In this document: one piece after another, positions 1-64,000 of the stretch | Position numbering within the stretch: position 1 is the first letter of the stretch | Layout: every line of letters begins with the position of its first letter | Source of the DNA: an uncultured Dehalococcoidia bacterium | GTDB lineage: Bacteria; Chloroflexota; Dehalococcoidia; DSTF01; JACRBR01 | Assembly: GCA_964599885.1 (NCBI GenBank) | Contig: CAZRHH010000004.1 | Coordinates: 9,082-73,081 of the forward strand | Reading direction: 5' to 3' | Length of the DNA: 64,000 bases | Program-made: the position numbers and the translations under genes | The notes under the pieces: generated by a model | Told to the model about the DNA's origin: nothing | The model's database searches: none | What the model saw: only the letters and a program-made list of their open reading frames with translations

Positions 1-803
1 AGAATGGCCGGTATGGCGCCGATGATCGGGCCGATGATCGGCACCATCTCGGTGACGCCGGCGATGATCGCCAGCCCGATCGGATACTTCACGTCGAGCA
101 GCGACAGCGCGACGTACGCCATCGCGCCAATCAGCAATCCCTGCAGCAGCATTGCGCGGATGTAGTTGCGGAAGACGGCGTCGATGATGCCCAGCATGTT
201 CCGTACATCGTGCCGCCACTCGGGCGGAAACATGCCGACGAACGCCCGCACGCCGCGCGGGTGATCCTTCATCGTGAAGTAGAGCCAGACCGGAATCGTC
301 AAGTAACCGATGACGATCGTGAAGGTGCTGCCGGCGAACGCGATCGCATCCGGCGCCAGCCCTGCGGCCCAGTCGGCTGACGCGTCGCCGGCGTCTTCGA
401 GCCACTTGTCCGTCGTCTCCTGCTGATCTTCGGGCACGTACTCGTTGTAGAAGTCCTGCAGTTCTGTCCGCGCGTTATCGATCGTGTCCGGCAGGTTGTC
501 GCTGAACTCCTGGATCTCGTCAATGGCGTCCGGCAAGAAGAGAAAGCCGAGCCCTGTGGCGACGCCGGCTACACCCAAATAGAGCACGAGGATCGCGACG
601 CCGCGAGCGAGGTACGGGCGGGCGTGCCGGAAGGGCATCACGCCGGCGATCCAGCCGACCGCCGGCGCCATGACGTAGGCGATCGCCACACCGAGCACGA
701 ACGGAAACAGCGCGGTCCGCGCGTTCCAGGCGACGAACATCGCCAGCACGACCGGCGCGATGACCATCGCGATGCGGATACGGCGCCGTACGACCTCACT
801 CAT
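1..803 (-). CDS. AI-2E family transporter (PerM/YhhT-like permease), partial: C-terminus runs off the window edge
   Basis: Reverse-strand translation from ATG at 803 is hydrophobic and multi-TM. The last codons at the window start give ...AIIAGVTEMVPIIGPIIGAIPAIL, typical of the AI-2E/UPF0118 family. Confidence 0.7.
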   Translation of the reverse strand, partial: MSEVVRRRIRIAMVIAPVVLAMFVAWNARTALFPFVLGVAIAYVMAPAVGWIAGVMPFRHARPYLARGVAILVLYLGVAGVATGLGFLFLPDAIDEIQEFSDNLPDTIDNARTELQDFYNEYVPEDQQETTDKWLEDAGDASADWAAGLAPDAIAFAGSTFTIVIGYLTIPVWLYFTMKDHPRGVRAFVGMFPPEWRHDVRNMLGIIDAVFRNYIRAMLLQGLLIGAMAYVALSLLDVKYPIGLAIIAGVTEMVPIIGPIIGAIPAI

Positions 804-852
804 TGCCGATATCGTGCCGTACGGCGTGGGCGATGGGAAGTGGCGAATCAGG

Positions 853-890
853 AAACGAGAAGCGGGAAGCGGGAACGGAAGCGGACGGGG
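853..890 (+). repeat. GGGAAGCGGGA-type short tandem repeat block
   Basis: gaaacgagaagcgggaagcgggaacggaagcggacggg, in the intergenic region upstream of the NIF3 gene. Confidence 0.7.
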
Positions 891-985
891 ATGGGGAGTG
901 CGCGTATCGGTGGTGGCTGCTCGCGATACCGTGGCGGACACGGGGGTCCGCCCCTACCGTGACACACGGGCGATAGACTGACCGC

Positions 986-1744
986 ATGCATGCAAACGCT
1001 GCGCTCGATGACATCGTGGCCTATCTCGACGGCCTGCTTGACGTGGCGCGCTACGCTTCCGAGCCCGATGCGAACGGGCTGCTGTTCCGTGCTGGCGCCG
1101 GCGTGTCGAAGTTCGCCGTCGCCGTGAATACGTCATTGACGACGATCGTCGGCGCGGCGAAGACAGGGGCGCAGCTGCTCGTGGTGCATCATCCGTCGTG
1201 GCGAGAGATCGATCTTGAGCTGTACGGCGAGAAGATGACGGCGCTCGCGTCGGCGGGGGTCTCGCTGTACGCCGCGCACGCGTCGCTCGACTGCGCGCCG
1301 GAGATCGGGAACGGCTGGGTGCTGGCGAGCATGCTCGGCGTGGCCGTCGATGACACGTTCAGCGAGTTCGAGGGCGGACACGCCGGCGTCATTGGCGCGC
1401 ATAGCGGCGGATTCGGGGAACTGATCCAGCGGTCGTCGCGCGAGCTGGGCGTGCAGGTCGAAGCGCACGAGCACGCGCGCACATGCGATCGCGTGGCGAT
1501 CATCACCGGCGCCGGCGGTAACACCAGCGACCTCGCCGCAGCGCACAAGCTGGGCGCCGATACGTACATCACGGGCGAGGGTAGCATGTACACGCGAATG
1601 TTCGCCCGCGAGACGGGTATCAATCTCATCTTCGGCACGCACCATGCGACTGAGGCGCCCGGCATCCGCGCGCTCGGCGAACGCATCGCGGGCAATGCGC
1701 AGATCCCGTGGGAGTTCATCGCCGATTCGCCGGACGTCTTCTGA
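986..1744 (+). CDS. NIF3-family (DUF34) dinuclear-metal-centre protein
   Basis: 252-aa ORF with LLVVHHPS...FGTHHATE motifs typical of NIF3/YqfO/YbgI. The stop overlaps the next start (ATGA). Confidence 0.7.
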   Translation: MHANAALDDIVAYLDGLLDVARYASEPDANGLLFRAGAGVSKFAVAVNTSLTTIVGAAKTGAQLLVVHHPSWREIDLELYGEKMTALASAGVSLYAAHASLDCAPEIGNGWVLASMLGVAVDDTFSEFEGGHAGVIGAHSGGFGELIQRSSRELGVQVEAHEHARTCDRVAIITGAGGNTSDLAAAHKLGADTYITGEGSMYTRMFARETGINLIFGTHHATEAPGIRALGERIAGNAQIPWEFIADSPDVF

Positions 1745-2658
1745 TGGCCACCCCGCCACGCCGCGAACCCGCGCCAAACCGCCCGCTGCCGCCGGAACTG
1801 CTCGACCGGATCCGGCGCATCGAGATCCGCGCGCGGCGGCTCGTCGCGAACGTGTTCCTGGGCGAGTACCACAGCGTGTTTCGCGGTCGCGGCATCGAAT
1901 TCTCGGAAGTGCGGCAGTATCAGCCGGGCGACGACGTGCGCTCGATCGATTGGAACGTCACCGCACGGATGGGCACGCCGTACGTCAAGAAGTACATCGA
2001 GGAGCGCGAGCTCACCGTCATGCTCGTCGTGGACATCAGCGCGTCATCGTCCTTCACGACGACGGGCAGGACGAAGCGCGAACTCGCCGCTGAAGTAGCA
2101 GCCACGCTCGCCTTCGCCGCGGTATCGAACGGAGACCGGGTCGGTCTTCTCACGTTCAGCGACCGGGTCGAAACGTTCGTTCCTCCCGCGAAGTCGCGGC
2201 GGCACGTGCTGCGGATCGTGCGCGAACTGCTTTACGCCGAGCCGGAGCGGCGCGGTACGAGTCTAACCGTAGCACTGGCGTACCTCGCGCGCGTCGTCCG
2301 CCGCAAATCGATCGTCTTCCTCCTGTCGGATTTCCACGACGACGGATACGAAGCTCAATTGCGAGCCGTGGCAGCGCGGCATGATGTAATCGCGCTGGCG
2401 CTCGATGATCCGCGAGAATCCGAGCTTCCCGACGTCGGCCTGCTGGAAGCCGAAGACACGGAGACTGGCCGGCGCGCGGTCATCGATACATCGAGCAGGA
2501 GTGTGCGCACCGCGTACGCGCGGCGCGCCGCCGAACTGCTGGCGCGGCGGCGGCGCATGCTCGCCGGCGCGGGCGTCGAAGAAGTGCTCCTCCGCACCGA
2601 CCGCTCGTTCGTGGAGCCGCTCCTGCGCTGTTTCCGCGCGCGGGAACATCGACGCTGA
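1744..2658 (+). CDS. DUF58 (vWA-like, MoxR-associated) protein
   Basis: In-frame ATG at 1744 overlaps the NIF3 stop. The RARRLVANVFLGEYHSVFRGRGIEFSEVRQYQPGDDVRSIDWNVTAR block is the DUF58 signature. Confidence 0.75.
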   Translation: MATPPRREPAPNRPLPPELLDRIRRIEIRARRLVANVFLGEYHSVFRGRGIEFSEVRQYQPGDDVRSIDWNVTARMGTPYVKKYIEERELTVMLVVDISASSSFTTTGRTKRELAAEVAATLAFAAVSNGDRVGLLTFSDRVETFVPPAKSRRHVLRIVRELLYAEPERRGTSLTVALAYLARVVRRKSIVFLLSDFHDDGYEAQLRAVAARHDVIALALDDPRESELPDVGLLEAEDTETGRRAVIDTSSRSVRTAYARRAAELLARRRRMLAGAGVEEVLLRTDRSFVEPLLRCFRAREHRR

Positions 2659-2689
2659 TGGTCGCTGGTTGGCGTGATGGAGGGACCGG

Positions 2690-2718
2690 TTCACCACAGA
2701 GGCACAGAGGCACAGAGG
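2690..2718 (+). repeat. dispersed intergenic repeat TTCACCACAGAGGCACAGAGG (copy 1, 8-bp GGCACAGA unit x3)
   Basis: Direct reading: ttcaccacagaggcacagaggcacagagg. The same motif recurs at 26190, 38146, 48972 and 56370. Confidence 0.85.
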
Positions 2719-2770
2719 ATCGGGTGCGGTCGATCTGGGTTCTCGCTTGCGCGGTCGCTATTCTGCGGCG

Positions 2771-3745
2771 ATGAAGATCATTGCGTCGGAGAAGGTGTCC
2801 CGCGAGTACAGGAAGCGCATGCGCGTTGCCGATCCGGCGGCGGCGCTGATCGTGCCGACGGTGGTGGACGGCGGGCTCGAATGGAAGGGTGACCCGGCAC
2901 GGGCAGACATATGCTGCTTCTCCGAGGACTTCTGGCAAGAGCCCTCGATGCGGCGGCTCGCGCTGCCGGCGATATTTCAGCTCGAATCGTTGCGATGGTT
3001 CCACACGTTCAGCGCGGGTGTCGACTCACCGGCGTTCCAGGTGCTGATCGATCGGGGCACGATCCTCACGAACTCCGCCGGCGCGTCGGCACCATCGATC
3101 GCGCAGCACGTGCTCGCGATGATGCTCTACCGCAGCAAACGCATCGACGAGCTCCGCGAGCAACAGCGTCGCGGTGAATGGGCGCAGATCCGTGGCCTCG
3201 ACCTCACCGGCCAGACGGTCGGCATCATCGGGACGGGCAACATCGGCGGCGAGGTGGCGCGACTGGCGAAGGCGTTCGGCATGCGCGTGATGGGCGCGCG
3301 ACGCTCCGACAAGAAGACGCGTTACGTCGACGAGCAGGTGTCGTTCGGAGGGCTGACGCCGCTGCTGCGCGAGAGCGACTTCGTGGTGCTTGCCTGTCCG
3401 CTCACCGCCGAGACCGAGAACCTGATCGGCGAAGCGGAGCTGCGCGCGATGAAACCCACGGCGACGCTGATCAACGTTGCCCGCGGCCGCGTCGTCGACG
3501 AACTCGCGCTGATCGGCGCGCTGCAGGAGGGCACGATCGCCGGTGCGTGTCTCGATGTCTTCGTGCGCGAGCCGCTGCCCGAGGCCAGCCCGCTCTGGCA
3601 GATGCCCAACGTCGTCATCTCGCCGCATAACTCTGGTATCTCGCCGCTCAACATGGAGCGTGCGATGACGATCTTCGTCGATAACCTTGCGCGCTTCATC
3701 GCCGGCACGCCGCTACGCAATCGGGTGCGCCGCGCCGGCGGGTAG
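2771..3745 (+). CDS. D-isomer-specific 2-hydroxyacid dehydrogenase (NAD-binding)
   Basis: GIIGTGNIGGEVARLAKAFGMRV Rossmann motif and a catalytic RG..VDE...H pattern. Start chosen at MKIIASEKV (ATG at 2771); the alternative start is 2747. Confidence 0.8.
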   Translation: MKIIASEKVSREYRKRMRVADPAAALIVPTVVDGGLEWKGDPARADICCFSEDFWQEPSMRRLALPAIFQLESLRWFHTFSAGVDSPAFQVLIDRGTILTNSAGASAPSIAQHVLAMMLYRSKRIDELREQQRRGEWAQIRGLDLTGQTVGIIGTGNIGGEVARLAKAFGMRVMGARRSDKKTRYVDEQVSFGGLTPLLRESDFVVLACPLTAETENLIGEAELRAMKPTATLINVARGRVVDELALIGALQEGTIAGACLDVFVREPLPEASPLWQMPNVVISPHNSGISPLNMERAMTIFVDNLARFIAGTPLRNRVRRAGG

Positions 3746-3754
3746 TGGCACGAC

Positions 3755-4507
3755 TCACACGGGACGCGCGCCCGGCACGTTGATGATGCTGCCCGTCACG
3801 CGCTCGGCCGCGTCCGAGCAAAAGAAGGACACCACGTCGGCCACGTCCTGCGGCTCGTTCCCATCGCGGCTGATGTTCTCAGCGCCCGCAGCCGCAGCCG
3901 CAGCTTTCGCGTGAGACACGCGGCGCGTCGGCCCCGGCGCGACGGCGTTGATCGTGATGCCGTGCGGCAGTTCAAGCGGCGCCAGCGTGCGCGTGAGCCA
4001 GTGCCGCGCCGCCTTACCGAGGGGATAGTCGAGCGGCGCGTCGGGCGGCCCGAATCGCCAGTCATCGGCCATGTGCCCGCCGATGCTGACGATCCGTCCC
4101 CAGCGCCGCTCGCGCATCCCCGGCAGAACCGCGCGCAGGAGGTAATAGACGCTCTCGATTTCGGCAGCCAGCACGCGCCGAAGATGCGCCGGTTCGATCT
4201 CGGCGATGTCCTGCGGCTTCCACGGACCGCCGACGTTGTTTACGAGAATATCTACCTGCCCGAGCGTCGCGATCGCGGCGGCCGCCATCGCCGAAACGGC
4301 ATCTGGGTCGGTGATGTCGGCCTGCCACACGAGGACGCGGCGCCCGAGCGCCTCAATGGCTGCGCCCGTCTCCCGCGCCCGCTCGTCGCTGCGGCGATAG
4401 TTCAGCACGATGTCGGTGCCATCTCGTGCCAGCGTCAGCGCAATGCTTCGCCCCATGCCCTCGCCGCCCGCGCCCGTCACCAGTGCCACCCGCCCCTGTA
4501 GTGTCAT
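3755..4507 (-). CDS. SDR-family oxidoreductase
   Basis: MTLQGRVALVTGAGGEGMGRSIA... with an NNVG motif. Start ATG at 4507; the longer 327-aa ORF in the track is an upstream extension lacking a protein-like N-terminus. Confidence 0.8.
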   Translation of the reverse strand: MTLQGRVALVTGAGGEGMGRSIALTLARDGTDIVLNYRRSDERARETGAAIEALGRRVLVWQADITDPDAVSAMAAAAIATLGQVDILVNNVGGPWKPQDIAEIEPAHLRRVLAAEIESVYYLLRAVLPGMRERRWGRIVSIGGHMADDWRFGPPDAPLDYPLGKAARHWLTRTLAPLELPHGITINAVAPGPTRRVSHAKAAAAAAGAENISRDGNEPQDVADVVSFFCSDAAERVTGSIINVPGARPV

Positions 4508-4517
4508 ACCGGAGTAT

Positions 4518-4562
4518 AGAAACGGGAAGCGGGAGACGGAAAGCGGGAGACGGGAAGCGGGA
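4518..4562 (+). repeat. GGGAAGCGGGA-type short tandem repeat block
   Basis: agaaacgggaagcgggagacggaaagcgggagacgggaagcggga sits between divergent SDR genes. A related block lies at 853-890 and an inverted copy at 26379-26394. Confidence 0.7.
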
Positions 4563-4631
4563 TGTCGGAGGTCGCGACTCGCACGCTGACCCGATGCCCG
4601 ATACAGTCCGATCTGGAGGGATGTACGGGGA

Positions 4632-5393
4632 ATGGGACAGTTCGACGGCAAGGTTGCGCTCGTGACGGGCGGCACGCGCGGCATCGGTAAGGCGATCGCG
4701 ATGAAATTCGCCCGCGAGGGCGCGGCCGTCGCGATCAACTACTCGCGCAGCAAGGAACACGCCGACGCCGCCATCGACGAACTGCGATCCGCCGGCGCCA
4801 CCGCCGAGGCGTACCAGTGCGACGTCGGCGACCGCGATGCCGTCTTCGCTATGATCAAGCAAACGGGCGAGCGCTTCGGCCGCATCGATGTGCTCGTGAA
4901 CAGCGCGGCGCGCGGACTCGAACGGCCGCGGCCGGCGATCGATTCGCTGCCCAAGCACCTGCACCACACGATGGACGTCAACGTCTTTGGCCCCTGGTTC
5001 GCCGCGCAGGCGGCGCAGAAGTACATGGCCGAGGGCGGCGCCATCATCAACATGCTTAGCCCCGGAAGCCACCGCTACCTGCCGAAGTACGCGCCGGTGG
5101 GTGTCACCAAGGGCGCGCTCGAATCGCTGACGATCTATCTCGCGGTCGAACTCGCGCCGCGGGGCATTCGCGTCAACGCCGTGTCCGCCGGGCTCGTTGA
5201 AGGCACGGATGGCGTGCGGATGATGGACGCCGGCATCGTCGATGGCTACGAGGCGAAGGTGCCGGCCGGCCGTCATGTACGGCCGGACGATGTTGCGGAC
5301 GCCGTCGTCTTCCTCGCGTCACCGGCAGCATCGATGATCGTCGGCCAGGTGCTGCTCGTCGATGGCGGCTACTCGCTGCTGGGCATGGTGTAG
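4632..5393 (+). CDS. SDR-family oxidoreductase (FabG/FabL-like enoyl/ketoacyl reductase)
   Basis: KVALVTGGTRGIGKAIA, NSAA and Y..K catalytic motifs, 253 aa. Confidence 0.85.
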   Translation: MGQFDGKVALVTGGTRGIGKAIAMKFAREGAAVAINYSRSKEHADAAIDELRSAGATAEAYQCDVGDRDAVFAMIKQTGERFGRIDVLVNSAARGLERPRPAIDSLPKHLHHTMDVNVFGPWFAAQAAQKYMAEGGAIINMLSPGSHRYLPKYAPVGVTKGALESLTIYLAVELAPRGIRVNAVSAGLVEGTDGVRMMDAGIVDGYEAKVPAGRHVRPDDVADAVVFLASPAASMIVGQVLLVDGGYSLLGMV

Positions 5394-5481
5394 CGCGGCA
5401 CCCGGCGCGATCACGCGGACACAAGACAAGGGCGCCCGCTCAGGCGCCCCTGCTAATTCTGGTCTGGTTCTGCGCGGCTCC

Positions 5482-8025
5482 CTAGAAGCCCTGGTTCACC
5501 TCAACAAAGCGGCCGAGTGGGTTCGGCGAGAAGGCCCAGATGTGGACCAGCCAGCCGGCCTTGTCGATCCACACCGGGTTTCCCGGGCGGGACATGCACG
5601 TCGCCTGTGGCACCAGCTCTTGTACCGACTGGAAGTTGTTCCACAGACACAGCGACTCGTGGTAGTGCCAGGCGTCCTCGTTGCCGGCGAAGCCGTCCGG
5701 CGGCAGCGGGACGATATCGATCGGCATGATGTACATCAAGCCGCCGAGCTTCCAACCGCCAGGGCGGCTCGCATCAGGCTCGTACAGCAGACTCTCCGGC
5801 TGACCCGGGATGAACACATCGTCCTGGCCGGCGACCGAGCCCCTCACGAGGTGCCGGCCCTGTCCCGGAATGTAGGGCGTCGTCTGGACGAATCCAGCCG
5901 CGAACGCGGCGTTGATGTTGTTGTACTGCTCGGTGCCGACAATCGCCTCGCGAATCTGCCGGTCGACCAGCGGGCAACTCGGTGTCTGTCCCTGCGCCGT
6001 GCCCCAGAGGTCAACGACGTTAATCACGCCGTTCGCATTCCAGTCCTTGAGCCTGGTGTACCCGGGCTGGCCGAAACGCTTGTCCATCTGCGTTGCGATC
6101 TGCTGCAGGTCGGCGACGTCGACGCTGCCGTTTCCGGTCACATCGAAGCAGAAGTACGGCTTCGGGTTCTCGGCAAACTGGGTAACGATAACGCGCACGC
6201 TGTCGGTGTCGATGTTACCGTCGTTGTCCGTGACGGTGAGCGTCACAAAGTGCTCCCCAAGCGTGAACTGCTTCGAGTCGACCGGGTTCGCCGAGAGGAC
6301 CGTGGTGCCCTCCTTCCACTCGTACGTCGCGATGAAGCCGTCCGGATCCTGAGAGTTGCGGCCGTCCAGCGTCACGTGCGAGTGGTCGTTATGCGCGATC
6401 GGGCCGCTCCAGTCCTCACCCGCATCCGCAGTTGGTGGCAGCACGCCGCCGCCGGCGCTGTAGTTGTAGCCCGCCGTCAGCGTCGCGCTTCCCACGCTGT
6501 TCGTGACCGTCACATCGACGAGTTCGGCGGCGTGCGCCGGGGTGACACCGGTGAGCGTGTTGGAGTTCTGCACACTAATGTTCGTCAACGACACGCCGTC
6601 GAGCGTCACCGTCGTCTCGGATGTCGTCGTGAAGTTCGTGCCCGAGACCGTGACCGTCTGCCCGCCGTCCACCGATCCACCTGCCGGCGAAATGCCGGTC
6701 ACAGTGATCCCGCTGACCGGAGTTTCATCCGGCTTGAAGAACGTAATCTTGTTGCCGCCGTACTCGGCGACGTAGATGGTGCCGTCCGGGCCGATGGCGA
6801 CGTCGAGCGCGTTCGGCAGGTTGGACGCCAGCGTGGTGTCCGAGACCACCGAGAGGCCGTCGGCCGAGAGCTGCACGCGATGCAGCGTGCTGTCTACCCA
6901 CGACACGTACAACAGGTCGCCCTGGAGCTGTCCGCCGAAGATGCCTGACTTGTACGCGGCAATGCCGTCCGACGATGGCGGCAGCAGCGCGATCGGCGCC
7001 CGGTAGTTGCCCGAACTGGGCTCCGTACCGGCCTTGTAGTCGCACTGCAGCGGGTCGTTCAGGTTGATCCCGCGATTGCGGTTTGGATGCCCGTAGTAGC
7101 GATCCTCTTCGATGATGTTCAGCTCATCCGCCGCCTGCGCGTCGATGCCGTCGTTGGTAAAACACCCCACCGATCCCGGGCCGTACCCGGCGTTCGGGCC
7201 GTTGTCCGTGTTGTAGAAGATCCCATTCTCGGAATGGAACAGCAGGTCGTACGGGTTACGCAATCCGCTCGCGTACACGTCCACGTCGCCGCCTGTTTGC
7301 GCGACCGCGGTACCGTACGTGCTCGCCGGCGAGTACGTGATGTTCCCGTTGAATCCAGAAGCGTTGACATCGGCTACGAGGATCGCGCCGCCGGTCGGCA
7401 CTTCTTCACGCTGGAACAAGCCGCCGTTCGGGTTGATCACGCCGGCGTTCGTCGTACCGCCCTGCGCGACGTACAGCCGGCCGTCTGGCCCGAACGTCAG
7501 ACCGTTGGCCTCGTGCCCGGAGTTCGCGACGGGCAACCCCGTGATGATGTCCGTGCGCGTGCCGTAGGCGGGTCCGTCGATTCGCGTCACCTTGCCCGGA
7601 AACGAACCGGCGGGCGCCTGCCCCGCATCTCCGAAGCCGGACACCGTGTTCGTCACATAGATTGTCGGCGGGCTCGATCCATCAGCGGGGTCGAACGCGA
7701 TGCCGAACACTTCCTGAAGCTGCGCGTTCGTCGTCACCTGCTGCACCGCTGTGACGGCTTTCGTGCCGGGATTCAGCGTCAGTGCCTGGATGCGGCCGTT
7801 CACGTCGGCGACGTAGAGGCGGCCATCCGGACCGACCTCCAGCGAACCAGGCTGCAACGTGGCGAACCCGGAACCGGCAATCGTGCCGCGGATGAAATTG
7901 ATCGGCTGAACGCCGTGCGCGACATCGGCCTTGCCGATCGAGAGCATCGCCGCAACCGCGAATACCAGCGCTGCGACGAACCACCACGTCGGGAAAGCCC
8001 AGGATCGATGCACGCCTGCCTCCAT
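5482..8025 (-). CDS. large secreted multidomain protein: N-terminal signal/anchor, soluble-quinoprotein-glucose-dehydrogenase-like beta-propeller, IPT/TIG, PKD, dockerin-like Ca-binding repeats, C-terminal domain of unknown function
   Basis: 847-aa ORF. Hydrophobic N-terminus; repeated GPDGRLYVA propeller blades; ISPAGGSVDGGQTVTVSGTNF (IPT); TLTVTDNDGN (PKD); DVTGNGSVDVADL and DWNANGVINVVDL (dockerin EF-hand-like pair). Confidence 0.75.
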   Translation of the reverse strand: MEAGVHRSWAFPTWWFVAALVFAVAAMLSIGKADVAHGVQPINFIRGTIAGSGFATLQPGSLEVGPDGRLYVADVNGRIQALTLNPGTKAVTAVQQVTTNAQLQEVFGIAFDPADGSSPPTIYVTNTVSGFGDAGQAPAGSFPGKVTRIDGPAYGTRTDIITGLPVANSGHEANGLTFGPDGRLYVAQGGTTNAGVINPNGGLFQREEVPTGGAILVADVNASGFNGNITYSPASTYGTAVAQTGGDVDVYASGLRNPYDLLFHSENGIFYNTDNGPNAGYGPGSVGCFTNDGIDAQAADELNIIEEDRYYGHPNRNRGINLNDPLQCDYKAGTEPSSGNYRAPIALLPPSSDGIAAYKSGIFGGQLQGDLLYVSWVDSTLHRVQLSADGLSVVSDTTLASNLPNALDVAIGPDGTIYVAEYGGNKITFFKPDETPVSGITVTGISPAGGSVDGGQTVTVSGTNFTTTSETTVTLDGVSLTNISVQNSNTLTGVTPAHAAELVDVTVTNSVGSATLTAGYNYSAGGGVLPPTADAGEDWSGPIAHNDHSHVTLDGRNSQDPDGFIATYEWKEGTTVLSANPVDSKQFTLGEHFVTLTVTDNDGNIDTDSVRVIVTQFAENPKPYFCFDVTGNGSVDVADLQQIATQMDKRFGQPGYTRLKDWNANGVINVVDLWGTAQGQTPSCPLVDRQIREAIVGTEQYNNINAAFAAGFVQTTPYIPGQGRHLVRGSVAGQDDVFIPGQPESLLYEPDASRPGGWKLGGLMYIMPIDIVPLPPDGFAGNEDAWHYHESLCLWNNFQSVQELVPQATCMSRPGNPVWIDKAGWLVHIWAFSPNPLGRFVEVNQGF

Positions 8026-8143
8026 TCAATTGCCACGACGCGGCCGAGCGGGGAAGTAGCGCCAATCCTAGCATGGCGCCGGGAGCCGGTGCCATGCCGA
8101 ACGTAAAATGGTTGTAATCGATGTTTCGTGGCGTCTATCGCCG

Positions 8144-9034
8144 TTAGCGGCGGTCGCCCATGCCCGGGACGCGCCCGGTCCAGTCTGTGGGCGGGTTGAA
8201 CGCCCGCGCCAGCGTGGCCAGCATGCCGCGGCGCTCTTGTCCCGGCCGCAGCCGAGCCTCGATCTCGCCCTGAATGATGCTGAAGATCGACGTGAAGAAG
8301 AGGTACCAGATCGCCGCGACCGTGAGGAGTTCGAGCACCTGGAAGTTACGCGCGTACACACTCCCAGCCGTGAAGAGCAACTCTTCGTACGAAATCACGG
8401 ATGCCAGTGACGAGTTCTTGAGCATCGCATTGAACTCGTTGCCCGTCGGCGGCACGATCACGCGCATCGCTTGCGGCAGGATGACGAGCCGCATCGCCTG
8501 CAAATTCGTCATGCCAAGCGACTTCGACGCGTCCATCTGGCCCCGCTCGATCGATTCGATGCCGGCCCGGACGATCTCCGCCATGTACGCGCCCTCATTG
8601 AACGCCAAACCGATCAGCGCAGCCTGGAACGGCGAAAAGCGCAGCCAGTCCTGGTGATACTGAAACGGGCCGATGCCAAAGTCATCGGGCGCGAGCAACG
8701 GTAGTCCGGCGTAGACAAAGATGATTTGCAGCAGCAGCGGCGTCCCGCGAAAGAACCAGACGTAAACACTGGAAGCCTGACGCATGACGGGCACGCGCAG
8801 ATTGCGTGAGACCGCCGCCGCCACACCCAGTGCGATGCCCAGTACCTGCGCAAGCACCGAAATCTGCAGCGTGCGCCACGCCGCCTCGCGGATGATTGGC
8901 CGAAACAGATACTCGCGGACGGTGCCGAAATCGAAGTCGGCGAGTAGCGGTAGCGGCAAAGAGTCAAGCATTTCGCCTGGCTTCTCTGGAGTGGCGGCAG
9001 CGGCCAGCGGACGATCCGCTGGCCGCTGCATCAA
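8144..9034 (-). CDS. polar amino-acid ABC transporter permease
   Basis: HisM/GlnP-type permease with an EAA-loop-like segment (NEGAYMAEIVRAGIESI). It starts 12 bp downstream of the binding-protein gene. Confidence 0.85.
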   Translation of the reverse strand: MMQRPADRPLAAAATPEKPGEMLDSLPLPLLADFDFGTVREYLFRPIIREAAWRTLQISVLAQVLGIALGVAAAVSRNLRVPVMRQASSVYVWFFRGTPLLLQIIFVYAGLPLLAPDDFGIGPFQYHQDWLRFSPFQAALIGLAFNEGAYMAEIVRAGIESIERGQMDASKSLGMTNLQAMRLVILPQAMRVIVPPTGNEFNAMLKNSSLASVISYEELLFTAGSVYARNFQVLELLTVAAIWYLFFTSIFSIIQGEIEARLRPGQERRGMLATLARAFNPPTDWTGRVPGMGDRR

Positions 9035-9046
9035 CCACAGTTCGTG

Positions 9047-9986
9047 CTATTCGAGCTTGCCCGCTTCGAGTCCCCACTTCGCGAGAATCTCGTCCACCGT
9101 GCCGTTCTCGCTGATCTCGTCGAACGCCGCCTGCAGGGCGTCGCGCAACGCCGTGCTGCTCTTGCGGATCGCGATGCCATACGGCGCCGGTTCGATCTGG
9201 ACGGGCACCACCATCAGATCGCCATCGCTCTGCTCGGCGGTATACGCCGCTACCGGGAAGTCCGCGATGTTGGCATCCGCCTGCTCCGCCGTCACCGCCA
9301 GCACGGCCTCCGGATCGGTCTGGAACCGCCGTACGGTGATCCCGTCGTTCCCGTCGTCCTGGCATTGCTGGTCGAGACCGCCCGGATCCGCTTCGGTTCC
9401 CAGCAACAGGTCAACGTGTGTCGTGCCCTCCTGAACAGCAACCGTCTTGCCGCAAAGATCCTCCGCAGAGTTGATCCCCGACGGATTGCCGGCGGCCACA
9501 ACGATACCGGCGCCAGAATTGAAGTACTCGACGAAGTCCACCTGCTCCTTGCGCGTCGCACTTGCCGTCATCGCCGACATGATGACGTCGTAACGCTCTG
9601 CATCGAGCGCCGGCAGCAGCCCATCGAACGCGCTGTTGTCGAACGTTGCTTCGACACCCAGCACTTCCGCCAGCGCGTTCGCTATGTCGATGTCCAGACC
9701 CACCGGCTCGTTCGTCGCCTCGTCGAGGAACTCGATCGGCGCGTAGGCGATGTCCGATCCAATGTTCAGCGTGCCGTCGTCGAGTTCCTCGATGTCCGAG
9801 ATGTCGATCTCGCCCGATCCCGCCCCCGGCGTCGATCCGTCCCCTGCCGGACTTGATGCCGACGTTGCCCCCGTCGTCGGTGCGCTGTCCGGATCATCGT
9901 CATCATCGCCGCAGCCGGCCGCGAAGGCCGCCACGGCTAACAATGCGATCGATGCCAGCGTCGCCCGCTGTAGGTATGCGCGCATG
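9047..9986 (-). CDS. amino-acid ABC transporter substrate-binding lipoprotein
   Basis: Lipoprotein signal (LLAVAAFAAGCG) followed by a type-3 SBP fold (DIAYAPIEF...DVIMSAMT). Start taken at MRAYLQR; the ORF extends to 10024. Confidence 0.8.
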
Positions 9987-10351
9987 TGCGTCCCTCCGCT
10001 CCAACTTCGCTCCAACGAGCGCATCCCTGGCGCTCTCCAGAATCATCAGTGCTGGATCGATCGCCGTCAATTCACTCCGCGAAAAGATCGTATGACGCTT
10101 GACAACCCGGGAGGATGTCGACGAGCCGTGTGGGTGGCGAGGCGCGCTAAATGAGCAGCGGGAGACTCCGGTCGATGGGGGTGTTCCAGAGTCACCGCTG
10201 CTCACAACCTGTATCCACGGTGCGCTACCGAAAAGTAACGGGTGTGGAGCCCGGAATCTGCCGTTCGTTGAGCGCTGTCAATGCCAACGTTATTCCGCGC
10301 TCGCCCCATCGGCTGTACGCTCATCCAGTATGACGATCGGACTCAGGAGCA

Positions 10352-11452
10352 GTGAACGTGCGGCCACGAATCGGCATCATCGGCGGCGGCAACATGGGCA
10401 CAACCCACAGTAAGGTCGCCCACTTCCTGATCAAGCAGGGCCTCATTGATGGCGAACTCGTCGGGATCTGCGAGGCTGATCCGGAACGTCGCGAAAGCTT
10501 CGCCGCCTCAGCCCGCACGCCCTTCGTCACCGCCGACCCGGACGCGCTCATCGCGTGCGACGACATCAACACCGTCTACATTTGCACACCCACGTTCAAT
10601 CACCGGATGCTCGCCGAAAAAGTGTGCGCCGCCGACAAGGCGCTGTTCTGCGAGAAGCCGCTCGCCTTCAATGCCGAAGATGCCGCGGCGATGAGCGCCG
10701 CCGCAAAGGCCGCCGGCATCACGCACCAGGTCGGCCTCGTGATGCGCTTCTCCGCCGTGATGAACGCGATGCGTGGGCTGATCGACGATCCCGCCGCCGG
10801 TCGCGTCATGACGGCGATCCTCGTCGATGACCAGTTCTTTCCGATCCAGGGACACTACGCCAGCACATGGCGCGGTGACGTGTCGCAGGTCGGCGCCGGC
10901 ACGCTGCTTGAGCACGCGATCCACGACATCGACATCCTGATCTCGTTTTTCGGCCGCGTACAGCGCGTCCACGGCGCCATTCGCAACTTCGCCGGGATCG
11001 AAGGCGTCGAAGATCTGAGCAACGCGATGCTGGAGTTCGAGAACGGCGCCGTCATCAATCACGCGTCGATCTGGCACAACATCCTGCACCGCGGCTCCAG
11101 CCGCCGGATGAACGTGATCTGCGAGAACGCGCAGTTCAGTTGGGACGACAACGACTGGTCCGGGCCGATCCGCACGGAAACGCTGAGTGCCGGTGGCCGC
11201 CGCGACTTGTCGTCCGAGGAGATCATCGCGCGCCACATTGAGTTCGCGGCGGTCAGCGATGAGCGGCTGCGCGGCATCATGAGACCGGAGTCCGGTGGCC
11301 AGGAGTACGTGCTCGAAGGCTACAACTTCCTCAAAGCCGTCAGCGAAGACCGCTCGGCATCACCCGACTTTGATGTGGCGGTGTACGCCCATCGCGTCGT
11401 CGACGCGATCTATCAGTCCGCCCGCGAAGGCCGCCCGGTGGACCTGGGGTGA
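10352..11452 (+). CDS. Gfo/Idh/MocA-family NAD(P)-dependent oxidoreductase
   Basis: IGIIGGGNMG N-terminal Rossmann fold, EKP motif and a C-terminal alpha/beta domain. Confidence 0.85.
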   Translation: MNVRPRIGIIGGGNMGTTHSKVAHFLIKQGLIDGELVGICEADPERRESFAASARTPFVTADPDALIACDDINTVYICTPTFNHRMLAEKVCAADKALFCEKPLAFNAEDAAAMSAAAKAAGITHQVGLVMRFSAVMNAMRGLIDDPAAGRVMTAILVDDQFFPIQGHYASTWRGDVSQVGAGTLLEHAIHDIDILISFFGRVQRVHGAIRNFAGIEGVEDLSNAMLEFENGAVINHASIWHNILHRGSSRRMNVICENAQFSWDDNDWSGPIRTETLSAGGRRDLSSEEIIARHIEFAAVSDERLRGIMRPESGGQEYVLEGYNFLKAVSEDRSASPDFDVAVYAHRVVDAIYQSAREGRPVDLG

Positions 11453-11459
11453 CGTGTTG

Positions 11460-11717
11460 TCAGGCGGATTGGCGCCCAGCGCCCGGCTCGCCATTGAGGG
11501 TCGCTGTTACGCGCTCGATGATCTCGGATGCAGGTCGCATGCCTTCGTCGGCTTCAATGACGATGAGTCGAATTCCAGCAAGAACGTCTCGTTCTTGCGA
11601 CGAAAGATCAGTATCGTAGTCCGACTGCACGAGCCATTCTCCGAAATCGCGCTGACTAAGCCGCCCCTCAGTGAAGCGTTGCAGCACCATGCGGGTCTCG
11701 GAGCTCAGTTGATTCAT
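11460..11717 (-). CDS. hypothetical small protein (86 aa)
   Basis: ORF starting MNQLSSETRMVLQRF, in a lower-GC pocket. Its start codon shares a CATG with the divergent ORF at 11716. Confidence 0.35.
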   Translation of the reverse strand: MNQLSSETRMVLQRFTEGRLSQRDFGEWLVQSDYDTDLSSQERDVLAGIRLIVIEADEGMRPASEIIERVTATLNGEPGAGRQSA

Positions 11718-12003
11718 GGCCAAACCATCCACTATTGAAATCACGCCGTCGGAGCTTGAGGACTTGTTCATGGCCCTCAAACTGTGGGAGAAGATCAACG
11801 GTGGCCATGTTACTGACGAACCCATTCCCGAACGCGCCGTGCCGTCGCACGGGTATCCCGGGGGGACGAGCGATATCGTCCGGCATCGCAACGCGGGCTA
11901 TCACGTGGCCACGACGCATCGTATCACAATGCCGGACGGCACTATTCCGCATTGGGACGCGAAGGACATCCACATCGGCGACATCGTGGTTCTAGCGCGC
12001 TGA
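11716..12003 (+). CDS. hypothetical small protein (95 aa)
   Basis: ORF MAKPSTIEITPSELEDLF... in the same lower-GC pocket; no family recognised. Confidence 0.35.
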   Translation: MAKPSTIEITPSELEDLFMALKLWEKINGGHVTDEPIPERAVPSHGYPGGTSDIVRHRNAGYHVATTHRITMPDGTIPHWDAKDIHIGDIVVLAR

Positions 12004-12035
12004 TTCGTCAAGAACGGCGGGGATAAGGATACCCA

Positions 12036-13517
12036 ATGCCAACCTACGACCTGATCATCCGCAACGGCACGATCATCGATGGCACCGGCGCGCCCGGACG
12101 CACCGGCGACCTCGCCGTGAAGGATGGCCGCATCGCCGCGATCGGCGATGTCTCCGGCGATGCGCGCCGCGAAATCGACGCGTCAGCGCGGGCTGTCACT
12201 CCGGGCTTCATCGACGTGCATGCGCACGACGACGCAGCCGTCGTCCGCGATCCGGCGATGGACTTCAAGATCATGCAAGGCGTGACGACGGACGTCGTCG
12301 GCAATTGCGGCGCCGGCGTCGCACCAACGTCGGAAGCGTTTCGGCGATTCTTCGCCACCGGCCTCAGCCCGATCCTCGGCGAGTGCGACCTGCCGTGGAC
12401 GACGAACGCTGAGTACTTCGACGCCGTCGACGCCGCGCACCCGGCCTGCAACGTCGCCGCGTACGTTGCGCACGGCGTGCTCCGATACAACGCGATGGGC
12501 ATCGAGCGCCGCGAACCGACTGACGCCGAACTCGACCGCATGAAAGAATTGCTCGCCGAGGGCATGCAGGCCGGCGCGATCGGTCTCTCTACCGGCCTCG
12601 TCTATCCGCCCGGCGCCTTCGCGAAGACGCCAGAACTCATCGAACTCGCCAAGGTGTCGTCCGAGTACGGTGGCATCTACACGAGCCACATCCGCGATGA
12701 GGGCGCACGCCTGCTCGAAGCCGTCGAAGAAGCGATCAGCATCGGGGAGCAGTCGGGCTGCCCGGTGCAGCTCTCGCATCACAAGGCCGCCGGCCCCGAC
12801 AACTACGGCCTCACCGAGAGCTCGCTGCCGCTGATTGAAGCCGCCCGCCAACGCGGAGTCGACGTCACGATCGACGCCTATCCGTACGTTGCATCAAGCT
12901 CGTCGCTGGCGGCGATGGTGCGCATCGGGCGCGAGGAGTTGTTCGCGCGCACGCCCGCGATCATCGCGAGCGTCAAGTACAACAAGGAAGCGTACGAAGG
13001 AAAGTACGTCAGCGACATCGCCGACGCGCTCGACCTGCCGATCGGCGACACCTTGCAGAAGATCCTGCACGACGAGGAGAACACGCCGTCGGTGATCCTC
13101 TTCATCATGGACGAGGCGGACGTCCGCCGCGTCATCGCCGACCCGCACGCGATGATCGGCTCCGACGGCCTGCCCACGGACGGCAAGCCGCACCCGCGCC
13201 TCTACGGCACGATGGCGCGCGTGCTGCAGGAATACGTGCGCGAGTCGCCGTTGATCACGCTCGAAGACGCCGTCCGCAAGATGACGTCGCTCCCGGCGAA
13301 GAAGCACCTCGTCCACGAGCGCGGCGTCCTGCGAGAGGGCTGGCACGCCGACATCGTCGTCTTCGATCCCGAAACGATCGCCGACCGCGCGACGTACGCC
13401 GACCCGCGCCAGTACCCCGCCGGCATCAACTACGTCATCGTCAACGGCGAGATTGCGGCGGAAGCGGGCGCGCAGACGGCGGCGCGCGCGGGGCGGATGC
13501 TGCGGCGGGGGGTGTGA
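12036..13517 (+). CDS. N-acyl-D-amino-acid deacylase (D-aminoacylase), amidohydrolase superfamily
   Basis: MPTYDLIIRNGTIIDGTG...PGFIDVHAHDD metal-binding motif and a C-terminal amidohydrolase_3 region. Confidence 0.85.
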   Translation: MPTYDLIIRNGTIIDGTGAPGRTGDLAVKDGRIAAIGDVSGDARREIDASARAVTPGFIDVHAHDDAAVVRDPAMDFKIMQGVTTDVVGNCGAGVAPTSEAFRRFFATGLSPILGECDLPWTTNAEYFDAVDAAHPACNVAAYVAHGVLRYNAMGIERREPTDAELDRMKELLAEGMQAGAIGLSTGLVYPPGAFAKTPELIELAKVSSEYGGIYTSHIRDEGARLLEAVEEAISIGEQSGCPVQLSHHKAAGPDNYGLTESSLPLIEAARQRGVDVTIDAYPYVASSSSLAAMVRIGREELFARTPAIIASVKYNKEAYEGKYVSDIADALDLPIGDTLQKILHDEENTPSVILFIMDEADVRRVIADPHAMIGSDGLPTDGKPHPRLYGTMARVLQEYVRESPLITLEDAVRKMTSLPAKKHLVHERGVLREGWHADIVVFDPETIADRATYADPRQYPAGINYVIVNGEIAAEAGAQTAARAGRMLRRGV

Positions 13518-13568
13518 GAGGCGCGCGAGGTAGCGGGCCTTGCCTAGTCGGGAAACGCGCGCGCCGAC

Positions 13569-14051
13569 TCAGGCGGCGCTGAAGCCCGAGTCGAGTTCAT
13601 CGAGATCGGCATTGAAGTCGAAGATCAGCTGGATCGGTTCTCCCGTATTCCCGTTGTCGTTGAAACTGTCAGCGTCCGTCTTGAGCTGGTGGCAATCGGC
13701 AACGATACCCTGACGCCGCTGCTGAAGAGAAACCTCCATGTGTCCGCGCGATGCCGTGCGAATATCATCCCACATGCTCGCCTGCTCTCCCTTCTCGCGC
13801 TTGGGCAACCGAACAACGTGCTTCGTCCGCACGCGGCGCCCCTGGGCGTCAGTGTAATACTCATCCCGCAATGCCCGCGCAAACTGATCGACGCACTGGC
13901 GGATCAATGCTCCCGGCTGGGGCTTCCAGTGGTTGTTCGCGATCGCCCAGTTCGCTACGTCGCGCAGTGTGGTGGGACCGGCGATACCATTCTCGGCCTG
14001 GTATCGGCGGAACAGGCCCTGCATCTGCTCGTTGAACGTAGACACATTCAC
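13569..14051 (-). CDS. hypothetical protein (160 aa), third gene of the HigB/HigA-peptidase module
   Basis: GTG start 16 nt after the HigA-ImmA stop, on the same strand. No recognisable family; lower GC than the flanks. Confidence 0.5.
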   Translation of the reverse strand: MNVSTFNEQMQGLFRRYQAENGIAGPTTLRDVANWAIANNHWKPQPGALIRQCVDQFARALRDEYYTDAQGRRVRTKHVVRLPKREKGEQASMWDDIRTASRGHMEVSLQQRRQGIVADCHQLKTDADSFNDNGNTGEPIQLIFDFNADLDELDSGFSAA

Positions 14052-14067
14052 ATCCTTTGGCTGTTGG

Positions 14068-15210
14068 TTAGACGTTGCCCGGCAGTTGGGATCCCCAGCC
14101 GTCAGTCAATGTGGAACCGATAACGATTTGGCGGATCGGGACGAGCAGTTTTCGGAGGTTGGCGTAACTGATTTCATGGAGGTGCTGTAGTTGGCCAACA
14201 ACAATGCCAGCATGTACCCCCGTCGTCCGGGCGAAGTTGTTCACGCGAGTAGCAGAAAACAACGGTCGAACACGAAGAACAAAGTCATGCAGCTGTTCCT
14301 TCGGAATCAGTGAGTTAACGGCGAAATCATCCGCGCGCCGTTCCGCCTCCGACTTTTCGCCCGCCAATAAACGCACCTCGTTAACTATCTCCTGATCGAG
14401 GACTGTGCCGTCCTCAAACAAGATGTGGGCGATCTCGTGCATCAAGGTGTGCCAAAAGTGGTCGATCCTGTCGTACCGGAGCGAAAGAACCACGACAGGA
14501 GCGTTGTCGAGCCAGAAGGAAGCACCATCAATTTTGGTGCCAGTGAGAGCCTCAACCATCAGGAAGCGGACGCCGTATTCTGAAAGGAGTTTGGGTACGT
14601 GGCGGGCGTTCTCGGGTTCATTCGCCAATTCTTTCAGTTCCCGTACGAGGGCGGGCAACTGCGCGCGAGAAAATGATTGCGTTGCGACGGCGGGCGCGAG
14701 CTGTCTGACTCTGCAAAGCCACGCGAGTTGAGCCGGAGAAGGTTTCTCATCATAGGATGTTGATTTGCGTGCCGCGTGCGCAAACTGCGGTTCGTCATCG
14801 AGAGTATCGATCCTCAGAAACTCCAATACCGCCAGCTCCAAAGCACCAATGTCACGCGTATCCTCGATCCAGTTCCGGCGAATCATTTCCCGCACCGGTG
14901 CCTTTGCGTACAAGCGCGCTCGTCGTGACACGGTGTCATCACGGTTGACGCGCGAGAGCCGGTACATCGATTCGAGATTGAGCCAGTACTGCGCACTTCC
15001 GCCGAGCGCGTCAGCGAGTGACTGGGCCGTCTCCGGCGTGATCCCGCGCTTTGCAGAGAGAATCTCGTGGACAACTGTGGGGCCGCGGCCGAGAATTTCG
15101 GCGAGGTCTGTTTGCGTCCAGCCACGCGCCTCGAGCTCGTCCTGCAAGAACTCGCCCGGGGAGAATACCTCGGCCGGGATCAGGTGCTCATTGCTCCTCT
15201 CGTGATTCAT
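14068..15210 (-). CDS. higA: HigA-type XRE HTH antitoxin fused to ImmA/IrrE (COG2856) Zn-metallopeptidase domain
   Basis: The N-terminus (PGEFLQDELEARGWTQTDLAEILG...AQYWLNLESMY) matches the HigA/VapI HTH. The C-terminus has HEIAHILFED, an HExxH motif in ImmA/IrrE context. Its start codon abuts the higB stop. Confidence 0.75.
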   Translation of the reverse strand: MNHERSNEHLIPAEVFSPGEFLQDELEARGWTQTDLAEILGRGPTVVHEILSAKRGITPETAQSLADALGGSAQYWLNLESMYRLSRVNRDDTVSRRARLYAKAPVREMIRRNWIEDTRDIGALELAVLEFLRIDTLDDEPQFAHAARKSTSYDEKPSPAQLAWLCRVRQLAPAVATQSFSRAQLPALVRELKELANEPENARHVPKLLSEYGVRFLMVEALTGTKIDGASFWLDNAPVVVLSLRYDRIDHFWHTLMHEIAHILFEDGTVLDQEIVNEVRLLAGEKSEAERRADDFAVNSLIPKEQLHDFVLRVRPLFSATRVNNFARTTGVHAGIVVGQLQHLHEISYANLRKLLVPIRQIVIGSTLTDGWGSQLPGNV

Positions 15211-15507
15211 CTAGTGGTAATCCTCGATCTTTTTCACCAAGACGATCTTGTTGGGAGCCGCCCCGGTCAGCTCTACGATCAGCCGGTACTGGTCGTTCAG
15301 GCGGAGTGAATGCTCATGCTGCCGTTTCCCTGCTAGTCGCTCGAACCGCAACGCCGGTCGTGCGTATAAATCGCGCTCATCAACAGCTGCACTTATCGCT
15401 TGCGTCGTCTTACGAAATCCCTTGACTAGGGCGAGAGACAGTCCTGCCGTAAAGCCCTTCTCCGTGTAGAGCCTCGTCAGCTTGGCGTCCGCGAATTCCA
15501 TTTCCAT
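15211..15507 (-). CDS. higB: HigB toxin (COG3549 plasmid-maintenance killer, RelE/ParE superfamily)
   Basis: MEFADAKL...GKRQHEHSLRLNDQYRLIVEL...IEDYH matches the Proteus-type HigB C-terminal signature (…EDYH). Start taken at MEMEF; the longer ORF extends to 15606. Confidence 0.7.
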   Translation of the reverse strand: MEMEFADAKLTRLYTEKGFTAGLSLALVKGFRKTTQAISAAVDERDLYARPALRFERLAGKRQHEHSLRLNDQYRLIVELTGAAPNKIVLVKKIEDYH

Positions 15508-15641
15508 CGGTTCGGGCGATCTTATTCGATCGTCCGAACCAACGCAACTATAGTTATCATGTTCTGCAGGAAATAGCAATATAGTATCCTCACGTTTTCC
15601 GGACATCGTGAAGATGTCGATACTCCTCCCTCGCCACGCTG

Positions 15642-15657
15642 CTTTCCTGTAGGAAAG
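15642..15657. promoter_or_regulatory. palindrome CTTTCCT-GT-AGGAAAG upstream of higB (candidate HigA operator)
   Basis: Perfect 7-bp inverted arms with a 2-bp spacer. A related half-site, TTTCCTGCAGAA, lies at 15562-15575 inside an AT-rich promoter-like stretch. Confidence 0.4.
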
Positions 15658-15731
15658 TGCCAGATTTCACAAGGTTTGACGCGCGATCGCCGAAAACCCG
15701 TTGACCGAAGCTCTGGAGGCGGTACAATTCT

Positions 15732-16466
15732 GTGTGCCTCGAACCTCGAACCGGAGATTGCACAGATTTGCCGAGCTTTCACGCCCCTGAACCTGCCGTA
15801 GCCTCCCTCGCGCTTGCCGATGGCGATCGCTGGCTGACGCTTGGCCAGGCCTGCCGCCTCCTCAATGTCGACGAATCGACGTTGCGGCGCTGGGCCGATG
15901 CCGCGCAGGTGCGCACGTTCCGCACCCCTGGCGGCCACCGCCGCTTCGCCGAGGGCGACGTCCGCGCGATCATGAACGGCCGCACCCGCAAGCAATTCTC
16001 CGACGTCGGTGATCTCGCGACGCGCCGCATCCGCCAGCAACTCCACCGCAAGGATCACGGCGCCTGGTACGACACCGTCGACGAGGCGCAGCGCGAGAAG
16101 CTGCGTCCGCTCGGCCGCCGCCTGATGGCGCTTGTCGCCGACTATCTCGCAAAGCGCGGGCGCAAGACGTCGCTGCTCGAAGAAGCGCGCGTGACGGGCG
16201 CCGAGTACGGAATCGAGCTCGCGCACTCCGGTATGTCGCTGTCGCAGGCGATGGAGGCGTTCACGTTCTTCCGCCGCAGCCTCGATCAGTCGGCGAAGCA
16301 GGCGCTGGCGAAAGCCGGCAGCGCGCCGGCCGATTCCGTCGACGTGTGCGAGCAGATCATGGCCCTGGCCGACGAGGTGCTGCTCGGCATCGCCGGCGCC
16401 TACGAACACGAGTCATCGTCCGCGGCGCCAGCAGAAGCGACAGCCGAAGGGCGTGGCGATGCCTGA
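15732..16466 (+). CDS. MerR/excisionase-type HTH DNA-binding protein with C-terminal domain of unknown function
   Basis: LTLGQACRLLNVDESTLRRWADAAQVRTFRTPGGHRRFAEGDV is a typical HTH_17/MerR-like motif. The true start may be internal. Confidence 0.5.
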   Translation: MCLEPRTGDCTDLPSFHAPEPAVASLALADGDRWLTLGQACRLLNVDESTLRRWADAAQVRTFRTPGGHRRFAEGDVRAIMNGRTRKQFSDVGDLATRRIRQQLHRKDHGAWYDTVDEAQREKLRPLGRRLMALVADYLAKRGRKTSLLEEARVTGAEYGIELAHSGMSLSQAMEAFTFFRRSLDQSAKQALAKAGSAPADSVDVCEQIMALADEVLLGIAGAYEHESSSAAPAEATAEGRGDA

Positions 16467-16730
16467 TCGCGAGCGCACACGTTCGCAGCCCGGGCGCATC
16501 GGCCCGTGGCGGCTGCTCGATCTGGCGCAGGCGACGCTGCCGATGCGTGCCGGCCTCTTCGGCGGCGGCGCGATCCTGCCAGAATACGGACCGCCGGATA
16601 GCGCGCCGGCGTTCAGCGAGCCGGATCATGAACTTCCAGGCTCCAACATCGAAACGAGTGAACAAGCACAGGCTGTGCAACGCGAGCGCGCCCGCCGCTT
16701 CGTCCGCACGGCCAGACCAGGACGGTAGCC

Positions 16731-17393
16731 ATGGCCCTCTACCCGATCTTCATCGAAGCAGGCGGCAGACCAGTACTCGTCATCGGCGGCGGCAACGTTG
16801 GCGCCGAGAAGGTGCGCGGCCTGCTCAACGCCGAAGCCGACATCACCGTCGTCAGTCCCGATCTCATCCCCGAACTCCAGGAGTACAAGGACGCCTGCCG
16901 CATCAAGCACGTCGCGCGTCCGTACGTCGAGTCCGACCTCGATGGCGGCTGGGAGTGGATCATGGTGGCGACCGACGACGGCGCCGTGAACGCTGAGGTC
17001 GCCGCCGCCGGCAAACGCCGCCGCATCTGGGTGAACGCCGCCGACGATCCCGTCAACTGCGATTTCATCCTCCCCTCCGTGGTCCGGAAAGGGAAGATCA
17101 CGCTCGCCGCATCGACATCGGGCACCAGCCCCGCCCTCGCCCGCCGCCTGCGCGAAGAACTCGACGCGTATCTCACCGAAGACATGCCCGCGCTCGCCGA
17201 CCTCCTCGCCGAAGTCCGCCAGGAAATCCGCAGGCGCGGCATCAAGGTCGAGAACGACACGTGGCAGCAAGCGATCGACGTGCAGCTGCGCGTGATGCTC
17301 GCGCAGCGCCGGTACGACGAAGCGCGCGCGCACCTCATCCGCGGCCTCGGCATTGACTTGCCGCCGCTCGGCGTCCCCGAAAGCGTGGGTTGA
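16731..17393 (+). CDS. precorrin-2 dehydrogenase / sirohydrochlorin ferrochelatase (SirC / CysG N-terminal-domain-like)
   Basis: VLVIGGGNVGAEKVRGLL NAD-binding motif, 220 aa, first gene of the haem operon. Confidence 0.8.
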   Translation: MALYPIFIEAGGRPVLVIGGGNVGAEKVRGLLNAEADITVVSPDLIPELQEYKDACRIKHVARPYVESDLDGGWEWIMVATDDGAVNAEVAAAGKRRRIWVNAADDPVNCDFILPSVVRKGKITLAASTSGTSPALARRLREELDAYLTEDMPALADLLAEVRQEIRRRGIKVENDTWQQAIDVQLRVMLAQRRYDEARAHLIRGLGIDLPPLGVPESVG

Positions 17394-17394
17394 G

Positions 17395-18681
17395 GTGCAG
17401 ATCTCACTCGTCGGCATTTCGCACAAGACAGCACCCGTCGCCGTGCGCGAACACTATGCCTTCACGCCAGACGAGCTGCCCGAACTGCTGACGCAGCTCG
17501 GCGAACGCTACGGCGGCGCCGCCGTCCTATCGACATGCAACCGCACGGAGATCTACATCGCCAGCGCGCGTGGTATCGCCGACCCGCGCCCCATCGTCGC
17601 GCTGATCAGCGAGATCAAGAGCGAGGCGCCGATGGAAGGAGCGCCGTTTTTTGCGCTGCCCTCGAAAGAAGCCGCTCGCCATCTCTTCCGCGTCGCTGCC
17701 GGCGTCGAATCGATGGTCATCGGCGAGTCGGAGATCCTCGGCCAGGTGCGTGGCGCCTTCACGGCGGCGACGGCCGCCGGCACGCACACGCCCGCGCTCT
17801 CGCGGCTCTTCCACACCGCCATCCGCGTCGGCCGAAAGGTGCGTACCCAGACGGGCATCGGCCGCCATTCGGTCTCCGTCAGTTCGACCGCGGTGCAGCT
17901 CGCGCGCCGCACGCCCGGCGACGTCAGCGACAAGACGGTCCTCGTCATCGGCGCCGGTGAGGCGGGGCAACTCACCGCCGGCAACCTCAACGGCGTCGGC
18001 GTCGGGCGCATGCTCGTCACCAGCCGCAACCCCGAACGCACGGCTGATCTCGCCCACGCGCTCGGCGGCAGCGCGGTCGCCTACGAACGCCGCGCTGCTG
18101 CGATTGCGGAGGCGGACATCGTCATCTCATCGACCGCCGCGCAGGACTTTGTGATCGACCGCGCGATGGTGCAGGAAGCGATGGCCACGCGCGCGGGCCG
18201 CCCGCTGCTGCTGATCGATATCGCCGTGCCGCGCGATATCGACCCGACAGCCGGCGCGCTTCCCGGCGTCACGCTCTACGACATCGATGCGCTGCAGACC
18301 GTCGTCGAGCAGAACATGCAGTTGCGCCGCGCGGAACTGAGCGCGGCCGAAGTCATCGTCGAAGAAGGCGTGACGAAATTCGGCGAGTGGCTCCGTTCGC
18401 TCGAAGTCGTGCCGACCGTCGCGTCGCTGCGCGCCCGCGCCGAAAGCGTGCGGCTCGCCGAACTCGAGCGCACGCTCTCGAAAACAACGATGAGCGCCAC
18501 CGACCGCAAGCGCGTCGAAGCAATGACCTCGGCGCTCGTGAAGAAACTGCTCCACAGCCCGATCGCCCGCCTCAAGACCCCCGGCGAAGGCGACCGCTAC
18601 ATCGAAGCGGCGCGCGCGCTGTTCGATCTCGACGGCGAGCCGCCGGCCATCGATCCGGCGACGGATGCGCCCGACGCATGA
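17395..18681 (+). CDS. hemA: glutamyl-tRNA reductase
   Basis: In-frame GTG start 1 nt after the previous stop. SLVGISHKTAPVAVRE, CNRTEIY and NAD-binding GAGE motifs. Confidence 0.9.
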   Translation: MQISLVGISHKTAPVAVREHYAFTPDELPELLTQLGERYGGAAVLSTCNRTEIYIASARGIADPRPIVALISEIKSEAPMEGAPFFALPSKEAARHLFRVAAGVESMVIGESEILGQVRGAFTAATAAGTHTPALSRLFHTAIRVGRKVRTQTGIGRHSVSVSSTAVQLARRTPGDVSDKTVLVIGAGEAGQLTAGNLNGVGVGRMLVTSRNPERTADLAHALGGSAVAYERRAAAIAEADIVISSTAAQDFVIDRAMVQEAMATRAGRPLLLIDIAVPRDIDPTAGALPGVTLYDIDALQTVVEQNMQLRRAELSAAEVIVEEGVTKFGEWLRSLEVVPTVASLRARAESVRLAELERTLSKTTMSATDRKRVEAMTSALVKKLLHSPIARLKTPGEGDRYIEAARALFDLDGEPPAIDPATDAPDA

Positions 18682-19610
18682 CGCGCACGTTCGTCATCGG
18701 CACCCGCGGCAGCCGGTTGGCGCTGCGTCAGGAGGAGTTGGTGCAGGACGCGCTCCGTGCCGCCGGCGTCGAAGCCGCGATCGAAGTCCGAGAGATCAAG
18801 ACCGAAGGTGACGTGTCCGCGGCGCCGCTCAGCTTGATCGGCGGGCTCGGCGTGTTCACGAAAGCGATCGAGGACGCGCTGCTCGCCGGTACGATCGACA
18901 TCGCCGTCCACAGTCTGAAAGATCTCCCTCCCGCGCTCACACCGGGCCTGATGCTCGCCGCGATCCCGGCGCGCGGCGACGCTCGCGACGCGCTCGTCAC
19001 CACCGATGGACGCCCGCTCTCGGAATTGAAGCAGGGTGCCCGTATCGGCACCGGCAGCGAGCGCCGCGCGACGCAGCTCAACGCGCTCCGCCCCGACATC
19101 GTCGCCGAAGACATCCGTGGCAACGTCGACACGCGCGTCCGCAAGGTCGAGTCGGGCGAGTACGACGGCGCCGTGCTGGCGATGGCGGGGCTGCTGCGCC
19201 TGGGGCTGGAGCTGAAAGCCGCGCACGTGTTCTCGCCCGACGAGATGCTGCCCGCCGTCGGCCAGGGCGCGCTCGGCGTCGAAGTGCGCGCAGACGATGC
19301 GGAAGCGCTCGCGCTGCTGCGTCCGATCGACGATCACGACACGCACGTCGCCGTCACCGCGGAGCGCGCGTTTCTCGCCCGTCTCGGCGCTGGCTGCCGT
19401 ATGCCGGTCGCCGGATTCGCCGCCGCCCGCGACGGCGTGATCACGATGCGCGCCCGCATTGCGACCGGCACGCCGCCGCAGATGATCGATCTCGCCGCCG
19501 CCGCCGAGACCCCTAACGCCATCGCATTAGGCGAACAACTCGCCGACGAAATGATGTCGCGCGCGGGGCTAGAGGTTGGAGGTAGAGGTTGGACAGGCGG
19601 CGTTCGGTGA
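18678..19610 (+). CDS. hemC: hydroxymethylbilane synthase (porphobilinogen deaminase)
   Basis: ATG overlaps the hemA stop (ATGA). FVIGTRGSRLALRQ and a dipyrromethane cofactor region. Confidence 0.9.
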   Translation: MTRTFVIGTRGSRLALRQEELVQDALRAAGVEAAIEVREIKTEGDVSAAPLSLIGGLGVFTKAIEDALLAGTIDIAVHSLKDLPPALTPGLMLAAIPARGDARDALVTTDGRPLSELKQGARIGTGSERRATQLNALRPDIVAEDIRGNVDTRVRKVESGEYDGAVLAMAGLLRLGLELKAAHVFSPDEMLPAVGQGALGVEVRADDAEALALLRPIDDHDTHVAVTAERAFLARLGAGCRMPVAGFAAARDGVITMRARIATGTPPQMIDLAAAAETPNAIALGEQLADEMMSRAGLEVGGRGWTGGVR

Positions 19611-19620
19611 GTTGGCGGTG

Positions 19621-19649
19621 GTTTGGAGCGGGCGGAGCTAAAGCTCCGC
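19621..19649 (+). repeat. palindromic REP-like element GGCGGAGCTAAAGCTCCGCAGCTACGTCC
   Basis: Contains a perfect hairpin, CGGAGCT-aa-AGCTCCG. A near-identical copy lies at 52765-52793. Both are immediately 3' of plus-strand genes. Confidence 0.7.
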
Positions 19650-19677
19650 AGCTACGTCCACTGATTCGGATCACCTT

Positions 19678-21204
19678 GTGAGCACCAAGCGCGGCTTCGT
19701 CTCGCTCGTCGGAGCTGGGCCTGGTGATCTGCAACTAATCACCGTCGGCGGCGCGGCGCGGCTCGCCGAGGCCGACGTCGTCGTCTACGACCGGCTGGCC
19801 AATCCGGCGCTGCTCTCGCACGCGCGCACGGACGCCGAGCTGATCTACGTTGGGAAGATGCCCGACCGCCACACGTTGTCGCAGGACGAGATCAACGCGC
19901 TGCTCGTCGAGCGCGGACTCGCCGGCCAGCGCGTCGTGCGCCTCAAGGGCGGCGACCCGTTCGTCTTTGGTCGCGGCGGCGAAGAGGCGGAAGCGCTGAT
20001 CGCCGCCGGTGTCGCGTTCGAGGTGCTGCCCGGCGTCACGTCGGCGATCGCGGCTGCGGCGTACGCCGGCGTGCCGGTGACGCACCGCGCGCTGGCATCG
20101 TCCTTCGCGGTCATCACCGGTCACGAAGATCCCGCCAAGGACGACACCAGCATCAACTGGGAGAAGCTCGCGACCGGCGTCGATACGCTCGTCTTCCTGA
20201 TGGGCGTCGGCCGGCTCGAAGAGATCGCGCGGCGCCTCATCGCGCACGGCCGCGCCACCACGACGCCCGTCGCCGTCGTCGAATGGGCCACGCTGCCGCG
20301 GCAGCGCACCGTGACTGGCACGCTCGATACGATCGCCGGCGTCGTTGCCGAGAGCGGCATCGGTGCGCCCGCCGTCACCATCGTCGGAGAGGTCGCCGCC
20401 CTGCGGGCCGGCCTGCGCTGGTTCGATACGCGCCCGCTGTTCGGCAAGCGCGTACTTGTCACGCGCACGCGTCAGCAGGCGAGCGATCTCTCTCGCCTGC
20501 TTGCCGCACAGGGCGCCGAGCCCGTCGAGCTGCCGACGATCGAGATCGTGCCGCGCGTCGATGCGGCAACGCTGTCACGATCGATCGCGCTGCTGCGGAG
20601 CTCCGGCTATGGCTGGTGCATCTTTACCAGCGCCAACGCCGTCGACATCTTCATCGCGCATCTGCGCGATGCACAGCTCGATGTGCGGGCATTCACACGC
20701 ACGCAGATCGCCGCGATCGGCCCGGGCACGGCCGAATCGCTCGCTGCTCACGGCCTGCGCGCAGATGTCGTCCCCGAGCGGTATGTCGCTGAAGGGCTGA
20801 TCGGCGCGCTCGCGCAGCGTGTTGTCCGCGGCCAGCGCGTGCTGCTGCTACGCGCCGAGGATGCTCGGAAAACGATCGTTGACGCGCTGACGCAGCGAGG
20901 CGCGACAATCGATGAGCTGACGCTGTACACGGCCGCCGTGCCGCAGCAGCGTGATGCCGAGGCGCTCCGCCGTCTTCGCGCCGGCGAGATCGACATCGCG
21001 ACGTTCGCCAGCTCGTCGTCCGTCCGCAATCTCATCGAGATGCTCGATGGCGACATCACGCCGTTGCGCAACGTCAAGATCGCCGCGATCGGCCCCGTGA
21101 CCGCAGAAGCCGTCCGCGCTGCCGGCCTGGAACTGGCGATCATGCCGGACACGTACACGATCGAGGCGCTGGTCGATGCGCTGGTGCATGACGCCGCGGG
21201 ATAG
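19678..21204 (+). CDS. uroporphyrinogen-III C-methyltransferase fused to uroporphyrinogen-III synthase (CobA/HemD)
   Basis: GTG start. N-terminal VGAGPGD...GGDPFVFGRGGEE (SUMT); C-terminal HemD-like half. Confidence 0.85.
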   Translation: MSTKRGFVSLVGAGPGDLQLITVGGAARLAEADVVVYDRLANPALLSHARTDAELIYVGKMPDRHTLSQDEINALLVERGLAGQRVVRLKGGDPFVFGRGGEEAEALIAAGVAFEVLPGVTSAIAAAAYAGVPVTHRALASSFAVITGHEDPAKDDTSINWEKLATGVDTLVFLMGVGRLEEIARRLIAHGRATTTPVAVVEWATLPRQRTVTGTLDTIAGVVAESGIGAPAVTIVGEVAALRAGLRWFDTRPLFGKRVLVTRTRQQASDLSRLLAAQGAEPVELPTIEIVPRVDAATLSRSIALLRSSGYGWCIFTSANAVDIFIAHLRDAQLDVRAFTRTQIAAIGPGTAESLAAHGLRADVVPERYVAEGLIGALAQRVVRGQRVLLLRAEDARKTIVDALTQRGATIDELTLYTAAVPQQRDAEALRRLRAGEIDIATFASSSSVRNLIEMLDGDITPLRNVKIAAIGPVTAEAVRAAGLELAIMPDTYTIEALVDALVHDAAG

Positions 21205-21293
21205 GGATCCGGCTGGCGTAGCGGTTCAAGACCCGTCGGCGCGCCAGTCGCGGACCCGAATGGGGGGACGGGCCCAGCCGGTAGAATGAACGT

Positions 21294-22286
21294 ATGCTAG
21301 ACCTCAACACCCGGGGCGATTTCGCCCGCAACCGCCGCCTCCGCCGCTCCGAGGGCCTGCGCCGCCTCGTCGCCGAAACGCGCCTGTCGCCGTCGGACTT
21401 CGTCTACCCGTTGTTCGTCACGCACGGCACCGGAGTCCGCGAACCGATCGTCTCGATGCCGGGCCAGTACCGGCTGTCGCTGGATCAGATCCGCGCCGAG
21501 GCGAAGGAACTGCGCGACGTCGGCGTCAACGCTGTTCTTCTGTTCGGGCTGCCGGCGTCGAAGGACGAGCAGGGCACAGAAGCGTTCAGCGACGCCGGCA
21601 TCGCGCAGGACGCCGTGCGCGCGTTCAAGGATGCCTCGCCAGATCTCGTCGTGATCACCGACGTCTGCATGTGTGAATACACGAGCCACGGCCATTGCGG
21701 CATCATCAGCGACGATGGCGAGGTCGATAACGACCGCTCGATCGAACTGATCGCCAAGACGGCCGTTTCGCACGCACGCGCCGGCGCCGACATGGTCGCG
21801 CCGTCCGACATGATGGACGGGCGCGTCGCCGCCATTCGCGAGGAGCTGGACGACAACGACTACACGCAGACACCGATCATGGCGTACAGCGCGAAGTACG
21901 CGTCGGCGTTCTACGGCCCGTTCCGCGAAGCCGCCGACAGCGCGCCGCAGTTCGGCGACCGCCGCGGCTACCAGATGGATCCGCCCAACGCCCGCGAAGC
22001 GCTCCGCGAGATCCAGGATGACCTCGACGAGGGCGCGGACATCGTCATCGTGAAGCCCGCGCTTCCGTACCTCGACATCGTCTCGCGCGCCCGCGACGCG
22101 TTCGACGTGCCGCTCGCCGCGTACAACGTCAGCGGCGAGTACGCCATGGTTAAGGCGGCTGCCGCCAATGGCTGGATCGACGAACAGCGGACGATCCTCG
22201 AGACGCTGACATCGATAAAACGGGCTGGCGCTGACATCATCATCACGTATCACGCCAAAGAGGCCGCGCGTTGGCTGCAAGCGTGA
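21294..22286 (+). CDS. hemB: porphobilinogen synthase (delta-aminolevulinate dehydratase)
   Basis: 330 aa with active-site lysine-region motifs ([22 protein letters not shown]). Confidence 0.9.
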
Positions 22287-22455
22287 CCCTTCGCGCGAAC
22301 ACCCCGGCACACGCGCGCATCGCGCGATTGCCGGGCTCCTCCGGGCGATGTTCGTGAGCGACGGTCATCCCACTTCCGGATCCCGCTGTCCGCTTGCCGC
22401 GCCTAGCGGCGTACAATGAAGCCGCCATTGCGGCCCCCTTCGCACTGGAGGACCT

Positions 22456-23163
22456 ATGCCAGTTATCACGGTGTCCGGATCGCTCGGAAGCGGCGCGCGG
22501 GAAGTCGCCCAGGCCGTCGCGAAGCAGATGCAACTCGACTACGTAGACCAGGAGATCCTCGTCGAAGCGGCGCGCGAACTCGGCGTCACCGTGTCGGCAA
22601 TCGAGCAACACGACGAGCGGCCGAGCAACATCGGCGAGCGTCTGGCAGGCGTAATGCGCACGCTGATGGAACGCTCCGCGGCCGCCGGCGCAGTGGATCC
22701 GATGAGCGGCGGCGGCCTGGAACTCGTCCTGGCACGATCGTACGGCGAAGCGGCGGAGCTGCCCGAAGCCGGGGCAGGTCAGCTTGACGACGAGCGCTAT
22801 CTAAAGACGCTGACGTCGGTGATTCGCGGCGTGGCGGCCCGCGATAACGTCGTCATTCTCGGGCGCGGCAGCCAGTCGATCCTCCACGACGTCGAGCACG
22901 CGCTCCATGTGTACGTTGCTTCGCCGAAGCAGTTTCGGATTGATGCCCTGGTTCAGAAGGAAGACATGTCGGTGCACGACGCCGAGCGCCGCATCAAACA
23001 GAGCGACCATAACCGGCAGGCGTTTCATCGGCGATACTTCAAGGCCGATGCGGAGAATCCCGCGCTCTACGACCTCGTGATCAACGGCGGGCGCATCGGC
23101 GTGACGCACGCGGTGGAGTTGATCGCGCTCGCCGTCTCGCAGAAGGCGCCGCTTCCCGGCTAG
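22456..23163 (+). CDS. cytidylate-kinase-like family P-loop protein
   Basis: MPVITVSGSLGSGAREVA Walker-A-like N-terminus; PF13189-like architecture. Confidence 0.6.
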   Translation: MPVITVSGSLGSGAREVAQAVAKQMQLDYVDQEILVEAARELGVTVSAIEQHDERPSNIGERLAGVMRTLMERSAAAGAVDPMSGGGLELVLARSYGEAAELPEAGAGQLDDERYLKTLTSVIRGVAARDNVVILGRGSQSILHDVEHALHVYVASPKQFRIDALVQKEDMSVHDAERRIKQSDHNRQAFHRRYFKADAENPALYDLVINGGRIGVTHAVELIALAVSQKAPLPG

Positions 23164-23172
23164 GAGCCAACG

Positions 23173-23517
23173 ATGTACCTCAGCCCTGAAGCACAACGCT
23201 TGCTTGGCGACGTGCAGCGAGCGCATGAGACGCTGATCGAGCATTTTCATGCCGGCGAGGCGCATCGCCGCGCATTTCGGGCGATCTACGGTGCGTTCGA
23301 ATCGGCGCTTGGTGACGTCGACGATGCGCATCTCAACGCGCCAGTCGATGGCGGCTGGTCGCCCGCGCGCGTGCTGGTCCACATCGCCGAGCACGATCAG
23401 CAGATCGAGGAAGCGGCGAAGCGCGGCATCGAACACATGATCGAGCACGGCCTCGAACACGCGCGTAGTCTCTGGATCGCGCGCCTCCCACGCGCCGACG
23501 ATCGCGGCGGCGATTAG
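23173..23517 (+). CDS. hypothetical protein (DinB/YfiT-like four-helix metal-binding fold suspected)
   Basis: 114 aa; paired His motifs (HFHAGEAH, HIAEHDQ, HMIEHGLEH). Confidence 0.4.
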   Translation: MYLSPEAQRLLGDVQRAHETLIEHFHAGEAHRRAFRAIYGAFESALGDVDDAHLNAPVDGGWSPARVLVHIAEHDQQIEEAAKRGIEHMIEHGLEHARSLWIARLPRADDRGGD

Positions 23518-23520
23518 CGG

Positions 23521-24210
23521 ATGCTCGAAGGCGCCATCGCGATCGTAGCGGCGTACGCGCTTGGATCCGTACCGATCGCCTTCCTAACCGGGCACGCCGC
23601 GAAGGGCATCGACCTGCGCGAGCATGGCAGCGGCAACGCCGGTGCATCGAACGTGTGGCAGAGCGTGTCGAAGGCGCTCGTCGTGCCGGTCGGGCTTGCG
23701 CAGATCGGGCAGGGTCTGAGCGCCGTACTGCTCGCTGTCGTGCTGGACGCTGGCGATGGCGTGCGTGTCGCGTGCGCGGTCGCTGCGCTGCTCGCGAACA
23801 ACTGGAATCCGTGGCTCGGATTCACCGGCGGGCGCGGCGTTGGCGTCGTGATCGGCGCGCTGATCGCACTGTCGCCGGTCGCGCTGGTGGTGTTCATCGT
23901 CGTGGCGCTGGCTGGTGTCACCGTGCGGGCGATACCGCAGGGCGTCGGCGTGGCGCTGGTCGTGATGCCGGCTGGCGCGCTGATCGCAGGACAGTCGCCG
24001 GCGATCGTGTGCGGGTGCGTGCTGCTGGCTGCGGTAGTGCTACTGAAGCGCCTGGCCGCGAACGGCGCGCCTGACGCGGAGTACGAGCGCCCGGGTGTGT
24101 GGCTCAGTCGTCTGCTGTACGACCGCGATGTGCGCGATCGCGAGTCGTGGGTGCGGCGTTCGGTTGGAAGCGAGTTGCAGGAGACCGGCAGCCGTAAGTT
24201 CGGCGAATGA
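23521..24210 (+). CDS. plsY: glycerol-3-phosphate acyltransferase PlsY
   Basis: GSGNAGASNV matches the PlsY GSGNxGATN signature; multi-TM protein. Confidence 0.8.
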   Translation: MLEGAIAIVAAYALGSVPIAFLTGHAAKGIDLREHGSGNAGASNVWQSVSKALVVPVGLAQIGQGLSAVLLAVVLDAGDGVRVACAVAALLANNWNPWLGFTGGRGVGVVIGALIALSPVALVVFIVVALAGVTVRAIPQGVGVALVVMPAGALIAGQSPAIVCGCVLLAAVVLLKRLAANGAPDAEYERPGVWLSRLLYDRDVRDRESWVRRSVGSELQETGSRKFGE

Positions 24211-24698
24211 AAGCCCACATCGCGGGGCCGCCCGGCAGCGGCAAGACGACGCTGGCTCGCGAGATTGCCCGCATCTGCAACGTGCCGGCGTACGATCTCG
24301 ACTGGATCGTGTACGACGACGCGGGAGAGCGGCCGCGAGCCGAGCTGCTCGCGCGCATCGATGAGATCCGCGATCGCGACGGTTGGGTGACGGACGGCGC
24401 GTACGCCGAAGAGTGGGTCGCGACGTTACTCGCGGATGCGGAGACGATCGTCTGGCTGGACGTGCCCTGGCGAGTCTGCGCGTTGCGCATGGTGAAGCGC
24501 CACGTGCGCGCGGAACTGGCGCGAAACAACCGGCACCCGGGCTGGCGGAAGCTGTACCGGTTCCTGCGGTACACGCGCAGTACCGCGACGAGCCATCGAG
24601 CGCGGACTCGGGCGATGCTGGCGCCGTACGCGTCGAAGGTGGTGCGGTGCGCATCGGCACACGATGTCGCGAGTTTCGTTGCTGGGTTGCGCGAATGA
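24207..24698 (+). CDS. P-loop NTPase (adenylate-kinase/topology-modulation-protein-like AAA family)
   Basis: Walker A GPPGSGKTTLAREIA. ATGA overlap with plsY. Confidence 0.6.
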   Translation: MKAHIAGPPGSGKTTLAREIARICNVPAYDLDWIVYDDAGERPRAELLARIDEIRDRDGWVTDGAYAEEWVATLLADAETIVWLDVPWRVCALRMVKRHVRAELARNNRHPGWRKLYRFLRYTRSTATSHRARTRAMLAPYASKVVRCASAHDVASFVAGLRE

Positions 24699-24751
24699 CG
24701 CCAGGTTGGGCCGCCGCGCTACACTGTCGCCGTCACACCCCTCGTCGCTGA

Positions 24752-26179
24752 TTGGGCTGCATGATCCCAAAGACACGACTTCGTCATCGGACGCGCGGCG
24801 CGGTGGCCGCCGGCTTCGTGTTGCTCGCGCTGTTGCTTGCGGGGTGCGGGGTGGCGACGCCGGAACTGACGCCGACGCCCGTGCCTTCGGCGACAGCTGC
24901 GCCGGCGACACCAGCGGGGCCGACCGCGACCGCTACGCCCGACCTGGCGGTGCTGCTCAAGGACGGCGGCATCGCGATCATTCTGGCGGCGTACGACCGG
25001 TTGCTCGACGAGTACATCGACCCGCTAGAGCCGTCGCGGCTGCTGGATGGGGCATGGGTGGTGATGGCGCAGGAAGCAGCGGCATTGGGCGCGTCCGTCC
25101 CGCCGTCACCTGTGTTTGGCGATGACCGCGCGGTGGCGTTCGCGGCGTTTCGCGACGCGTACGTGCCGCTGGCGAACGGCGTCGCGGACCCGACGAAGCT
25201 GCGGTTCGGGGCAATCCGCGGCATGACGCAGACGCTGCAGGACTGCCACACGTTCTTCCTCAACCCGGTCGCCAGCGACACCATCGTCGACGCTCGCTCG
25301 GGCGCCGGCGTCGTCGGGATCGGCGTGGAGCTCGCGGGCATACCGCCGCTTGTCACCGAAGTGATCACGGGTAGCCCGGCGGCGCAAGCGGGCGTACTCG
25401 TCGGGGATCGCGTGACGGCCGTGGACGGCGCGGACACGTCGGCGCTCGGGCCGGCGAGCACGTTCGATCTGATCAACGGCGACGAAGGCACGAGCGTGAC
25501 GCTGGAGCTGACGCGGCGCAGCGACGGCACGCGATCCGAGGTGACGGCCCGGCGCGCACGAGTGAGGCCGCCAAACATCGATACGCGCACACTCAATGGT
25601 GGTGGAGGCAACGGCAGCATCGGGTACGTGCGCATCCGCAACTTCGTCGATACGGGCGTCAGCGCGCCGCTGAAGGAGGCGCTGCTGGCGTTCGACGCGC
25701 AGGGCATCACATCGTGGATCATCGACGTGAGAGGGAACCCTGGCGGCCGTCTCGACTCGGAAGCGATCAGCCTGTTCGTGCGCGAAGGCGCCGTCGTCAG
25801 GGACCGCGGCCGCGCGGGGCTGCTCGAAGAAGTGCAGGCGGACGGCAAGGTGCTGCCCGTGATCCGGCCTACCGTCCTGCTGACGAACAATCGCACCGGA
25901 TCCGTGGCCGAGGTGTTTGCCGCGGCGCTGCAAGAATACGGCGTGGCGTACGTCATCGGTGCGAACACGAACGGCTGCGTCGGCTACACCGACATCCGCG
26001 ACTTTGGCGACGGATCATCGATGGCGGTGACGACGCACGTGAACCTCGGCCCGGTGACAGGCGCCGGACTCAACGGCATCGGCGTGGCGCCCGATCTGCG
26101 CATCTCGCGCACAGAGAGCGATATCGCGAACGCGCTGGACCCGCAGCTCGATGCCGCGGTAGCGCATCTTTCGCCGTGA
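24752..26179 (+). CDS. S41-family C-terminal processing peptidase with PDZ domain
   Basis: Signal/anchor, PDZ segment (GDRVTAVDG) and IIDVRGNPGG catalytic-serine region. Confidence 0.85.
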   Translation: MGCMIPKTRLRHRTRGAVAAGFVLLALLLAGCGVATPELTPTPVPSATAAPATPAGPTATATPDLAVLLKDGGIAIILAAYDRLLDEYIDPLEPSRLLDGAWVVMAQEAAALGASVPPSPVFGDDRAVAFAAFRDAYVPLANGVADPTKLRFGAIRGMTQTLQDCHTFFLNPVASDTIVDARSGAGVVGIGVELAGIPPLVTEVITGSPAAQAGVLVGDRVTAVDGADTSALGPASTFDLINGDEGTSVTLELTRRSDGTRSEVTARRARVRPPNIDTRTLNGGGGNGSIGYVRIRNFVDTGVSAPLKEALLAFDAQGITSWIIDVRGNPGGRLDSEAISLFVREGAVVRDRGRAGLLEEVQADGKVLPVIRPTVLLTNNRTGSVAEVFAAALQEYGVAYVIGANTNGCVGYTDIRDFGDGSSMAVTTHVNLGPVTGAGLNGIGVAPDLRISRTESDIANALDPQLDAAVAHLSP

Positions 26180-26189
26180 CGTACGTTGG

Positions 26190-26211
26190 TTTCACCACAG
26201 AGGCACAGAGG
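26190..26211 (+). repeat. TTCACCACAGAGGCACAGAGG repeat (copy 2)
   Basis: ttcaccacagaggcacagagg directly after the peptidase stop. Confidence 0.85.
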
Positions 26212-26255
26212 CGCGGAGCGATCTGCTGGAGGATTTGACGCCTGAGCCTGCTATA

Positions 26256-26290
26256 CCGGGGCGAACACGTAGGTTCGCCCCTACCGCGGT
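26256..26290 (+). repeat. hairpin motif CCGGGGCGAACACGTAGGTTCGCCCCTACCGCGGT (5'-leader-like)
   Basis: Nine-base-pair stem GGGGCGAAC/GTTCGCCCC; a second copy lies at 49999-50032. Both sit about 130-230 nt upstream of a plus-strand gene start and are followed by a CGCTTCCC box. Confidence 0.65.
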
Positions 26291-26414
26291 TATCACCAGG
26301 CATTCCCATCACACGAACGGAGGAGGGCAGGCACTCACGTATGACGGCTGTCGTGAAGTCATCAGGAGGAGCCAATCTCGCCTCCCGCTTCCCACGTCCG
26401 TATGATGATGCGCC

Positions 26415-27740
26415 ATGACGTTTGACCCGGGCTACGCTTCGATCTTTCCTCGCACGACGGCCGTGCGTGATGGGCGGCTGAGCATCGGCGGCTGGGACGC
26501 CCATGAGCTCACCCGGAGCTTCGGCTCACCGCTCTACGTCTTCGACGAGCACGAGCTGCGGGAGACGTGCCGCGAGTACGTGCAGGCGTTCACGTCGCGG
26601 CACGCCGATACGGAGATCACCTACGCGTCGAAGGCGTATCTGAGCCGCTGGATGGCGAGCGTCGCACGGGACGAGGGCATCGGGCTGGACATCGTGTCGG
26701 GGGGCGAGCTTGCGGTCGCGTTGTCGGCGGGATTTCCGGCGGGGCGTTGTCACTTCCACGGCAACAACAAAGGCGAGGATGAGCTGCGCGAAGCGATGCA
26801 TGCCGGCATAGGCCGCATCATCGTCGACAACTTCCACGAACTGGAGATGGTCGACCGCCTGGCGCGCGCGATGGGCATCGTGCAGACGATCATCCTGCGG
26901 TTATCGCCGAACGTCGACGCCCGCACGCACGCCAAAACGACGACCGGCACGCTCAACACGAAGTTCGGCATCGCGATCAGCACCGGCGCAGCGGAGCAGG
27001 CGATCGTCGAGGCGCAGCGGATGGCGGGCGTCGATCTTGCGGGGTTGCACAGCCACCTCGGATCGCCGCTGTTCGATCTGGAGCCGTACGACGAGGCGAA
27101 CGCCGTCATGCTGCCATTCGCGGCGGAGATGCGGCGCAAGCATGGCTTCGAACTGCGCGAGTACAGCCCGGGCGGCGGCTTCGCGTCGCAGTACGTGCGC
27201 GAGCGGCCGGCGCCATCGACGGACGCGTACGGGGAGACGGTGGTCGCGTCATTCAAGCGTCGCTGCGTGGAGAACGACCTGCCGCTGCCGCATCTCTTCG
27301 TCGAACCGGGGCGTTCGCTTGTCGCGCGTGCGGGCGTTGCGCTGTACACGGTGGGATCGAGCAAGCACGTCGAAGGGCTACGCACGTGGGTGTCGGTCGA
27401 CGGCGGCATGGCGGACAACATCCGCCCGGCGATCTACGACGCGAAGTACGAGGCCGTGGTCGTCAACCGCGCCGACGACGCTGCAACGGAGACGGTGACC
27501 ATCGCCGGGAAGTACTGTGAATCGGGCGACCTGCTGATCAAGGATGCGCAACTGCCGCCGACGCAGCCGGGCGACGTGATCGCGCTGCCGGCGTCAGGTG
27601 CGTATTGCCTGTCGATGGCCAGCAACTACAACATGGCGCTGAAGCCCGCCGTCGTCGTCGTCTCCGACGGCGGCACGAAGTTGATCCGCCGCCGCGAGAC
27701 GTACGCGGACCTGCTGGCGACGGACGTCTTCGACGCATAG
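26415..27740 (+). CDS. lysA: diaminopimelate decarboxylase (fold-III PLP decarboxylase)
   Basis: YASKAY PLP-lysine region, GGG, EPGR and CESGD motifs; 441 aa. Confidence 0.8.
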   Translation: MTFDPGYASIFPRTTAVRDGRLSIGGWDAHELTRSFGSPLYVFDEHELRETCREYVQAFTSRHADTEITYASKAYLSRWMASVARDEGIGLDIVSGGELAVALSAGFPAGRCHFHGNNKGEDELREAMHAGIGRIIVDNFHELEMVDRLARAMGIVQTIILRLSPNVDARTHAKTTTGTLNTKFGIAISTGAAEQAIVEAQRMAGVDLAGLHSHLGSPLFDLEPYDEANAVMLPFAAEMRRKHGFELREYSPGGGFASQYVRERPAPSTDAYGETVVASFKRRCVENDLPLPHLFVEPGRSLVARAGVALYTVGSSKHVEGLRTWVSVDGGMADNIRPAIYDAKYEAVVVNRADDAATETVTIAGKYCESGDLLIKDAQLPPTQPGDVIALPASGAYCLSMASNYNMALKPAVVVVSDGGTKLIRRRETYADLLATDVFDA

Positions 27741-27769
27741 TTGGAGCAGCGAGCACACTCGGAGGGAGC

Positions 27770-28846
27770 ATGAGTGACAAGACGCGCGTGCTGATCACGT
27801 TCGCGCTGGAACCGGAACTCGTCGAGATCATTCGTGACGTCGCGCCGGAGCGGATCGAGATAGAACTGCTGGGCCAGGATCAGCGGCGGCTGCTGCGCGG
27901 GTACGCCTATCCGAGCGAGCGCGAACGCGCGGCCGTCGCCGAGGGGCTACACGGTGCGTTCGATCAGGCGGAGATCGTGTTCGGATTTTGGGGCACGGAG
28001 CTGCACTCGGCGCTGACGTATGCCAACGCGAAAGAAAGCATCGCGGGGCCGAAGACGTTGCGGGAGGCGGCTCCAAAGCTCAAGTGGATCCAGCTCACGA
28101 GCGCTGGCGCCGACAGGCTGCTGAACAGCGGCTTCACCGAAGATGGCATCACGGTGACGACGGTCAGCGGGCTCCACGCGACGCCGATCGGCGAGTTCGT
28201 GATCAGCGCGATGCTGATGTGGGCGAAAGGTGCGCACCGCACGATGCGCGCGCAACTCAAGCACGAATGGACGCGGTTCGCGCCGTCCGAGCTGTACGGC
28301 AAGACCGTGGGTGTCGTGGGCATTGGCCACATCGGCGCCGAGGTCGGGCGGCTGGCGAAGGCGTTCGGCTGCCGCGTCATCGCGACACGCCGATCGGCAA
28401 CATCGATCACGAACGAGCCATACGCCGATGAGATCATGCCGTACGCCGAGCTACCGCGGCTGCTGGCCGAAAGCGACTACGTGGCGGTGTGCGTGCCGCT
28501 GACGCCTGACACCCGCGGCATGATCGGCGAAACGGAACTACGGGCGATGAAGCCCACGGCGTTCCTCGTGAACATCGCCCGCGGACCGGTGATCGACGAA
28601 GCGGCACTGATCGTCGCACTGCGCGACGGGTGGATCGGCGGCGCGGCGCTCGATGTGTTCGAGCGGGAGCCGCTCCCGCCGGACAGCCCACTGTGGGATC
28701 TGGAGAACGCGATCCTGACGCCGCACATCTCTGGTGGCACGGAGATCTACAACCAGCGTGCTGCGCGCATCTTCGCGGATAACCTGCGGCGCTATCTGGC
28801 GGGCGATCCGCTCGAGAACGTCGTCGATCCCGCGCGCGGGTACTGA
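27770..28846 (+). CDS. D-isomer-specific 2-hydroxyacid dehydrogenase (second paralogue)
   Basis: ATG at 27770 preceded by GGAGGGAG. GVVGIGHIGAEVGRLAKAFGCRV; paralogous to the gene at 2771. Confidence 0.8.
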   Translation: MSDKTRVLITFALEPELVEIIRDVAPERIEIELLGQDQRRLLRGYAYPSERERAAVAEGLHGAFDQAEIVFGFWGTELHSALTYANAKESIAGPKTLREAAPKLKWIQLTSAGADRLLNSGFTEDGITVTTVSGLHATPIGEFVISAMLMWAKGAHRTMRAQLKHEWTRFAPSELYGKTVGVVGIGHIGAEVGRLAKAFGCRVIATRRSATSITNEPYADEIMPYAELPRLLAESDYVAVCVPLTPDTRGMIGETELRAMKPTAFLVNIARGPVIDEAALIVALRDGWIGGAALDVFEREPLPPDSPLWDLENAILTPHISGGTEIYNQRAARIFADNLRRYLAGDPLENVVDPARGY

Positions 28847-28868
28847 TTGTTCGCTCTGTTTCACCGCA

Positions 28869-28909
28869 AAGACGCAAAGGACGCAAAGGGGCGCAAAGGT
28901 TTGAAGGGT
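28869..28909 (+). repeat. GCAAAGG-unit repeat (left arm of the inverted pair flanking the GxxExxY gene)
   Basis: tttcaccgcaaagacgcaaaggacgcaaaggggcgcaaagg begins with TTCACC like the CACAGAGG family. Confidence 0.8.
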
Positions 28910-28932
28910 AAAGAACCGGAAAGGGAGTCGGG

Positions 28933-29385
28933 ATGGCTGAATCGAAGGAACCCAGGGTAAGCGAGCCCCCGCAGAAGCTCGCGCTAGATGCGAATCGCGT
29001 CTCGAACCTTGTCATCGGCGCGTGTATTGAGGTGCATCGAACACTCGGTCCGGGGTTGCTTGAGTCGGCGTATGAGGAGTGCGTGGCACACGAACTCGAT
29101 CTGCGCGGGATCGCATATGTGCGGCAGCGCCCTTTGCGCGTCGAGTACAAGGGTATCTTCCTTGAGGCGGCGTATCGGTTGGATCTCGTTGTTGCCGATA
29201 ACGTGATCGTCGAACTCAAGGCCGTCGACGCGTTGTTGCCGGTGCATCAGGCGCAGATCCTGACGTACCTGAAACTGACAGGGCTGACGCTCGGTCTGCT
29301 CATCAACTTCAACCTGCCGATCCTCCGTGACGGAATCAAACGCGTCGCCAACCGCCTGCCTGAAAACACAGTCGCGCCAAAGTGA
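28933..29385 (+). CDS. GxxExxY protein (PD-(D/E)xK nuclease-fold family)
   Basis: [14 protein letters not shown] is the GxxExxY signature; 150 aa; bracketed by inverted repeats. Confidence 0.8.
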
Positions 29386-29416
29386 TCCAGCAGGCTAGGA
29401 GTTCTCCCCTCTCGAT

Positions 29417-29456
29417 CCTTTGCGCTCCTTTGCGCTCTTTGCGCCTTTGCGGTGAA
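29417..29456 (-). repeat. GCAAAGG-unit repeat (right arm, inverted orientation)
   Basis: cctttgcgctcctttgcgctctttgcgcctttgcggtgaa is the reverse complement of the left arm at 28869. Confidence 0.8.
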
Positions 29457-29467
29457 CCGGCTGTCGC

Positions 29468-30133
29468 ATGCAACTAGCGATCGATTGCGCGTCCGATGAA
29501 CCGGGTATCGCGCTCGCCGTTGACGGCGTCATCGGACTAAGCGCCACGTGGGTGACGCAGCAGAACCATTCCGTGGAACTGTTGCCGAATATCGATCGGT
29601 TGTTGAGCGAAGCCGGGCGCACGAAGGCTGACGTCGACACGGTGTTCGTCGATCTCGGACCGGGCGGGTATGCAGCGTTGCGCGTCGGTGTGAGCGTCGC
29701 GAAGGCACTGGCGCACGGGCTTGGCGTGCCGATCGTGGGCATCGGCCGGCTGGAGCTGGATGCGTACAGCGTCGTCGCGGATGCTGGCGAGCGGCGGATC
29801 GTCGCTCTGCATCGCGCCGGGCGCGGCGAGCTTGCTTTGGGGGCGTATCGCGCGTCCAGTGGAGGCTGGCGCGAGGAACTGGCACCGCGACTCGGAAAGT
29901 CGGATGCGGTCGCGGGCTGCTTCGAGCGCGACGACATCGTCACGGGTGATCTCGATGATTCGCTGCGCGCGACGGTACGGGACGCGGGCGGGCACGCGGC
30001 GTCGGCGTACGCCCACCGCGTCGTCGCGCTGGCAGCACTCGGGCACGCGCGTCTCAGCGCCGGGCGCACGGATGATCCAGCGACGCTGGTGCCCCTATAC
30101 TTGCGTGCGCCAGCGATTGGACCGCAGGGTTAG
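29468..30133 (+). CDS. tsaB: tRNA threonylcarbamoyladenosine biosynthesis protein TsaB (YeaZ)
   Basis: MQLAIDCASDEPGIALA..., an inactive Kae1-like ASKHA fold; 221 aa. Confidence 0.75.
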   Translation: MQLAIDCASDEPGIALAVDGVIGLSATWVTQQNHSVELLPNIDRLLSEAGRTKADVDTVFVDLGPGGYAALRVGVSVAKALAHGLGVPIVGIGRLELDAYSVVADAGERRIVALHRAGRGELALGAYRASSGGWREELAPRLGKSDAVAGCFERDDIVTGDLDDSLRATVRDAGGHAASAYAHRVVALAALGHARLSAGRTDDPATLVPLYLRAPAIGPQG

Positions 30134-30203
30134 TGGGGCTGGGGACTGCGGAGATACGCGCTCGCGCCGCGTTGCGCGGGCGTTCTGCTAGAGGAGAGAC
30201 ACA

Positions 30204-30653
30204 TTGGAACGGACACTGGTACTGATCAAGCCCGACGCAATGCAGCGGGGGCTTGCGGGTGAGATCATCGGGCGACTTGAGCGGCGGGGACTGAAGATCG
30301 TCGGCGTACGCATGCTGAAGGTGAGCAAGCAGCTAGCGCAGGAGCACTACGCCGAGCACAAGGGCAAGCCGTTCTTTCCGGGATTAGTGCAGTACATTAC
30401 GTCGTCGCCGATCATCGCAGCGGTCTTCGAAGGCAACGGCGCTATCAAGGCGACGCGCCAGACGATGGGTGCCACGAATCCTCTGGAGGCCGCTACGGGC
30501 AGCGTCCGCGCCGATTTCGGGCTGGAAAAGGGGCGGAATCTCACGCACGCGTCGGACTCGACGGTAAGCGCGAAGCGGGAAATCGGGTTGTTCTTTGGCG
30601 ACATGGCGCCGATCTCGTGGAAGCGTGACACGGATGGATGGATCTTTGAATAG
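30204..30653 (+). CDS. ndk: nucleoside-diphosphate kinase
   Basis: ERTLVLIKPDAMQRGL...NLTHASDS, canonical NDK active-site His region. Confidence 0.95.
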   Translation: MERTLVLIKPDAMQRGLAGEIIGRLERRGLKIVGVRMLKVSKQLAQEHYAEHKGKPFFPGLVQYITSSPIIAAVFEGNGAIKATRQTMGATNPLEAATGSVRADFGLEKGRNLTHASDSTVSAKREIGLFFGDMAPISWKRDTDGWIFE

Positions 30654-30697
30654 GTCGTGATTCGCTCACGTCTGTCGCCACCCGATCGGACGGCATT

Positions 30698-31078
30698 TTG
30701 ATGTCGCGTGGGACGTCACGCCCTTCCTTGGCGGCGGCCGTGTTGTGCGCGCTCGCGCTGTTCGCCGTTGCATGCGGCTACGACGATGCGGAGCCGACGC
30801 CCGCTGGCGCGCCGGTACTCACCATCCACAACGAGACTAACTGCAACGTGCATATCCGGTTCGACAACGGCGCGCCGGCGGGCTCCGTCGCTGCTCGCTC
30901 GACGCTGGAGTACAGTCACGACAGGCTCGACGAGTATCGATACATGCAGGTGGAATCGACCAAGGCGATCTTCCGGAACCTGGAACTCTCACCGATCCGT
31001 GACAATGGCTGGAGCGTGACGATCAGCGACGCGTTCGGCGACGGCGAGTGCGTCGACGTTCCGGATGCACGGTCCTAG
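30698..31078 (+). CDS. small lipoprotein of unknown function
   Basis: Signal peptide with lipobox (LFAVACG); 126 aa. Confidence 0.5.
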   Translation: MMSRGTSRPSLAAAVLCALALFAVACGYDDAEPTPAGAPVLTIHNETNCNVHIRFDNGAPAGSVAARSTLEYSHDRLDEYRYMQVESTKAIFRNLELSPIRDNGWSVTISDAFGDGECVDVPDARS

Positions 31079-31130
31079 ACCGGACGGCCGGCTACCCACG
31101 ACTGATGTCGGCGGGACGGGCGGCGTGACG

Positions 31131-31985
31131 ATGGCGACGACGGAACTGCAAGCGAACGGCATGACGTTTTCCTGCCGCACCGGCGGCGCGCCGGATGGCG
31201 AGCCGGTGCTGCTGCTGCATGGGTTCCCGGAGACGTCGATCATGTGGGTGCCGCTGATGGCGACACTTGCCGGCGAGGGCTATCGTTGCGTCGCGCCGGA
31301 CCAGCGAGGATACAGTCAGGGCGCGCGTCCCGATGGCGTGGCCGCGTACGACTATGCCTCACTGTGTTCCGACGTGTTTGCGATCGCGGATGCGGCGGGG
31401 TTCGCGCAGTTTCATCTGATCGGCCACGACTGGGGCGCGATCGTTGGGTACGTCACGGTGTGTTCCGCACAGCGCGGCCGAGTACTGAGCTTCACATCCA
31501 TGTCGGTGCCGTATCCGCCGGCGTTCGCGCAGGCGGTGAAGGACGACCCGGAGGAAGAGCCATATCGCGGGATCCTCCAGGCGCTGATGACGCCGGGCGT
31601 CTTCGAGGCCGTTGCCGTCGCCAATGAAGGCGCGGGGTTGCGGGCTGCGTACACGAATCAGGACGCCGCCGAGATCGATGAGTACGTGCGCGTCCTGGGC
31701 GAACCCGGCGCGATGGCTGCGGCGGCGAACTGGTACCGCGCATCGGACGCCCACAACGCAGCGCTGGCCGACGATGCGCCGTTTGGGCCGGTCGAAACGC
31801 CGACGCTGCTCATCTGGGGCAGCAAGGATCTGTACGTCCGGCGGATGAGCGTTGATCTTGCGGCGCCGGCACACAACGGGCCGTACCGTGTCGCCGAGGT
31901 CGACGCGGGTCACTGGCTGGTGCAGGAAGCGCCGCAGGCGGTGACAGTAGAAGTACAGGCGCATCTGCATCAATACAAACGGTAG
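31131..31985 (+). CDS. alpha/beta hydrolase (epoxide-hydrolase/haloalkane-dehalogenase-like)
   Basis: HGFPETS oxyanion motif and GHDWG nucleophile elbow. Confidence 0.8.
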   Translation: MATTELQANGMTFSCRTGGAPDGEPVLLLHGFPETSIMWVPLMATLAGEGYRCVAPDQRGYSQGARPDGVAAYDYASLCSDVFAIADAAGFAQFHLIGHDWGAIVGYVTVCSAQRGRVLSFTSMSVPYPPAFAQAVKDDPEEEPYRGILQALMTPGVFEAVAVANEGAGLRAAYTNQDAAEIDEYVRVLGEPGAMAAAANWYRASDAHNAALADDAPFGPVETPTLLIWGSKDLYVRRMSVDLAAPAHNGPYRVAEVDAGHWLVQEAPQAVTVEVQAHLHQYKR

Positions 31986-31997
31986 CCAGCGCGATCG

Positions 31998-32465
31998 CTA
32001 TTCGGGCGCCGAGCGCCACACGGATCGCGCGCCGCCGGGAACCAGCGACGATAGTTCGATCCGCCACGGCGTCAGCTTGAGCAGGCCGAAGTCGGCGCCG
32101 TCCGGCCCATCCTTCCAGATCAGCGCCGGATCGTACCCGAGCGGCGGCGGCGTGGACTTGTACAACTCCCAGATGCGCCGCTTCTCCGATGCGTCGTCCT
32201 CCCACCCAGCGAGACAGTCAACGTAGACCTGCTCGTGCTTCGGATCCCAGTACGAGAGCGAGATGTACGGATTCGCCGCGAGGTGCTTGCTCTTGTGCGA
32301 CTGACGGCCGGTGGCGATGTAGCCGGTGCTGCCTTCCCAGATCGGATGGAGGATACGGGTGCGCGGCCGGCCACGACGGTCGACCGTTGCGGCAGTACAC
32401 CAGGCGATGCGCCGGATGCGCGCCATGAACTCGTCCTCGATCTCTGCGAACGATGCGGTTTCCAT
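31998..32465 (-). CDS. pyridoxamine 5'-phosphate oxidase family protein (PPOX/F420-type flavin-binding split barrel)
   Basis: Start at METASFAEI; the rest of the 208-aa track ORF is an N-terminal extension. Split-barrel FMN-binding-like sequence. Confidence 0.65.
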   Translation of the reverse strand: METASFAEIEDEFMARIRRIAWCTAATVDRRGRPRTRILHPIWEGSTGYIATGRQSHKSKHLAANPYISLSYWDPKHEQVYVDCLAGWEDDASEKRRIWELYKSTPPPLGYDPALIWKDGPDGADFGLLKLTPWRIELSSLVPGGARSVWRSAPE

Positions 32466-32518
32466 TCGGCTCCTTCCGCCCCTTCTGATTGTGAGTGCTG
32501 CGCGACTGGAGTCGATTG

Positions 32519-33133
32519 CTAGCGATCGAGCACTTCGCGTGATTCGTCGCGCGCGATGTCGTTGGCGGGCAGCACATCGTCGACCCAGCCGCCGGCCTTC
32601 CAGCCGGGGACGGGCGTCTCGCACTCGCTCTTCGGTACAAAGCGCGATCTCTGGACGAGCTTCAGCTTGTGGATGTAGCGCGGACAGTTCGGGAAGATCT
32701 CGCGCGCCTTCACGCGGACGATGAACTGCGCCTCCGGATACTCGGCCATCAGCGGATCCGCCGGATCGATCGACGCCTCGCCGTTGAGGCGCATCCGGAA
32801 CTGCTCCTCGAAATCGATGAACAGGATGCCCACCTGGCCGGTCTGCAGCACGTTGCCCATCGAGAGGTACATGCCGTTGCCGTCGAAGTTCGGGAAGGCG
32901 ATCGTCCGCTCGTCGACGACGCGCACGAAGCCGGGCTCACCGCCCTTGTACGAGCAGTTGGCATGTCCGTTCTCGTCGACCGTGGCAATAAAGAACATGT
33001 CCATGCGCTCGATAAACGCCCGGTCGCTGTCGCCGATGACGTCGTGCGTTAGTTCGCCGACGCGATCGGCCAGTTTGCGCGTGTCGAACTGATCCTGAAG
33101 CTGCCTGCTCGTTTCGGAGAACATGTCAGTCAT
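32519..33133 (-). CDS. PPOX-related FMN-binding protein (general-stress-protein-26-like)
   Basis: 204 aa with a split-barrel motif (FFIATVDENGHANCSYKGGEPGFVRV). Confidence 0.7.
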   Translation of the reverse strand: MTDMFSETSRQLQDQFDTRKLADRVGELTHDVIGDSDRAFIERMDMFFIATVDENGHANCSYKGGEPGFVRVVDERTIAFPNFDGNGMYLSMGNVLQTGQVGILFIDFEEQFRMRLNGEASIDPADPLMAEYPEAQFIVRVKAREIFPNCPRYIHKLKLVQRSRFVPKSECETPVPGWKAGGWVDDVLPANDIARDESREVLDR

Positions 33134-33375
33134 GGGACACCTCGATGCGTCGATACGGTGGTTTGCAGTAAACGTAAGTCTGGCGTGACGACCGTGTCAA
33201 TCACGGCTTGGCGATGATGCGTTCGTCGGGAACGAGGATCGGCACAGCAAGCTGTGCCGCCACGGATCCCGTCTCGGATCTGGCCGGGGCGTTTGGGCCG
33301 TTCCGAGGCGCATACAGGAGGCTGATACCCGCCAACCTTTACGTTCACGTTAATGATCCGCTACACTGCGCCATC

Positions 33376-35250
33376 ATGAGTTCCCGTCGGTTACCGATTC
33401 CCCTCCGGCTGCTCGGTTACGCGCTGCCGTACAAGCAACGCGTCGCCTTCGTGTGGGTGGCTATCGCCGGCCTCACCGGGTTCCAGCTACTCGGGCCGGA
33501 GCTCGTCGGCTACGCCATCGACACGGGGCTGAAGGTTGAAACGGCGAACGGCATCGACGTCGCCCTTGGCAACCAGCGGACACTCTTCATCGCAGCGGGG
33601 CTGATCGTCGGTGCGGCGGCGGCGCGCGGCGTTTTCCAATTCTGGCAGACGTTCACAGCCGAGTGGCTCGCGCAGCACACCGCATATGACATCCGCAACG
33701 ACATCTACAATCACCTCCAGCGCCTCAGCTTCGCCTACCACGACAAGGCGCAGACCGGCCAGGTCATGCAGCGCGCCACGCAGGACGTCGAGGGCGTCCG
33801 CATGTTCATCAGCATGGGCGCGATCCGCCTCGTCTACACGGTCGTGCTGCTGGTCGCGACGCTGACGCTGATGCTCTACACCGACGTTCGGCTCGCGCTG
33901 CTGAGCTGGGTGTTCATCCCGCCGACCGCGTTCCTCGCGATCCGCTTCACGTCGCAGCTCCGGCCGATCATGCTCCGCACGCAAGAGCTGCAGGGCGAGC
34001 TCGGTGTGCTGCTACAGGAGAATCTCAGCGGTATGCGTGTAGTCAAGGCGTTCGGGCGCGAGATGTTCGAGAAAGACAAGTTCAACAAGCAGGCGCACAA
34101 TCTCTTCGAGAACTCATACGCGTCGAACCGCTTGATGGCGAAGTACTCACCGCTGCTCAGCGGCGTGTGGTCGTTCGCGATGGTCGCGACAGGTTGGTAC
34201 GGCGCCTACCTGATCACGCGCGGTAGCCTGACGGCAGGCGATCTGACGAAGTTCATGCTGTACCTGACGATGCTGCAGCAGCCGGTCCGCAGCATCGGGT
34301 TCATCAACATGTTCTGGGCGCGCGCGCAGACATCAGGCCAACGCATCTACGACATCCTCGACGCCGAGTCCGCCGTCCAGGAGAAGCCCGGCGCCACCGA
34401 ACTGGTCAACGCCACCGGCCACGTCGAATTCCACGACGTGTCGTTCGGGTATGACGCCATCAGCCCCGTCCTGCGCGAGGTGAACATCGATGCACGGCCG
34501 GGCCAAGTGGTCGCGTTGCTGGGGCAAACCGGATCGGGAAAGTCCACCGTCGTCAACCTGATGCCGCGCTTCTACGACGTCACCGGCGGCAGCATCACGA
34601 TCGATGGCACGGACATCCGCCACGTGACGCTGGCGTCGCTGCGGCGCGCTTTCGGCATCGTGCAGCAGGACATCTTCCTGTTCTCGGCGACTATCGGCGA
34701 CAACATCTCGTACGGCGCGGCAGATGCAACACGCGACGACGTTGTGCGCGTCGCCAAGCTCGCGCGCATCCACGAGTTCATCGAGCAGATGCCCGACGGC
34801 TACGACACGTGGGTGGGTGAGCGCGGCATCACGCTATCGGGCGGCCAGAAGCAACGTGTGTCGATCGCCCGGACGCTGCTGCTCAACCCGAAGATCCTCG
34901 TCTTCGACGACGCGACATCGAGCGTCGACACACAGACCGAATACGACATCCAGCAGGCGCTCGCCGAATTGATGAAAGGGCGCACCACGTTTGTCATTGC
35001 GCAGCGGCTGCGGACGGTGCGCACGGCAGATCAGATCCTCGTGCTGAAGAGCGGCAAGATTGTCGAACGCGGAACGCATGAGGGACTGATCGAACGCGAC
35101 GGGCCGTACCGCCAGATCTACGATCTCGAGCTGCGCGATCAGGAAGACGCGTACGAGCGCGAACGCCAGCGCCTTGAAGGCGTCGCGAACGGCGCGCCAG
35201 ACGAGAACGCCGAAGAGAAGACAAGCGTAGCTGCCGCGGGCGGCGGATAG
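33376..35250 (+). CDS. ABC exporter, fused permease/ATPase (half-transporter A)
   Basis: Six-TM N-terminal domain; Walker A GQTGSGKST; signature LSGGQKQR; Walker B ILVFDDATS. Confidence 0.85.
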   Translation: MSSRRLPIPLRLLGYALPYKQRVAFVWVAIAGLTGFQLLGPELVGYAIDTGLKVETANGIDVALGNQRTLFIAAGLIVGAAAARGVFQFWQTFTAEWLAQHTAYDIRNDIYNHLQRLSFAYHDKAQTGQVMQRATQDVEGVRMFISMGAIRLVYTVVLLVATLTLMLYTDVRLALLSWVFIPPTAFLAIRFTSQLRPIMLRTQELQGELGVLLQENLSGMRVVKAFGREMFEKDKFNKQAHNLFENSYASNRLMAKYSPLLSGVWSFAMVATGWYGAYLITRGSLTAGDLTKFMLYLTMLQQPVRSIGFINMFWARAQTSGQRIYDILDAESAVQEKPGATELVNATGHVEFHDVSFGYDAISPVLREVNIDARPGQVVALLGQTGSGKSTVVNLMPRFYDVTGGSITIDGTDIRHVTLASLRRAFGIVQQDIFLFSATIGDNISYGAADATRDDVVRVAKLARIHEFIEQMPDGYDTWVGERGITLSGGQKQRVSIARTLLLNPKILVFDDATSSVDTQTEYDIQQALAELMKGRTTFVIAQRLRTVRTADQILVLKSGKIVERGTHEGLIERDGPYRQIYDLELRDQEDAYERERQRLEGVANGAPDENAEEKTSVAAAGGG

Positions 35251-35261
35251 CCGGAGGAAGC

Positions 35262-37205
35262 TTGGCAGCAAACTGGGGAGGCGCCGGCTCAGCAGGCGGC
35301 TGGAGCGGCGGCGGCGGCAACTGGTCCAACAATCTGCGCCCAAACTCACTCCAACGCAGCTCCGACGGCTGGAACGACGACGAGCTAGGTTCCGTATACA
35401 ACCACCGTGTCGTCACGCGGCTAGCGAAGTATGTAGCGCCGTACCGAAAGCGCCTGTTCTTTGCGATGATCGGCACCGTCGGCATGGCGCTCATGACGCG
35501 CTCGATGCCGCTTGCCGTCAAAGGGCTGATCGCCGGCGCAATCGCGGGTGACTTCGACGCGATCAACGCGTGGGGTTGGGTCTATCTTGGCCTGGCGGGG
35601 TTTGGCGCCGCGTTCACGTTCCTGCAACTCACGATGTCGGGGTGGATCGGCCACCGCCTGCTGCTCAGCCTGCGGCGCGAGATGTTCGCGCACCTGCAGA
35701 AACTGTCGCTCCGGTTCTACGACAACAACGAGGTCGGCCGCGTCATGTCACGCGTAACGAGCGACGTGACGTCGCTGCAAGAGTTGATGACGTCGGGCTT
35801 CCTGACGATCTTTGGCGACTTGCTGGGCATCGCAATCTCGGTCGCGTTCCTGCTGTATTTCGACGTGCAGCTCGCGCTCGTGACGTTCACCGTCGTGCCG
35901 GTGTTCGTACTCACGATGGCGGTGTGGCAGAGCTACTCGCGGCGCGCGTTCGTGCGCGTGCGGCAGGCGATCGCCGTCGTGAACGCGAACCTGCAGGAGA
36001 ACGTCTCCGGTGTGCGCGTCATCCAGAGCCTTTCGCGCGAAGACGAGAATGCCAAGCGCTTCGACCAGATCAACGCGCAGAACTTGCGCGCAAACGTCGA
36101 TGCCGGCCGTCTTACCGCCGCTGTGCTGCCGCTCGTCGAAGTGATCGTGGCTGCGGCGATGGCGCTCGTCATCGGCTACGGCGGCTACCGCGTGCTGAAC
36201 AATCAGATGGGTGTCGCGGCACTGATCGCCTTCACGTTGCAGCTGCAGCTATTCTTCGATCCGGTGCGCGACCTCGTGCTGCAGTACACACAGTTGCAGC
36301 GCGCCATGGCCGGCGGCGAGCGCGTGCTCGAAGTGCTCGACACCAAGCCGGAGTTCGAAGATAAGCTCGACGCGGTCGTACTCGACGACGTGCGCGGGCA
36401 AGTCGACTTCAACAACGTGTCGTTCCGCTACGTCGACGACGTACCGGTGATCAACAACGTCGATCTGCACGTGAAGGCGGGCGAGACGATCGCCTTCGTT
36501 GGCGAGACTGGCGCCGGGAAGACGACGCTGACGGCGCTGATCTCGCGCTTCTACGACGTCACCGAAGGTTCGATCATGGTTGACGGCCACGATGTGCGCG
36601 ACGTCACCCACGAGAGCCTCGCGTCGCGGATGGGGCTTGTGCTGCAGGATCCGTTCCTGTTCTCGGGCACCGTCGCCGACAACATCCGCTACGGCCGGCC
36701 CGATGCGAGCGATGAAGACGTCGAGGAGGCCGCGCGGACGGTGGGCGCGCACGACTACATCATGCGTCTGGACAACGGCTACGACACGTTTTTGCACGAA
36801 CGGGGCATGAACCTGTCGGTAGGCCAGCGTCAACTGCTGAGTTTCGCACGCGCGATCATCGCCCGGCCGAGCATCCTCGTCCTCGACGAAGCGACGGCGA
36901 ACGTTGACACGCAGACCGAAGTGATCATTCAGCGCGCACTTAAGACGCTGCTCGAAGGGCGAACCTCGTTCGTGATCGCTCACCGGCTGTCCACGATCCG
37001 GAACGCCGACCGGATCATCGTTCTCGAACACGGCACGATCCTCGAGCAGGGCACGCACGACGAACTGCTCGCGCACAACGGCCGTTACGCGCAGCTCTAC
37101 CGAATGACGTACGCGCAACACGGCAACGACAAGAACGGCGCCAGCGCCAACGGCCATGCGGAGGAGCTCGGAGGTCAGAAGTCGGAGGTCGGAGTCGCCG
37201 AGTGA
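35262..37205 (+). CDS. ABC exporter, fused permease/ATPase (half-transporter B; likely heterodimer partner)
   Basis: Walker A GETGAGKTT; signature LSVGQRQL; Walker B ILVLDEATA. Gly-rich N-terminus; true start possibly internal. Confidence 0.8.
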   Translation: MAANWGGAGSAGGWSGGGGNWSNNLRPNSLQRSSDGWNDDELGSVYNHRVVTRLAKYVAPYRKRLFFAMIGTVGMALMTRSMPLAVKGLIAGAIAGDFDAINAWGWVYLGLAGFGAAFTFLQLTMSGWIGHRLLLSLRREMFAHLQKLSLRFYDNNEVGRVMSRVTSDVTSLQELMTSGFLTIFGDLLGIAISVAFLLYFDVQLALVTFTVVPVFVLTMAVWQSYSRRAFVRVRQAIAVVNANLQENVSGVRVIQSLSREDENAKRFDQINAQNLRANVDAGRLTAAVLPLVEVIVAAAMALVIGYGGYRVLNNQMGVAALIAFTLQLQLFFDPVRDLVLQYTQLQRAMAGGERVLEVLDTKPEFEDKLDAVVLDDVRGQVDFNNVSFRYVDDVPVINNVDLHVKAGETIAFVGETGAGKTTLTALISRFYDVTEGSIMVDGHDVRDVTHESLASRMGLVLQDPFLFSGTVADNIRYGRPDASDEDVEEAARTVGAHDYIMRLDNGYDTFLHERGMNLSVGQRQLLSFARAIIARPSILVLDEATANVDTQTEVIIQRALKTLLEGRTSFVIAHRLSTIRNADRIIVLEHGTILEQGTHDELLAHNGRYAQLYRMTYAQHGNDKNGASANGHAEELGGQKSEVGVAE

Positions 37206-37338
37206 GCAATTGCGTTACCGCGTCCTCCGTGCGGTGAGGTGACGAGCCTCCAACGCAGCACCTTCCACCCTCCACCTCCCATCGTCCAGTCTCACATCGG
37301 GCAGCGACGACCCGAATGCCACGCCCTATACTGCGCGC

Positions 37339-38133
37339 GTGAACGAACCATCCTCATCTCAACCCAGCGATAGCAGTTGGACCGGTGCGCTCATCGCTGT
37401 CGCGGGTGGCGTGCTCGTCGTGCTTGTGTTCGTCGCCGGCGCGTTTGCGTTCGCGACGTGCGGTAGCTCGTCGGCGGAGCCTGCGGGCGATGTCTATGCA
37501 TCGCTGGGCGATTCGATCGCGGCGGGGAGCGGCGCGTCGGACGCCGCGACGACGGGCTGGGTGCCGCTCGTCGCCGCGCGCGAAGAAGGCGTGACTGCGT
37601 TCAACGTCGCGGTCGCCGGCGCGACGACGCAGGATCTGATCGACGAGCAGCTTGCACGCGTGCTGTCGATCTCGAACGGCGGCCGCGTGCGCTTCGTGAC
37701 GATCAGCGCCGGCGGCAATGATCTCGCCGGGCTGGTACCCAACGCCGCGTGCGTCGAGGATCCGCTCCCCGCGAGCTGCCCGCTCGAAGAGGCGCTCGCC
37801 GCCGTCGAGGCGAATCTTGAGACGATCGTGCGGCAGCTGCGCGACTCGAACAGGCGCATGCCGATCGTGCTGCTGGCGTATCCGAACTTCTTCTCTGGTA
37901 CCGGACACCCGTTCGAGGCGCCGGCCGGGCGCGTGCTCCCGCGCCTCAACGCCGTGATCGAGGAAGTGGCGTCGCGGTACGACCGCGTCACCGTCGCGCA
38001 TCCGTGGGACGCGTTCGACGGCAACGGAGGCCAACTGACCGGCGTACTGGGCGAGCCGTTTGATCCGCATCCGAACGATGCGGGTCACCGCGCCATCGCC
38101 GAGGCGGTAGCGACGGCACTGGAGGAAGCGTAG
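37339..38133 (+). CDS. SGNH/GDSL hydrolase family protein
   Basis: Signal/anchor then a GDSIAAG block (GDS(L) motif) and C-terminal DxxH. Confidence 0.75.
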   Translation: MNEPSSSQPSDSSWTGALIAVAGGVLVVLVFVAGAFAFATCGSSSAEPAGDVYASLGDSIAAGSGASDAATTGWVPLVAAREEGVTAFNVAVAGATTQDLIDEQLARVLSISNGGRVRFVTISAGGNDLAGLVPNAACVEDPLPASCPLEEALAAVEANLETIVRQLRDSNRRMPIVLLAYPNFFSGTGHPFEAPAGRVLPRLNAVIEEVASRYDRVTVAHPWDAFDGNGGQLTGVLGEPFDPHPNDAGHRAIAEAVATALEEA

Positions 38134-38145
38134 CGACGCTTGTTT

Positions 38146-38199
38146 TATCACCACAGAGACACAGAGACACAGAGGCACAGAGGCACAGAGTCGCAGAGG
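38146..38199 (+). repeat. TTCACCACAGAG-family repeat (copy 3, extended: 6 octamer units)
   Basis: tatcaccacagagacacagagacacagaggcacagaggcacagagtcgcagagg. Confidence 0.85.
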
Positions 38200-38241
38200 T
38201 TGTTGGATGGGCTTCGCGCGTGACGCGCGTAGAATTACGGC

Positions 38242-38874
38242 ATGCCGCCAAAACTCGTCATCGCCACCACGAATCAGGGGAAGTTGAGGGAGTTTCGCGA
38301 ACTGCTCGATGGCTCCGGCTTTGAGTTGGTGACGCCCGCTGACCTCGGGCGCGAGTGGTCCGTCGAAGAGACGGGGACGACGTTCGAGGCCAATGCCATC
38401 CTGAAGGCGGTGGACGCTGCCCGGGTGTGCGGTCTGCTGGCACTGGCTGATGATTCCGGGCTGGAAGTTGACGCGCTGGGCGGGCGCCCGGGAATCTTCT
38501 CGGCGCGCTATGCTGGTGGGGACCGAACGTCTGATACGCTGACCGAGCGCGAACAGGTGGCCATCCTCCTGGGCGAACTCGCCGGCGTACCAGACGTAAA
38601 GCGCGGCGCCCGATTCCGCTGCGTCATCGCCATCGCCAGGCCGGACGGCGGCGACGTGCAGACGGTGGACGGGGTGTTCGAGGGGCACATCGCGCACGAG
38701 GCGCGGGGCGAGTTCGGGTTTGGCTACGACCCGGTGTTCCTGGTGCCGGAGCTGGGCAAGACGAGCGCCGAACTGCCGGCGCACGAGAAGAATACGATCA
38801 GCCATCGTGGGCAGGCGGCGCTCAAGGCGCGCGAACTGCTGAGGATGATGTCGAGTGACCTTCCAACGATCTAG
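38242..38874 (+). CDS. rdgB: non-canonical purine NTP pyrophosphatase (dITP/XTP; RdgB/Ham1)
   Basis: [14 protein letters not shown]...[19 protein letters not shown](V)F. Confidence 0.9.
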
Positions 38875-39916
38875 CGGCCGACTACCTGACCCCGATACCG
38901 CGATCCCGCTCGTCGAGACGATCGACCGCTCGGGGCGGCCGCTGCGTGATCTGCGGATCTCGGTGACGGACCGCTGCAACTTCCGGTGCCGGTACTGCAT
39001 GCCGCGCGAAGTGTTCGGCGCCGACTTCGCGTTTCTGCCGCGCGCGGAGATCCTGACCTTCGAAGAGATCACGCGGCTGGCGTGCATCTTCGCGGCGCAT
39101 GGCGTGCGCAAGTTCCGGCTGACAGGCGGCGAACCGCTATTGCGTAACGATCTGCCGTCGCTCGTACGCATGCTGTCGCAGATCGCGGACGTCGACATCG
39201 CGCTGACGACGAACGGATCGCTGCTCGCGCAGCAGGCGCGCGATCTGAAGGCGGCGGGATTGCAGCGCATCACCGTCAGTCTGGACTCGCTCGATGACGG
39301 CGTGTTCCGCGAGATGAACGATGCGGACTTCGACGTGGCGCGCGTGCTCGAAGGCATCGATGCGGCCGCGGCGGCCGGACTGGCGCCGGTAAAGATTAAC
39401 GCCGTCATCCGTCGGGGCGTGAACGATCACACGGCCGTCGACCTTGCGCGGCACTTCAAGCGCAGCGGTCACATTGTTCGCTTCATTGAGTACATGGATG
39501 TCGGCGCCACGAACGGCTGGCGGCTCGACGACGTGGTCCCCGGCGACGAACTTGTGCGGATGATCGGCGCCGAGATGCCGCTTATGCCCGCCGAAGCGCA
39601 GTATCGAGGCGAGGTGGCGCAGCGCTGGCGTTATGTCGATGGCAGCGGCGAGATCGGGCTGATCACTTCGGTCACGCAGCCGTTCTGCGGCGATTGCACG
39701 CGCGCGCGGCTCTCCGCGGACGGCTCGCTGTATACGTGCCTCTTTGCCACGTCCGGGACGGATCTGCGCGGTCCGATCCGTGCCGGAGTGACGGACGAAG
39801 TCCTCGCCAGTATCGTCGGCGGCGTCTGGAACCGGCGCGACGACCGCTATTCGGAGTTGCGCGCCGAGTCGGCGGCGCCGCCACAGCGCATCGAGATGTC
39901 GTACATCGGCGGGTAG
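38855..39916 (+). CDS. moaA: GTP 3',8-cyclase (radical SAM)
   Basis: [14 protein letters not shown] (CxxxCxxC) and C-terminal MoaA Cys cluster. The start is uncertain; it overlaps the rdgB 3' end by up to 20 nt. Confidence 0.85.
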
Positions 39917-39925
39917 ACTGCTGCC

Positions 39926-40429
39926 ATGACGACAGAGTCCGACGAGGCATTCGGCAAACTCAGCCATATCGATGACGCGACGGGCCGCGCGCGCATGGTC
40001 GACGTCTCCGCGAAGGCCGACACAACGCGCGAAGCGACGGCGCGCGGCCGCATCGTCATGCGTCCCGAGACTCTCGCGCTGATCCGGCGCGAAGGCATGC
40101 CGAAGGGCGACGTCCTAGCCGTGGCGCAGATCGCGGGCATGATGGCGGCGAAGCGCACGCACGAACTCGTGCCGATGTGCCATCCCCTCCTGCTCACCGG
40201 CATCGAGGTGCGGCTGGAGCCGAACGTCGCGCGCCACTGCATCGAGATCGAGGCGACCGTGCGCACGACCGGTAAGACCGGCGTCGAGATGGAAGCGCTG
40301 ACTGCCGTGAGCGTCGCCGCGCTCACCGTCTACGACATGTGCAAAGCAGTAGACCGCGCGATGAAGATCGAGAACGTGCGGCTCGTGCGCAAGTCCGGCG
40401 GCAAGAGCGGAGCGATCACGCTGGAATAG
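39926..40429 (+). CDS. moaC: cyclic pyranopterin monophosphate synthase
   Basis: [14 protein letters not shown]...[24 protein letters not shown]. Confidence 0.9.
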
Positions 40430-40576
40430 CCGTCCAAACCAAGTTCTAGCGCCCTCCAGCTTCCATCCTCCACCTTCTAGTGTTCCCATCGGGCACGCAC
40501 GACCTGACGGGGGCGGGCTTGTCATCAGGCGATCGCGGTGGCACGATACGGGCGGCGGGGAGCGAAAGGTGAGTAC

Positions 40577-41143
40577 ATGACGACCGATGCTATACCGTCC
40601 GACGAAGGGGCTGCGGAGAACGAGCGCGTGCCGTTTCCGCTGCAGGGTGACGAGCGGGTGATCCAGCTTGTCCGCAAGCACTGGCTGTTTCTCTGGCCGC
40701 GCGCTGTGTTGATGGTGCTGTTCGCGCTCGTGCCGGTGACGGTGATCGCGTTCGCGCTGTCGTGGGCTGACCAGTACGACGGGATCGTCGCGAAGATCTT
40801 CTGGGTCGTCGCTGGGCTGTGGATGCTGTACTGGTTCGCGCGCATCCTGCTCAACTGGTACCGCTATCACAACGACATCTGGGTGATCACGAACCAGCGC
40901 ATCGTCGACAGCATCAAGACAACGCCGTTCAATCACCGGTTGTCGACGGCGGACCTCGTCAACGTGCAGGACATGACGGTCGAGCGCAGCGGCATCCTGC
41001 ACACGATGTTCAACTACGGCGACATCATCTGCCAGACCGCATCGACCGGCGGCGACTTCACGCTCGTCGGCATCCCGCGCCCGGACGAAGTGCAGTTGCT
41101 CGTGGACAAGGAGCGCGATCGGGAGCGCATGCGGGGGCGCTGA
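40577..41143 (+). CDS. PH-domain (bPH_2/YdbT-like) membrane protein
   Basis: Two TM helices followed by a bacterial PH domain (NDIWVITNQRIVD). The 3' end is duplicated at 43136. Confidence 0.6.
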   Translation: MTTDAIPSDEGAAENERVPFPLQGDERVIQLVRKHWLFLWPRAVLMVLFALVPVTVIAFALSWADQYDGIVAKIFWVVAGLWMLYWFARILLNWYRYHNDIWVITNQRIVDSIKTTPFNHRLSTADLVNVQDMTVERSGILHTMFNYGDIICQTASTGGDFTLVGIPRPDEVQLLVDKERDRERMRGR

Positions 41144-41152
41144 GCGGAAGGC
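41090..41152 (+). repeat. direct repeat DR-L (3' end of the PH-domain gene including its stop)
   Basis: gtgcagttgctcgtggacaaggagcgcgatcgggagcgcatgcgggggcgctgagcggaaggc. About 85% identical to 43136-43198, with mostly synonymous differences. Confidence 0.8.
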
Positions 41153-41325
41153 GCGCCGTTGTTTGTTCAGCGCACATCGCCACTCAGCCGGGCAAGCACC
41201 AGGCCAGTCCGACACGGGACGGTCGTCGATGGTGCGTATCTTGATCGGACGCTCCATGTCATTGGATCGGCGAACCTTAGTGTGTCCGACCTGACTATTA
41301 GCGGAGGCTACGGGACATTCGACCC

Positions 41326-42960
41326 ATGACGCTTCCTGACTTGATGTGGGCTGCTCAGGGGATAGCACTCGTCGCGATCTTGATCACATGGCGCGGCCGG
41401 TTCGTTGTGCCGGCCGTTTTTGTGGCCGCGCTGGCCATTCTTGTTCTGCACGGTTACGTGTACTGGGATCACATCTCCGACGATGCATTCATTTCCTTCC
41501 GTTACTCTCAGAACCTCGCGCGCGGAGACGGACTCGTATGGAATCCTGACGAACGGGTTGAGGGATACTCGAATTTCCTCTGGGTGATCCTCCTGACGGG
41601 CACGGAGCTCTTGAGGATAGGCATCGTTGAACCATCGCGCTGGCTCGGCTTCGCTTCGACAGCTGGCGTCCTGGCCATAATCTATTTACTCGCCCAAGAG
41701 TTGACAGCATCCCGCCGGGATGCGGAAATCGCGTTCACGATCACGGCGCTGTTATTGGCTATCAGCGCGCCGGTTGCGATGTGGACGTTCGCTGGATTGG
41801 AGGAGCCGCTCTTTTCATTCCTAGTTGTGTCCGCCTTGTATTTGCACGTACGGGAAGTGCGCGCGGACTACAATCGGCCGTTTCAACTTTCGGCGGTAGT
41901 GTGCTTACTCGCTCTGTTGACCCGGCCCGACGGTTTTATCCTTGTGGGTGTTATCGGAGTACTCAAATGCTTCGAGTTGGTTGCCAAGTCACCTGACCGA
42001 CCAAAGTTCACGCAGTTCGCGTCATGGCTGCTTGCGATCGCGGTTCCCTTTGGGTGCTTCATCGCCTGGAGACTCTGGTACTACGACGATGTGCTACCGA
42101 ACACATTTTATCAAAAGCTCGACGGACGCGGTCTGTTCAATCGGGCCAGGATGGAAGACGGCTATCTCTACATCCGGCGGTTTTGGCGTGAGTATGGACT
42201 CGTTCTGATATTCCCCATTCCCTTCTTAAGCTTGCTTATCTCGGCTAAGCGGAAGGTCACTGCGAGCATCCTGCTGTTTTGCACCACATGGATGACCTAC
42301 GTGCTCATGATTGGCGGGGACTTCATGTGGTTCTTTCGATTCCTAGTGCCCGTGTATCCATTGCTGCTGCTCCTATCCGCTCATTTGCTCGTCGTGTGCT
42401 ACAGGCGGATATCGCCGCGGGTGCCCAAGGCTTCTGCGATTCTCGTTTGTGCCGCCTTCATGCTTGTGGCCATCACGATTATGCATGTGCCTGAGAAGGC
42501 CGTAGATGCGAATAATTTTGCTCTCGCCTCGCACCTGCACCGCAGAGAGATCGCTGTCTGGCTTCGTTCTCAGGACGAGCGCACAGTCGTCGCTGTAACC
42601 GCGGCGGGACAGGTTCCGTACGAGAGCCAGCTTCCGTCTATCGACATGCTGGGCCTCACGGACCGGCACATTGCGCGACAGCCTCCGTACCCGGGGAAAG
42701 GAGTGCCCGGGCACACGAAGGGCGACGCTCGCTATGTCCTGGACCTGCGTCCCGATGTGATCATGTACGGCTCTTTTCTTCAGTTCGAGGTCTGGACATT
42801 GACTTACTGGCAGAACTTGATTCCCTTCCTACCAGCCTATCGAGATCTATTTGAGCAACCGGATCTTTGGGAGTTGTACGAGCCAGCCTCGGTAAGGCTC
42901 GAACATGGCTACTTCAACTTCCTCAAACTTAAGAGCACGACCAGACTACGAATCCCATAA
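41326..42960 (+). CDS. GT-C-fold membrane glycosyltransferase (ArnT/PMT/arabinofuranosyltransferase-like)
   Basis: 544 aa, about 12 TM segments, DDAFISFRY acidic motif in the first periplasmic loop. Markedly lower GC than its flanks. Confidence 0.6.
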   Translation: MTLPDLMWAAQGIALVAILITWRGRFVVPAVFVAALAILVLHGYVYWDHISDDAFISFRYSQNLARGDGLVWNPDERVEGYSNFLWVILLTGTELLRIGIVEPSRWLGFASTAGVLAIIYLLAQELTASRRDAEIAFTITALLLAISAPVAMWTFAGLEEPLFSFLVVSALYLHVREVRADYNRPFQLSAVVCLLALLTRPDGFILVGVIGVLKCFELVAKSPDRPKFTQFASWLLAIAVPFGCFIAWRLWYYDDVLPNTFYQKLDGRGLFNRARMEDGYLYIRRFWREYGLVLIFPIPFLSLLISAKRKVTASILLFCTTWMTYVLMIGGDFMWFFRFLVPVYPLLLLLSAHLLVVCYRRISPRVPKASAILVCAAFMLVAITIMHVPEKAVDANNFALASHLHRREIAVWLRSQDERTVVAVTAAGQVPYESQLPSIDMLGLTDRHIARQPPYPGKGVPGHTKGDARYVLDLRPDVIMYGSFLQFEVWTLTYWQNLIPFLPAYRDLFEQPDLWELYEPASVRLEHGYFNFLKLKSTTRLRIP

Positions 42961-43135
42961 CTCCGGGTGCCAGCAAGGAAAGGCGACTCCATTCCTGGGA
43001 AAGGGTCCCCATCGCATCGACTGGGCAAAGGGGTAGGGACTGAAGGCTGCAATCGCAAAGGTCATGGGAGACAGGATTGCACGAGGCAATTTCAATGGCT
43101 ACTTCGCCGCCGTCGCGCGCTGCTGCGGCCCAGCG

Positions 43136-43198
43136 GTGCAGCTGCTGGTGGATAGGGAGCGCGATCGGGAGCGGACCCGGGGGCGGTGAGGGGAAGGC
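43136..43198 (+). repeat. direct repeat DR-R (relic copy of the PH-domain gene 3' end with preserved frame and stop)
   Basis: gtgcagctgctggtggatagggagcgcgatcgggagcggacccgggggcggtgaggggaaggc translates VQLLVDRERDRERTRGR*, versus VQLLVDKERDRERMRGR* in the intact gene. Confidence 0.8.
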
Positions 43199-43264
43199 CG
43201 ACGGATTGCGCGGGTCGGGTGGATGCGCTGCAACCTGAACGAATGCGGCACACCCGGTGGTGCG

Positions 43265-46003
43265 TCAGGCGGCGTCGGGTTGAGCGCGTTCCCGCTCGAA
43301 GAGCTTCGTGATGTCTTGGGGCTGCATGGGCTTGGCGAAGAGGAAGCCCTGACCCAGCTCGCAGTCCAAAGCTTGCAACCTGGACAGCTGGGCTCCTCGC
43401 TCGATGCCTTCGGCGACAACTTCGAGGTCGAGCGTCTTGCCGAGCTCAATGATCGCCCTGGCGATCTCCTTCTGGTTGACGCTCGTACCCAGGTCGTCGA
43501 TGAACGACTTGTCGATCTTCAGGAAGTCGAACGGGAACTGCCGGAGGTAGCTCAATGATGAGTAACCGGTGCCAAAGTCATCGATCGCGAGACCAACACC
43601 CAGTTCCTTGAGCTCCCGCAGGCGGACCAGCATCAGGTTGACGTCATACATCATGACGCTCTCGGTGATCTCCAGGATGAGCCGGCGCGGTTCCAGGCCC
43701 GTCTCGGCCAGCACGGTGCGCACGTCTTCAACGAAGGACGGTGCGTCGAGCTGTTTGGCGGAAACATTCACGCTCATCGTCCAGACTGGGTTGGACGGGA
43801 ACTGCTGCTGCCACTGAAACGCCTGCGCGCACGCCTGCCGGAGGATCCAGAGCCCCAGCGGGAGGATTGCGCCCGACTCCTCGGCGAGCGGGATGAACTC
43901 CTGGGGTGGCACCAACCCTCTCCGCGGGTGCTGCCATCGCACCAGCGCCTCGACGCCGTAGAGTTCGCCCTGCTTCAGCAGAAAGATCGGCTGGTAGTGA
44001 AGGACGAACTCTTCTCGCTCCACAGCGCGCGGGAGATCGGCCAGTAGTTCCAGGCGCTCGCTAAGCGACGTCTCCATGCTCAACTCGAACACCCGGTAGC
44101 AGCCCTTGCCGTGCGCTTTCGCGACGTACATCGCGATGTCGGCACGCCGAAGGAGCGTCTCCGCCTCCAGTTCCTGCGGCTGCTGCTCGGTCATCGCGAT
44201 GCCGAGGCTCGCGCGCACGAGAAGTTCCTTCGCGTCGACGTCAAACGACCGGGCGAGCGATTCGAGTACGCGATCCGCGACAGCGGTCGCATCCTCCACC
44301 GAGTCGATGTCTTCGAGCAGAATCGCGAACTCGTCTCCGCCAAGGCGCGCCAGCGTGTCGGCGGGCCGCAGACAACCGGTCACGCGCTCGCCCACCTGCG
44401 CCAGCACCAGGTCACCCGACGTGTGCCCGAACCTGTCGTTGATACTCTTGAAATCGTCCAGGTCCAGAAAGAGCACGGCCACCTGCGTACGTGACCGCGA
44501 CCGTCGCGCCAGCGCGTGATCCAGCCGATCGGCGAATCCGGTGCGGTTCGCAAGCCGCGTCAGCGGATCGTGCAAGGTCTGGTGTCGGAGCTGGTCCTCG
44601 AGTCGTTTTCGCTCGGTCATGTCGCGGACGTTGAGTACGAGCCCGCCGATCGCCGGGTTCGCACATTGGTCGCTGCCGGTGAACTCCAGATAACGCCAGA
44701 TCCCGTCGCTGTCGCGCAGGCGCCCTTCACCTGTGATCGTGCCCGCCGGCTTCATCATCAAGTCCCCAAGGGTCGCGACGAACTGGGCGCGGTCGTCTGG
44801 ATGTACGAAGTCGACGAGCTTTGCGGCGACAACCTGATCCGGATCGTAGCCGAGCACGCGCCGCACGGCGGGGCTCTGGTAGAGCACTGTCGTATCCGGA
44901 CTGATGACTGTGATCAGATCGGACGCGTTCTGCACGAGCGACCGAAATCGCTCTTCGCTGCGCCAGCGTTCGGTGATGTCGTGGATGATGAATACCGTCC
45001 CGACCCACTCACCAAGGTGGTCGAGCAGCTTCGAGCTCGACAGGATGGCGGCGCGCAACGATCCGTCGCTGCCCTCGTGGATCACCTCCAGCTCATGCTC
45101 GCCCTCGGGATCGCGCAGTCGCTCGAGCGCACCATCGCCCCAGCGCTGATCCAGCTCATCGAGTGACGTGCCCACCATGCTGCGACTCATTCCCCACACC
45201 GCTTGAGCCGACTCGTTCGCTACGCGCACCGTACCGTCTCGGTCGGTCACCAGCAGACCCTCCGCCATCGTGTCAATGATCTGCCGCGCCGCGAGGGCTG
45301 GCGTGATGTCGATGATGCGGTATCGCCAAATGTAGTACGTCGCGATCGCGACATAACCCAAAATGAAGATGTACCCGAAGGGATACACGCCGATGTGCAT
45401 TGCTGCCAGAAAGTCGACCGTGGCCGGCAGGGCCACGGCCAGCGCCACAAGCCGCAGCCGCATGCGCTTCTTGTGCGTGACGGACTGTGTCGCCTGCTGC
45501 CCCATCCGATAGAGCACGCCGCCGCCGACGAAGAACAGCCCGTAATAGGGAATGAGGAACTTCCCGGCGGGACCGTAGATCGGGTAGTAGCCCCAGAAGT
45601 ATTCGTGGATTCCGCTCAGCAACAGATCGGAGCCCAATGCAAGCGCCGCGAACACACTCGAGACGGCGAGCCCGATGATGATGCCCGCACGCATCGCGCG
45701 GAGCTTTGAACTCCCGTTCGCAGCATGTATGAATGCAAACACAGGGACGAACACCGTCCCGACCATGGAGATCTTCACCCAGACGAGCGCGACGTCGGGG
45801 TCGTGCGTGGAATTGGCGCCGCCGAGGCCCATCAGCCAGACGCCGATTGGCAACGTCATCAACAGCAGCGTTACGCTCTGAGTGGACCCGCGCTCACGTC
45901 TCCACGTGCCGAGACCGAACACCCAGTTCAGGGCGCCCACAACGATGACAGGTACGGCGTACCAGCTAAAGAAGTAAGCGGAGGGGTCCAGGAACTCGTT
46001 CAT
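43265..46003 (-). CDS. membrane sensor diguanylate cyclase/phosphodiesterase (multi-TM N-terminal domain, PAS domains, GGDEF, EAL)
   Basis: 912 aa; RLGGDEFAILL (GGDEF); EALVRW (EAL); PAS-like blocks; hydrophobic N-terminus of ~280 aa. Confidence 0.9.
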   Translation of the reverse strand: MNEFLDPSAYFFSWYAVPVIVVGALNWVFGLGTWRRERGSTQSVTLLLMTLPIGVWLMGLGGANSTHDPDVALVWVKISMVGTVFVPVFAFIHAANGSSKLRAMRAGIIIGLAVSSVFAALALGSDLLLSGIHEYFWGYYPIYGPAGKFLIPYYGLFFVGGGVLYRMGQQATQSVTHKKRMRLRLVALAVALPATVDFLAAMHIGVYPFGYIFILGYVAIATYYIWRYRIIDITPALAARQIIDTMAEGLLVTDRDGTVRVANESAQAVWGMSRSMVGTSLDELDQRWGDGALERLRDPEGEHELEVIHEGSDGSLRAAILSSSKLLDHLGEWVGTVFIIHDITERWRSEERFRSLVQNASDLITVISPDTTVLYQSPAVRRVLGYDPDQVVAAKLVDFVHPDDRAQFVATLGDLMMKPAGTITGEGRLRDSDGIWRYLEFTGSDQCANPAIGGLVLNVRDMTERKRLEDQLRHQTLHDPLTRLANRTGFADRLDHALARRSRSRTQVAVLFLDLDDFKSINDRFGHTSGDLVLAQVGERVTGCLRPADTLARLGGDEFAILLEDIDSVEDATAVADRVLESLARSFDVDAKELLVRASLGIAMTEQQPQELEAETLLRRADIAMYVAKAHGKGCYRVFELSMETSLSERLELLADLPRAVEREEFVLHYQPIFLLKQGELYGVEALVRWQHPRRGLVPPQEFIPLAEESGAILPLGLWILRQACAQAFQWQQQFPSNPVWTMSVNVSAKQLDAPSFVEDVRTVLAETGLEPRRLILEITESVMMYDVNLMLVRLRELKELGVGLAIDDFGTGYSSLSYLRQFPFDFLKIDKSFIDDLGTSVNQKEIARAIIELGKTLDLEVVAEGIERGAQLSRLQALDCELGQGFLFAKPMQPQDITKLFERERAQPDAA

Positions 46004-46302
46004 CGGCGGCTGACCTCGGCAGTCCGAACGTCAACTGACCCGCAAAGGCTCGGCTGCGGGTCAGGGTCAGTCAGGCACATGCCGAACGAGTATCGACCGA
46101 ACGGAGCACCGAATGAAGGGGCGGTCAGGTATCTGAATAGTCAGAAGAGTGCAGTTCCGACTCGATCAGCTCACCACCGTCGTTCACGCTTGCCGGGACA
46201 AAGAACGCGATCGCGAGCGGACTCGGGGCCGGTGATCGATCCGAGATTGGGGCGGGCTTTCGGCACTGGAGGGTGGAGACTGGACGGTTGACCTCCGCTC
46301 CT

Positions 46303-46941
46303 TCAGTCCACCGAGCGCCAAGCTAAACCCACATGGATGCCGTGTCCGATCGAGTCGTCGATTTGTCGATGCAGCGTGAGGGCTACAATCCGATCGTCGG
46401 AAACGTTGTAAGGATTTCTGACATCCGGCTCCCCAAGAACCGGCCCCATCGCATCGCCGGTGGGTTTCCACAACATCACCCAATTGCGGGTGGGAGAGCA
46501 TCGCCACGTGAGATCCACCTCGACTGGCCCGGGCGGGAGCTGGGTGTGCACCCGCGTAAGCGCCAGCCGGATGCGTTCCTTCCATGCCTTCTGGGTCGAT
46601 CCGCTGCCTGCATCTACGACCGCTTGAACCCACGAATCGGCCAAACTTTCGACAGCCGGCTCGGCGCGACCGATTGAGACTTCCGAGCCACCGCCGACGC
46701 GTTTTATCGCGCGAACCATCACGAAGCGGCGCCAGCCCAAATGACTCACTATGGGCGTGAGGTAATTTTCGAGGTCGTGGTGCCTGAGCAGGCGGCTCGG
46801 ATCGAGAACGTCGACGACAAGATCGAGGTAAAGCTGTTCACCCTCGGGAATGTCATCCATGAGCAAGAGCTCACGCAACCCCAGGAGATACGCCCGCATG
46901 CGCACTTGGGAAGGATGGTCCTGCCGCTCCCATGTTGCCAA
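46303..46941 (-). CDS. hypothetical protein (212 aa) immediately downstream of dnaN
   Basis: Lower-GC ORF. The segment LDLVVDVLDPSRLLRHHDLENYL...FVMVRAIKRVGGG loosely recalls the RusA resolvase core but lacks its acidic catalytic pair. Confidence 0.45.
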   Translation of the reverse strand: MATWERQDHPSQVRMRAYLLGLRELLLMDDIPEGEQLYLDLVVDVLDPSRLLRHHDLENYLTPIVSHLGWRRFVMVRAIKRVGGGSEVSIGRAEPAVESLADSWVQAVVDAGSGSTQKAWKERIRLALTRVHTQLPPGPVEVDLTWRCSPTRNWVMLWKPTGDAMGPVLGEPDVRNPYNVSDDRIVALTLHRQIDDSIGHGIHVGLAWRSVD

Positions 46942-47038
46942 GAGCGGCGAAATCCCGGTGTGGCTACAGTAGGTGGCGCCGAACTCCCAACGCTGGGGCA
47001 GCGGAGCGGTGTCCGAGTTCCACGAAGTGTCTAGCCAG

Positions 47039-48172
47039 CTACCACTGCACGAACATGGGCATCACGACGTGGACGTAGTTGTCGGATTCGAGTGGGCGGA
47101 TGACGGCGGGTTGTGACGGGCCCGTCGTTTCGAGGGCGACGCGGCCACCGTCGAGCACCTGCAGCACTTCTTGCAGATACTTGCCGTTCAGGGCGATCTT
47201 CGACGGCTCGCCTTCGACGACGGCGTCGAGCTCGCCCTGGTTGTCGCCGATCTCTTCGGCGCGGGCCGACAGCGCCATGTGTCCGGGCGTTCCGTCTTCG
47301 CCGGCTTCGAACGTGATGCGGACGATGCCGCTGCCGTCACGCGCGAAGATCGACGCGATCTTCGTCTCCTGCAGGAAGTCGCGCACTTCGACGACGGCGC
47401 GGCTGCCCCATTCTTTCGGCAGCAGGCGGCTGTAGTCGGGGAACGTGCCCTGGATGAGCTGCGCGACGAGCTCGACATCCTTCAGCCGGAACAGCACCTG
47501 CGTCTTCGTGGCGTTGAACGTCATCGTGACGGGCTCTTCCTGATCCTGGAGCAGGCGGTTCAACTCGCCGAGCGCCTTCGCCGGGACGATCACTTCTTGC
47601 TTCTCCGGCGCCTTCTTCTTGAGCTTGAGGTGGCGCACCGCGAGCCGGAACCCGTCGGTGGCGGCGAACGTCAGCTGATCGTTCTCGACGACGAGATGCA
47701 CGCCGGTGAGTACCGGCCGCGAGTCGTCGGTGGCGGCGGAGAAGACGACCTGCGTAGTCGCCTCGCGCAGCGCCTTGGGATCGATTTCGAGCGATCCGCC
47801 GTCTTCGACAGCCGGGATCGCCGGGAAGTCGTCGGCATCGATGCCGCCGATCGTGGCCTCGTTGCGCGCGCATTTCACCTTGAGCTGCTTCGAGCGGGCG
47901 GGCAGCGTGAACTCGATTTTTTCAGACGGAAGCGAGTTTACGAAGTCCGTCAGCAGGCGCGCGGGGACTGTGATGGCCCCCTCTTCTTCTATCTGGCCGC
48001 CGATCCAGCAGCTCAGCGCGATGTCGAGATTCGTCGCCGCCAGCTTGATGCGGCCATGCTCCGTCGTGATCAGCACGTTCGCCGTAATCGGCAGCGTGCT
48101 GCGCAGCGCGACCGCGCGACCGACGATTCCGAGACCTCGCGCGAGGTTCTCCTGTAGACACGTAACCTTCAT
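47039..48172 (-). CDS. dnaN: DNA polymerase III beta sliding clamp
   Basis: MKVTCLQENLARGLGIVGRAV...; three-domain ~377-aa clamp. ATG at 48172. Confidence 0.9.
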   Translation of the reverse strand: MKVTCLQENLARGLGIVGRAVALRSTLPITANVLITTEHGRIKLAATNLDIALSCWIGGQIEEEGAITVPARLLTDFVNSLPSEKIEFTLPARSKQLKVKCARNEATIGGIDADDFPAIPAVEDGGSLEIDPKALREATTQVVFSAATDDSRPVLTGVHLVVENDQLTFAATDGFRLAVRHLKLKKKAPEKQEVIVPAKALGELNRLLQDQEEPVTMTFNATKTQVLFRLKDVELVAQLIQGTFPDYSRLLPKEWGSRAVVEVRDFLQETKIASIFARDGSGIVRITFEAGEDGTPGHMALSARAEEIGDNQGELDAVVEGEPSKIALNGKYLQEVLQVLDGGRVALETTGPSQPAVIRPLESDNYVHVVMPMFVQW

Positions 48173-48461
48173 AGCGCTCACCTGTGTAACCATATTACGC
48201 GGAGTATAAGACAGCCCTCAGGAAGCGACAATAGATCAACGCGCATGATCATTTTCTTATGGATAGTAGGTTGTTCTTCGCTTCGCCGGGGCAGCGCAGC
48301 GTCTGCTGTCGCATCCGCTGCTTTCTGAAAAGGTGTTTTTCGGGGGACACCCCCGCGCCCCCGGCAGGCGCTGCGCCCTGCACCCGCCGCGGCTGGTCGC
48401 TGGTCACTGGTGGGTGATCGGTGATCGGTGAAGCATGGCACGGGACGGCGAGGAGCACGAC

Positions 48462-48969
48462 TCAGATTACGCGGGAGTTGTCGAAGTACTGGACGGGGCC
48501 GCGCCAGCGGTCGTCGTTCCACGCGTGTTCTTCGTACTGGCCGTTGGTGTAGCGGCCGATGATGGCGCGCCAGAATGCATGGGCGCGGTCATTCGCGGCG
48601 AGCTCGCGCACCTGCCAGCGTGCGGGGTATTCGTCGAACATTTGGCGCGCCATCAACTCGCCCGCTCCGTGGCGGCGATACTTCTGCATCACGAAGAACT
48701 CGGCCACGTCCATCACTGGTTCGCCGCCATCGAGCGGTGCGTCGTCGCGCCGCACAAGCACGAAACCCGCCAGCTTGCCGCCGATGCGCAGCAGAAACGG
48801 ATGGCGCGTCGCTTCCTCGAAGTAGCTGTCGAGGCGGTCGAAGCCGTAGCGGCCGTCGTCCTCGACGTCGGTGTCTTCCATCGACGTGAACTCGTAGATG
48901 TAGAGTTCGAGGAGGTTGCCGAGGATCTCGCGGTCTTCGGGACGGGCTTTGTTGATGGTGATGTTCAAT
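48462..48969 (-). CDS. GNAT-family N-acetyltransferase
   Basis: Acetyl-CoA-binding motif (QKYRRHGAGELMARQMF). The track ORF extends to 48995, but those codons are the reverse complement of the CACAGAGG repeat, so a TTG start near 48969 is preferred. Confidence 0.65.
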
Positions 48970-48971
48970 TT

Positions 48972-49000
48972 TTCACCACAGGGGCACAGAGGCACAGAGG
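48972..49000 (+). repeat. TTCACCACAGAG-family repeat (copy 4)
   Basis: ttcaccacaggggcacagaggcacagagg. Confidence 0.85.
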
Positions 49001-49198
49001 ATTCATTTGGATGGGAAGGGCGATCTCGCTGAATTCGAGCCTTGCGATGACCGAGGAGGACGAACCTAAAGGTTCTTCGTGCGTTGATGGTGCAGGAATT
49101 CGGCGGTTGCGCCTGCCCGACCGGGACGGACCTGAAGGTTCGTCCCTACCTCGATGCGGGGCGCCCGACCTCTCACTCCCCACCTCTCACCGTCCCAA

Positions 49199-49924
49199 CT
49201 ACCGCGCCGTCCAGCCGCCGTCTACTACGAGGGAGTGGCCGGTGACGAATGACGCGTCGTCGGAGGCGAGGAAGAGGGCGACGGCGGCGACTTCCTCCGG
49301 CTTACCGAGGCGCCCGAGCGCCGAACCCTGCTCCATGTAGCCGCGCCCGCCGCCATCGGCGATCGGGTCGGTCATCGCGGTCTCGATCCAGCCGGGATTG
49401 ATGCAATTGACGCGGACTCCGCGAGCGCCGTAGTTCGTGGCGTAGTGCTTCGTCAGGCCGATGACGCCGTGCTTGGCGGCCGTGTACCCGTCGGCGGGTG
49501 GAAAGGGCACGCTGATCAGGCCGAGCATCGACGACAGGTTGACGATGGAGCCCGTGCCCTTGACGGCCATCACCTCCGCACCATGCTTGAGACCGTAGTA
49601 GACGCCACTCAGGTTGATGGCGATCATCTTGTCCCAGGGGATGCCGGCACCGACACCGGCGTTGTTGACGAGCACATCGAGGGCGCCGTAGGCATCGAGT
49701 GTGGCGGCGATGGCAGCTTCGACCTGCGCCTCGTCCGACGTATCGCAGTGGTTGGTGATAGCGTTGGCGCCGATCTCAGCCGCCACCTTCGCTGCGGCGG
49801 CGTCGTCGATGTCGGAGACGACGACGCGGGCGCCCTCGGCGGCGAAGCGCAGCGCGATCGCGCGGCCGATGCCGTTGCCGGCGCCCGTAATCAGCGCGGA
49901 TCTCCCTTGCAGTCGGTCGGCCAT
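49199..49924 (-). CDS. SDR-family oxidoreductase
   Basis: MADRLQGRSALITGAGNGIGRAIA...NNAG...Y..K. Start ATG at 49924; the track ORF extends upstream. Confidence 0.85.
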   Translation of the reverse strand: MADRLQGRSALITGAGNGIGRAIALRFAAEGARVVVSDIDDAAAAKVAAEIGANAITNHCDTSDEAQVEAAIAATLDAYGALDVLVNNAGVGAGIPWDKMIAINLSGVYYGLKHGAEVMAVKGTGSIVNLSSMLGLISVPFPPADGYTAAKHGVIGLTKHYATNYGARGVRVNCINPGWIETAMTDPIADGGGRGYMEQGSALGRLGKPEEVAAVALFLASDDASFVTGHSLVVDGGWTAR

Positions 49925-49998
49925 CGTCTCCTCACTTCGCTTCGGAAACCTGGAACGTAGAACTTCGTACCGCGTGAGCGAACGGTCACGCCGCGATA

Positions 49999-50032
49999 CC
50001 GGGCGAACACGGGTGTTCGCCCCAACCGTGGT
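49999..50032 (+). repeat. hairpin motif CCGGGCGAACACGGGTGTTCGCCCCAACCGTGGT (copy 2 of the 26256 element)
   Basis: Stem GGGCGAACAC/GTGTTCGCCC, with a CGCTTCCC box about 170 nt downstream. Lies upstream of coaE. Confidence 0.65.
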
Positions 50033-50255
50033 CGCGCAACGCAGACTCAGTGACGGGGCCACTCTATGACCGCGCCGACACTCTGCCACGCGGTGCCGCT
50101 TCACACCAACGCGGCGGGCGGCGATTGCTTGTCCGGACGGGGGTGGTCGCCCATACTTGAAGCAGCGCCGGAACGTCCGGCGCCTTCGCTTCCCCCGTGG
50201 CGGCATCCTCGCATCGGTCACGCTAAACCCGGGTGAAGCTTCAATTGGAGGCTCC

Positions 50256-50873
50256 GTGACTGTCGTCATCGGACTGACGGGCGGTATTGCCAGCGGCAAG
50301 TCGGTGGTGAGTCAGATGCTCGCCGAGCGCGGCGCGGCGATCATCGACGCCGACAAGGTGGGCCACGAGGCCTACGCGCCGGGCAGCGATTGCCACGCGG
50401 CCGTCGTCGAGGCGTTCGGGCACGATATCGTTGCGCCCGACGGCGAGATCGACCGCAAGGTGCTGGGTGGCAAGGTGTTCGGCAATCCGGCCGAGCGCAA
50501 CCGGCTGGAGGCCATCGTTTGGCCCTGGATGCGCGAGACGATGAAGCAGCGCGTCGAGCAGTTTCGCCGAGACGGTGCGCCCGTTGTCGTGGTCGAGGCA
50601 GCGGTGCTCATCGAGGCTGACTGGGTGCCGATCGTCGACCAGGTGTGGCTGGTGACGGTGCCACCGGAGGTGGCGCGCGAGCGCATCATGAGCCGAAACG
50701 GGCTGACGGCCGAGCAGGCGGATCAGCGCATCAACGCGCAGCTTACCAACGAGCAGCGCGCGAAGCACGCACACGTGATCATCGAAAATAGCGGCACGCT
50801 CGACGCACTGCGCGAGCGTGTGGTTGCGGAGTGGGACGCACTGGCAGCGACGGCCCCGGGGAGGGACGCATGA
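50256..50873 (+). CDS. coaE: dephospho-CoA kinase
   Basis: GTG start after GGAGG; [14 protein letters not shown]-loop. Confidence 0.85.
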
Positions 50874-51775
50874 CGACGGAAGAAGCGACGGCCGAGGATA
50901 CCGGCTTCAAGCAGTACAACATCGAGGAGTATCACGCGCACGTCGAGCCGTACTACGTGCCGACGGGCGACGAGGTAGAGCTGTTCCAGGCGGCGTTTGA
51001 CTCCCGCGTACCGGTGCTGCTCAAGGGTCCGACAGGCTGCGGCAAGACGCGCTTCGTCGAGTACATGGCGTGGAAGCTGGGTCGGCCGCTCTCGATCATC
51101 AAGGGGGGTTCGGGCAAGGACGCGGGCGAGATGGGGCAGGCGTTGCCGCTGATCACCGTCGCCTGCCACGAAGACTTGACGGCCAGCGATCTCGTCGGGC
51201 GCTACCTGCTCGAAGGCGAAAGCACGCGCTGGATCGACGGGCCGCTGACACGCGCCGTGAAAGCCGGCGCGATCTGCTACCTGGACGAAGTCGTCGAGGC
51301 GCGCAAAGACACGACGGTGCTCATCCACCCGCTGACCGACCACCGGCGCGTGCTGCCGATCGAGAAGCGCGGCCAGATTCTCGAGGCGCGCGAGGGATTC
51401 CTCCTCGTCATCTCCTACAACCCGGGGTATCAGAGTGCGCTCAAAGATCTCAAGCACAGCACACGCCAGCGCTTCATCTCGATCGAGTTCACCCACCCGC
51501 GCAAGGAGCTGGAAGCGAAGATCATCGCGCACGAGAGCGGCGTCTCGGAGGAGATCGCGACGGACCTGGCGAAGCTCGGCGAGAAGGTGCGCAACCTGCG
51601 CGAGCACGGGCTAAGCGAGGGCGTCAGCACGCGGCTGCTGATCTACACGGGCAAGCTGATCGAGAAGGGCATCCCGGCTCGGCGCGCTTGCCAGGTCGGC
51701 GTCGTCTGGGCGCTAACGGACGATGCCGACGTGCAGCGCAGCATCGAGGAAGTCGCAAGCTCGATCTTTGAGTGA
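50870..51775 (+). CDS. CbbQ/NirQ/NorQ/GvpN-type MoxR-class AAA+ ATPase
   Basis: ATG overlaps the coaE stop (ATGA). Walker [11 protein letters not shown]; Walker B CYLDEV; 302 aa. No vWA (CbbO/NorD-like) partner adjacent. Confidence 0.7.
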
Positions 51776-51938
51776 GGGTCGGTTGGACGCGGGAAGCAGG
51801 AAGCTAGATCGCAACGAGTAGGTAACAGGGCGCCGGCTCAGCGAGCGTCCGCCCGAGTGCCGAACGCGTATCGATGGGAGCGACCGGATGCATCCGGTGA
51901 CTGCTCGACAGCGCGATGATCATGGAGGGGTATTGAGG

Positions 51939-52646
51939 ATGAGGGTAGTTTTGACGTGCGTCGCCGCAGCGGCGCTGATGCTGGCCGCAGCGTGCGGCGA
52001 CGGCGACGACGACAACGGCGAGCCGACGCGGACCGATGCGTTTTACGCGACCGGTACCGCACAGGCCTCGTCTGACGAGACGCCTGAGACCGTAACCGCG
52101 GCGACCACGACAGGGAGTACGCCGGAACCGGCGGCGACGCAGGGAGGGACTCCGCAGATGTACAGCGCCGAACCGCCGATGACGATCGACCAGAACAAGC
52201 GCTACTTCGCGACGATCAAAATGGACATCGGCGATATCAAGCTCGAGCTCTTCGCGAATGATGCGCCGCGACACGTCAACAGCTTCGTGTTTCTTGCGCG
52301 CGAGGGCTTTTACGACGGGCTTATCTTTCACCGCGTGATTCCGGGCTTCGTGGCGCAGGGCGGCGATCCGACTGGCACGGGCAGCGGCGGCCCCGGCTAC
52401 AACATCCCGCTCGAAGTCAACGCCAACAAGTTCGAGGACGGTTCGGTCGGCATGGCGCGAAGCCAGTCGCCGGATTCGGCGGGCAGCCAGTGGTTCATCG
52501 ACTACGCGCCGCAACCGAATCTGGATGGGCAGTACACGGTGTTCGGAAAGATCGTCGAGGGGCGGGATGTACTCGACAAGATCGCACCGGGCCAGCCGCC
52601 GGCGAATCCGACCGTGATGAACACGATCGTCATCGAAGAGGAGTAG
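51939..52646 (+). CDS. cyclophilin-type peptidyl-prolyl cis-trans isomerase, lipoprotein
   Basis: Lipobox LAAACG; FHRVIPGFVAQGGDPTGTG cyclophilin core. Confidence 0.85.
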   Translation: MRVVLTCVAAAALMLAAACGDGDDDNGEPTRTDAFYATGTAQASSDETPETVTAATTTGSTPEPAATQGGTPQMYSAEPPMTIDQNKRYFATIKMDIGDIKLELFANDAPRHVNSFVFLAREGFYDGLIFHRVIPGFVAQGGDPTGTGSGGPGYNIPLEVNANKFEDGSVGMARSQSPDSAGSQWFIDYAPQPNLDGQYTVFGKIVEGRDVLDKIAPGQPPANPTVMNTIVIEEE

Positions 52647-52764
52647 GGCGCCGGCGGTTCTAATTCAACGCAAAGGCGCAGTGCTCCGCGCGCTGTGGCT
52701 GCCGTATAAGCGTGGCTTGGGCGCGGAAGCTCCACGTTGCCGCGCATCCGTGGGTCGATGTCCG

Positions 52765-52793
52765 GCGGAGCTGAAGCTCCGCGGCTACATCCG
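52765..52793 (+). repeat. palindromic REP-like element (copy 2) GGCGGAGCTGAAGCTCCGCGGCTACATCC
   Basis: Same hairpin as at 19621; lies 3' of the PPIase gene. Confidence 0.7.
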
Positions 52794-52808
52794 GATTTCG
52801 CTGGCGTG

Positions 52809-53735
52809 CTACTGGCGGACGAACAGTCCCTTGAGTGCGCGGAACGCCTGCGTCGTCAACGGATCGCCAGGAACGGGCGGGTGGATCTCCGCGTCGAGCG
52901 CGCCGGCGTGGTAGCGCTCGAACACGTGCGCGAGTTCGGCGCCGATCAGGAAGATGTTCGACGCCAGGTAGACGAACAGCAGAAACAGCAGCGCGGCGGC
53001 CAGCGACCCGTAGACGACATCGTAGTTGTTGAAGTTGGCAACGTAGATCGCGAAGCCGTTCTTCAGCGCCTCGAACAGGATCGTCGCCAAGAGGGCGCCG
53101 GGCACGATATCGCGCCACGTCGGGTGCGCCGCCGGCACGATGTGATAGAGCAGCGTGAACACGGCGAAGGTCAGCAGCGCAGGCGCGATGAGTGGCGGCA
53201 ACTCCCACAGCGGACTCTGGTTCGCGAGCGGCCCAATGAAATCGGCGCTCAACTCGCGCGCGATGCGGAGCACGGCGGTGAGCGACAGTGATCCGAGCAG
53301 GAGCAGGCCGAGCACGCCGATCTGTGTGAGGTCGATGAGCTTCGCGCGGAAGAACGGCCGCGGCTCTTCGAGACGCCAGACGACGTTGAGCGCCTTGCGC
53401 ACCGACCCAAACATGGCAGATCCAGACCACAGCGCCACCCCGAGGCTCAGCAGAGCCAAGGGACCGCGCGAGCGCTGTACCGTATCGAGCGCGTCGTTGA
53501 CGACGTCGCGGCCCTCGGTCTGCGTCAGTGGCAACGTGTCGAGAATTCCGTCGACGACCTCGGCGCGGCGGCTATCGTCAACGATGACGAAGCCAAGGAT
53601 CGAGACGGCGAGAATGATCAGCGGGATGATCGAGAAAAGGGTGTAGTAGGAGATCGCGGCGGCCATCTGCGAACAGTTATTGCGGGTGTAGCCGTGCCAC
53701 GTCTGTTTCGTGAACACCCAGATCGTCCTGAACAT
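52809..53735 (-). CDS. YihY/BrkB (virulence-factor BrkB / RNase-BN-like) family membrane protein
   Basis: Start MFRTIWVF at 53735. Six-TM protein with the YihY family profile. The 693-aa track ORF upstream is an antisense shadow of proB. Confidence 0.75.
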   Translation of the reverse strand: MFRTIWVFTKQTWHGYTRNNCSQMAAAISYYTLFSIIPLIILAVSILGFVIVDDSRRAEVVDGILDTLPLTQTEGRDVVNDALDTVQRSRGPLALLSLGVALWSGSAMFGSVRKALNVVWRLEEPRPFFRAKLIDLTQIGVLGLLLLGSLSLTAVLRIARELSADFIGPLANQSPLWELPPLIAPALLTFAVFTLLYHIVPAAHPTWRDIVPGALLATILFEALKNGFAIYVANFNNYDVVYGSLAAALLFLLFVYLASNIFLIGAELAHVFERYHAGALDAEIHPPVPGDPLTTQAFRALKGLFVRQ

Positions 53736-53865
53736 AGGCCATTGTAGAGCGAACGCCGCCGTCGGCGCAGAGGCCCCCGCGGGGGCCTCTGCGGGAGCCG
53801 CTGATATACTCCCGACGCTTTGACGTGACATTCGGGAGCCGTCGAAGCCAGGGAAGGGCGACAAG

Positions 53866-55008
53866 ATGGTACGGCAACGACCGCAGGGCGCCCGCTCCGG
53901 GTATCGGCGGATCGTCGCGAAGGTCGGGACGAATCTGCTCACCGCTGGCACGGATCGGCTCGACGCGGGGGTGATGTCGTCGCTTGTCGGGCAAGCCGTC
54001 CGGCTGATGGACGAGGGGCGGGAGGTCGTTATCGTCACGTCGGGCGCGATCGCGGCCGGGCGCGAGCGGCTGAACGCGCACACGAACCGGCGCGACATTC
54101 CGTTCCGGCAGGTGCTGGCCGCGGTCGGACAGGCGCACCTGATGCGGACGTACGACCGGCTGTTCGCGAAGCATGACCGCGTCGTCGGGCAGACCCTGCT
54201 GAGCAAGCGCGACTTGTCCGACCGCATCGGGTATCTCAACGCGCGCAACACGCTTCTCGGGCTGCTCGAGATGGGGGTCGTGCCGATCGTCAATGAGAAC
54301 GACGCCGTAGCTGTCGACGAGATCGCCGGCGCGACGATCGGCGACAACGACAATCTGTCGGCGCTCGTGGCGAATCTCATCGACGCCGATCTGCTGGCGA
54401 TTCTCACCGACATCGGCGGACTGTATACGGCCGATCCGCGCACGCACAAGACGGCGACGGTGATCGAGCGCGTCGACAAGATCACGAAGGAGATCGAAGC
54501 GATCGCCGGCGGCAGCGAGAGCGGGCGCGGCATCGGTGGCATGGCGACGAAGCTGCAAGCAGCAAAGCTGGCGACGGGCGGCGGTTCTGACGTCTTCATC
54601 GCGTCGGGGCATGACGACGACGTGCTGTACCGCATCGCGACGGGCGAACACGCTGGTACGATGCTGCCGGCGCGCACGAGCCGCATGGAGAGCCGCAAGC
54701 GCTGGATGCTGTCGGGCCTCGCGACGAAGGGGTGCATCATCGTCGACGCCGGTGCGGCGCGCGCGTTGACCGAGCGAAAGCGCAGCCTGTTGCCGGCGGG
54801 CGTCCACGAAATCACGGGCGCGTTCAAACGCGGCGATGCGGTGAGCATATGCGAGCCCGGCGGGGCGCAAATCGCCTGCGGTATCAGCAACTACAGTGCG
54901 GATGAAGTGGCGGCGATCCGCGGCGTGCGATCGGATCAGATCGCCAACGCGCTCGGTTACGAGTACGGCGCGGAGGTCGTACACCGGAACAATCTCGTAT
55001 TGATGTAG
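53866..55008 (+). CDS. proB: glutamate 5-kinase with C-terminal PUA domain
   Basis: RIVAKVGTNLLT...VIVTSGAIAAG and a C-terminal PUA domain (CIIVDAGAARAL). Confidence 0.9.
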   Translation: MVRQRPQGARSGYRRIVAKVGTNLLTAGTDRLDAGVMSSLVGQAVRLMDEGREVVIVTSGAIAAGRERLNAHTNRRDIPFRQVLAAVGQAHLMRTYDRLFAKHDRVVGQTLLSKRDLSDRIGYLNARNTLLGLLEMGVVPIVNENDAVAVDEIAGATIGDNDNLSALVANLIDADLLAILTDIGGLYTADPRTHKTATVIERVDKITKEIEAIAGGSESGRGIGGMATKLQAAKLATGGGSDVFIASGHDDDVLYRIATGEHAGTMLPARTSRMESRKRWMLSGLATKGCIIVDAGAARALTERKRSLLPAGVHEITGAFKRGDAVSICEPGGAQIACGISNYSADEVAAIRGVRSDQIANALGYEYGAEVVHRNNLVLM

Positions 55009-55040
55009 CGTGCCGAATCCCGGAGCTGGCGGCGAAACGC

Positions 55041-55616
55041 TTAGCTGGCGCCGCTGCACGTCGTCTCAACGTAGGGCGGGATGCCGGGGACGCCCCTGCT
55101 GCGCGTGCAGGTGCGCGAGCGGATATCGACGATCAGGTCACCGTTCTCGTTGATGCGCGTGCCGAAGCGATCGAGATCGCGATCGCCCGCGCCGTAAGCG
55201 AGCACGCCGTCGGCGCGCCAAACGGCGCGCGCGCCTTCGCAGAGTTCGACGAGCGCGCCGCGGAATCCTTCAAGCTGATCGAGCGTGCCAAGATTCGCGC
55301 GTTCGTCGAACGTGACGCGGCAGTTGCTATCGAGTTCCTGCTGTTTCGGTGACTTGTCGTAGAGCGCGATGAAGGAGCCGTCCGCGAGCCGCGTGATGAA
55401 GATGTGCTGCGACGGCCCGGTGACGTCACTGCGGGCGTACTGCTCCGCCGTGCCGGCGTTATAGCCGCGCTGCGGCTGATTCGCATCTTCTCCCTGATCG
55501 AAGGCCAGGCCGATGGCGAAGAACAGCGCGACCAGCACGGCTAGCGCAATCAACGCCTTACCGAGACAGCCGATGCTACGCCGCTTCTTCTTTGCCGGCG
55601 GTGGCGCCTCAGTCAT
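55041..55616 (-). CDS. membrane-anchored hypothetical protein
   Basis: KKKRR followed by one TM helix, then a ~150-aa periplasmic domain with four Cys. Overlaps the upstream enoyl-CoA hydratase gene by 4 nt. Confidence 0.5.
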   Translation of the reverse strand: MTEAPPPAKKKRRSIGCLGKALIALAVLVALFFAIGLAFDQGEDANQPQRGYNAGTAEQYARSDVTGPSQHIFITRLADGSFIALYDKSPKQQELDSNCRVTFDERANLGTLDQLEGFRGALVELCEGARAVWRADGVLAYGAGDRDLDRFGTRINENGDLIVDIRSRTCTRSRGVPGIPPYVETTCSGAS

Positions 55617-56344
55617 GCGCGATCGCCATCGAGCCGCGCCGCGATCATGGATTCGAGGTGCAGCGCCGCTTCGAGCGGGAGCTCCGCACCGCGCGTCATC
55701 GCTTCCTTCGCGGCCCGGAGCGCTGGCTGGGGCAGCAGCGCCAGCCGCGCGGCGACCGCGGCCGCTTCGTCATGCAGGCGTGCGTGTGGCACAACGCGCG
55801 TCACCAGCCCGATCGCGAGCGCCCGCTGCGCATCGATCGGCTCGCCGGTGAGGATCATCTCGCGGGCGACGCCAGGGGGGATCGTGCGCGGCAGGGTCTG
55901 CGTGCCGCCGGCTGAGGGGATGTAGCCAAGCGCCACCTCCGGCAGCGCGAAGGTGGCGTCGTCGGACGCGATGCGTATGTCGCAGCAAAGGCTGAGCTCG
56001 CAGCCGGCGCCGAACGCGTAGCCGTGGATCGCGGCGACGAGCGGCTTCGTGATCGAGAGCATCAGCCCCCAGATGTCGCGCTCGTACCGTGCGCGCCGGG
56101 CTTCGGCGTACGACGGCGCCGTGCCGAACTCGCTGATATCGGCGCCGGCCGAGAACGCACGGTGGCCGACGCCCTCGAACACGGCAACGTAGATGTCAGG
56201 ATCGTCGCGGACGGCTTCCAGCGCCGACGATAGCTCGTCGCGCATCGCCATGTTGGCGGCGTTCAGCACGTCGGGGCGGTTCAGCGTCAGCCAGGCGACG
56301 CCGGCGTCGGTCTTTTCGAACAGCAGGGGCGCGGGTTCGCTCAC
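55613..56344 (-). CDS. enoyl-CoA hydratase/isomerase family protein
   Basis: Crotonase fold; oxyanion-hole motifs (FSAGADI, GYAFGAGCEL). Confidence 0.85.
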   Translation of the reverse strand: MSEPAPLLFEKTDAGVAWLTLNRPDVLNAANMAMRDELSSALEAVRDDPDIYVAVFEGVGHRAFSAGADISEFGTAPSYAEARRARYERDIWGLMLSITKPLVAAIHGYAFGAGCELSLCCDIRIASDDATFALPEVALGYIPSAGGTQTLPRTIPPGVAREMILTGEPIDAQRALAIGLVTRVVPHARLHDEAAAVAARLALLPQPALRAAKEAMTRGAELPLEAALHLESMIAARLDGDRA

Positions 56345-56369
56345 GGATGCAGCGTAGCTAGACTGGACG

Positions 56370-56403
56370 GTTCACCACAGAGGCACAGAGGGGCAGAAGG
56401 GGA
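56370..56403 (+). repeat. TTCACCACAGAG-family repeat (copy 5)
   Basis: ttcaccacagaggcacagaggggcagaagggga. Confidence 0.85.
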
Positions 56404-56460
56404 CGAAGAGAGGGCGCCCAACCGGGCGCCCTCTCCGTCGTCGCGTGGATGTCCGCGAGA

Positions 56461-58482
56461 CTAGCGCGCGCTGATCGCTTCCGCCACGTCGGCGAGGCCG
56501 AGCGATTCCAGTTTGCGCTTGCTTGGTGCGGCGGTCTCGGGATCCCAGTCGCAGGCGGCGAGGTAGTCCTGCTCGAGCGTTCTGGTGTCGAGCGAGATGT
56601 CCTTATGCGGGCCGGCTTCGAGCGGCGTGGCGCCCCAGATGCGGCCGGGGATGCGGCGCCTGGTGACGATGTCGCCTTCACGAATGTTGAACGCCATGCG
56701 CATGTTGGCGATGCGTTCGCCAACTTCCTTCATCTCGTCGAGCGACGTGTCCCAGCCGGTCGTGTGGTTGATCCACTCCGGGATGCGGTCGTTCGGCGCA
56801 CCCATCATGATGAACATGCACATGCCGGCGGAGTTGACGACGTGCATGTACTCCGATTTGCCCTTGTGGTGCTCGCCGCGCTCCGTCGCCTGCGTGCGGT
56901 CCTGTGGCGCCGGCGTCAGATTCCAGGCCGGCCGCGTGGCGCCCTCGTACTGGGTGTGACGCGCGGGCGTCGGGTCGAGCTTGTACGTCGTGAAGAACTC
57001 CGGCTGGAGCTTCGGGTCGTGCATCGGTAGCTCCTCGCCCCCGACTTCCATCGCGAACTCGATCGACTTCGGGCCGATCTTCGCGGACGCGGCTTTCACG
57101 CCGTCGCCGAAGAGTTCGCCGAGAGCGCCCTCCTTCGTGCCGATCTTGTGGAGCGCTTCCATGATCGCTTCGGTGTTGCCCCAGCGCAGGTCGATGCCGT
57201 CGGTGTCTTCCTTGGTGATCAGGCCGTTCTCGAAGCACTCCATCGCGAAGGCGATCGTGCCGCCGGCGGCGATCGTGTCGACACCGTACTGGTTGCAGAG
57301 GTGATTCGCGTACTGCAGCGAGTTGATGTCATTGCTGAGCATCATCGTGCCGAATGCGGTCGTCGTCTCGTACTCGGCGCGGTGCGTGTGGTGCGGGTAC
57401 GGGAAACGCGCGTCGTTCTTGATCTCGGCGTCGGTCTTGCTGTCGTTCTCGAGCTTCTTGATCTTCGCTTCGATGCCCTGCTTCTCGTCGTCAGCGGCCG
57501 AAGCGAGCATCGTGCGCAGCTCGTTCGCTTCGCCTTCGCGCTTGGAGATGCGGAGCTTTGCCTGGTTCTCCTGCTCGTCCCACGCGTAGGACTCGCCGCC
57601 ACAGGCGATGGGGCAGTGCCAGCAGGCGTACTTCTTGTCCATCTTGCGGTTGAAGTTGTCGCCGGACATCACCATGCCCTGCGGGAAATCGACCATGCCG
57701 ACGCCGCCCCAGTTCTTCACGGGCGCGTCGCCCGACATCGCCGACGAGTTGGTGATGCCGGTGGTGCCGTAGGTGCGGAAGAAGTTGGTGATCGGCTTCG
57801 CGAACTGGTCGAGCGACGAGCGGACGAGCTTCATCGCTTCCGGGCTGGAACCGATGATGTTCTTCGATGCGTTGACGACGATCGCCTTAACGTTCTTCGA
57901 GCCCATGACGGCGCCGAGGCCGCTGCGTGCGGCGAGACGGCCGCGCTCGTTGCAGATGCCGGCCATCAGCGAGAGTTTCTCGCCGGCGGGGCCGATGCAA
58001 GCGACGGAGGCCTTCTTGCCGTGGCGCTCCTTGAGCTTCATCTCGACATCGATCGCGAGCATGCCCCAGATGTCGGAGGCGTCCTTGATCTCGACCTTGT
58101 CGTCGTCGATGTGAATGTAGACGGGCTTCGACGACTTCTCGTACAGCATGATGCCGTCCCAGCCCGCGTTCTTGAGGAATGGGCCGAAGTCACCGCCGGC
58201 GTTCGCGTCGCCCCAGCCGCCGGTCTTCGGCGACTTGCCGACGGCCTGGTAGCGGATGCCGAAGAACGGCGTACCAGTCAGCAGCCCGGGAAACAGGCCG
58301 AGGATGTTGTCGGGGCCGAGCGGGTCGGCGCCGGCAGGGATGCGGTCGAAGAGCAGGCGGGAACCGATACCATAGCCACCGAGGTACTTGCGGTACATCT
58401 CCTCGGGGATCTGCTCGACTTCGGTCGTGCCGACGTTCAGCCGGACGTTCAGCATTTTTCCGTTGATGGCTCCATTGAGCAT
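56461..58482 (-). CDS. aldehyde:ferredoxin oxidoreductase family (tungstopterin-type AOR)
   Basis: Start MLNGAINGK preceded by GGAAGGAG. AOR N-terminal domain and tungstopterin-binding domains; a Glu/Lys-rich insert. Confidence 0.8.
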   Translation of the reverse strand: MLNGAINGKMLNVRLNVGTTEVEQIPEEMYRKYLGGYGIGSRLLFDRIPAGADPLGPDNILGLFPGLLTGTPFFGIRYQAVGKSPKTGGWGDANAGGDFGPFLKNAGWDGIMLYEKSSKPVYIHIDDDKVEIKDASDIWGMLAIDVEMKLKERHGKKASVACIGPAGEKLSLMAGICNERGRLAARSGLGAVMGSKNVKAIVVNASKNIIGSSPEAMKLVRSSLDQFAKPITNFFRTYGTTGITNSSAMSGDAPVKNWGGVGMVDFPQGMVMSGDNFNRKMDKKYACWHCPIACGGESYAWDEQENQAKLRISKREGEANELRTMLASAADDEKQGIEAKIKKLENDSKTDAEIKNDARFPYPHHTHRAEYETTTAFGTMMLSNDINSLQYANHLCNQYGVDTIAAGGTIAFAMECFENGLITKEDTDGIDLRWGNTEAIMEALHKIGTKEGALGELFGDGVKAASAKIGPKSIEFAMEVGGEELPMHDPKLQPEFFTTYKLDPTPARHTQYEGATRPAWNLTPAPQDRTQATERGEHHKGKSEYMHVVNSAGMCMFIMMGAPNDRIPEWINHTTGWDTSLDEMKEVGERIANMRMAFNIREGDIVTRRRIPGRIWGATPLEAGPHKDISLDTRTLEQDYLAACDWDPETAAPSKRKLESLGLADVAEAISAR

Positions 58483-58754
58483 GGACGAAGCTCCTTCCGC
58501 GTGTGTGGAGATGTGACGCTGCGCGTATCTGCGGGTATCGCTGTAGATGATGCTGGCCGCCTGAGTCTGAATCAAGCGGCGAGCGTGGCACAGTATAGAG
58601 TAGCCCGCCGTTACGCGCGTTATGTCGGTGCAGGCATGACGGGTGGTGTCGGGATGGGCGGCTGGTGTCTGGTGTTTGGTGGCTGGGAGCACCCATTCTG
58701 GCAGATCTATTGTTTGGCAGTTTTCCGTTTTTCGCAGTTCGAGGTTGTGTAGCC

Positions 58755-58857
58755 GGGAGTTCGTTTCGCAATTTTCGTGTTCGCGTACCTCGCGGGAGTT
58801 CGTTTCGTAGTTTCGTATGCGGGAGTTCGTTTCGTAGTTTTCGTGTAGTTTCGAGGC
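58755..58857 (+). repeat. tandem direct repeats, about 27-bp unit GGGAGTTCGTTTCGTAGTTTCGTATGC, 3 copies
   Basis: Copies start at 58755, 58794 and 58821 in an AT-richer intergenic region upstream of the AOR gene. Confidence 0.8.
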
Positions 58858-59082
58858 TTGGCGCTGTTTCGGCGACGGACAGGGTCTGAAGAGCCTGCCC
58901 TACGGTGAGTGGAGTACGGACGGTGCGGGCATGATGTGATGATAACTCCAGCTCGTCGATGGTCGCAGTGATGGTTCGCCAGTTGGGACGATAGGGCATC
59001 GGCAGCGGGAACGCCTAGCGTTCAATGTCACTGGCGCGGGGACGGCGCTGCGCCGCGCGTGGCCCGCGACGCTCGCCGGCGT

Positions 59083-59877
59083 TCACCGAGTGCCTTTCAC
59101 TGCCCACGCGCGAGCGATGAGCGGGATCGAGCCGTCACTCGCGATTGGCAGTCTTTCCCGAATCAGGTCACGCAATCTGTGCCGTTGCGGGTCGTTCAAG
59201 GACATCGCGTATCGTGGCGCGGGCGCCTGTCCGCCGAGAAACGGTGACCAGTAGTCGTCGAAATCGGGGAAGACTGTCGGGACATCGATGGCGCGTGTTT
59301 CGACGCGCTGAAGTCCGCAGCCCGAGAAGAGTTCTCGCAGCGCATCGGCCTGACAAATGGAGAAGCGGCGGCCTTCGTCAAGCTCTTTCGATGCGGGATC
59401 CAGGTCTGCGGCAGCGTCCCAGAAGTACCGCATCATCTGCATCTCACCCGCGTAGTCCCAAACGTACGCGGCGACGATTCCAGTGGTTCGTGTGACGCGC
59501 ACGCACTCGGCAATTCCCGCGACCGGGTCCGGTACAAAGTTGAGTGAGAGTCCGGAGACGACGAAATCTGCGCTGCGATCCTCGAATGGCAGACCTTGTG
59601 CGTGGCCGATCGTGAACGTGATCCGATCGTCGCCGAAACGGTCCTTTGCGAAGGCGATGAAGCCATCGGATGGATCGACGCCCCGAATGGATCGCGGCGT
59701 GGCCGATGCGAGGATGGCGGCGCTCAGCTCACCTGTGCCGCAGCCGACGTCAACCCAGACTTTGGCAGGTGCGGGATCGAGCCATCGAACGAAGTCGGGC
59801 GCGACGAGGCGGCTCCATCTGCCGACGTAGGGTTCGTACGCCTCGCCGGCTGCCCATAGGTTGTCGTGCTGGCTCAT
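59083..59877 (-). CDS. class I SAM-dependent methyltransferase
   Basis: VWVDVGCGTGELS motif I; 264 aa. Confidence 0.8.
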   Translation of the reverse strand: MSQHDNLWAAGEAYEPYVGRWSRLVAPDFVRWLDPAPAKVWVDVGCGTGELSAAILASATPRSIRGVDPSDGFIAFAKDRFGDDRITFTIGHAQGLPFEDRSADFVVSGLSLNFVPDPVAGIAECVRVTRTTGIVAAYVWDYAGEMQMMRYFWDAAADLDPASKELDEGRRFSICQADALRELFSGCGLQRVETRAIDVPTVFPDFDDYWSPFLGGQAPAPRYAMSLNDPQRHRLRDLIRERLPIASDGSIPLIARAWAVKGTR

Positions 59878-60177
59878 GTTGTGATTACCCGGAACGATGC
59901 GCGATTGCCTGACGCATCACGTCAGGATAGCGGGCGGGGAATCCATCCAGGCTTCGGCGCCTAGCGTGATCAGGTAACCGGCGAAGAGGAGGTGCCGTAA
60001 TTACCGGGTACGAAGCCGATATCGACGGCACGCTCACCGAAGTGAGCAGCATTCACGACGGATCGCCTGCGACGTTCGCCGGACTGGCGGTAGACTGACG
60101 CTCGCCGCCCGACCTCACGGATCCTCGTAGGACGGACAGCTCCGATCGGTAGATCGTAGAAACAGGAGGTCCCGGAC

Positions 60178-60912
60178 ATGCCAACCGCTATCGGCCGGAA
60201 CGAAGCTCAACGTCTCATTAGCGAGGAGCGAGCTCAGCTCGTAGAGGTGTTACCCGAATCGGAATTCGAGGAGAGCCACATTGAAGGAGCCCGCAACATT
60301 CCCTTGAAGCGCCTGGATCGCGACAGGGTCGGCGAGTTAAACGCTGCCTCGCCCATCATCGTGTATTGTCACGACTGCCTTTGAGACATGAGCGCACGGG
60401 CCGCGTGGCGGCTCGAAACTCTTGGCTTCAACCGGGTCTACCGTTACACGGCTGGTAAGTCCGACTGGTCCGGCAGCGGCCTGCCGATGGAAGGCAAAGC
60501 CGAAGGCCAACCCACCGCCGGCAGCATCATTCGTCGCGGTGTGCCGACATGCAGGTTGGATGAGCGTTTCGGAGAGGTTCGCGCCAGAGTACGTGCAGCT
60601 GGCTGGGACTCCTGTGTGGTGGTGGGTAGCGAAGGCGTAGTGCTCGGACGGCTCCGCAACGAGGTGCTTGAGGGATCCTCAGAAGTTGCAGTTGATAGTG
60701 TTATGGAGTCCGGCCCGACGACCATCCGGCCCGACGTCTCGCTTCAATCGATCGTCGCCCGCCTTCGCCGAAAGAACGTGGAACAAGTCCTCGTGACGAC
60801 GCCCGATGGTGAGCTGCTCGGCGTACTCTTTCGAGAAGACGCGGAGCGACAGGTGACGAGCGCAGATGCCGCCCCACATGATGACGAAGACGCATGCGAG
60901 TGTGGCGTATAG
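60178..60912 (+). CDS. rhodanese-domain plus CBS-pair protein interrupted by one in-frame TGA (60382-60384): candidate selenoprotein or nonsense pseudogene
   Basis: Track ORFs 60178-60384 and 60388-60912 are in the same frame, separated only by a TGA and a GAC. Together they read ...IIVYCHDCL-TGA-DMSARAAWRLETLGF... (rhodanese active-site loop), followed by a CBS pair. Confidence 0.5.
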
Positions 60913-60952
60913 GTGGTCGCGGTGTTGCGTCACGCCGCGGCGAGTGCGGTGG

Positions 60953-62317
60953 TTACGTCAGGATCCCCGGCGGGGAATCCATCCACGCCTCGGCGCCTAG
61001 TGTGATGAGGTAGCCGGCAAACAACAACAACCCCGTGATCAGGTGGACCTGCACGTTTTTGCCCATCGACGCCATCAGCGTGTACGGGTCGCCGTAGTGG
61101 GCGCGGATGCCGCGGTACACGCTGAGCGCCATCGGCGCGGCGATCAGGGCGATCAGCGTCGGCCGCGGCAGCACGCCCGTCGCGCCGCCGATCGCCACGA
61201 CGGCGAAGGCGAGGATCGCTGCGACGAGGAAGCCGTTGGTGACGACTTCGGGCGAGAGGCGCGTCGGCAGCGTGCGCTTGCCGGCGAGGGCGTCGCTGTT
61301 GCGGTCGGGGATCTCGTTCACGTAGAGGATGAGCGCGATGAGGATGGCGACCGGGATCGATGCGACGAACGCTTCGCCGGACAGCGCCTCGCGCTGGACG
61401 ACGTAGGCGCCGAGCACCATGAGTGGGCCGAAGCCGATCGCCGTCGTGATCTCGCCGAGGCCGCGGTAGACGAGCTTGAACGGCGGCGCCGTGTAGAAGA
61501 CGCTGAGCAGCACGCCCGCGACGCCGATCGCCAGCAGCTCCCACGACGGACGCAGCGCGAGCAGCAGCAGCCCGACGGCGATGCCGACGGCGTAGGCGCC
61601 GATCGACACAGCGCCCATCTGCCGCAGCGTCACGAGGCCGCGCTGGATGACGCGTGAGCCGCCGCTGTACTGCGTCGGGTTGACGTTCGCTTCATCGGCG
61701 CCGGAGAGCGCGTCGAAGACGTCGTTCGCGGTGTTGAGGCCGATGTGGATCGCGCAACCGCCGAGCATCGTCAGGATCGCGAGCCACCAGTTGAAGCCGC
61801 CGTCGCGTGCGGCGACGGCGAGTCCGAGTAGAATCGGCACGATCGTCGCCGTCAGAAACGGCAGGCGAGTCGAGAGCAGTACGGTCCAGACGCGCGAGAG
61901 TCGCGGCTTGACGATGCGGCCCTGCTCTTCGGAAATCTGCGCGAGGTATGTGCGGGCCTGCTCGTTCGAGCGCTCGGAGTACTCGAAGAACGGCATCTCC
62001 TTCTCGTCCCAGCCCCAGGCGCGGGCGGGGCGGAAGATCGTCGCGCCGCTGTCATGACGTTCGGCGCGGCCGTGCATCGTCACGTAGCGGCGCTCGTCGT
62101 AGCCGGTGCCGGGCTGCGGACGGATGTGGCTGCCGATGACGTTGACGTCGCGGTCGGCGGGCACGGGCATGCCGGTGGGCGCGATGCGCACGACGCCGTC
62201 GGCGGCGTCGGACTCGAACGACGCGGGGATCTGCATCGGATAGCCGTCGTCATCGATCCACGTGAGCACGATGTGCGGGTACGTGCTGAGCTTCGTCAGC
62301 GCGACATCGATGTTCAT
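60953..62317 (-). CDS. PPOX-like flavin-binding domain fused to UbiA-family prenyltransferase (MenA-like)
   Basis: N-terminal ~140-aa split-barrel-like region, then eight TM helices with the aromatic prenyltransferase motif (NTANDVFDALSGAD, NDxxDxxxD). Confidence 0.7.
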   Translation of the reverse strand: MNIDVALTKLSTYPHIVLTWIDDDGYPMQIPASFESDAADGVVRIAPTGMPVPADRDVNVIGSHIRPQPGTGYDERRYVTMHGRAERHDSGATIFRPARAWGWDEKEMPFFEYSERSNEQARTYLAQISEEQGRIVKPRLSRVWTVLLSTRLPFLTATIVPILLGLAVAARDGGFNWWLAILTMLGGCAIHIGLNTANDVFDALSGADEANVNPTQYSGGSRVIQRGLVTLRQMGAVSIGAYAVGIAVGLLLLALRPSWELLAIGVAGVLLSVFYTAPPFKLVYRGLGEITTAIGFGPLMVLGAYVVQREALSGEAFVASIPVAILIALILYVNEIPDRNSDALAGKRTLPTRLSPEVVTNGFLVAAILAFAVVAIGGATGVLPRPTLIALIAAPMALSVYRGIRAHYGDPYTLMASMGKNVQVHLITGLLLFAGYLITLGAEAWMDSPPGILT

Positions 62318-62811
62318 GATGCGGCCCCGATCGCGGTGACGCCGGGCGCTTCAGCGACGTGCGGCGCGGGCGACGTATCGGCATCGTCCCACCAGAAGAT
62401 GCGGCGCGGCGTGATCTCGACGAGCGAGCGCTCGAAGAAGAGCGGAAGCGCGAAGCGCGCGCCGAGGAACTTGTCGATCGCCGGCTCCTTCGCGCGCCAG
62501 AGCGGCAGCACGCGCTCCCACGTCTCGTGCGGGTCTTCCTCGAAGATGACGGCGTCGCCCTGGATCGTGCAGCGCGCGGCGAGGCCGCCGGTCGCTGTTG
62601 GGTCGGTGATGGCGACGCTGACGCGCTTGTCGCGCTTGATGTGCTCGAGCTTCTTCGAGAAGAGGATGCTTGATGTGATGTAGATGCGCTCGCCGTCCCA
62701 GAGCGGGATCAGCGGATGCACCTGCGCCTCCCCGCGCTTGCCGACAACGGCGACCTCGGCCACAAGCGCGCGGTCGAGGAGGTCGTTGACGGCCTTCGGG
62801 ATCCAGTTCAC
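62314..62811 (-). CDS. PPOX-family (F420/FMN-binding split-barrel) protein
   Basis: 165 aa; its stop overlaps the start of the downstream fusion gene (ATGA). Confidence 0.65.
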   Translation of the reverse strand: MNWIPKAVNDLLDRALVAEVAVVGKRGEAQVHPLIPLWDGERIYITSSILFSKKLEHIKRDKRVSVAITDPTATGGLAARCTIQGDAVIFEEDPHETWERVLPLWRAKEPAIDKFLGARFALPLFFERSLVEITPRRIFWWDDADTSPAPHVAEAPGVTAIGAAS

Positions 62812-62944
62812 TGTTCTTCTCCGGCTCGGTGCGCGGCGGTTGTGCGTGTATTCACTATCGCGCAGCCGGAGGGTTGTGCGCTAGCGGGGGTATGCGGTAG
62901 GGGCATAGGGGTTGGGACGGGAGGTGGGCGTGGGGTCTGCTGCA

Positions 62945-64000
62945 TCAGGGCGCTGGATGACATCGTTGCAGCAGCTCCCAATGGCCGTGACGGGCCACCG
63001 AGCAGAACTGGGCGCGGAGCGCGCGAAACGCCGCATCCGGTCCGAAGACGCTCGACCGGTTCGCTTCGAAAAAGAAGTCATGCCGGTCGCTGAGAATGAC
63101 CACGTCGGCCGATCCTAGTTCGTCCGCGAGCCGGGAATCTGGCCCATTAGCGCTCCATGGATTCATCTCGAGGTAGTACGTCCCCGGCTGGAGCTCTGGC
63201 AACAGAAAGTAGATGAAGGTGTCGTTGTAGTTCGCGCGCCGCAACTCTGCGGGCGCGACGACGAGCCGGTCGCCCGGTTCCGTTGCCGACTCCGCCGCAT
63301 CGAGGATCAGCTCCAGGTCGGGCGCCCCGCCGAATCGCTCGATCGGAACGCGCCGCCCAGCATGCTCCACCTCGTCGGACGGATTCAACGCGCCATCAAC
63401 GATCGGGCGCAGAAAGATCACGATCAGTCCGGTGGCGATGACGAGTGCGCCAACACGGGCGATACGGCCAGCAGTTTCGCTGGACCATCGCACAGCGTCG
63501 ACGGCAATGACGGCGCCAACCGGCACGAACGCAACGGCGACACAGGCGAGCCACAGGGAGTGACCGAGATCGGCCCGCTGCAACGCTTGCGGCGCGAGCC
63601 CGAGCATAAGCACGGACGCGGTAAGCGCCGCCTGGCTTCTCGCATCGAATCGTCTGCGCGCCAGGTCGGTCGCCGCTCGCGCGAGGAGCAACGCAACGCT
63701 CACGCCGGACAACGCTAGCACCGTCCTCACGCGATCGTCCGCCGGCGGCAGCGGAAGCCGTCGGCCCTCTGGAAGTTCCAAGAACGGGTACTGGATCATC
63801 CCGTCGTACGTGGCGTCGATCCCAGCCATCGCGATGTGTACGACGGCTGGCGCAAGGCCGAGCGCCATGCCTGCGACGTATGACAGCGTGGCATCGCGCT
63901 TGTTCTGGGACACGAGGCCAGCGGCGACAACGGCCACCGCGGCGGGCGCAAGGTCGGTGCGAAACATGACCGCGAGCCCGGCAAGGAGGCCCGCCCCGAT
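62945..64000 (-). CDS. hypothetical integral membrane protein, partial (N-terminus beyond the window)
   Basis: Open reading frame continues to the window edge; multi-TM N-terminal half and a soluble C-terminal half. Confidence 0.5.
   Translation of the reverse strand: MGAGLLAGLAVMFRTDLAPAAVAVVAAGLVSQNKRDATLSYVAGMALGLAPAVVHIAMAGIDATYDGMIQYPFLELPEGRRLPLPPADDRVRTVLALSGVSVALLLARAATDLARRRFDARSQAALTASVLMLGLAPQALQRADLGHSLWLACVAVAFVPVGAVIAVDAVRWSSETAGRIARVGALVIATGLIVIFLRPIVDGALNPSDEVEHAGRRVPIERFGGAPDLELILDAAESATEPGDRLVVAPAELRRANYNDTFIYFLLPELQPGTYYLEMNPWSANGPDSRLADELGSADVVILSDRHDFFFEANRSSVFGPDAAFRALRAQFCSVARHGHWELLQRCHPAP

Follow-up and report, generated by a model that had tools for sequence, protein, structure and literature searches.

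The five arrays in the window

What are the short tandem arrays that recur at five distant sites of one genome segment, all reading in the same direction? We addressed this question in a window of 64,000 nt, the whole stretch of DNA analysed here, from an uncultured Dehalococcoidia bacterium. A pattern search of the window, with up to three mismatches, found exactly five matches, all on the plus strand, at 2690, 26191, 38147, 48972 and 56371 (named c1 to c5). A sequence-only reading of the same DNA had described such a five-copy repeat, and this was borne out, although it had placed the copies at 26191, 38147 and 56371 off by one. Each array consists of TTCACC followed by two to six tandem CACAGAGG octamers. 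The period of 8 and the copy numbers of 3.0, 2.1, 5.9, 3.0 and 2.0 given by Tandem Repeats Finder agree with the two to six octamers of that description. Identical 21-mers occur at unlinked sites of the window, and 100 dinucleotide-preserving shuffles of it contained no match to the TTCACC plus octamer pattern. With none expected by chance and all copies between genes, the arrays do not have the character of a compositional artefact.

Coding sequence makes up about 86% of the window, and all five arrays fall between genes. In each, 3–31 nt separate the anchor end from a stop or a start codon (family median 33–42 nt). Three of the arrays (c1, c2, and c3) begin 31, 11, and 13 nt past the stop codon of a plus-strand gene. 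The other two have minus-strand genes on both sides; the start codons of the GNAT and the enoyl-CoA hydratase genes are 3 nt and 26 nt away, respectively. The earlier statement that most copies sit just past stop codons therefore holds for three and fails for the two near starts. No minus-strand copy was found in the window, where CTCTGTG.CTCTGTG is absent from the plus strand; a PWM scan picked up a single minus-strand arm there, at 29456, which belongs to a related cassette as its right arm. The PWM, built from 74 cassette arms, assigns 15–22.5 bits to c1 to c5. Unrelated purine-rich heptamer arrays and separate GTAG-type hairpins are also present in the window.

Table 1. Arms, cassette and neighbouring genes in the window
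Feature	Position	Strand	Composition	Surroundings
Solo arm c1	2690..2718	+	TTCACC + 3 x ACAGAGGC-type octamers; no partner arm	DUF58/VWA gene stop 31 nt before; 2-hydroxyacid dehydrogenase gene 29-54 nt after
Solo arm c2	26191..26218	+	TTCACC + 2 perfect octamers + 1 CGCGGAG unit	S41 peptidase gene stop 11 nt before; REP-like hairpin 38 nt after
Cassette left arm	28860..28904	+	TTCACC + 4 GCAAAG-flavour units	13 nt past 2-hydroxyacid dehydrogenase stop
GxxExxY / PDDEXK_3 gene	28933..29385	+	150 aa; TIGR04256 E = 1e-43; PF13366 E = 3e-43; tblastn	between the arms
Cassette right arm	29412..29456	-	...CCTTTGCGGTGAA	ends 11 nt before ATG of TsaB-like gene
Solo arm c3	38147..38199	+	ATCACC + ~6 octamers	GDSL lipase gene stop 13 nt before; RdgB/Ham1 start 43 nt after
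Solo arm c4	48972..49000	+	TTCACC + 3 octamers	SDR gene stop 199 nt upstream
c4 read on the minus strand		-	...CCCCTGTGGTGAA, AAA, then probable TTG start	GNAT gene
Solo arm c5	56371..56391	+	TTCACC + 2 octamers, merging into degenerate units + strong GC hairpin (~56410-56440)	enoyl-CoA hydratase start 56344, AFOR stop 56461; both genes minus-strand

The arrays as arms of a GxxExxY cassette family

One complete cassette is present in the window (28860–29456), and its two arms form a 45-nt inverted repeat with 87% complementarity. The structure model is only of moderate confidence (pLDDT 70) and points to no specific function. To our knowledge, no transposase-like activity of GxxExxY proteins has been described. 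Multiple horizontal transfers have been reported for PDDEXK_3 (PMC3424549).

The five arrays belong to the inverted-repeat family of these cassettes. An arm of the family is built from the anchor TTCACC and two to six tandem units of 8–9 nt with the pattern C-R-C-N-R-A-G-N, and each of c1 to c5 carries a (T)TCACC anchor with at least two such units in tandem. They share the CACAGAGG flavour, and the only cassette in the window has a different one (CGCAAAG). Four octamer positions are invariant (C.C..AG.), which fits sequence-specific recognition by some protein. Among 235 arrays from genome loci and the window, the TCAC anchor was found in 181; the arrays comprise 72 convergent pairs with loops of 4–630 nt, 15 divergent pairs, and solos. 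The loop has a median length of 76 nt over 174 distinct convergent pairs.

A complete cassette has two arms in inverted orientation on either side of a GxxExxY gene of ~130 aa (PDDEXK_3, PD-(D/E)XK nuclease fold). From 80 metagenome loci picked by protein alone, 75 genes had usable flanks, and significant inverted arms of the same design were identified around 61 of these. Gene-less forms, either ORF-less hairpins with only a short loop between the arms or solo arms, are far commoner than the complete cassette, and a decayed GxxExxY gene lies within one hairpin (L084). Candidates for other cargo in long loops turned out to be ordinary host or phage genes between independent arms.

The repeat is not specific to one lineage, as had been suggested from the sequence. 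The 19-mer TCACCACAGAGRCACAGAG is carried by more than 120 loci of Acidobacteriota, Planctomycetota, Chloroflexota, Proteobacteria, and other phyla, and also by one archaeon and 109 stretches of viral contigs. The viral contigs hold many arms and few GxxExxY genes; therefore, no gene in cis is required for the arms to be maintained or to spread. Of the 8000 scored GxxExxY/PF13366 candidates listed, 7999 reached E ≤ 1e-10, which makes the number of relatives a lower bound. Literature searches found nothing relevant on the repeat sequences and passing mentions only of GxxExxY, PDDEXK_3, and PF13366, and the arm element is little described so far.

Co-variation of the arms and cassette geometry

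The two arms of a cassette switch unit flavour together. Arm positions are paired in 92%, a percentage inflated by the way this set was pre-selected for similar arms (13 or more of 20 positions), and cells with double changes number 80 versus 30 in shuffles. In orthologous cassettes, one unit position is changed in both arms, as seen for L132/L133, whose proteins are 90% identical, and for L178/L182/L201.

Intact cassettes sit in short spacers, and their gaps to the adjacent stop and start codons are mostly 0–30 nt. In 35 of 37 cassettes the ORF points the same way as the downstream gene, and in 22 of 31 the same way as the upstream gene. The strong co-orientation with the downstream gene could alternatively reflect a host-level role. 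No excess of 2–5 nt direct repeats, as target-site duplication would leave, was detected at offsets of 0–5 in 218 pairs, and no recent copies with identical flanks were seen.

The window copies as solo arms

Local alignment found no inverted partner of c1 to c5 within 800 nt, and they were therefore classed as solo arms. Degenerate right arms picked by eye near c2, c3, c4, and c5 did not beat chance, with 0.24–1.2 expected per 290 positions by PWM; the candidate partner of c4 at 49075–49096 was likewise not significant. No decayed GxxExxY gene was found beside any of the five. The solo arm is a recognised state of the family, observed at other loci and in related genomes.

The suggestion of a structured RNA or terminator found no support for these copies, which have no inverted partner, fold no better than shuffles, and match no Rfam family. 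On both strands, c1 to c4 fold no better than shuffled sequences (z from -1 to +1.1 where the folded stretch includes no neighbouring hairpin), and the fold signal at c5 derives from the neighbouring GC hairpin. Neither the window nor 15 hairpin loci had a relevant Rfam match, whether at the gathering or at a permissive threshold.

Gain and loss in related genomes

Comparison with related genomes revealed three different contents of a single orthologous spacer, 2-Hacid_dh|TsaB. The window and L326 have the full cassette there, L323 carries a solo left arm whose left junction is unchanged, and L321 is nearly empty, with 13 nt. These three states indicate that solos arise when the gene and its second arm are lost. 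L321, L323, and L324 lack c2 in the orthologous spacer, and L326 carries a differently flavoured arm 2 nt past the same S41 peptidase stop. Similarly, c3 is absent from the syntenic relatives L125/L126 and from L124. The window copies are lineage-specific, and the presence/absence comparison proposed by the sequence-only reading showed polymorphism among relatives, which supports a dispersed, non-coding element. In the relatives, an inversion was also observed with both breakpoints within arm-bearing spacers.

Interpretation and alternative explanations

We consider c1 to c5 to be solo arms of a widespread inverted-repeat family and remnants of selfish GxxExxY minigene cassettes, REP/REPIN- or MITE-like in character, with a probability of roughly 0.6. 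Going by the related genomes, the solos are decay products or insertions of the cassette element, for which we infer a mobility mechanism. The family may represent a selfish, horizontally spreading minigene cassette together with its non-autonomous derivatives, comparable to REP/REPIN-RAYT or IS/MITE. The cassette would have no promoter of its own and be expressed via read-through from host genes. The encoded nuclease may act on the arms, by which the element would be moved or copied, and arm complementarity could be upheld at the DNA level through concerted evolution or template switching. The small non-autonomous element proposed earlier finds support to the extent that the copies are probably non-autonomous. 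Since the flavour shared by the solos differs from that of the window cassette and no decayed gene adjoins them, a burst of solo or hairpin copies would be needed. The solos probably have no dedicated function, and local side effects are possible, for example through the GGTGA of c4. The five window copies are most likely inert remnants, and for the window alone the finding is modest.

A broader proposal is tentative, and we think it rather less probable than not. GxxExxY genes and TTCACC-octamer arms might constitute an unrecognised mobile or self-propagating class, namely a minigene cassette that ends in hairpins, makes no target-site duplication, and encodes a small PD-(D/E)XK nuclease acting on the arms. 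Such a class would be spread over bacterial phyla, archaea, and phages, would have seeded thousands of ORF-less hairpins and solos, and would be a counterpart of REP/RAYT with an unrelated enzyme. About four-fifths of GxxExxY genes lie within arms that are also numerous without a gene, which points to an enzyme–repeat partnership of the REP/RAYT type. If true, the proposal would place a protein family that is very large and functionally uncharacterised in a concrete, testable context, account for common spurious ORFs and assembly breaks in soil and sediment metagenomes, make the arms markers of recent genome rearrangement, and lend new meaning to the 'IHF sites' of Geobacter metallireducens.

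The strongest alternative, though an improbable one, is a host-level RNA module whose arms would work at the transcript level. There, a pair of arms could fold into a long stem and be cleaved the way rRNA intervening sequences are, e.g., by RNase III. In another version, the stem could hide its GGUGA end, which is SD-like, until a ribosome terminating upstream melts the stem base, so that operon expression or translational coupling is kept. The solos would then be single-stranded purine-rich or pyrimidine-rich UTR elements. Cassettes do lie between co-directional genes, with the left arm 0–30 nt past the stop and the right arm 1–30 nt before the start, and the co-orientation of the ORF with the downstream gene would suit such a module. 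TTCACC/GGTGAA are similar to the 3' end of 16S rRNA and to its complement (anti-SD), and in c4 GGTGA is found 4 nt before the probable TTG start. However, the spacing between GGTGA and the start varies widely, from 1 to >30 nt, and many genes possess a separate SD; GGTGA was rejected as a general Shine-Dalgarno sequence of the downstream gene. Compensatory changes conserve arm complementarity, but pairing is poorest at the three outermost anchor positions, and the sense strand shows no asymmetry between G.U and A.C mismatches (22 vs 18, with 38 transversions; 80 vs 57 in unoriented hairpins). The solos in mRNA are divided evenly between the purine and the pyrimidine strand (14 vs 15), and the fold and Rfam results for the window solos also argue against the module.

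Binding sites of a nucleoid-associated or global regulator of the IHF/HU type are a far weaker candidate. The invariant C.C..AG. of each octamer would agree with such sites, but the octamer is unlike the IHF consensus, and cross-phylum identity, phage contigs, the single bracketed gene family, and rapid gain and loss would be left unexplained. The idea was proposed for G. metallireducens, where the putative IHF sites annotated by Aklujkar et al. 2009 (PMC2700814) comprise 21 pairs and a single unpaired one, each of three tandem TCTCCGTS[Y]; the assignment is a guess there, and the correspondence to any IHF/HU protein is stated to be unknown. TCTCCGTS is the reverse complement of CACGGAGA, the flavour of many cassettes here. 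As described in that paper, the sites of this class (class 2 'global regulator binding sites') resemble the present family in forming opposite-strand pairs at variable distance between adjacent genes, with one 'vestigial unpaired' site. Compared by the published unit consensus, the window copies differ from them at one unit position and in being unpaired. There the sites are called unique to one genome, with no anchor, GxxExxY link, or wider distribution reported.

The common strand of the five copies could also reflect a replication-oriented polar sequence (Chi/KOPS-like) or replication-coupled single-strand insertion, either of which would place the arms on one strand per replichore; we regard this as very doubtful. 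The five solos and the left arm of the cassette are all on the plus strand, which is G-rich over 24–64 kb, and target-site duplications are lacking as with single-strand transposons. However, five of five corresponds to a two-sided p of only 0.0625, arm strand against local GC skew is 29:23 in 53 solo loci of other genomes (not significant), and single viral contigs carry both arm orientations. Moreover, Chi and KOPS are unlike the arms, which are intergenic-only and often paired. With respect to flanking genes, solos show no preferred orientation in genome loci, and viral loci are only depleted in convergent contexts. The single orientation noted by the sequence-only reading is thus true of the window, but its independence of gene direction does not amount to a strand rule, given that orientation elsewhere is random relative to flanking genes and local GC skew. 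The shared strand of c1 to c5 is most likely due to chance, as three left-type arms stand behind plus-strand genes and two right-type arms before minus-strand genes.

STRR-like slippage repeats or a compositional artefact, to which the varying unit number (2 to 6) and the heptamer arrays of the window might point, have a negligible probability in view of the fixed TTCACC anchor, the identical 21-mers at unlinked sites, the empty shuffles, the intergenic-only placement, and an arm that recurs in different phyla and flanks one particular gene family.

Comparison with known systems

The STRR elements of certain (heterocystous) cyanobacteria, to which the arrays had been likened, are heptamers without an anchor and without inverted pairs around a gene. 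Short intergenic tandem units and several families per genome are common to both, but the likeness fails on the period (8, not 7), the fixed TTCACC anchor, the usual inverted pair, the host (a Chloroflexota/Dehalococcoidia MAG), and the spread over many phyla. Other systems for comparison are 23S rRNA intervening sequences with a small ORF and integron attC cassettes. They resemble the present cassette in enclosing a small, apparently promoter-less gene, transcribed from outside, within a long stem or imperfect palindrome; unlike them, the arm elements are not in rRNA and are accompanied by no attC R/L box (GTTRRRY), integrase, or attI array.

MITEs such as Correia/NEMIS of Neisseria have terminal inverted repeats, are adjacent to genes and co-transcribed, and form RNA hairpins. 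The family, though not the window solos, shares with them the terminal inverted repeats around a short non-coding core, and autonomous, non-autonomous, and solo forms occur in both. In contrast to MITEs, it shows no target-site duplication and no DDE transposase, and has tandem-octamer arms and an enormous host range.

REP/REPIN sequences with a RAYT gene were reportedly described by Nunvar in 2010 and by Bertels and Rainey in 2011. Like these, the family occurs as intergenic singlets and inverted-doublet hairpins with many copies at gene ends, has an associated gene flanked by two inverted copies, and leaves no target-site duplications. The arm differs from REP in that it combines an anchor with tandem octamers instead of a GTAG-headed small palindrome, and a single arm does not fold. 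The arm-flanked PDDEXK_3/GxxExxY gene has a PD-(D/E)XK fold unrelated to the Y1 transposase, and unlike RAYT it is multi-copy, every copy having its own arms. Furthermore, REP sequences are species-specific, whereas the arm sequence is near-identical across phyla.

Solo arms in the window

A pattern search of the window with the 21-mer TTCACCACAGAGGCACAGAGG at a tolerance of up to three mismatches returned five matches (copies 1–5, c1–c5), all on the + strand, and the same pattern gave 0 matches in 100 dinucleotide-preserving shuffles. Tandem Repeats Finder assigned them a period of 8 with 3.0, 2.1, 5.9, 3.0, and 2.0 units, respectively, and no reverse-complement copy was found in the window, which bears out the octamer arrays and the common orientation proposed by the sequence-only reading. 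Each of the five is a solo arm from a family in which a TTCACC anchor is followed by tandem units. The window carries ordinary housekeeping genes, and the spacers of the gene map, made from third-position GC and Pfam, hold all five copies. Chance would hardly place seven arms (five copies and the pair of the cassette described below) exclusively in spacers, since ~86% of the window is coding. The suggested position just past stop codons applies to copies 1–3, which are left-type arms behind + genes; copies 4 and 5 are right-type arms near the start codons of minus-strand genes, and this combination places all five on the + strand. The shared strand as a rule is unproven (p = 0.06, n = 5).

Repeat-related and neighbouring features of the window
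Feature	Position	Strand	Setting
Copy 1	2690	+	31 nt past stop of + gene; next + gene downstream
Copy 2	26191	+	11 nt past stop of + gene; next + gene downstream
Copy 3	38147	+	13 nt past stop of + gene; next + gene downstream
Copy 4	48972	+	between minus-strand genes; TTCACC end 3 nt from GNAT start codon
Copy 5	56371	+	between minus-strand genes; TTCACC end 26 nt from enoyl-CoA hydratase start codon
Complete GxxExxY (PDDEXK_3) cassette	28860-29456		between 2-hydroxyacid dehydrogenase and TsaB-like genes
GxxExxY ORF	28933-29385		within the cassette
REP-like GC hairpins	925-957, 26256-26284, 49122-49149		second 38 nt after c2, third 122 nt after c4
Hairpin AGAGGGCGCCC-AACC-GGGCGCCCTCT	56410-56440		immediately after c5
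(GGGAAGC)n arrays	835-900, 4519-4580		spacers
GGGAGTTCGTTTCG(C/T)A, three copies	58750-58850		spacer upstream of minus-strand aldehyde:ferredoxin oxidoreductase gene
-10-like boxes	38225-38244, 26395-26417		TAGAAT before RdgB, TATGAT before LysA
dnaN region	47039-48193	-	no adjacent dnaA; GNAT and SDR genes upstream instead

No inverted partner lies within 800 nt of the window copies, degenerate partner arms seemingly near them are without statistical support, and no decayed gene was found next to them. The copies fold no better than shuffled sequence, apart from neighbouring hairpins at copies 2 (REP-like) and 5 (a GC hairpin), and the window has no Rfam family or tRNA; the idea of a structured RNA or terminator module therefore finds no support in the copies themselves, which are most likely inert remnants. 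The hairpin after c5 (fold z = -5.8) is probably the AFOR gene terminator or a degenerate part of the element. The three REP-like hairpins end in ...CCCTAC (GTAG on the minus strand) and share one orientation; four comparison loci (L006, L023, L114, L116) have the same neighbourhood, an arm with a GTAGGGGCG hairpin. The cumulative GC skew of the window has its minimum near 16–24 kb.

The GxxExxY cassette as the complete form

The complete form of the arm family is a cassette, in which two inverted arms bracket a GxxExxY gene. The lead to this gene was a GxxExxY ORF following some arms in a scan with TCACCACAGAGRCACAGAG; tblastn with one scan ORF located the window homologue at 29011–29352, and the full ORF matches TIGR04256 (E = 1e-43) and PF13366 PDDEXK_3 (E = 3e-43). 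The arms of the window cassette, TTCACCGCAAAGACGCAAAGGACGCAAAGGGGCGCAAAGG and an inverted copy ending in ...CCTTTGCGGTGAA, form a 45-nt inverted repeat that is 87% complementary and have the anchor and unit design of the five solos with a different unit sequence, or flavour. As a bias control, 80 metagenome loci were fetched by the GxxExxY protein alone, and significant inverted arms surrounded the ORF in 61 of the 75 with usable flanks (81%). Nearly all of these arms have a TTCACC/TTAACC-type anchor and tandem units, in flavours including CACAGAG, CGCAGAG, CACGGAG, CGCGGAG, CGCCGAG, CACGAAG, and CGCAAAG. Five further GxxExxY genes in arm-selected loci are all bracketed likewise (5/5), and the hairpin (inverted arms without an ORF) of L084 encloses a truncated GxxExxY remnant. 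Other cargo in long loops was rejected, the ORFs there being ordinary genes between independent arms.

The search for relatives of the protein was saturated, with 7999 of 8000 scored candidates at E ≤ 1e-10, many of them on contigs of ~1 kb. The GxxExxY motif and a D...ExK triad are among the invariant residues. An AlphaFold model built on 36 sequences (pLDDT 70) gave nothing significant in Foldseek, and no solved relative was found by sequence; PADLOC returned only faint Cas4 matches (E = 0.04–0.07) and PHROGs none. Steczkiewicz et al. (2012, PMC3424549) list PDDEXK_3 among families whose function is unknown and record repeated transfers across divisions. Most GxxExxY-bearing contigs (protein matches P0242–P0360) are only ~1 kb, and L001, a contig assembled from short reads of this same organism and equal to window 38152–48313, begins inside arm c3, suggesting that the arms break short-read assemblies.

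Distribution and states of the arms

The TCACCACAGAGRCACAGAG scan of one genome per species matched at least 120 stretches. Hosts among the matches listed include Acidobacteriota (many Pyrinomonadaceae), Planctomycetota, Chloroflexota, Alpha-, Beta-, and Gammaproteobacteria, Thermodesulfobacteriota, Elusimicrobia, Gemmatimonadales, SAR324, and one Methanotrichaceae archaeon, and IMG/VR viral contigs gave 109 more stretches, several contigs having four to six copies. This breadth contradicts the initial view of a lineage-specific element. Among 235 arrays from the genome matches listed and the window, a TCAC anchor precedes 181, and the commonest state (72 pairs, loops of 4–630 nt) is a convergent pair of inverted arms whose outer ends are TTCACC and GGTGAA; 15 divergent pairs are typical of Pyrinomonadaceae. 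The listed matches also include true solos, as well as tandem arms that share one orientation and differ in unit type. The median loop of 174 distinct pairs is 76 nt, with 88% below 200 nt, and no Rfam family matched the repeat across 15 paired-arm loci. Nested hairpins and tandem arms of different flavours are found in L034 (450–2000, with long AAGAA-rich tracts), L039, L009, and L101.

A full-text search with the repeat sequences returned nothing relevant. In Geobacter metallireducens, Aklujkar et al. (2009, PMC2700814) describe sites made of three tandem TCTCCGTS[Y] units, 21 pairs of them plus a single 'vestigial unpaired' one; the members of a pair are on opposite strands, a variable distance apart, and occupy spacers between neighbouring genes. 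Because the reverse complement of TCTCCGTS is the CACGGAGA flavour, these repeats very probably belong to the same family, a match judged on the unit consensus. The paper annotated them as putative IHF sites and regarded them as unique to its genome; the IHF-site reading is weak. The arm and cassette family itself is almost undescribed, but the kind of element is familiar.

Arm co-evolution and gene context

We aligned the anchor and two units per side of 37 cassettes with at least 13/20 matches between arms, a selection that inflates the percentage of paired cells (92%) and leaves flavour agreement unaffected. Positions A4 C5 C6, C8, A11 G12, C14, C16, and A19 G20 and their partners are invariant, and variable positions co-vary between arms, one of them being A-U in 21, G-C in 15, and G-U in 1 cassette. 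Double-change cells number 80 vs 30 in shuffles, and slid controls collapse. Flavour barely follows protein similarity (mean identity 0.644 for same-flavour vs 0.619 for different-flavour pairs). At one orthologous site (L132 and L133, proteins 90% identical), the first unit differs in both arms, as a unit does in L178, L182, and L201, which shows that the two arms evolve in concert.

Intact cassettes sit in transcribed spacers. In the 42 cassettes that have both arms, the ORF shares its orientation with the downstream neighbour in 35/37 cases and with the upstream neighbour in 22/31, and the gaps from stop to left arm and from right arm to start are mostly 0–30 nt, with TGA directly against TTCACC in several; host transcription therefore crosses them in the sense direction. 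The main rival explanation is an RNA-level role of the arms, as a stalk for processing or a stem for translational coupling, which fits this geometry. Against it, SD spacing is inconsistent and the mismatches lack wobble asymmetry, both on the ORF sense strand (22 G.U-compatible, 18 A.C, 38 transversions) and in unoriented hairpins (80, 57, and 83, respectively). Arm matching would rather be kept at the DNA level, with the nuclease-fold GxxExxY protein as the likely partner of the arms. The element ends are TTC|ACC...GGT|GAA between an A-rich left and a T-rich right flank, and a survey of 218 pairs at all boundary offsets found no target-site duplication of 2–5 nt.

Solos follow no cassette-like orientation rule in genome loci ('<A<' 15, '>A>' 14, '<A>' 12, '>A<' 9) or viral loci (25, 44, 34, and 6, respectively). 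Their anchor end lies closer to a gene boundary (median 33–42 nt vs 87–110 nt for the distal end), and their strand shows no relation to local GC skew (29 vs 23); a Chi/KOPS-like reading is weak.

Gain and loss among relatives

Protein searches assign the window to a Chloroflexota/Dehalococcoidia MAG. Comparison of relatives for presence of the repeats, as had been proposed, revealed copies 2 and 3 to be absent from several orthologous spacers. A relative whose RdgB is 75% identical retains the GDSL lipase-RdgB-MoaA order, with no arm in the GDSL lipase-RdgB spacer or in 20 kb, and the copy 3 arm is also absent from a 90% relative. The S41|LysA spacer, which holds copy 2 in the window, has no arm in L321, L323, and L324; in L326 it carries an arm of another flavour, 2 nt past the same stop. 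Near LysA, the 2-Hacid_dh|TsaB spacer shows several states: a full cassette with CGCAAAG arms in the window; in L326 another full cassette, whose arms are of the CGCAGAG flavour and whose protein is 62% identical; in L323 just the left arm as a solo, TTCACCGCGGAGACGCGGACCCGCAGAGA, sharing the left junction of L326; and 13 nt in L321, which may be a further-reduced relic. These comparisons show that solos derive from cassettes and that the elements are gained and lost among close relatives. Compared with the window, L319 and L325 carry the LysA-2Hacid_dh block in inverted orientation, with both breakpoints in arm-bearing spacers (window 26164–26420 and 28844–29463, holding c2 and the cassette); the new TsaB|LysA junction of L319 keeps a small asymmetric hairpin.

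We infer that the family may be a selfish minigene cassette that spreads horizontally, with hairpins and solos as its non-autonomous forms, similar in its proposed mode of working to REP/REPIN-RAYT and IS/MITE systems. The resemblance to STRR elements first suggested for the five repeats is a weak reading: the period is 8, and inverted pairs are commonest elsewhere.

The -10-like boxes lie 6–8 nt before the starts of RdgB and LysA and are conserved in relatives as TATACT or TTAGAAT (L124, L321, L323, L324, L325), a distance that suggests leaderless mRNAs. The purine-rich heptamer arrays of the window, together with long complementary arrays upstream of LysA in L321 (9794–10000; CCTCCAA x8, CGCTTCC x4), are a second, STRR-like repeat class in the lineage.

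What the first reader, a model, noticed from the sequence alone, without database searches (positions are those of the whole stretch)
13569..15660. Three-gene low-GC module: HigB toxin, HigA antitoxin fused to an ImmA/IrrE metallopeptidase, and an unknown 160-aa protein
The module consists of three co-oriented minus-strand genes that abut or nearly abut: higB at 15507-15211, a 380-aa gene at 15210-14068 and a 160-aa gene at 14051-13569. The middle gene has an N-terminal HigA/XRE helix-turn-helix and a C-terminal COG2856-type HExxH peptidase (HEIAHILFED).

HigB stops exactly where the fusion gene starts, and the third gene follows 16 nt later. The block has visibly lower GC than its flanks and sits between housekeeping genes (D-aminoacylase, haem operon), so it looks horizontally acquired.

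Xre-COG2856 two-domain antitoxins are known from comparative TA surveys but have little experimental characterisation. The obligatorily linked third gene resembles no family I can recognise. It could be an effector or immunity component of a toxin-antitoxin or phage-defence cassette.
Basis: partly seen in the sequence, partly recalled or inferred. Interest (0 to 1): 0.8.

Follow-up and report, generated by a model that had tools for sequence, protein, structure and literature searches.

The report
PD-λ-2-like HigB/Xre-peptidase cassette, new third gene
This is a real, horizontally acquired three-gene cassette (a HigB-type RNase toxin, a HigA antitoxin fused to a zinc peptidase, and a small protein with no known relatives or fold) that resembles the E. 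coli anti-phage system PD-λ-2 but has a different, uncharacterised third component found in hundreds of bacterial species.

Summary
Three tightly packed minus-strand genes lie at the stated coordinates: A (98 aa, HigB-like), B (380 aa, HigA-type HTH plus M78 peptidase) and C (158-160 aa). Their GC and GC3 are clearly below those of the flanking genes.

B matches the PADLOC model for PD-λ-2_B over its full length (E = 2e-46). PD-λ-2 is an experimentally validated E. coli abortive-infection system with the same HigB / Xre-peptidase / third-gene layout. However, A belongs to a different HigB family (PF05015, not PF09907). C is unrelated to PD-λ-2C, which is a roughly 360-aa Beta_protein (PF14350).

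C is a real, strongly conserved protein:
- The family has about 1,400 clusters at 50% identity.
- It matches no Pfam, NCBIfam, PADLOC or PHROGs model.
- A confident structural model finds no PDB or viral fold match.
- A B homologue lies directly upstream in 80/80 genomic and 40/43 viral loci.

Relatives of B carry other third genes or none. The cassette moves as a unit of about 2.3 kb. A divergent subclade has lost the HigB catalytic triad while keeping B and C.

Verdict: a new variant of a known kind. The role of C is unknown; the most likely role is as the trigger or specificity subunit.

The parts
15546..15555 (-). Perfect 10-nt palindrome AACTATAGTT, containing a TATAGT -10-like hexamer, about 40 nt upstream of the A start. 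Candidate operator for the HTH of B.
   Evidence: Read directly from the sequence. Related loci carry palindromes at the equivalent position: TACAC-N3-7-GTGTA at -47..-63 in 26/74 loci, against a background of 0.0014 per 130 nt. The window lacks that consensus, so the operator assignment here is inference.
15509..15540 (-). Interrupted 12-bp inverted repeat / 5'-leader hairpin GGTTCGGACGATCGAATAAGATCGCCCGAACC, ending 1 nt before the ATG of A. In the extended fold the start codon lies inside the stem.
   Evidence: RNA fold of 15560..15490 gives -29.2 kcal/mol, z = -5.2, with 0 of 200 shuffles folding as well. Function was not tested; it could be a DNA operator or a translational brake on the toxin.
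15211..15507 (-). Gene A: 98-aa HigB/GraT-type RelE-superfamily ribosome-dependent mRNase (putative toxin), ending in D96-Y97-H98.
   Evidence: PF05015, E = 6.2e-11, 43 bits against a cut-off of 27. phrog_3066 'toxin of TA system'. PDB 6F8S_B (GraT), E = 5e-8. The C-terminal D-Y-H is conserved at 90% or more in 75 sequences. The same triad is catalytic in P. vulgaris HigB (PMC5027501).
14068..15210 (-). Gene B: 380-aa HigA-type HTH fused to an M78 (ImmA/IrrE, COG2856) zinc peptidase; PD-λ-2B-type.
   Evidence: PADLOC PD-Lambda-2_B, E = 2.2e-46, residues 11-355 against model positions 53-386 of 402. phrog_2439, E = 1e-30. Pfam and NCBIfam hits.
14941..15165 (-). B residues 16-90: HigA/Xre helix-turn-helix domain (DNA binding, and by homology toxin binding).
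   Evidence: TIGR02607 antidote_HigA, 49.7 bits against a cut-off of 47.7. HTH_3, E = 1.3e-8. PDB HigA 2ICP and 4MCX and GraA 6F8H, E = 1e-8 to 1e-5.
14275..14559 (-). B residues 218-312: Peptidase_M78 domain. Contains H258-E259-x-x-H262 (14439..14425) and the putative third zinc ligand E290 (14343..14341).
   Evidence: PF06114, 30 bits against a cut-off of 22. H258, E259, H262 and E290 are conserved at 90% or more in 77 B sequences and also in the divergent subclade. The assignment of E290 as a ligand is by analogy with IrrE (own knowledge).
13569..14051 (-). Gene C: 158/160-aa protein of an unnamed family with no recognisable fold. The likely start is the GTG at 14045.

Best explanation
This is a mobile, self-regulated, three-gene toxin-antitoxin-type cassette of the PD-λ-2 kind, most likely working as an abortive-infection or stress-triggered growth-arrest module.

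Shown by homology and conservation:
- A is a HigB/GraT-type ribosome-dependent mRNA endonuclease with an intact catalytic C-terminal Asp-Tyr-His.
- B has an N-terminal HigA-type HTH.
- B also has a catalytically intact M78 (ImmA/IrrE-type) zinc peptidase domain.
- C is a conserved protein that is always encoded immediately downstream of B.

Inferred mechanism:
- In uninfected cells the HigA domain of B binds and neutralises A.
- The same domain represses the operon at a palindromic operator just upstream of the promoter.
- On a trigger, the M78 domain acts as the switch. By analogy with ImmA-ImmR, IrrE-DdrO and CapP-CapH, it cleaves the HTH module or a partner.
- Cleavage frees A to cleave mRNA and derepresses the operon.

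Inferred role of C (not demonstrated): C is the clade-specific accessory subunit that couples the trigger to the peptidase, acting as a sensor or adaptor. This parallels PD-λ-2C, which is dispensable for neutralisation but required for defence.
For: Identities of A and B:
- The catalytic residues of A (D-Y-H) are conserved at 90% or more.
- The catalytic residues of B (HExxH plus E290) are conserved at 90% or more.
- The D-Y-H triad is essential in P. vulgaris HigB.

Precedent:
- PD-λ-2 has the same layout and gives Abi-type defence.
- In PD-λ-2, B is toxic alone, A neutralises it, and C is required for defence against λvir.

Operon organisation and linkage:
- B lies upstream of C in 80/80 genomic loci.
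- B lies upstream of C in 40/43 viral loci; two of the three exceptions are contig ends and one is a decayed remnant.
- Intergenic gaps are about -8 to +30 nt.

Autoregulation: a palindrome lies at -47..-63, often followed by TTGACA, in 26/74 loci, and other palindromes occupy the same place in the remaining loci.

A modular third position is consistent with a specificity or sensor role. B relatives carry one of the following:
- Beta_protein
- PDC-S54
- a Schlafen/AlbA-HATPase-Fic-like gene
- a 365-aa protein of unknown family
- no third gene

Mobility and defence-like contexts:
- A 2.3-kb unit is shared between unrelated flanks.
- One IS1595-type transposon carries the cassette in two copies.
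- 43 IMG/VR contigs carry it.
- Neighbouring genes include ResIII, SIR2, Abi_2, Type ISP and HipA.
Against: - No experiment exists for this family; every functional step is inferred.
- In PD-λ-2 the toxic component is B rather than the HigB-like protein. In a divergent subclade A has lost D-Y-H while B and C stay conserved. The effector may therefore not be A, at least family-wide.
- C has no detectable nucleic-acid- or ligand-binding fold, so a sensor role is only one possibility.
- B lacks the GAF sensor domain of IrrE/CapP, and self-cleavage has never been shown for this architecture.
- Many loci, including the window, sit among housekeeping genes rather than in defence islands.
- The window's own upstream region lacks the TACAC..GTGTA palindrome.
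Confidence: 0.5

Rival explanations
1. Effector model. C is the actual effector, a small toxin or interference protein. A-B is a regulatory or guard cassette placed in front of it, working like the CapH/CapP or ImmR/ImmA modules that control downstream immune or mobile-element genes. B represses the operon and, when its peptidase is activated, derepresses C. A is a HigB-derived partner that restrains B.
For: - Close B relatives (PD-Lambda-2_B, E about 1e-42 to 1e-45) sit directly upstream of the stand-alone defence candidate PDC-S54 (E = 7.6e-162).
- Other close B relatives sit upstream of a Schlafen/AlbA_2-HATPase_c_4-Fic-like_C gene with overlapping stop and start codons.
- In a divergent subclade A loses its catalytic triad while B and C remain under purifying selection.
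- In PD-λ-2, A neutralises B, and C is needed for defence.
- B has weak capH/capP-type matches, and CapP-CapH regulates many immune operons.
Against: - C is only about 155 aa, with no enzymatic, membrane or nuclease signature and no fold match.
- C is co-transcribed with its presumed repressor, so basal expression of an unneutralised toxin would be a problem.
- In the window's clade the catalytic residues of A are conserved at 90% or more in 75 sequences from many phyla. That argues A is an active effector there.
Confidence: 0.25
2. Plain addiction or stabilisation module. This is a HigBA-type type II TA system whose role is selfish maintenance or stress-induced stasis, not phage defence. C is an accessory factor that stabilises or chaperones the antitoxin, analogous to the SecB-like chaperone of TAC systems.
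For: - The HigB/HigA homology holds.
- The cassette occurs on plasmids.
- It spreads as a minimal 2.3-kb cassette into unrelated chromosomal contexts, often next to housekeeping genes.
- A-B pairs without any third gene exist.
Against: - The M78 HExxH and E290 are conserved throughout, which argues for a regulated proteolytic step rather than passive neutralisation.
- The homologous PD-λ-2 defends against phage.
- C has no similarity to SecB or other chaperones.
- 43 prophage or viral contigs carry the module, and several neighbours are defence genes.
Confidence: 0.15
3. Artefact. C is a spurious GTG-start ORF, and the module is just a two-gene higBA pair.
For: C has a non-ATG start and no database family.
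Against: - C has hundreds of homologues at 47-78% identity across phyla, with 22 invariant columns.
- Its length is constant at about 155 aa.
- Synteny with B is strict.
- Independent gene calls agree.
- The AF2 model is confident.
Confidence: 0.01

Closest known systems
PD-λ-2 (Vassallo et al. 2022, Nat Microbiol; E. coli ECOR42 RCO93357/6/5)
   Same: - Three co-oriented genes in the same order: HigB-like, then an Xre-HTH/M78-peptidase fusion, then a third gene.
- B is a full-length homologue (PADLOC PD-Lambda-2_B, E = 2.2e-46).
- PD-λ-2 is TA-like and Abi-type, and its third gene is needed for function but not for neutralisation.
   Different: - A is PF05015 (HigB-like_toxin) here but PF09907 (HigB_toxin) there. 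There is no PADLOC PD-Lambda-2_A hit even at E <= 10.
- C here is about 158 aa, of an unnamed family with no fold match. PD-λ-2C is about 360 aa and PF14350 Beta_protein.
- Current defence finders would therefore not call this locus.
HigBA / GraTA type II toxin-antitoxin systems (P. vulgaris HigBA; P. putida GraTA, PDB 6F8S)
   Same: - The toxin-first gene order is the same.
- A is homologous to GraT and carries the C-terminal D-Y-H catalytic triad.
- The N-terminus of B is homologous to HigA/GraA.
- There is a palindromic operator upstream.
   Different: - Canonical HigA is about 100 aa, whereas B carries an extra 290 aa including an active-looking zinc peptidase.
- A third conserved gene is present.
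- In PD-λ-2 the toxicity roles are inverted.
ImmA-ImmR / IrrE(PprI)-DdrO / CapP-CapH protease-repressor switches (M78, COG2856)
   Same: - The M78 HExxH peptidase is paired with an Xre-type HTH repressor.
- It is associated with mobile elements and immune operons.
- Weak capP and capH matches are found.
   Different: - Here the peptidase and HTH are one polypeptide, with the HTH at the N-terminus.
- B has no GAF domain; only about 70 residues follow the peptidase.
- B is partnered with a RelE-fold protein, and no ssDNA-binding module is evident.
RosmerTA (RmrT/RmrA)
   Same: RmrA is also an Xre-HTH plus M78 peptidase 'antitoxin' in a defence TA pair. Partial RmrA matches have E = 1e-9 to 1e-3.
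   Different: The matches are far weaker than to PD-Lambda-2_B. There is no RmrT-like toxin, and the partner genes are different.
Makarova et al. 2009 predicted 'three-component TAS' (COG2856-Xre with RelE/PIN)
   Same: This is exactly the RelE plus Xre-COG2856 fusion association they catalogued and predicted to be a more complex TA circuit.
   Different: That survey did not define a conserved third gene. The C family is not described there.

Membership tests
PD-λ-2 defence system | Component B: Xre/HigA-like HTH fused to a C-terminal ImmA/IrrE (M78) peptidase, matching the PD-Lambda-2_B profile | tested here: met
   PADLOC PDLC03982, E = 2.2e-46, covering residues 11-355 of 380 and model positions 53-386 of 402. 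Pfam HTH_3 and Peptidase_M78 both score above their cut-offs.
PD-λ-2 defence system | Component A: HigB_toxin (PF09907) family protein / PD-Lambda-2_A profile | tested here: not met
   A hits PF05015, not PF09907. There is no PADLOC hit at E <= 10. The genuine A is PF09907. The superfamily and gene position are the same, but the family differs.
PD-λ-2 defence system | Component C: Beta_protein (PF14350), about 360 aa | tested here: not met
   C is 158-160 aa with no Pfam or PADLOC hit at E <= 0.1 or E <= 10. The genuine C matches PF14350 with HHpred probability 100.
PD-λ-2 defence system | Abortive-infection defence against phage; B toxic, neutralised by A; C required for defence | not testable with these tools
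   These are experimental phenotypes reported for the E. coli system only.
HigBA type II TA | HigB-like RelE-fold toxin encoded upstream of the antitoxin | tested here: met
   PF05015, 43 bits against a cut-off of 27. GraT 6F8S_B, E = 5e-8. The gene order is A then B, with abutting stop and start codons.
HigBA type II TA | Catalytic C-terminal Asp-Tyr-His of HigB | tested here: met
   A ends in D96-Y97-H98, conserved at 90% or more in 75 clade members. The triad is essential in P. vulgaris HigB. It is lost in the divergent subclade L111-L132.
HigBA type II TA | HigA family HTH antitoxin | tested here: met
   TIGR02607 equivalog, 49.7 bits against a cut-off of 47.7, residues 16-90. PDB HigA 2ICP and 4MCX. 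B is atypical in being 380 aa rather than about 100 aa.
HigBA type II TA | Toxicity of A neutralised by B; autorepression at an operator | not testable with these tools
   There is only indirect support: conserved palindromes at about -55 in related loci.
Peptidase M78 (ImmA/IrrE, COG2856) | HExxH zinc-binding motif plus a downstream Glu ligand, with a profile match above threshold | tested here: met
   PF06114, 30 bits against a cut-off of 22. H258-E259-x-x-H262 and E290 are conserved at 90% or more.
CapP/IrrE-type ssDNA-sensing peptidase | Peptidase, HTH and C-terminal GAF domain in that order, with a separate HTH repressor substrate | tested here: not met
   B has the HTH at its N-terminus, and only about 70 residues follow the peptidase. 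No GAF hit is found. The capP match is limited to residues 254-315. The CapP/IrrE architecture is as described.
TAC (toxin-antitoxin-chaperone) systems | Third gene is a SecB-like chaperone | tested here: not met
   C has no SecB or other chaperone match by sequence or fold.

The most novel reading that the evidence does not exclude
The invariant functional pair is B plus C, not A plus B. On this reading C is a new-fold subunit that works with the M78 peptidase, either supplying in trans the signal-sensing function that the GAF domain provides in IrrE/CapP, or acting as the peptidase's target or effector. The HigB-fold protein A would primarily be an inhibitor of B, its RNase activity being an optional add-on that some lineages have discarded. 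That would make this a protease-centred immune switch built from TA parts, with an interchangeable third-gene slot (C, Beta_protein, PDC-S54, Schlafen-type genes).
Probability: 0.25. Interest if true: 0.75.

Novelty: new variant of a known kind. Interest (0 to 1): 0.55.

Why it matters
- PD-λ-2 is one of the least understood validated defence systems. Its toxicity logic is inverted, its peptidase has no known substrate, and its third gene has no known role.
- This locus shows that the HigB / Xre-M78 core is a widespread chassis. C alone is found in 272 species-representative genomes, 43 IMG/VR contigs and about 1,400 clusters at 50% identity.
- The third position of that chassis is swapped between unrelated genes.
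- The commonest environmental partner found here is an unnamed protein with no known fold.
- Current defence annotators would miss the locus, because only one of the three PD-λ-2 profiles matches.
- The natural 'experiment' of a subclade that lost the HigB catalytic triad but kept B and C gives a direct, testable handle on which component is the effector.
- The compact 2.3-kb cassette is easy to clone and test.

Tried and rejected
- Family searches: Pfam, NCBIfam, PADLOC (also at E <= 10) and PHROGs gave nothing for C.
- PDB sequence search: the profile built from alignment A1 gave nothing at E <= 10.
- Domain fusions of C: the few long hits (P0250, P0224, P0204) lose similarity abruptly after the QLK motif and look like frameshift or assembly chimeras.
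- Mobile-element signatures in the window: no tRNA, no Rfam family above threshold, and no flanking direct or inverted repeats.
- Cluster look-up: it gave no organism or product names, so the host taxon is not established.
- Fourth gene: a candidate, a convergent small ORF with a GGLKGGKARAxKLTPEER tail, is present in only 8/80 loci and not in the window. It was rejected as a core component.
- Neighbour scan: one Pfam scan of 129 neighbour ORFs exceeded the size limit and was split in two. No conserved neighbour was found.
- B-C complex prediction: not attempted.
Full report
**1. What is in the sequence**

Three co-oriented minus-strand ORFs lie exactly where the finding says:
- A: 15507..15211, 98 aa
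- B: 15210..14068, 380 aa
- C: 14051..13569, 160 aa

The TAG of A abuts the ATG of B, and 16 nt separate the B stop from the GTG at 14051. A longer in-frame ORF for A, from 15606, is not supported: homologues align from Met34, and independent gene calls on two metagenomic contigs give 98, 380 and 158 aa. C most likely starts at the second GTG (14045, 158 aa), which has an AAAGGA sequence 7 nt upstream.

The module has GC 0.56-0.60 and GC3 0.66-0.75. Its five neighbouring genes have GC 0.64-0.69 and GC3 0.81-0.88. The window contains no tRNA, no Rfam family above threshold and no bounding repeats.

**2. Identity of A and B**

A:
- It matches PF05015 HigB-like_toxin (E = 6e-11, above cut-off).
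- It matches a PHROG annotated as a TA toxin.
- Its closest solved relative is the P. putida toxin GraT, 6F8S_B.
- It ends in Asp96-Tyr97-His98. This C-terminal triad is conserved at 90% or more in 75 homologues.
- The triad corresponds to Asp90-Tyr91-His92 of P. vulgaris HigB, which are essential for ribosome-dependent mRNA cleavage (PMC5027501).

B:
- Its N-terminus (residues 16-90) passes the HigA equivalog TIGR02607.
- That region aligns to solved HigA and GraA structures.
- Residues 218-312 pass Peptidase_M78.
- H258-E259-x-x-H262 and E290 are conserved at 90% or more in 77 sequences.

**3. The closest known system**

B matches the PADLOC profile PD-Lambda-2_B over essentially its full length (E = 2.2e-46). 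Matches to Rosmer RmrA (1e-9 or weaker) and to capP/capH are much weaker.

PD-λ-2 was recovered in a functional selection from E. coli ECOR42. It has three genes: a HigB-like gene, an Xre-peptidase fusion, and a third gene. B alone is toxic, A neutralises it, and C is not needed for neutralisation but is required for defence against λvir (PMC9519451). No later mechanistic study was found in the library.

The paper's supplement shows that PD-λ-2A is PF09907 HigB_toxin and PD-λ-2C is a roughly 360-aa PF14350 Beta_protein. The window's A is PF05015, and neither A nor C hits any PADLOC model even at E <= 10. The locus therefore shares the architecture and the B component, but not the A family or the C protein.

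**4. Gene C is real, widespread and unlike anything known**
- A word-indexed search gave 165 hits, all about 150-165 aa and all 'hypothetical'.
- An exhaustive profile search gave 1,398 clusters at 50% identity with E <= 1e-3, of which 872 have E <= 1e-10.
- A 34-sequence alignment has 22 invariant columns. The conserved motifs are ALREEYxTDxQGRRVRxKH, WDDIRTA, QQRRxxIVxDCxQLKxDxDSxN and FDFxxDLxEL.
- AlphaFold2 gives a confident model (pLDDT 87, pTM 0.66): three helices, a four-stranded beta-meander, then three more helices.
- Foldseek finds nothing against PDB (E > 0.6) or BFVD (E > 0.4).
- A profile search of PDB sequences finds nothing.
- The N-terminal and beta regions are basic and the C-terminal helix is acidic.
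- The few long 'fusions' are chimeras.

**5. Synteny**

A scan of one genome per species (GTDB representatives) found 272 loci encoding C relatives, and 80 were fetched. They come from Chloroflexota, Acidobacteriota, Planctomycetota, Pseudomonadota, Nitrospirota, Armatimonadota, Gemmatimonadota, Bacteroidota, Bacillota, Patescibacteria and others.
- A B homologue lies directly upstream of C in 80/80 loci.
- A lies upstream of B in 74/80.
- Four of the six misses are contig ends. In L038, A is replaced by an IS1595-type transposase. The sixth, L067, was not examined.
- Gaps are mostly -8 to +30 nt.

In IMG/VR, 43 viral or prophage contigs carry C. B lies upstream in 40 of them. Two exceptions are contig ends and one is a decayed C remnant.

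**6. Linkage is one-sided**

On plasmids, 70 records carry B-like genes but only 3 carry C. Close B relatives (PD-Lambda-2_B, E about 1e-42 to 1e-45) are followed by different genes or by none:
- The defence candidate PDC-S54 (E = 7.6e-162), on Thauera pTX1.
- A Schlafen/AlbA_2-HATPase_c_4-Fic-like_C protein with overlapping stop and start codons, on Deinococcus pRadio3, next to restriction-modification genes.
- A 365-aa protein of unknown family, in M. abscessus.
- No third gene, in Arthrobacter, Chondrocystis, Micrococcus and Tenacibaculum.

The third position is therefore an exchangeable slot on a conserved A-B chassis.

**7. Mobility**
- Pairs of loci from different MAGs share 88-94% identity only across about 2.3 kb. 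That span is A-B-C plus about 80 nt upstream and 250-330 nt downstream, and the flanks are unrelated.
- One Acidobacteriota MAG carries two 99.98%-identical copies of a 4.9-kb element. It is bounded by 30-nt inverted repeats and holds an IS1595-family transposase plus A-B-C.
- Neighbours across loci are heterogeneous. They include defence or mobile genes (ResIII in 7 loci, SIR2_2, Type ISP, Abi_2, HipA, methylase, resolvase, ParB) but also plain housekeeping genes, as in the window.

**8. Regulation**
- In 26 of 74 loci a TACAC-N3-7-GTGTA palindrome sits at -47..-63 from the A start, often just before a TTGACA. The background rate is 0.0014 per 130 nt.
- Other loci carry different palindromes at the same place.
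- This fits autorepression by the HTH of B, with co-evolving operators.
- The window lacks that consensus. It has a perfect AACTATAGTT palindrome (15555..15546).
- It also has a strong hairpin (15540..15509; -29.2 kcal/mol, z = -5.2) that encloses the A start codon.

**9. A natural dissection of the system**

In a divergent subclade (IMG/VR loci L111-L132; C at 32-37% identity), the ORF in the A position is still about 95 aa and overlaps the B start. For many members it is still detected by an HMM of A (E = 1e-15 to 1e-5). However, it has lost the C-terminal D-Y-H and the RLNxQxRL motif. In the same loci B keeps RHELEH and E290, and C keeps its core motifs.

B plus C is therefore the invariant pair, and the RNase chemistry of A is dispensable in that lineage. 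This echoes the PD-λ-2 result that B, not A, is the toxic component. In the window's own clade the triad is conserved, so A is probably an active RNase there.

**10. Mechanism**

I commit to a PD-λ-2-type, autoregulated, TA-derived switch with confidence about 0.5:
- The HigA domain of B holds A and represses the promoter.
- The M78 domain of B is the proteolytic trigger, by analogy with ImmA/IrrE/CapP.
- C is the clade-specific accessory that couples a signal to the switch.

The main rival, at about 0.25, is that C is the effector and A-B is a regulatory or guard cassette. This is favoured by the variable third genes being defence effectors and by the degenerate-A clade. A pure addiction-module reading is rated at about 0.15. 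The spurious-ORF reading is refuted.

**11. Novelty and score**

The architecture and B are known, and the RelE plus Xre-COG2856 association was catalogued in 2009. What is new:
- the C family and its strict linkage to B
- the exchangeable third slot
- the degenerate-A clade
- the cassette's mobility

This is a new variant of a known kind. Interest is 0.55: it is a useful entry point into an unsolved defence system and an uncharacterised fold, but not a categorically new kind of system.

Noticed in passing
window 15509-15540 (minus strand): A strong leader hairpin lies immediately before, and encloses, the A start codon (-29.2 kcal/mol, z = -5.2). It could be a DNA operator or a translational brake on the toxin. 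It is not obviously conserved in other loci.
   Followed up: partly
window 11460-12003: A second lower-GC patch (about 0.58) lies between the oxidoreductase and the D-aminoacylase. It holds two overlapping ORFs on opposite strands (143 aa on the minus strand, 95 aa on the plus strand), and neither has a Pfam hit. It may be another small acquired gene.
   Followed up: no
window 15732-16466 (+): A 244-aa protein with a BldC/MerR/excisionase-type HTH (NF033787, E = 1.7e-14, below cut-off) is transcribed divergently from the module. It sits directly upstream of an 89-aa ORF and the sirohaem synthase, hemA and hemC genes.
   Followed up: no
L081 and L082 (Logan contigs identical to the window region): Both independent metagenome assemblies break about 75 nt after the C stop codon. 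This hints at strain heterogeneity at the module's downstream edge.
   Followed up: no
L016 3501-8442 and L017 3501-8442: One Acidobacteriota MAG has two 99.98%-identical copies of a 4.9-kb element with 30-nt terminal inverted repeats. The element carries an IS1595-family transposase plus A-B-C as cargo. In L038 the same transposase type has replaced gene A.
   Followed up: partly
L007, L016, L017, L019, L030, L038, L072, L076: in six of them 48-68 nt downstream of C, in L016/L017 about 500 nt; opposite strand: A small convergent ORF ending in ...GGLKGGKARAxKLTPEERSEIAxxAAxARW follows C in 8/80 loci. It lies inside the region shared by L019 and L026. It is absent from the window.
   Followed up: partly
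L111-L132 (IMG/VR), about 6550-6870: This is the divergent subclade in which the HigB-like gene has lost its catalytic D-Y-H and RLN motifs while B and C stay conserved. In L122 a KilA-N domain gene lies just upstream.
   Followed up: yes
L087 (Micrococcus luteus plasmid) 86-1969; L089 (Deinococcus radiophilus pRadio3) 1-2011 and 3562-4950: In L087 a two-gene A-B pair sits next to a ThiF / multiubiquitin / DUF6527 operon. In L089 an A-B pair lies between an R-M S subunit with DUF262 and a translationally coupled Schlafen/AlbA-HATPase-Fic-like gene. Both are defence-island-like contexts.
   Followed up: partly
L083 (Thauera pTX1) 4696-6151: An A-B pair with B 47% identical to the window's B is followed by a 49-aa ORF and a 419-aa protein. 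The 419-aa protein is a near-perfect match to the PADLOC candidate PDC-S54 (E = 7.6e-162). This suggests PDC-S54 is sometimes part of a HigB/Xre-M78 operon.
   Followed up: partly

Follow-up and report, generated by a model that had tools for sequence, protein, structure and literature searches.

In REPIN/RAYT systems, a gene is enclosed by inverted repeats that belong to its own class, these repeats also occur as gene-less doublets, and inheritance is vertical (PMC3337134, PMC3116915, 10.1101/2022.05.22.493013). [quoted passage not shown] Here, we compare these elements with a locus in a 64-kb stretch of DNA from an uncultured Dehalococcoidia bacterium (the window), in which a gene for a GxxExxY protein is enclosed by two inverted arms of tandem heptamers. 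The best explanation of the data is that the locus is an example of an "array-armed minigene cassette" that is widespread. The gene-plus-arms package looks less like a chance repeat or a classical transposon than like a selfish, REP-like element, and it is apparently undescribed, in that no published description of arms around GxxExxY genes was found in a literature search.

The GxxExxY cassette in the window

A repeat search of the window identified an inverted repeat of 45 nt, located at positions 28860-28904 and 29412-29456, with a complementarity of 87%. In each arm, four CGCAAAG units follow a TTCAC head (Table 1), and the head of the right arm is seen as GTGAA at positions 29452-29456 on the plus strand. 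The eight units in the two arms are identical (8/8), and the spacers between them are 1, 2, and 3 nt long in each arm. Within the arms proper (28860-28899 and 29417-29456), there are five mismatches, every one of which is a spacer base, while the sixth mismatch of the 45-nt alignment is placed just inside the arms. The earlier note had described a perfect inverted pair around a 150-aa GxxExxY ORF; the bracketing of the ORF by inverted repeats stands, but the pair is not perfect, as only 39 of the 45 positions are identical. Its coordinates were correct for the right arm and about 9-10 nt too high for the left arm, the quoted string being located at 28859-28899 and not at 28869-28909.

Table 1. 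Coordinates of the cassette, its neighbouring genes and the solo arrays in the window.
Feature	Position	Strand	Description
2-hydroxyacid dehydrogenase gene	27773..28846	+	Upstream neighbour, co-oriented; left border of the insertion site, kept in relatives
Left arm	28860..28899	+	TTCAC head at 28860-28864, then CGCAAAG x4; TTCAC / CGCAAAG A CGCAAAG GA CGCAAAG GGG CGCAAAG
CGCAAAG units of the left arm	28865-71, 28873-79, 28882-88, 28892-98	+	Spacers A, GA, GGG
Shine-Dalgarno-like sequence (putative, from sequence)	28920..28927	+	AAAGGGAG; between left arm and ORF, 5 nt 5' of the ATG
GxxExxY / PDDEXK_3 gene	28933..29385	+	150 aa; all motifs intact
Right arm	29417..29456	-	Inverted copy, CGCAAAG x4, spacers G, AG, GAG; as reverse complement TTCAC / CGCAAAG G CGCAAAG AG CGCAAAG GAG CGCAAAG
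tsaB	29468..30133	+	Downstream neighbour, co-oriented; start 11 nt past the right-arm head
Solo array	2690..2717	+	TTCAC + CACAGAG x3; cassette-type head and unit grammar, no partner arm
Solo array	26191..26218	+	TTCAC + CACAGAG, CACAGAG, CGCGGAG; upstream of lysA
Solo array	38147..38198	+	ATCAC head + 6 units (CACAGAG x5, CGCAGAG)
Solo array	48972..48999	+	TTCAC + CACAGGG, CACAGAG, CACAGAG
Solo array	56371..56390	+	TTCAC + CACAGAG x2, degenerate units, then GC hairpin

A chance origin of the repeats could be ruled out, since the window contains five heptamer arrays of at least three units, compared to a mean of 0.01 and a maximum of 1 in 100 dinucleotide shuffles. Consistently, GCAAAGG is present in 15 copies (4.7 expected) and TTCACCRCARAG in 9 copies (0.9 expected). 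An integron gene cassette was also considered and rejected, as there are two symmetric arms instead of a single attC site, and the neighbours are housekeeping genes where an integrase and attI would be expected. In the wider context, lysA is located upstream and ndk downstream of the ORF, and all of these genes are on the plus strand. A scan of the cassette locus for promoters identified none. The scan of this locus also gave one weak terminator-like site, located where the dehydrogenase gene ends. Searches against Rfam gave no match, neither for the whole window at gathering thresholds nor for the locus at E <= 5, and there is no rRNA in the window.

The ORF at positions 28933-29385 matched the profiles TIGR04256 (GxxExxY) with 148.1 bits (cutoff 35) and PF13366 (PDDEXK_3) with 147.2 bits (cutoff 22). 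The motifs G41xxE44xxY47, D84, E94-x-K96, and Q108xxxY112 are all intact in the protein, and alignments of 23 and 72 sequences show no variation at G41, E44, Y47, D84, E94, K96, Q108, and Y112. The protein is predicted to adopt a Cas4/RecB-like, restriction-endonuclease-like alpha/beta fold. Judging from the motifs and the predicted fold, GxxExxY proteins are probably minimal Cas4/RecB-like PD-(D/E)XK nucleases with putative activity. They differ from the Cas4 and RecB nucleases in that they lack both an N-terminal extension and the cysteines of an Fe-S cluster, are only about 120 aa long, have no CRISPR context, and show only weak sequence similarity, the matches to Cas4 in the PADLOC collection of defence systems being the only ones there and weak (E 0.04). 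The cassette protein had no match among the PHROGs phage families, and no solved structure matching by sequence was found. The GxxExxY family comprises 23,240 clusters at 50% identity (E <= 1e-3) and is a very large family without known function and with a puzzling multicopy distribution. The packaging of its genes in arms, the arms that lack the gene, the three states of one operon junction and the geometry shared with the unrelated S23p / four-helix-bundle family, which are described below, make a testable element model for it.

Arms around homologous genes

To characterise the family, we collected 80 metagenome loci with GxxExxY homologues (49-64% identity), and arms were detected by aligning the upstream flank to the reverse complement of the downstream flank, locus by locus. 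The best match between the flanks was a similar arm in almost every locus. With a strict array pattern (at least two units of C[AG]C N [AG]AG, spacers of 1-4 nt, flanks of at least 150 nt), 52 of the 71 testable loci contained a plus-strand array upstream and a minus-strand array downstream within 150 nt, with the heads facing outward; among the remaining testable loci, nine had one arm and three had none. The inner distances between the arms were mostly 378-530 nt around a core of 351 nt. The head was conserved at positions -5 to -1 (T79 T83 C79 A106 C98 out of 110), and there was no consensus beyond. The gene and its arms form a discrete cassette, the ends of which are sharply defined by TTCAC...GTGAA. 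The typical arm contains three units, with a first spacer of 1 nt and a second of 2 nt, and in 46 of 58 cassettes one arm repeats the spacer-length pattern of the other. In general terms, an arm comprises a TTCAC head and 3-4 CRCNRAG units, which follow each other at a spacing of 8-10 nt.

The package is also found in cultured isolates. In Bacteroides finegoldii, the gene is located between radA and a gene for an FAD protein, with GGTTCACCACAGAGGACGCAGAGGACACGGAGG on the left side and ...CTCTGTGACCTCTGTGTCCTCTGTGGTGAA on the right side, and in Sphingomonas parapaucimobilis, it is located between fabD and fabG with TTCACGCGAAGGCGCGAGGACGCGAAG. Together with the metagenome loci, these isolates give a positive answer to the question in the earlier note of whether other GxxExxY copies are bounded by the same repeats, as most of them carry arms of this kind. 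Gemmatirosa and Bernardetia contain the gene-plus-arms package in a looser form. Furthermore, annotated homologues often start with ...NRRDAETQS... and finish with ...SASPRLCGE..., which are the translations of ACCGCAGAGACGCAGAG... and of its reverse complement ending in TGCGGTGAA. The head and unit type recur in Chloroflexota (the window), Bacteroides, Sphingomonas, Gemmatirosa, and Verrucomicrobia-type contigs, and the conservation extends to the arm sequence itself, beyond mere complementarity. More distant members of the family differ, with a simple inverted repeat in Treponema and none in Prevotella. The plasmid collection contained only seven copies, all of which were on non-mobilizable replicons.

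A comparison of the arms revealed where the constraint may be placed. At unit position 2, which is either A or G, the two arms of a cassette agree in 93% of the cases, compared to 52% between loci, and the agreement within one arm is 95%. The agreement between the arms is 93% versus 75% at unit position 5 and 63% versus 41% at position 4, and for the spacer bases it is 54% versus 49%. A wobble signature of pairing in a sense RNA was looked for among the arm mismatches and was absent, as there was no excess of G.U-compatible mismatches (41) over A.C mismatches (47). These patterns suggest that the constraint falls on the units rather than on the pairing. The unit type of the cassette is shared with the other arrays of the same contig in 55 of 68 cases (33.7 expected), and the unit type is the same for nearest-neighbour proteins in 41 of 58 cases (29.9 expected). 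This nearest-neighbour signal is modest, and a search for a specificity residue covarying with the unit type gave no clean column.

Arms of this kind are not restricted to the GxxExxY genes. Viral contigs also contain genes of the PF05635 family, which encode four-helix-bundle proteins of the S23p/IVS type ("23S rRNA intervening sequence protein"), and inverted tandem-heptamer arrays flank every distinct PF05635 locus found there. The relative of these genes that has been studied by experiment is the Coxiella IVS (PMC4990558). The units of these arrays, TCGGCNN, AGTGGTN, TAGGGTG, and GAGTAGG, differ from the CRCNRAG units around GxxExxY, and the arm units thus appear to be cargo-specific, with CRCNRAG for GxxExxY and others for the four-helix-bundle genes.

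The geometry of the arms raises the question of whether they serve at the RNA level. In an IVS-like RNA element, which is the main rival to the reading proposed below, the cassette would be transcribed together with its host operon, the arms would pair into a long double-stranded stem, RNase III would cut the stem, and the minigene would be excised or insulated, making the insertion harmless, similar to the 23S rRNA intervening sequences that contain an ORF. Consistent with this, the RNA of positions 28850-29466 is predicted to fold into a structure closed by a stem of some 47 bp between the arms, both in the MFE and in the centroid structure (z = -3.9), and the arms of a cassette pair better with each other than with same-type arms of other loci (-48.1 versus -41.5 kcal/mol, 32/39, p = 4.5e-7), with a value of -63.7 kcal/mol for the arm duplex in the window. 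The cassettes are also tightly placed between co-directional genes, as in nuoF-nuoG, fabD-fabG, radA-FAD, and dehydrogenase-tsaB, and the stem of the Coxiella IVS, which likewise encloses an S23p ORF, is cut by RNase III (PMC4990558), while genes of the S23p family have the same inverted-array geometry. However, a stem leaves the cross-phylum conservation of TTCAC and CRCNRAG and the homogeneity of the units within an arm unexplained. The spacers, moreover, show no covariation, G.U-compatible mismatches have no advantage over A.C, there are solo arms that have lasted without a second arm to pair with, and there is no match in Rfam. We consider it rather unlikely that the arms are there solely for pairing in this way, although the RNA-stem model is physically plausible and compatible with the arms being cis sites, and the two may coexist.

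Occupied sites, empty sites, and gene-less arrays

The junction between nuoF and nuoG in the Verrucomicrobia-type relatives was found in three states: empty, with a gene-less palindrome, and with a full cassette. The empty junction in L239/L240 and P0249 reads TGA-TTTCG-ATG, with a gap of 5 nt, and is an empty site in relatives, of the kind whose absence the earlier note had counted against its reading. In L238, the junction contains a gene-less palindrome consisting of TCAAC and CGCAAAG x4, an 8-nt loop, and the inverted copy, and in L085 it contains a full cassette with arms of CGCAGAG x3. The NuoF proteins are 93% identical between the palindrome-bearing and the empty contigs, and each of these is 87-89% identical to the NuoF of the cassette-bearing contig. 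The gain or loss of cassettes at the DNA level thus occurs without target duplication, and no target-site duplication was seen at the nuoF-nuoG or the dehydrogenase-tsaB junctions. For duplications of 2-5 nt, the counts in 55 cassettes, with boundaries offset by 3-8 nt, were equal to the shuffled expectation, such that the duplications that the earlier note had suggested looking for were not found at any plausible boundary.

These results bear on the suggestion of a MITE-like or mobile-cassette geometry, of which the discrete unit bounded by terminal inverted repeats (TIRs) and the empty sites are confirmed, but not the cut-and-paste part of the TIR reading. A classical MITE-like element would be moved in trans by a DDE transposase, with GxxExxY as passenger cargo, and the TIRs, the sharp ends, the short gene-less derivatives, and the empty sites would all fit such an element. 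Nevertheless, no transposase gene was found adjoining any sampled copy, the cargo is always one small gene, GxxExxY, and the copies are divergent, with 53-65% identity between syntenic copies, and not near-identical. This reading fails because target-site duplication, which is a defining feature, is absent at any boundary offset, and we regard it as highly improbable. Recent mobility, which would place an identical protein in several contexts, was also considered and rejected: the identical protein P0019 was read in 24 contigs, and was always at one site, between nuoF and nuoG.

Relatives of the window site were gathered by a protein search and by contig look-ups, and a contig scan with TsaB gave only one true relative. 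The site between the dehydrogenase gene and tsaB contains a GxxExxY gene in L094-L097 (TsaB identity 74-75%) and in L003, a Dehalococcoidia MAG (60%). In the closest relative, L093 (81%), the gene is absent, and the 45 nt between the dehydrogenase gene and tsaB contain a solo right arm, CCTGCGCCTCTGTGGTGAA. The gene is also absent from L098 (68%), where a different heptamer palindrome is present at the site. At the shared site, the GxxExxY proteins are 53-65% identical, compared to 74-84% for TsaB and 77-88% for the dehydrogenase, and the orthologous cassettes differ in arm type, with CGCAAAG in the window, CRCGGAG in L094, and CGCAGAG in L096. Since GxxExxY genes are found at this site in relatives with a TsaB identity as low as 60%, the copy in the window is an old, vertically inherited insertion and not the result of a recent hop. 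In L096/L097, there is a tandem duplication of 165 nt, which comprises the left arm and ~40 nt from the 3' end of the dehydrogenase gene.

The 64-kb window contains only one GxxExxY gene, and in addition five solo arrays of the form TTCACC(ACAGAGGC)n, all of which are intergenic and located on the plus strand (Table 1). The TTCACC head is shared between the cassette repeat and the CACAGAGG family, as had been pointed out from the sequence at the outset. The unit types differ, with CGCAAAG in the arms of the cassette versus CACAGAG in the five solo arrays. No remnants of GxxExxY pseudogenes were found beside the solo arrays in the window, and a weak match to GxxExxY at positions 39485-39682 was rejected, as it lies inside a radical-SAM / molybdenum-cofactor (MoaA-type) gene. 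A degenerate sixth solo array is located at position 52664. The relative L098 has a TTCAC-headed heptamer array at a place equivalent to that of the array at 26191, and many heptamer palindromes and arrays in its intergenic regions, some as inverted pairs.

Gene-less arrays are common in the fetched loci, where many plus- and minus-strand arrays are in facing positions 4-130 nt apart without an intervening gene, some in tandem series. In the viral contigs that were scanned for TCACCACAGAGNCACAGAG (80 loci, 684 kb), there were 343 arrays. Facing (+,-) pairs numbered 104 and were almost all gene-less, and no GxxExxY gene was present in these 684 kb. At least five T residues within 8 nt were present in 43% of the outer flanks of the 92 distinct gene-less mini palindromes, compared to 6% in the background, and the palindromes look like bidirectional intrinsic terminators. 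An alignment of cassette and palindrome in contig L056 showed a complex arrangement of palindrome, gene, and half-palindrome, with no clean junction.

It could also be that the palindromes came first. They would then be STRR- or REP-like, terminator-like palindromes made and maintained by the host, into the loop of which the GxxExxY genes, and separately the four-helix-bundle genes, have inserted by homing as selfish genes, and the arms would be the two halves of a split target. The gene-less palindromes do far outnumber those that bear a gene and occur without a nearby GxxExxY gene, and their T-rich outer flanks are terminator-like. Similarly, one of the many palindromes in L098 occupies the dehydrogenase-tsaB site, and the nuoF-nuoG junction, which is occupied by a palindrome in L238, has a cassette in L085. 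On the other hand, the palindrome in L238 and the cassette in L085 differ both in the type and in the number of units. The unit grammar is, furthermore, specific to the family of the cargo and conserved with the gene across phyla, which is unexpected if the hosts build the palindromes independently. On balance, we find homing into host palindromes unlikely.

A REPIN/RAYT-like model and comparison with known systems

We propose instead that the cassette is a REPIN/RAYT-like element, the arms of which are putative cis sites for its own nuclease, and we give this reading a probability of about 0.4. The arms would be recognised by the nuclease at the DNA level, similar to how REP sequences flank and serve the RAYT. 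This is suggested by the units, the sequence of which depends on the cargo, is kept from phylum to phylum, and has been homogenised inside each cassette, whereas the spacers drift. The element would spread rarely, by duplication-free copying that is initiated by the nuclease, into short gaps between co-directional genes, after which the inserted copy would persist by vertical inheritance, and an old copy would decay into terminator-like palindromes and solo arms. The mobility of the cassettes, if any, is probably very slow, since P0019 was always at one site in the 24 contigs read and the site in the window has been occupied since a deep divergence. Against the arms as cis sites, it may be noted that unit type goes with protein similarity only to a modest degree, that the solo arrays in the window differ from the cassette in unit type, that the arrays are missing in more distant members of the family, and that palindromes can exist far from any GxxExxY copy, as in the 684 kb of viral contigs. 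In addition, the same array geometry around the four-helix-bundle genes, which do not encode nucleases, points to a process that is shared and independent of the cargo.

If the model is correct, the TTCAC head and the CRCNRAG units are concrete candidate cis sites for binding and cleavage assays, and in many phyla, intergenic palindromes and terminators might stem from the cassettes. More tentatively, the GxxExxY and the four-helix-bundle cassettes could represent a new class of prokaryotic selfish elements, in which a small protein recognises inverted heptamer arms. Such an element would copy itself into short intergenic gaps without duplication of the target and would seed genomes with terminator-like, palindromic hairpins and solo arrays. 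If true, the rRNA intervening sequences, the STRR-type heptamers, and two families of paralogous minigenes that are among the largest "mystery" ones would have a common origin.

The short tandemly repeated repetitive (STRR) heptamers of cyanobacteria, which were reportedly described by Mazel et al. in 1990, are said to be intergenic, with lineage-specific units and an obscure function. The arms of the cassettes resemble them in being composed of tandem 7-nt intergenic units, and the relative L098 holds many such arrays. To our knowledge, there is no description of STRRs that form inverted arms on both sides of a particular gene or that have a TTCAC head. The Correia/NEMIS elements are MITEs that, similar to the cassette, are short, TIR-bounded, intergenic, and often co-transcribed, with hairpins that can act on RNA. 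However, Correia elements have a TA duplication and a mechanism of the transposase type, whereas the cassette has no duplication and its long form carries a nuclease gene.

The 23S rRNA intervening sequences of Leptospira and Coxiella (PMC4990558) share with the cassette a unit of 430-600 bp, a small ORF, and complementary ends that form a long terminal stem. They also have a sense orientation in the host transcript, and they are held to be selfish with an obscure mode of movement. They are placed in rRNA helices 9, 25 or 45, whereas the cassette in the window is placed between protein-coding genes. Their cargo is a four-helix bundle, whereas the cassette carries a nuclease gene, its arms are built from conserved tandem units, and the cutting of its stem by RNase III is hypothetical.

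The REPIN/RAYT systems resemble the cassette in that the gene for an enzyme is located between inverted repeats, with intergenic gene-less inverted doublets and singlets, no target-site duplication, long-term vertical inheritance, and a lineage-specific flavour of the repeats. In the REPIN/RAYT systems, the flanking repeats belong to a class that is dispersed in the genome, and this may also hold for the cassettes, given that other arrays of a contig have the unit type of the cassette in 55 of 68 cases, but the solo arrays in the window are CACAGAG and the arms CGCAAAG. However, their enzyme is an HUH/Y1 (IS200-like) transposase, whereas that of the cassette is a putative PD-(D/E)XK Cas4-like nuclease, and their repeat is a single GTAG-headed hairpin, whereas the arms of the cassette contain three to four short units behind a TTCAC head. 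Unlike in the REPIN/RAYT systems, the GxxExxY family is multicopy, each copy has its own arms, and the element spans many phyla. We regard the element as a variant of the REP/RAYT-like and IVS-like kinds, with a fair chance that both cargo families jointly make up an element class of their own.

Orientation of the solo arrays and the neighbouring hairpin module

All solo arrays of the TTCAC + CACAGAG type in the window, which carry the TTCAC head and tandem 7-nt units but have no partner arm, lie on the + strand, independently of the direction of the neighbouring genes: three are flanked by + genes and two by - genes. Most of the window has a positive GC skew, and a replication-strand bias may underlie the uniform orientation, although the arrays number only five or six. 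Two of the solo arrays are followed downstream by a second common module of approximately 60 nt, which terminates in the hairpin GGGGCGAAC...GGTTCGCCCCTACC; exact copies of its AGGTTCGYCCCTAC segment are found at positions 26271 and 49136. A hairpin resembling that of the module is also present near position 52765.

Locations of arrays, hairpin modules and duplications in the window and in relatives
Feature	Location	Strand
Solo TTCAC + CACAGAG array	window 2690-2717	+
Solo TTCAC + CACAGAG array	window 26191-26218	+
Solo TTCAC + CACAGAG array	window 38147-38198	+
Solo TTCAC + CACAGAG array	window 48972-48999	+
Solo TTCAC + CACAGAG array	window 56371-56390	+
Degenerate TTCAC + CACAGAG array	window 52664-52676	+
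~60-nt module	window 26245-26285	
~60-nt module	window 49105-49150	
~165-nt tandem duplication	L096 2060-2290	
~165-nt tandem duplication	L097 3310-3540	
Array-rich intergenic stretches	L098 130-202, 5999-6042, 7241-7290, 8668-8744, 9840-9984	

Variants of the GxxExxY cassettes and proteins

A subfamily of the metagenomic cassettes (L007, L009, L010, L013, L040 and L055) contains an additional hairpin immediately inside each arm, such as TTTCCTTTCTGTTGAGAGGACAGAAAGGAAA, which extends the inverted repeat to approximately 75 nt. Representative proteins of 260-295 amino acids (P0361-P0370 and others) contain two GxxExxY domains, the product either of a fusion between tandem cassettes or of reading through from one copy into its neighbour. 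In the relatives L096 and L097, the tandemly duplicated segment takes in the 3' end of the dehydrogenase gene (its last ~40 nt) along with the left arm and the first part of the GxxExxY ORF. The motif glutamate is substituted in their GxxExxY copy (GPGLLKSAY), which suggests that this copy is decaying.

Repeat arrays at other loci

The Verrucomicrobia-type contig with the gene-less palindrome (L238) contains an additional ORF of 221 amino acids, for which no Pfam match was obtained, and approximately 400 nt of hairpin-rich DNA, terminating in tandem CGATTCAACGGTTCAACG repeats, between nuoE and nuoF (1590-2000). In the viral contigs (L223-L237), each four-helix-bundle gene (PF05635, S23p/Avd-like) has inverted arrays on its two sides, built from exact 7-nt units whose sequence varies from locus to locus.

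In the 3.6-Mb relative (L098), a TTCAC-headed array (TTCACCAGTCACCAGCCACCAGCC...) is located upstream of lysA, matching the place of the solo array in the window, and contains the Chi octamer of E. coli in its complementary form, CCACCAGC. Tandem-heptamer arrays, frequently in inverted pairs, crowd the intergenic DNA of this relative and are similar to STRR repeats.
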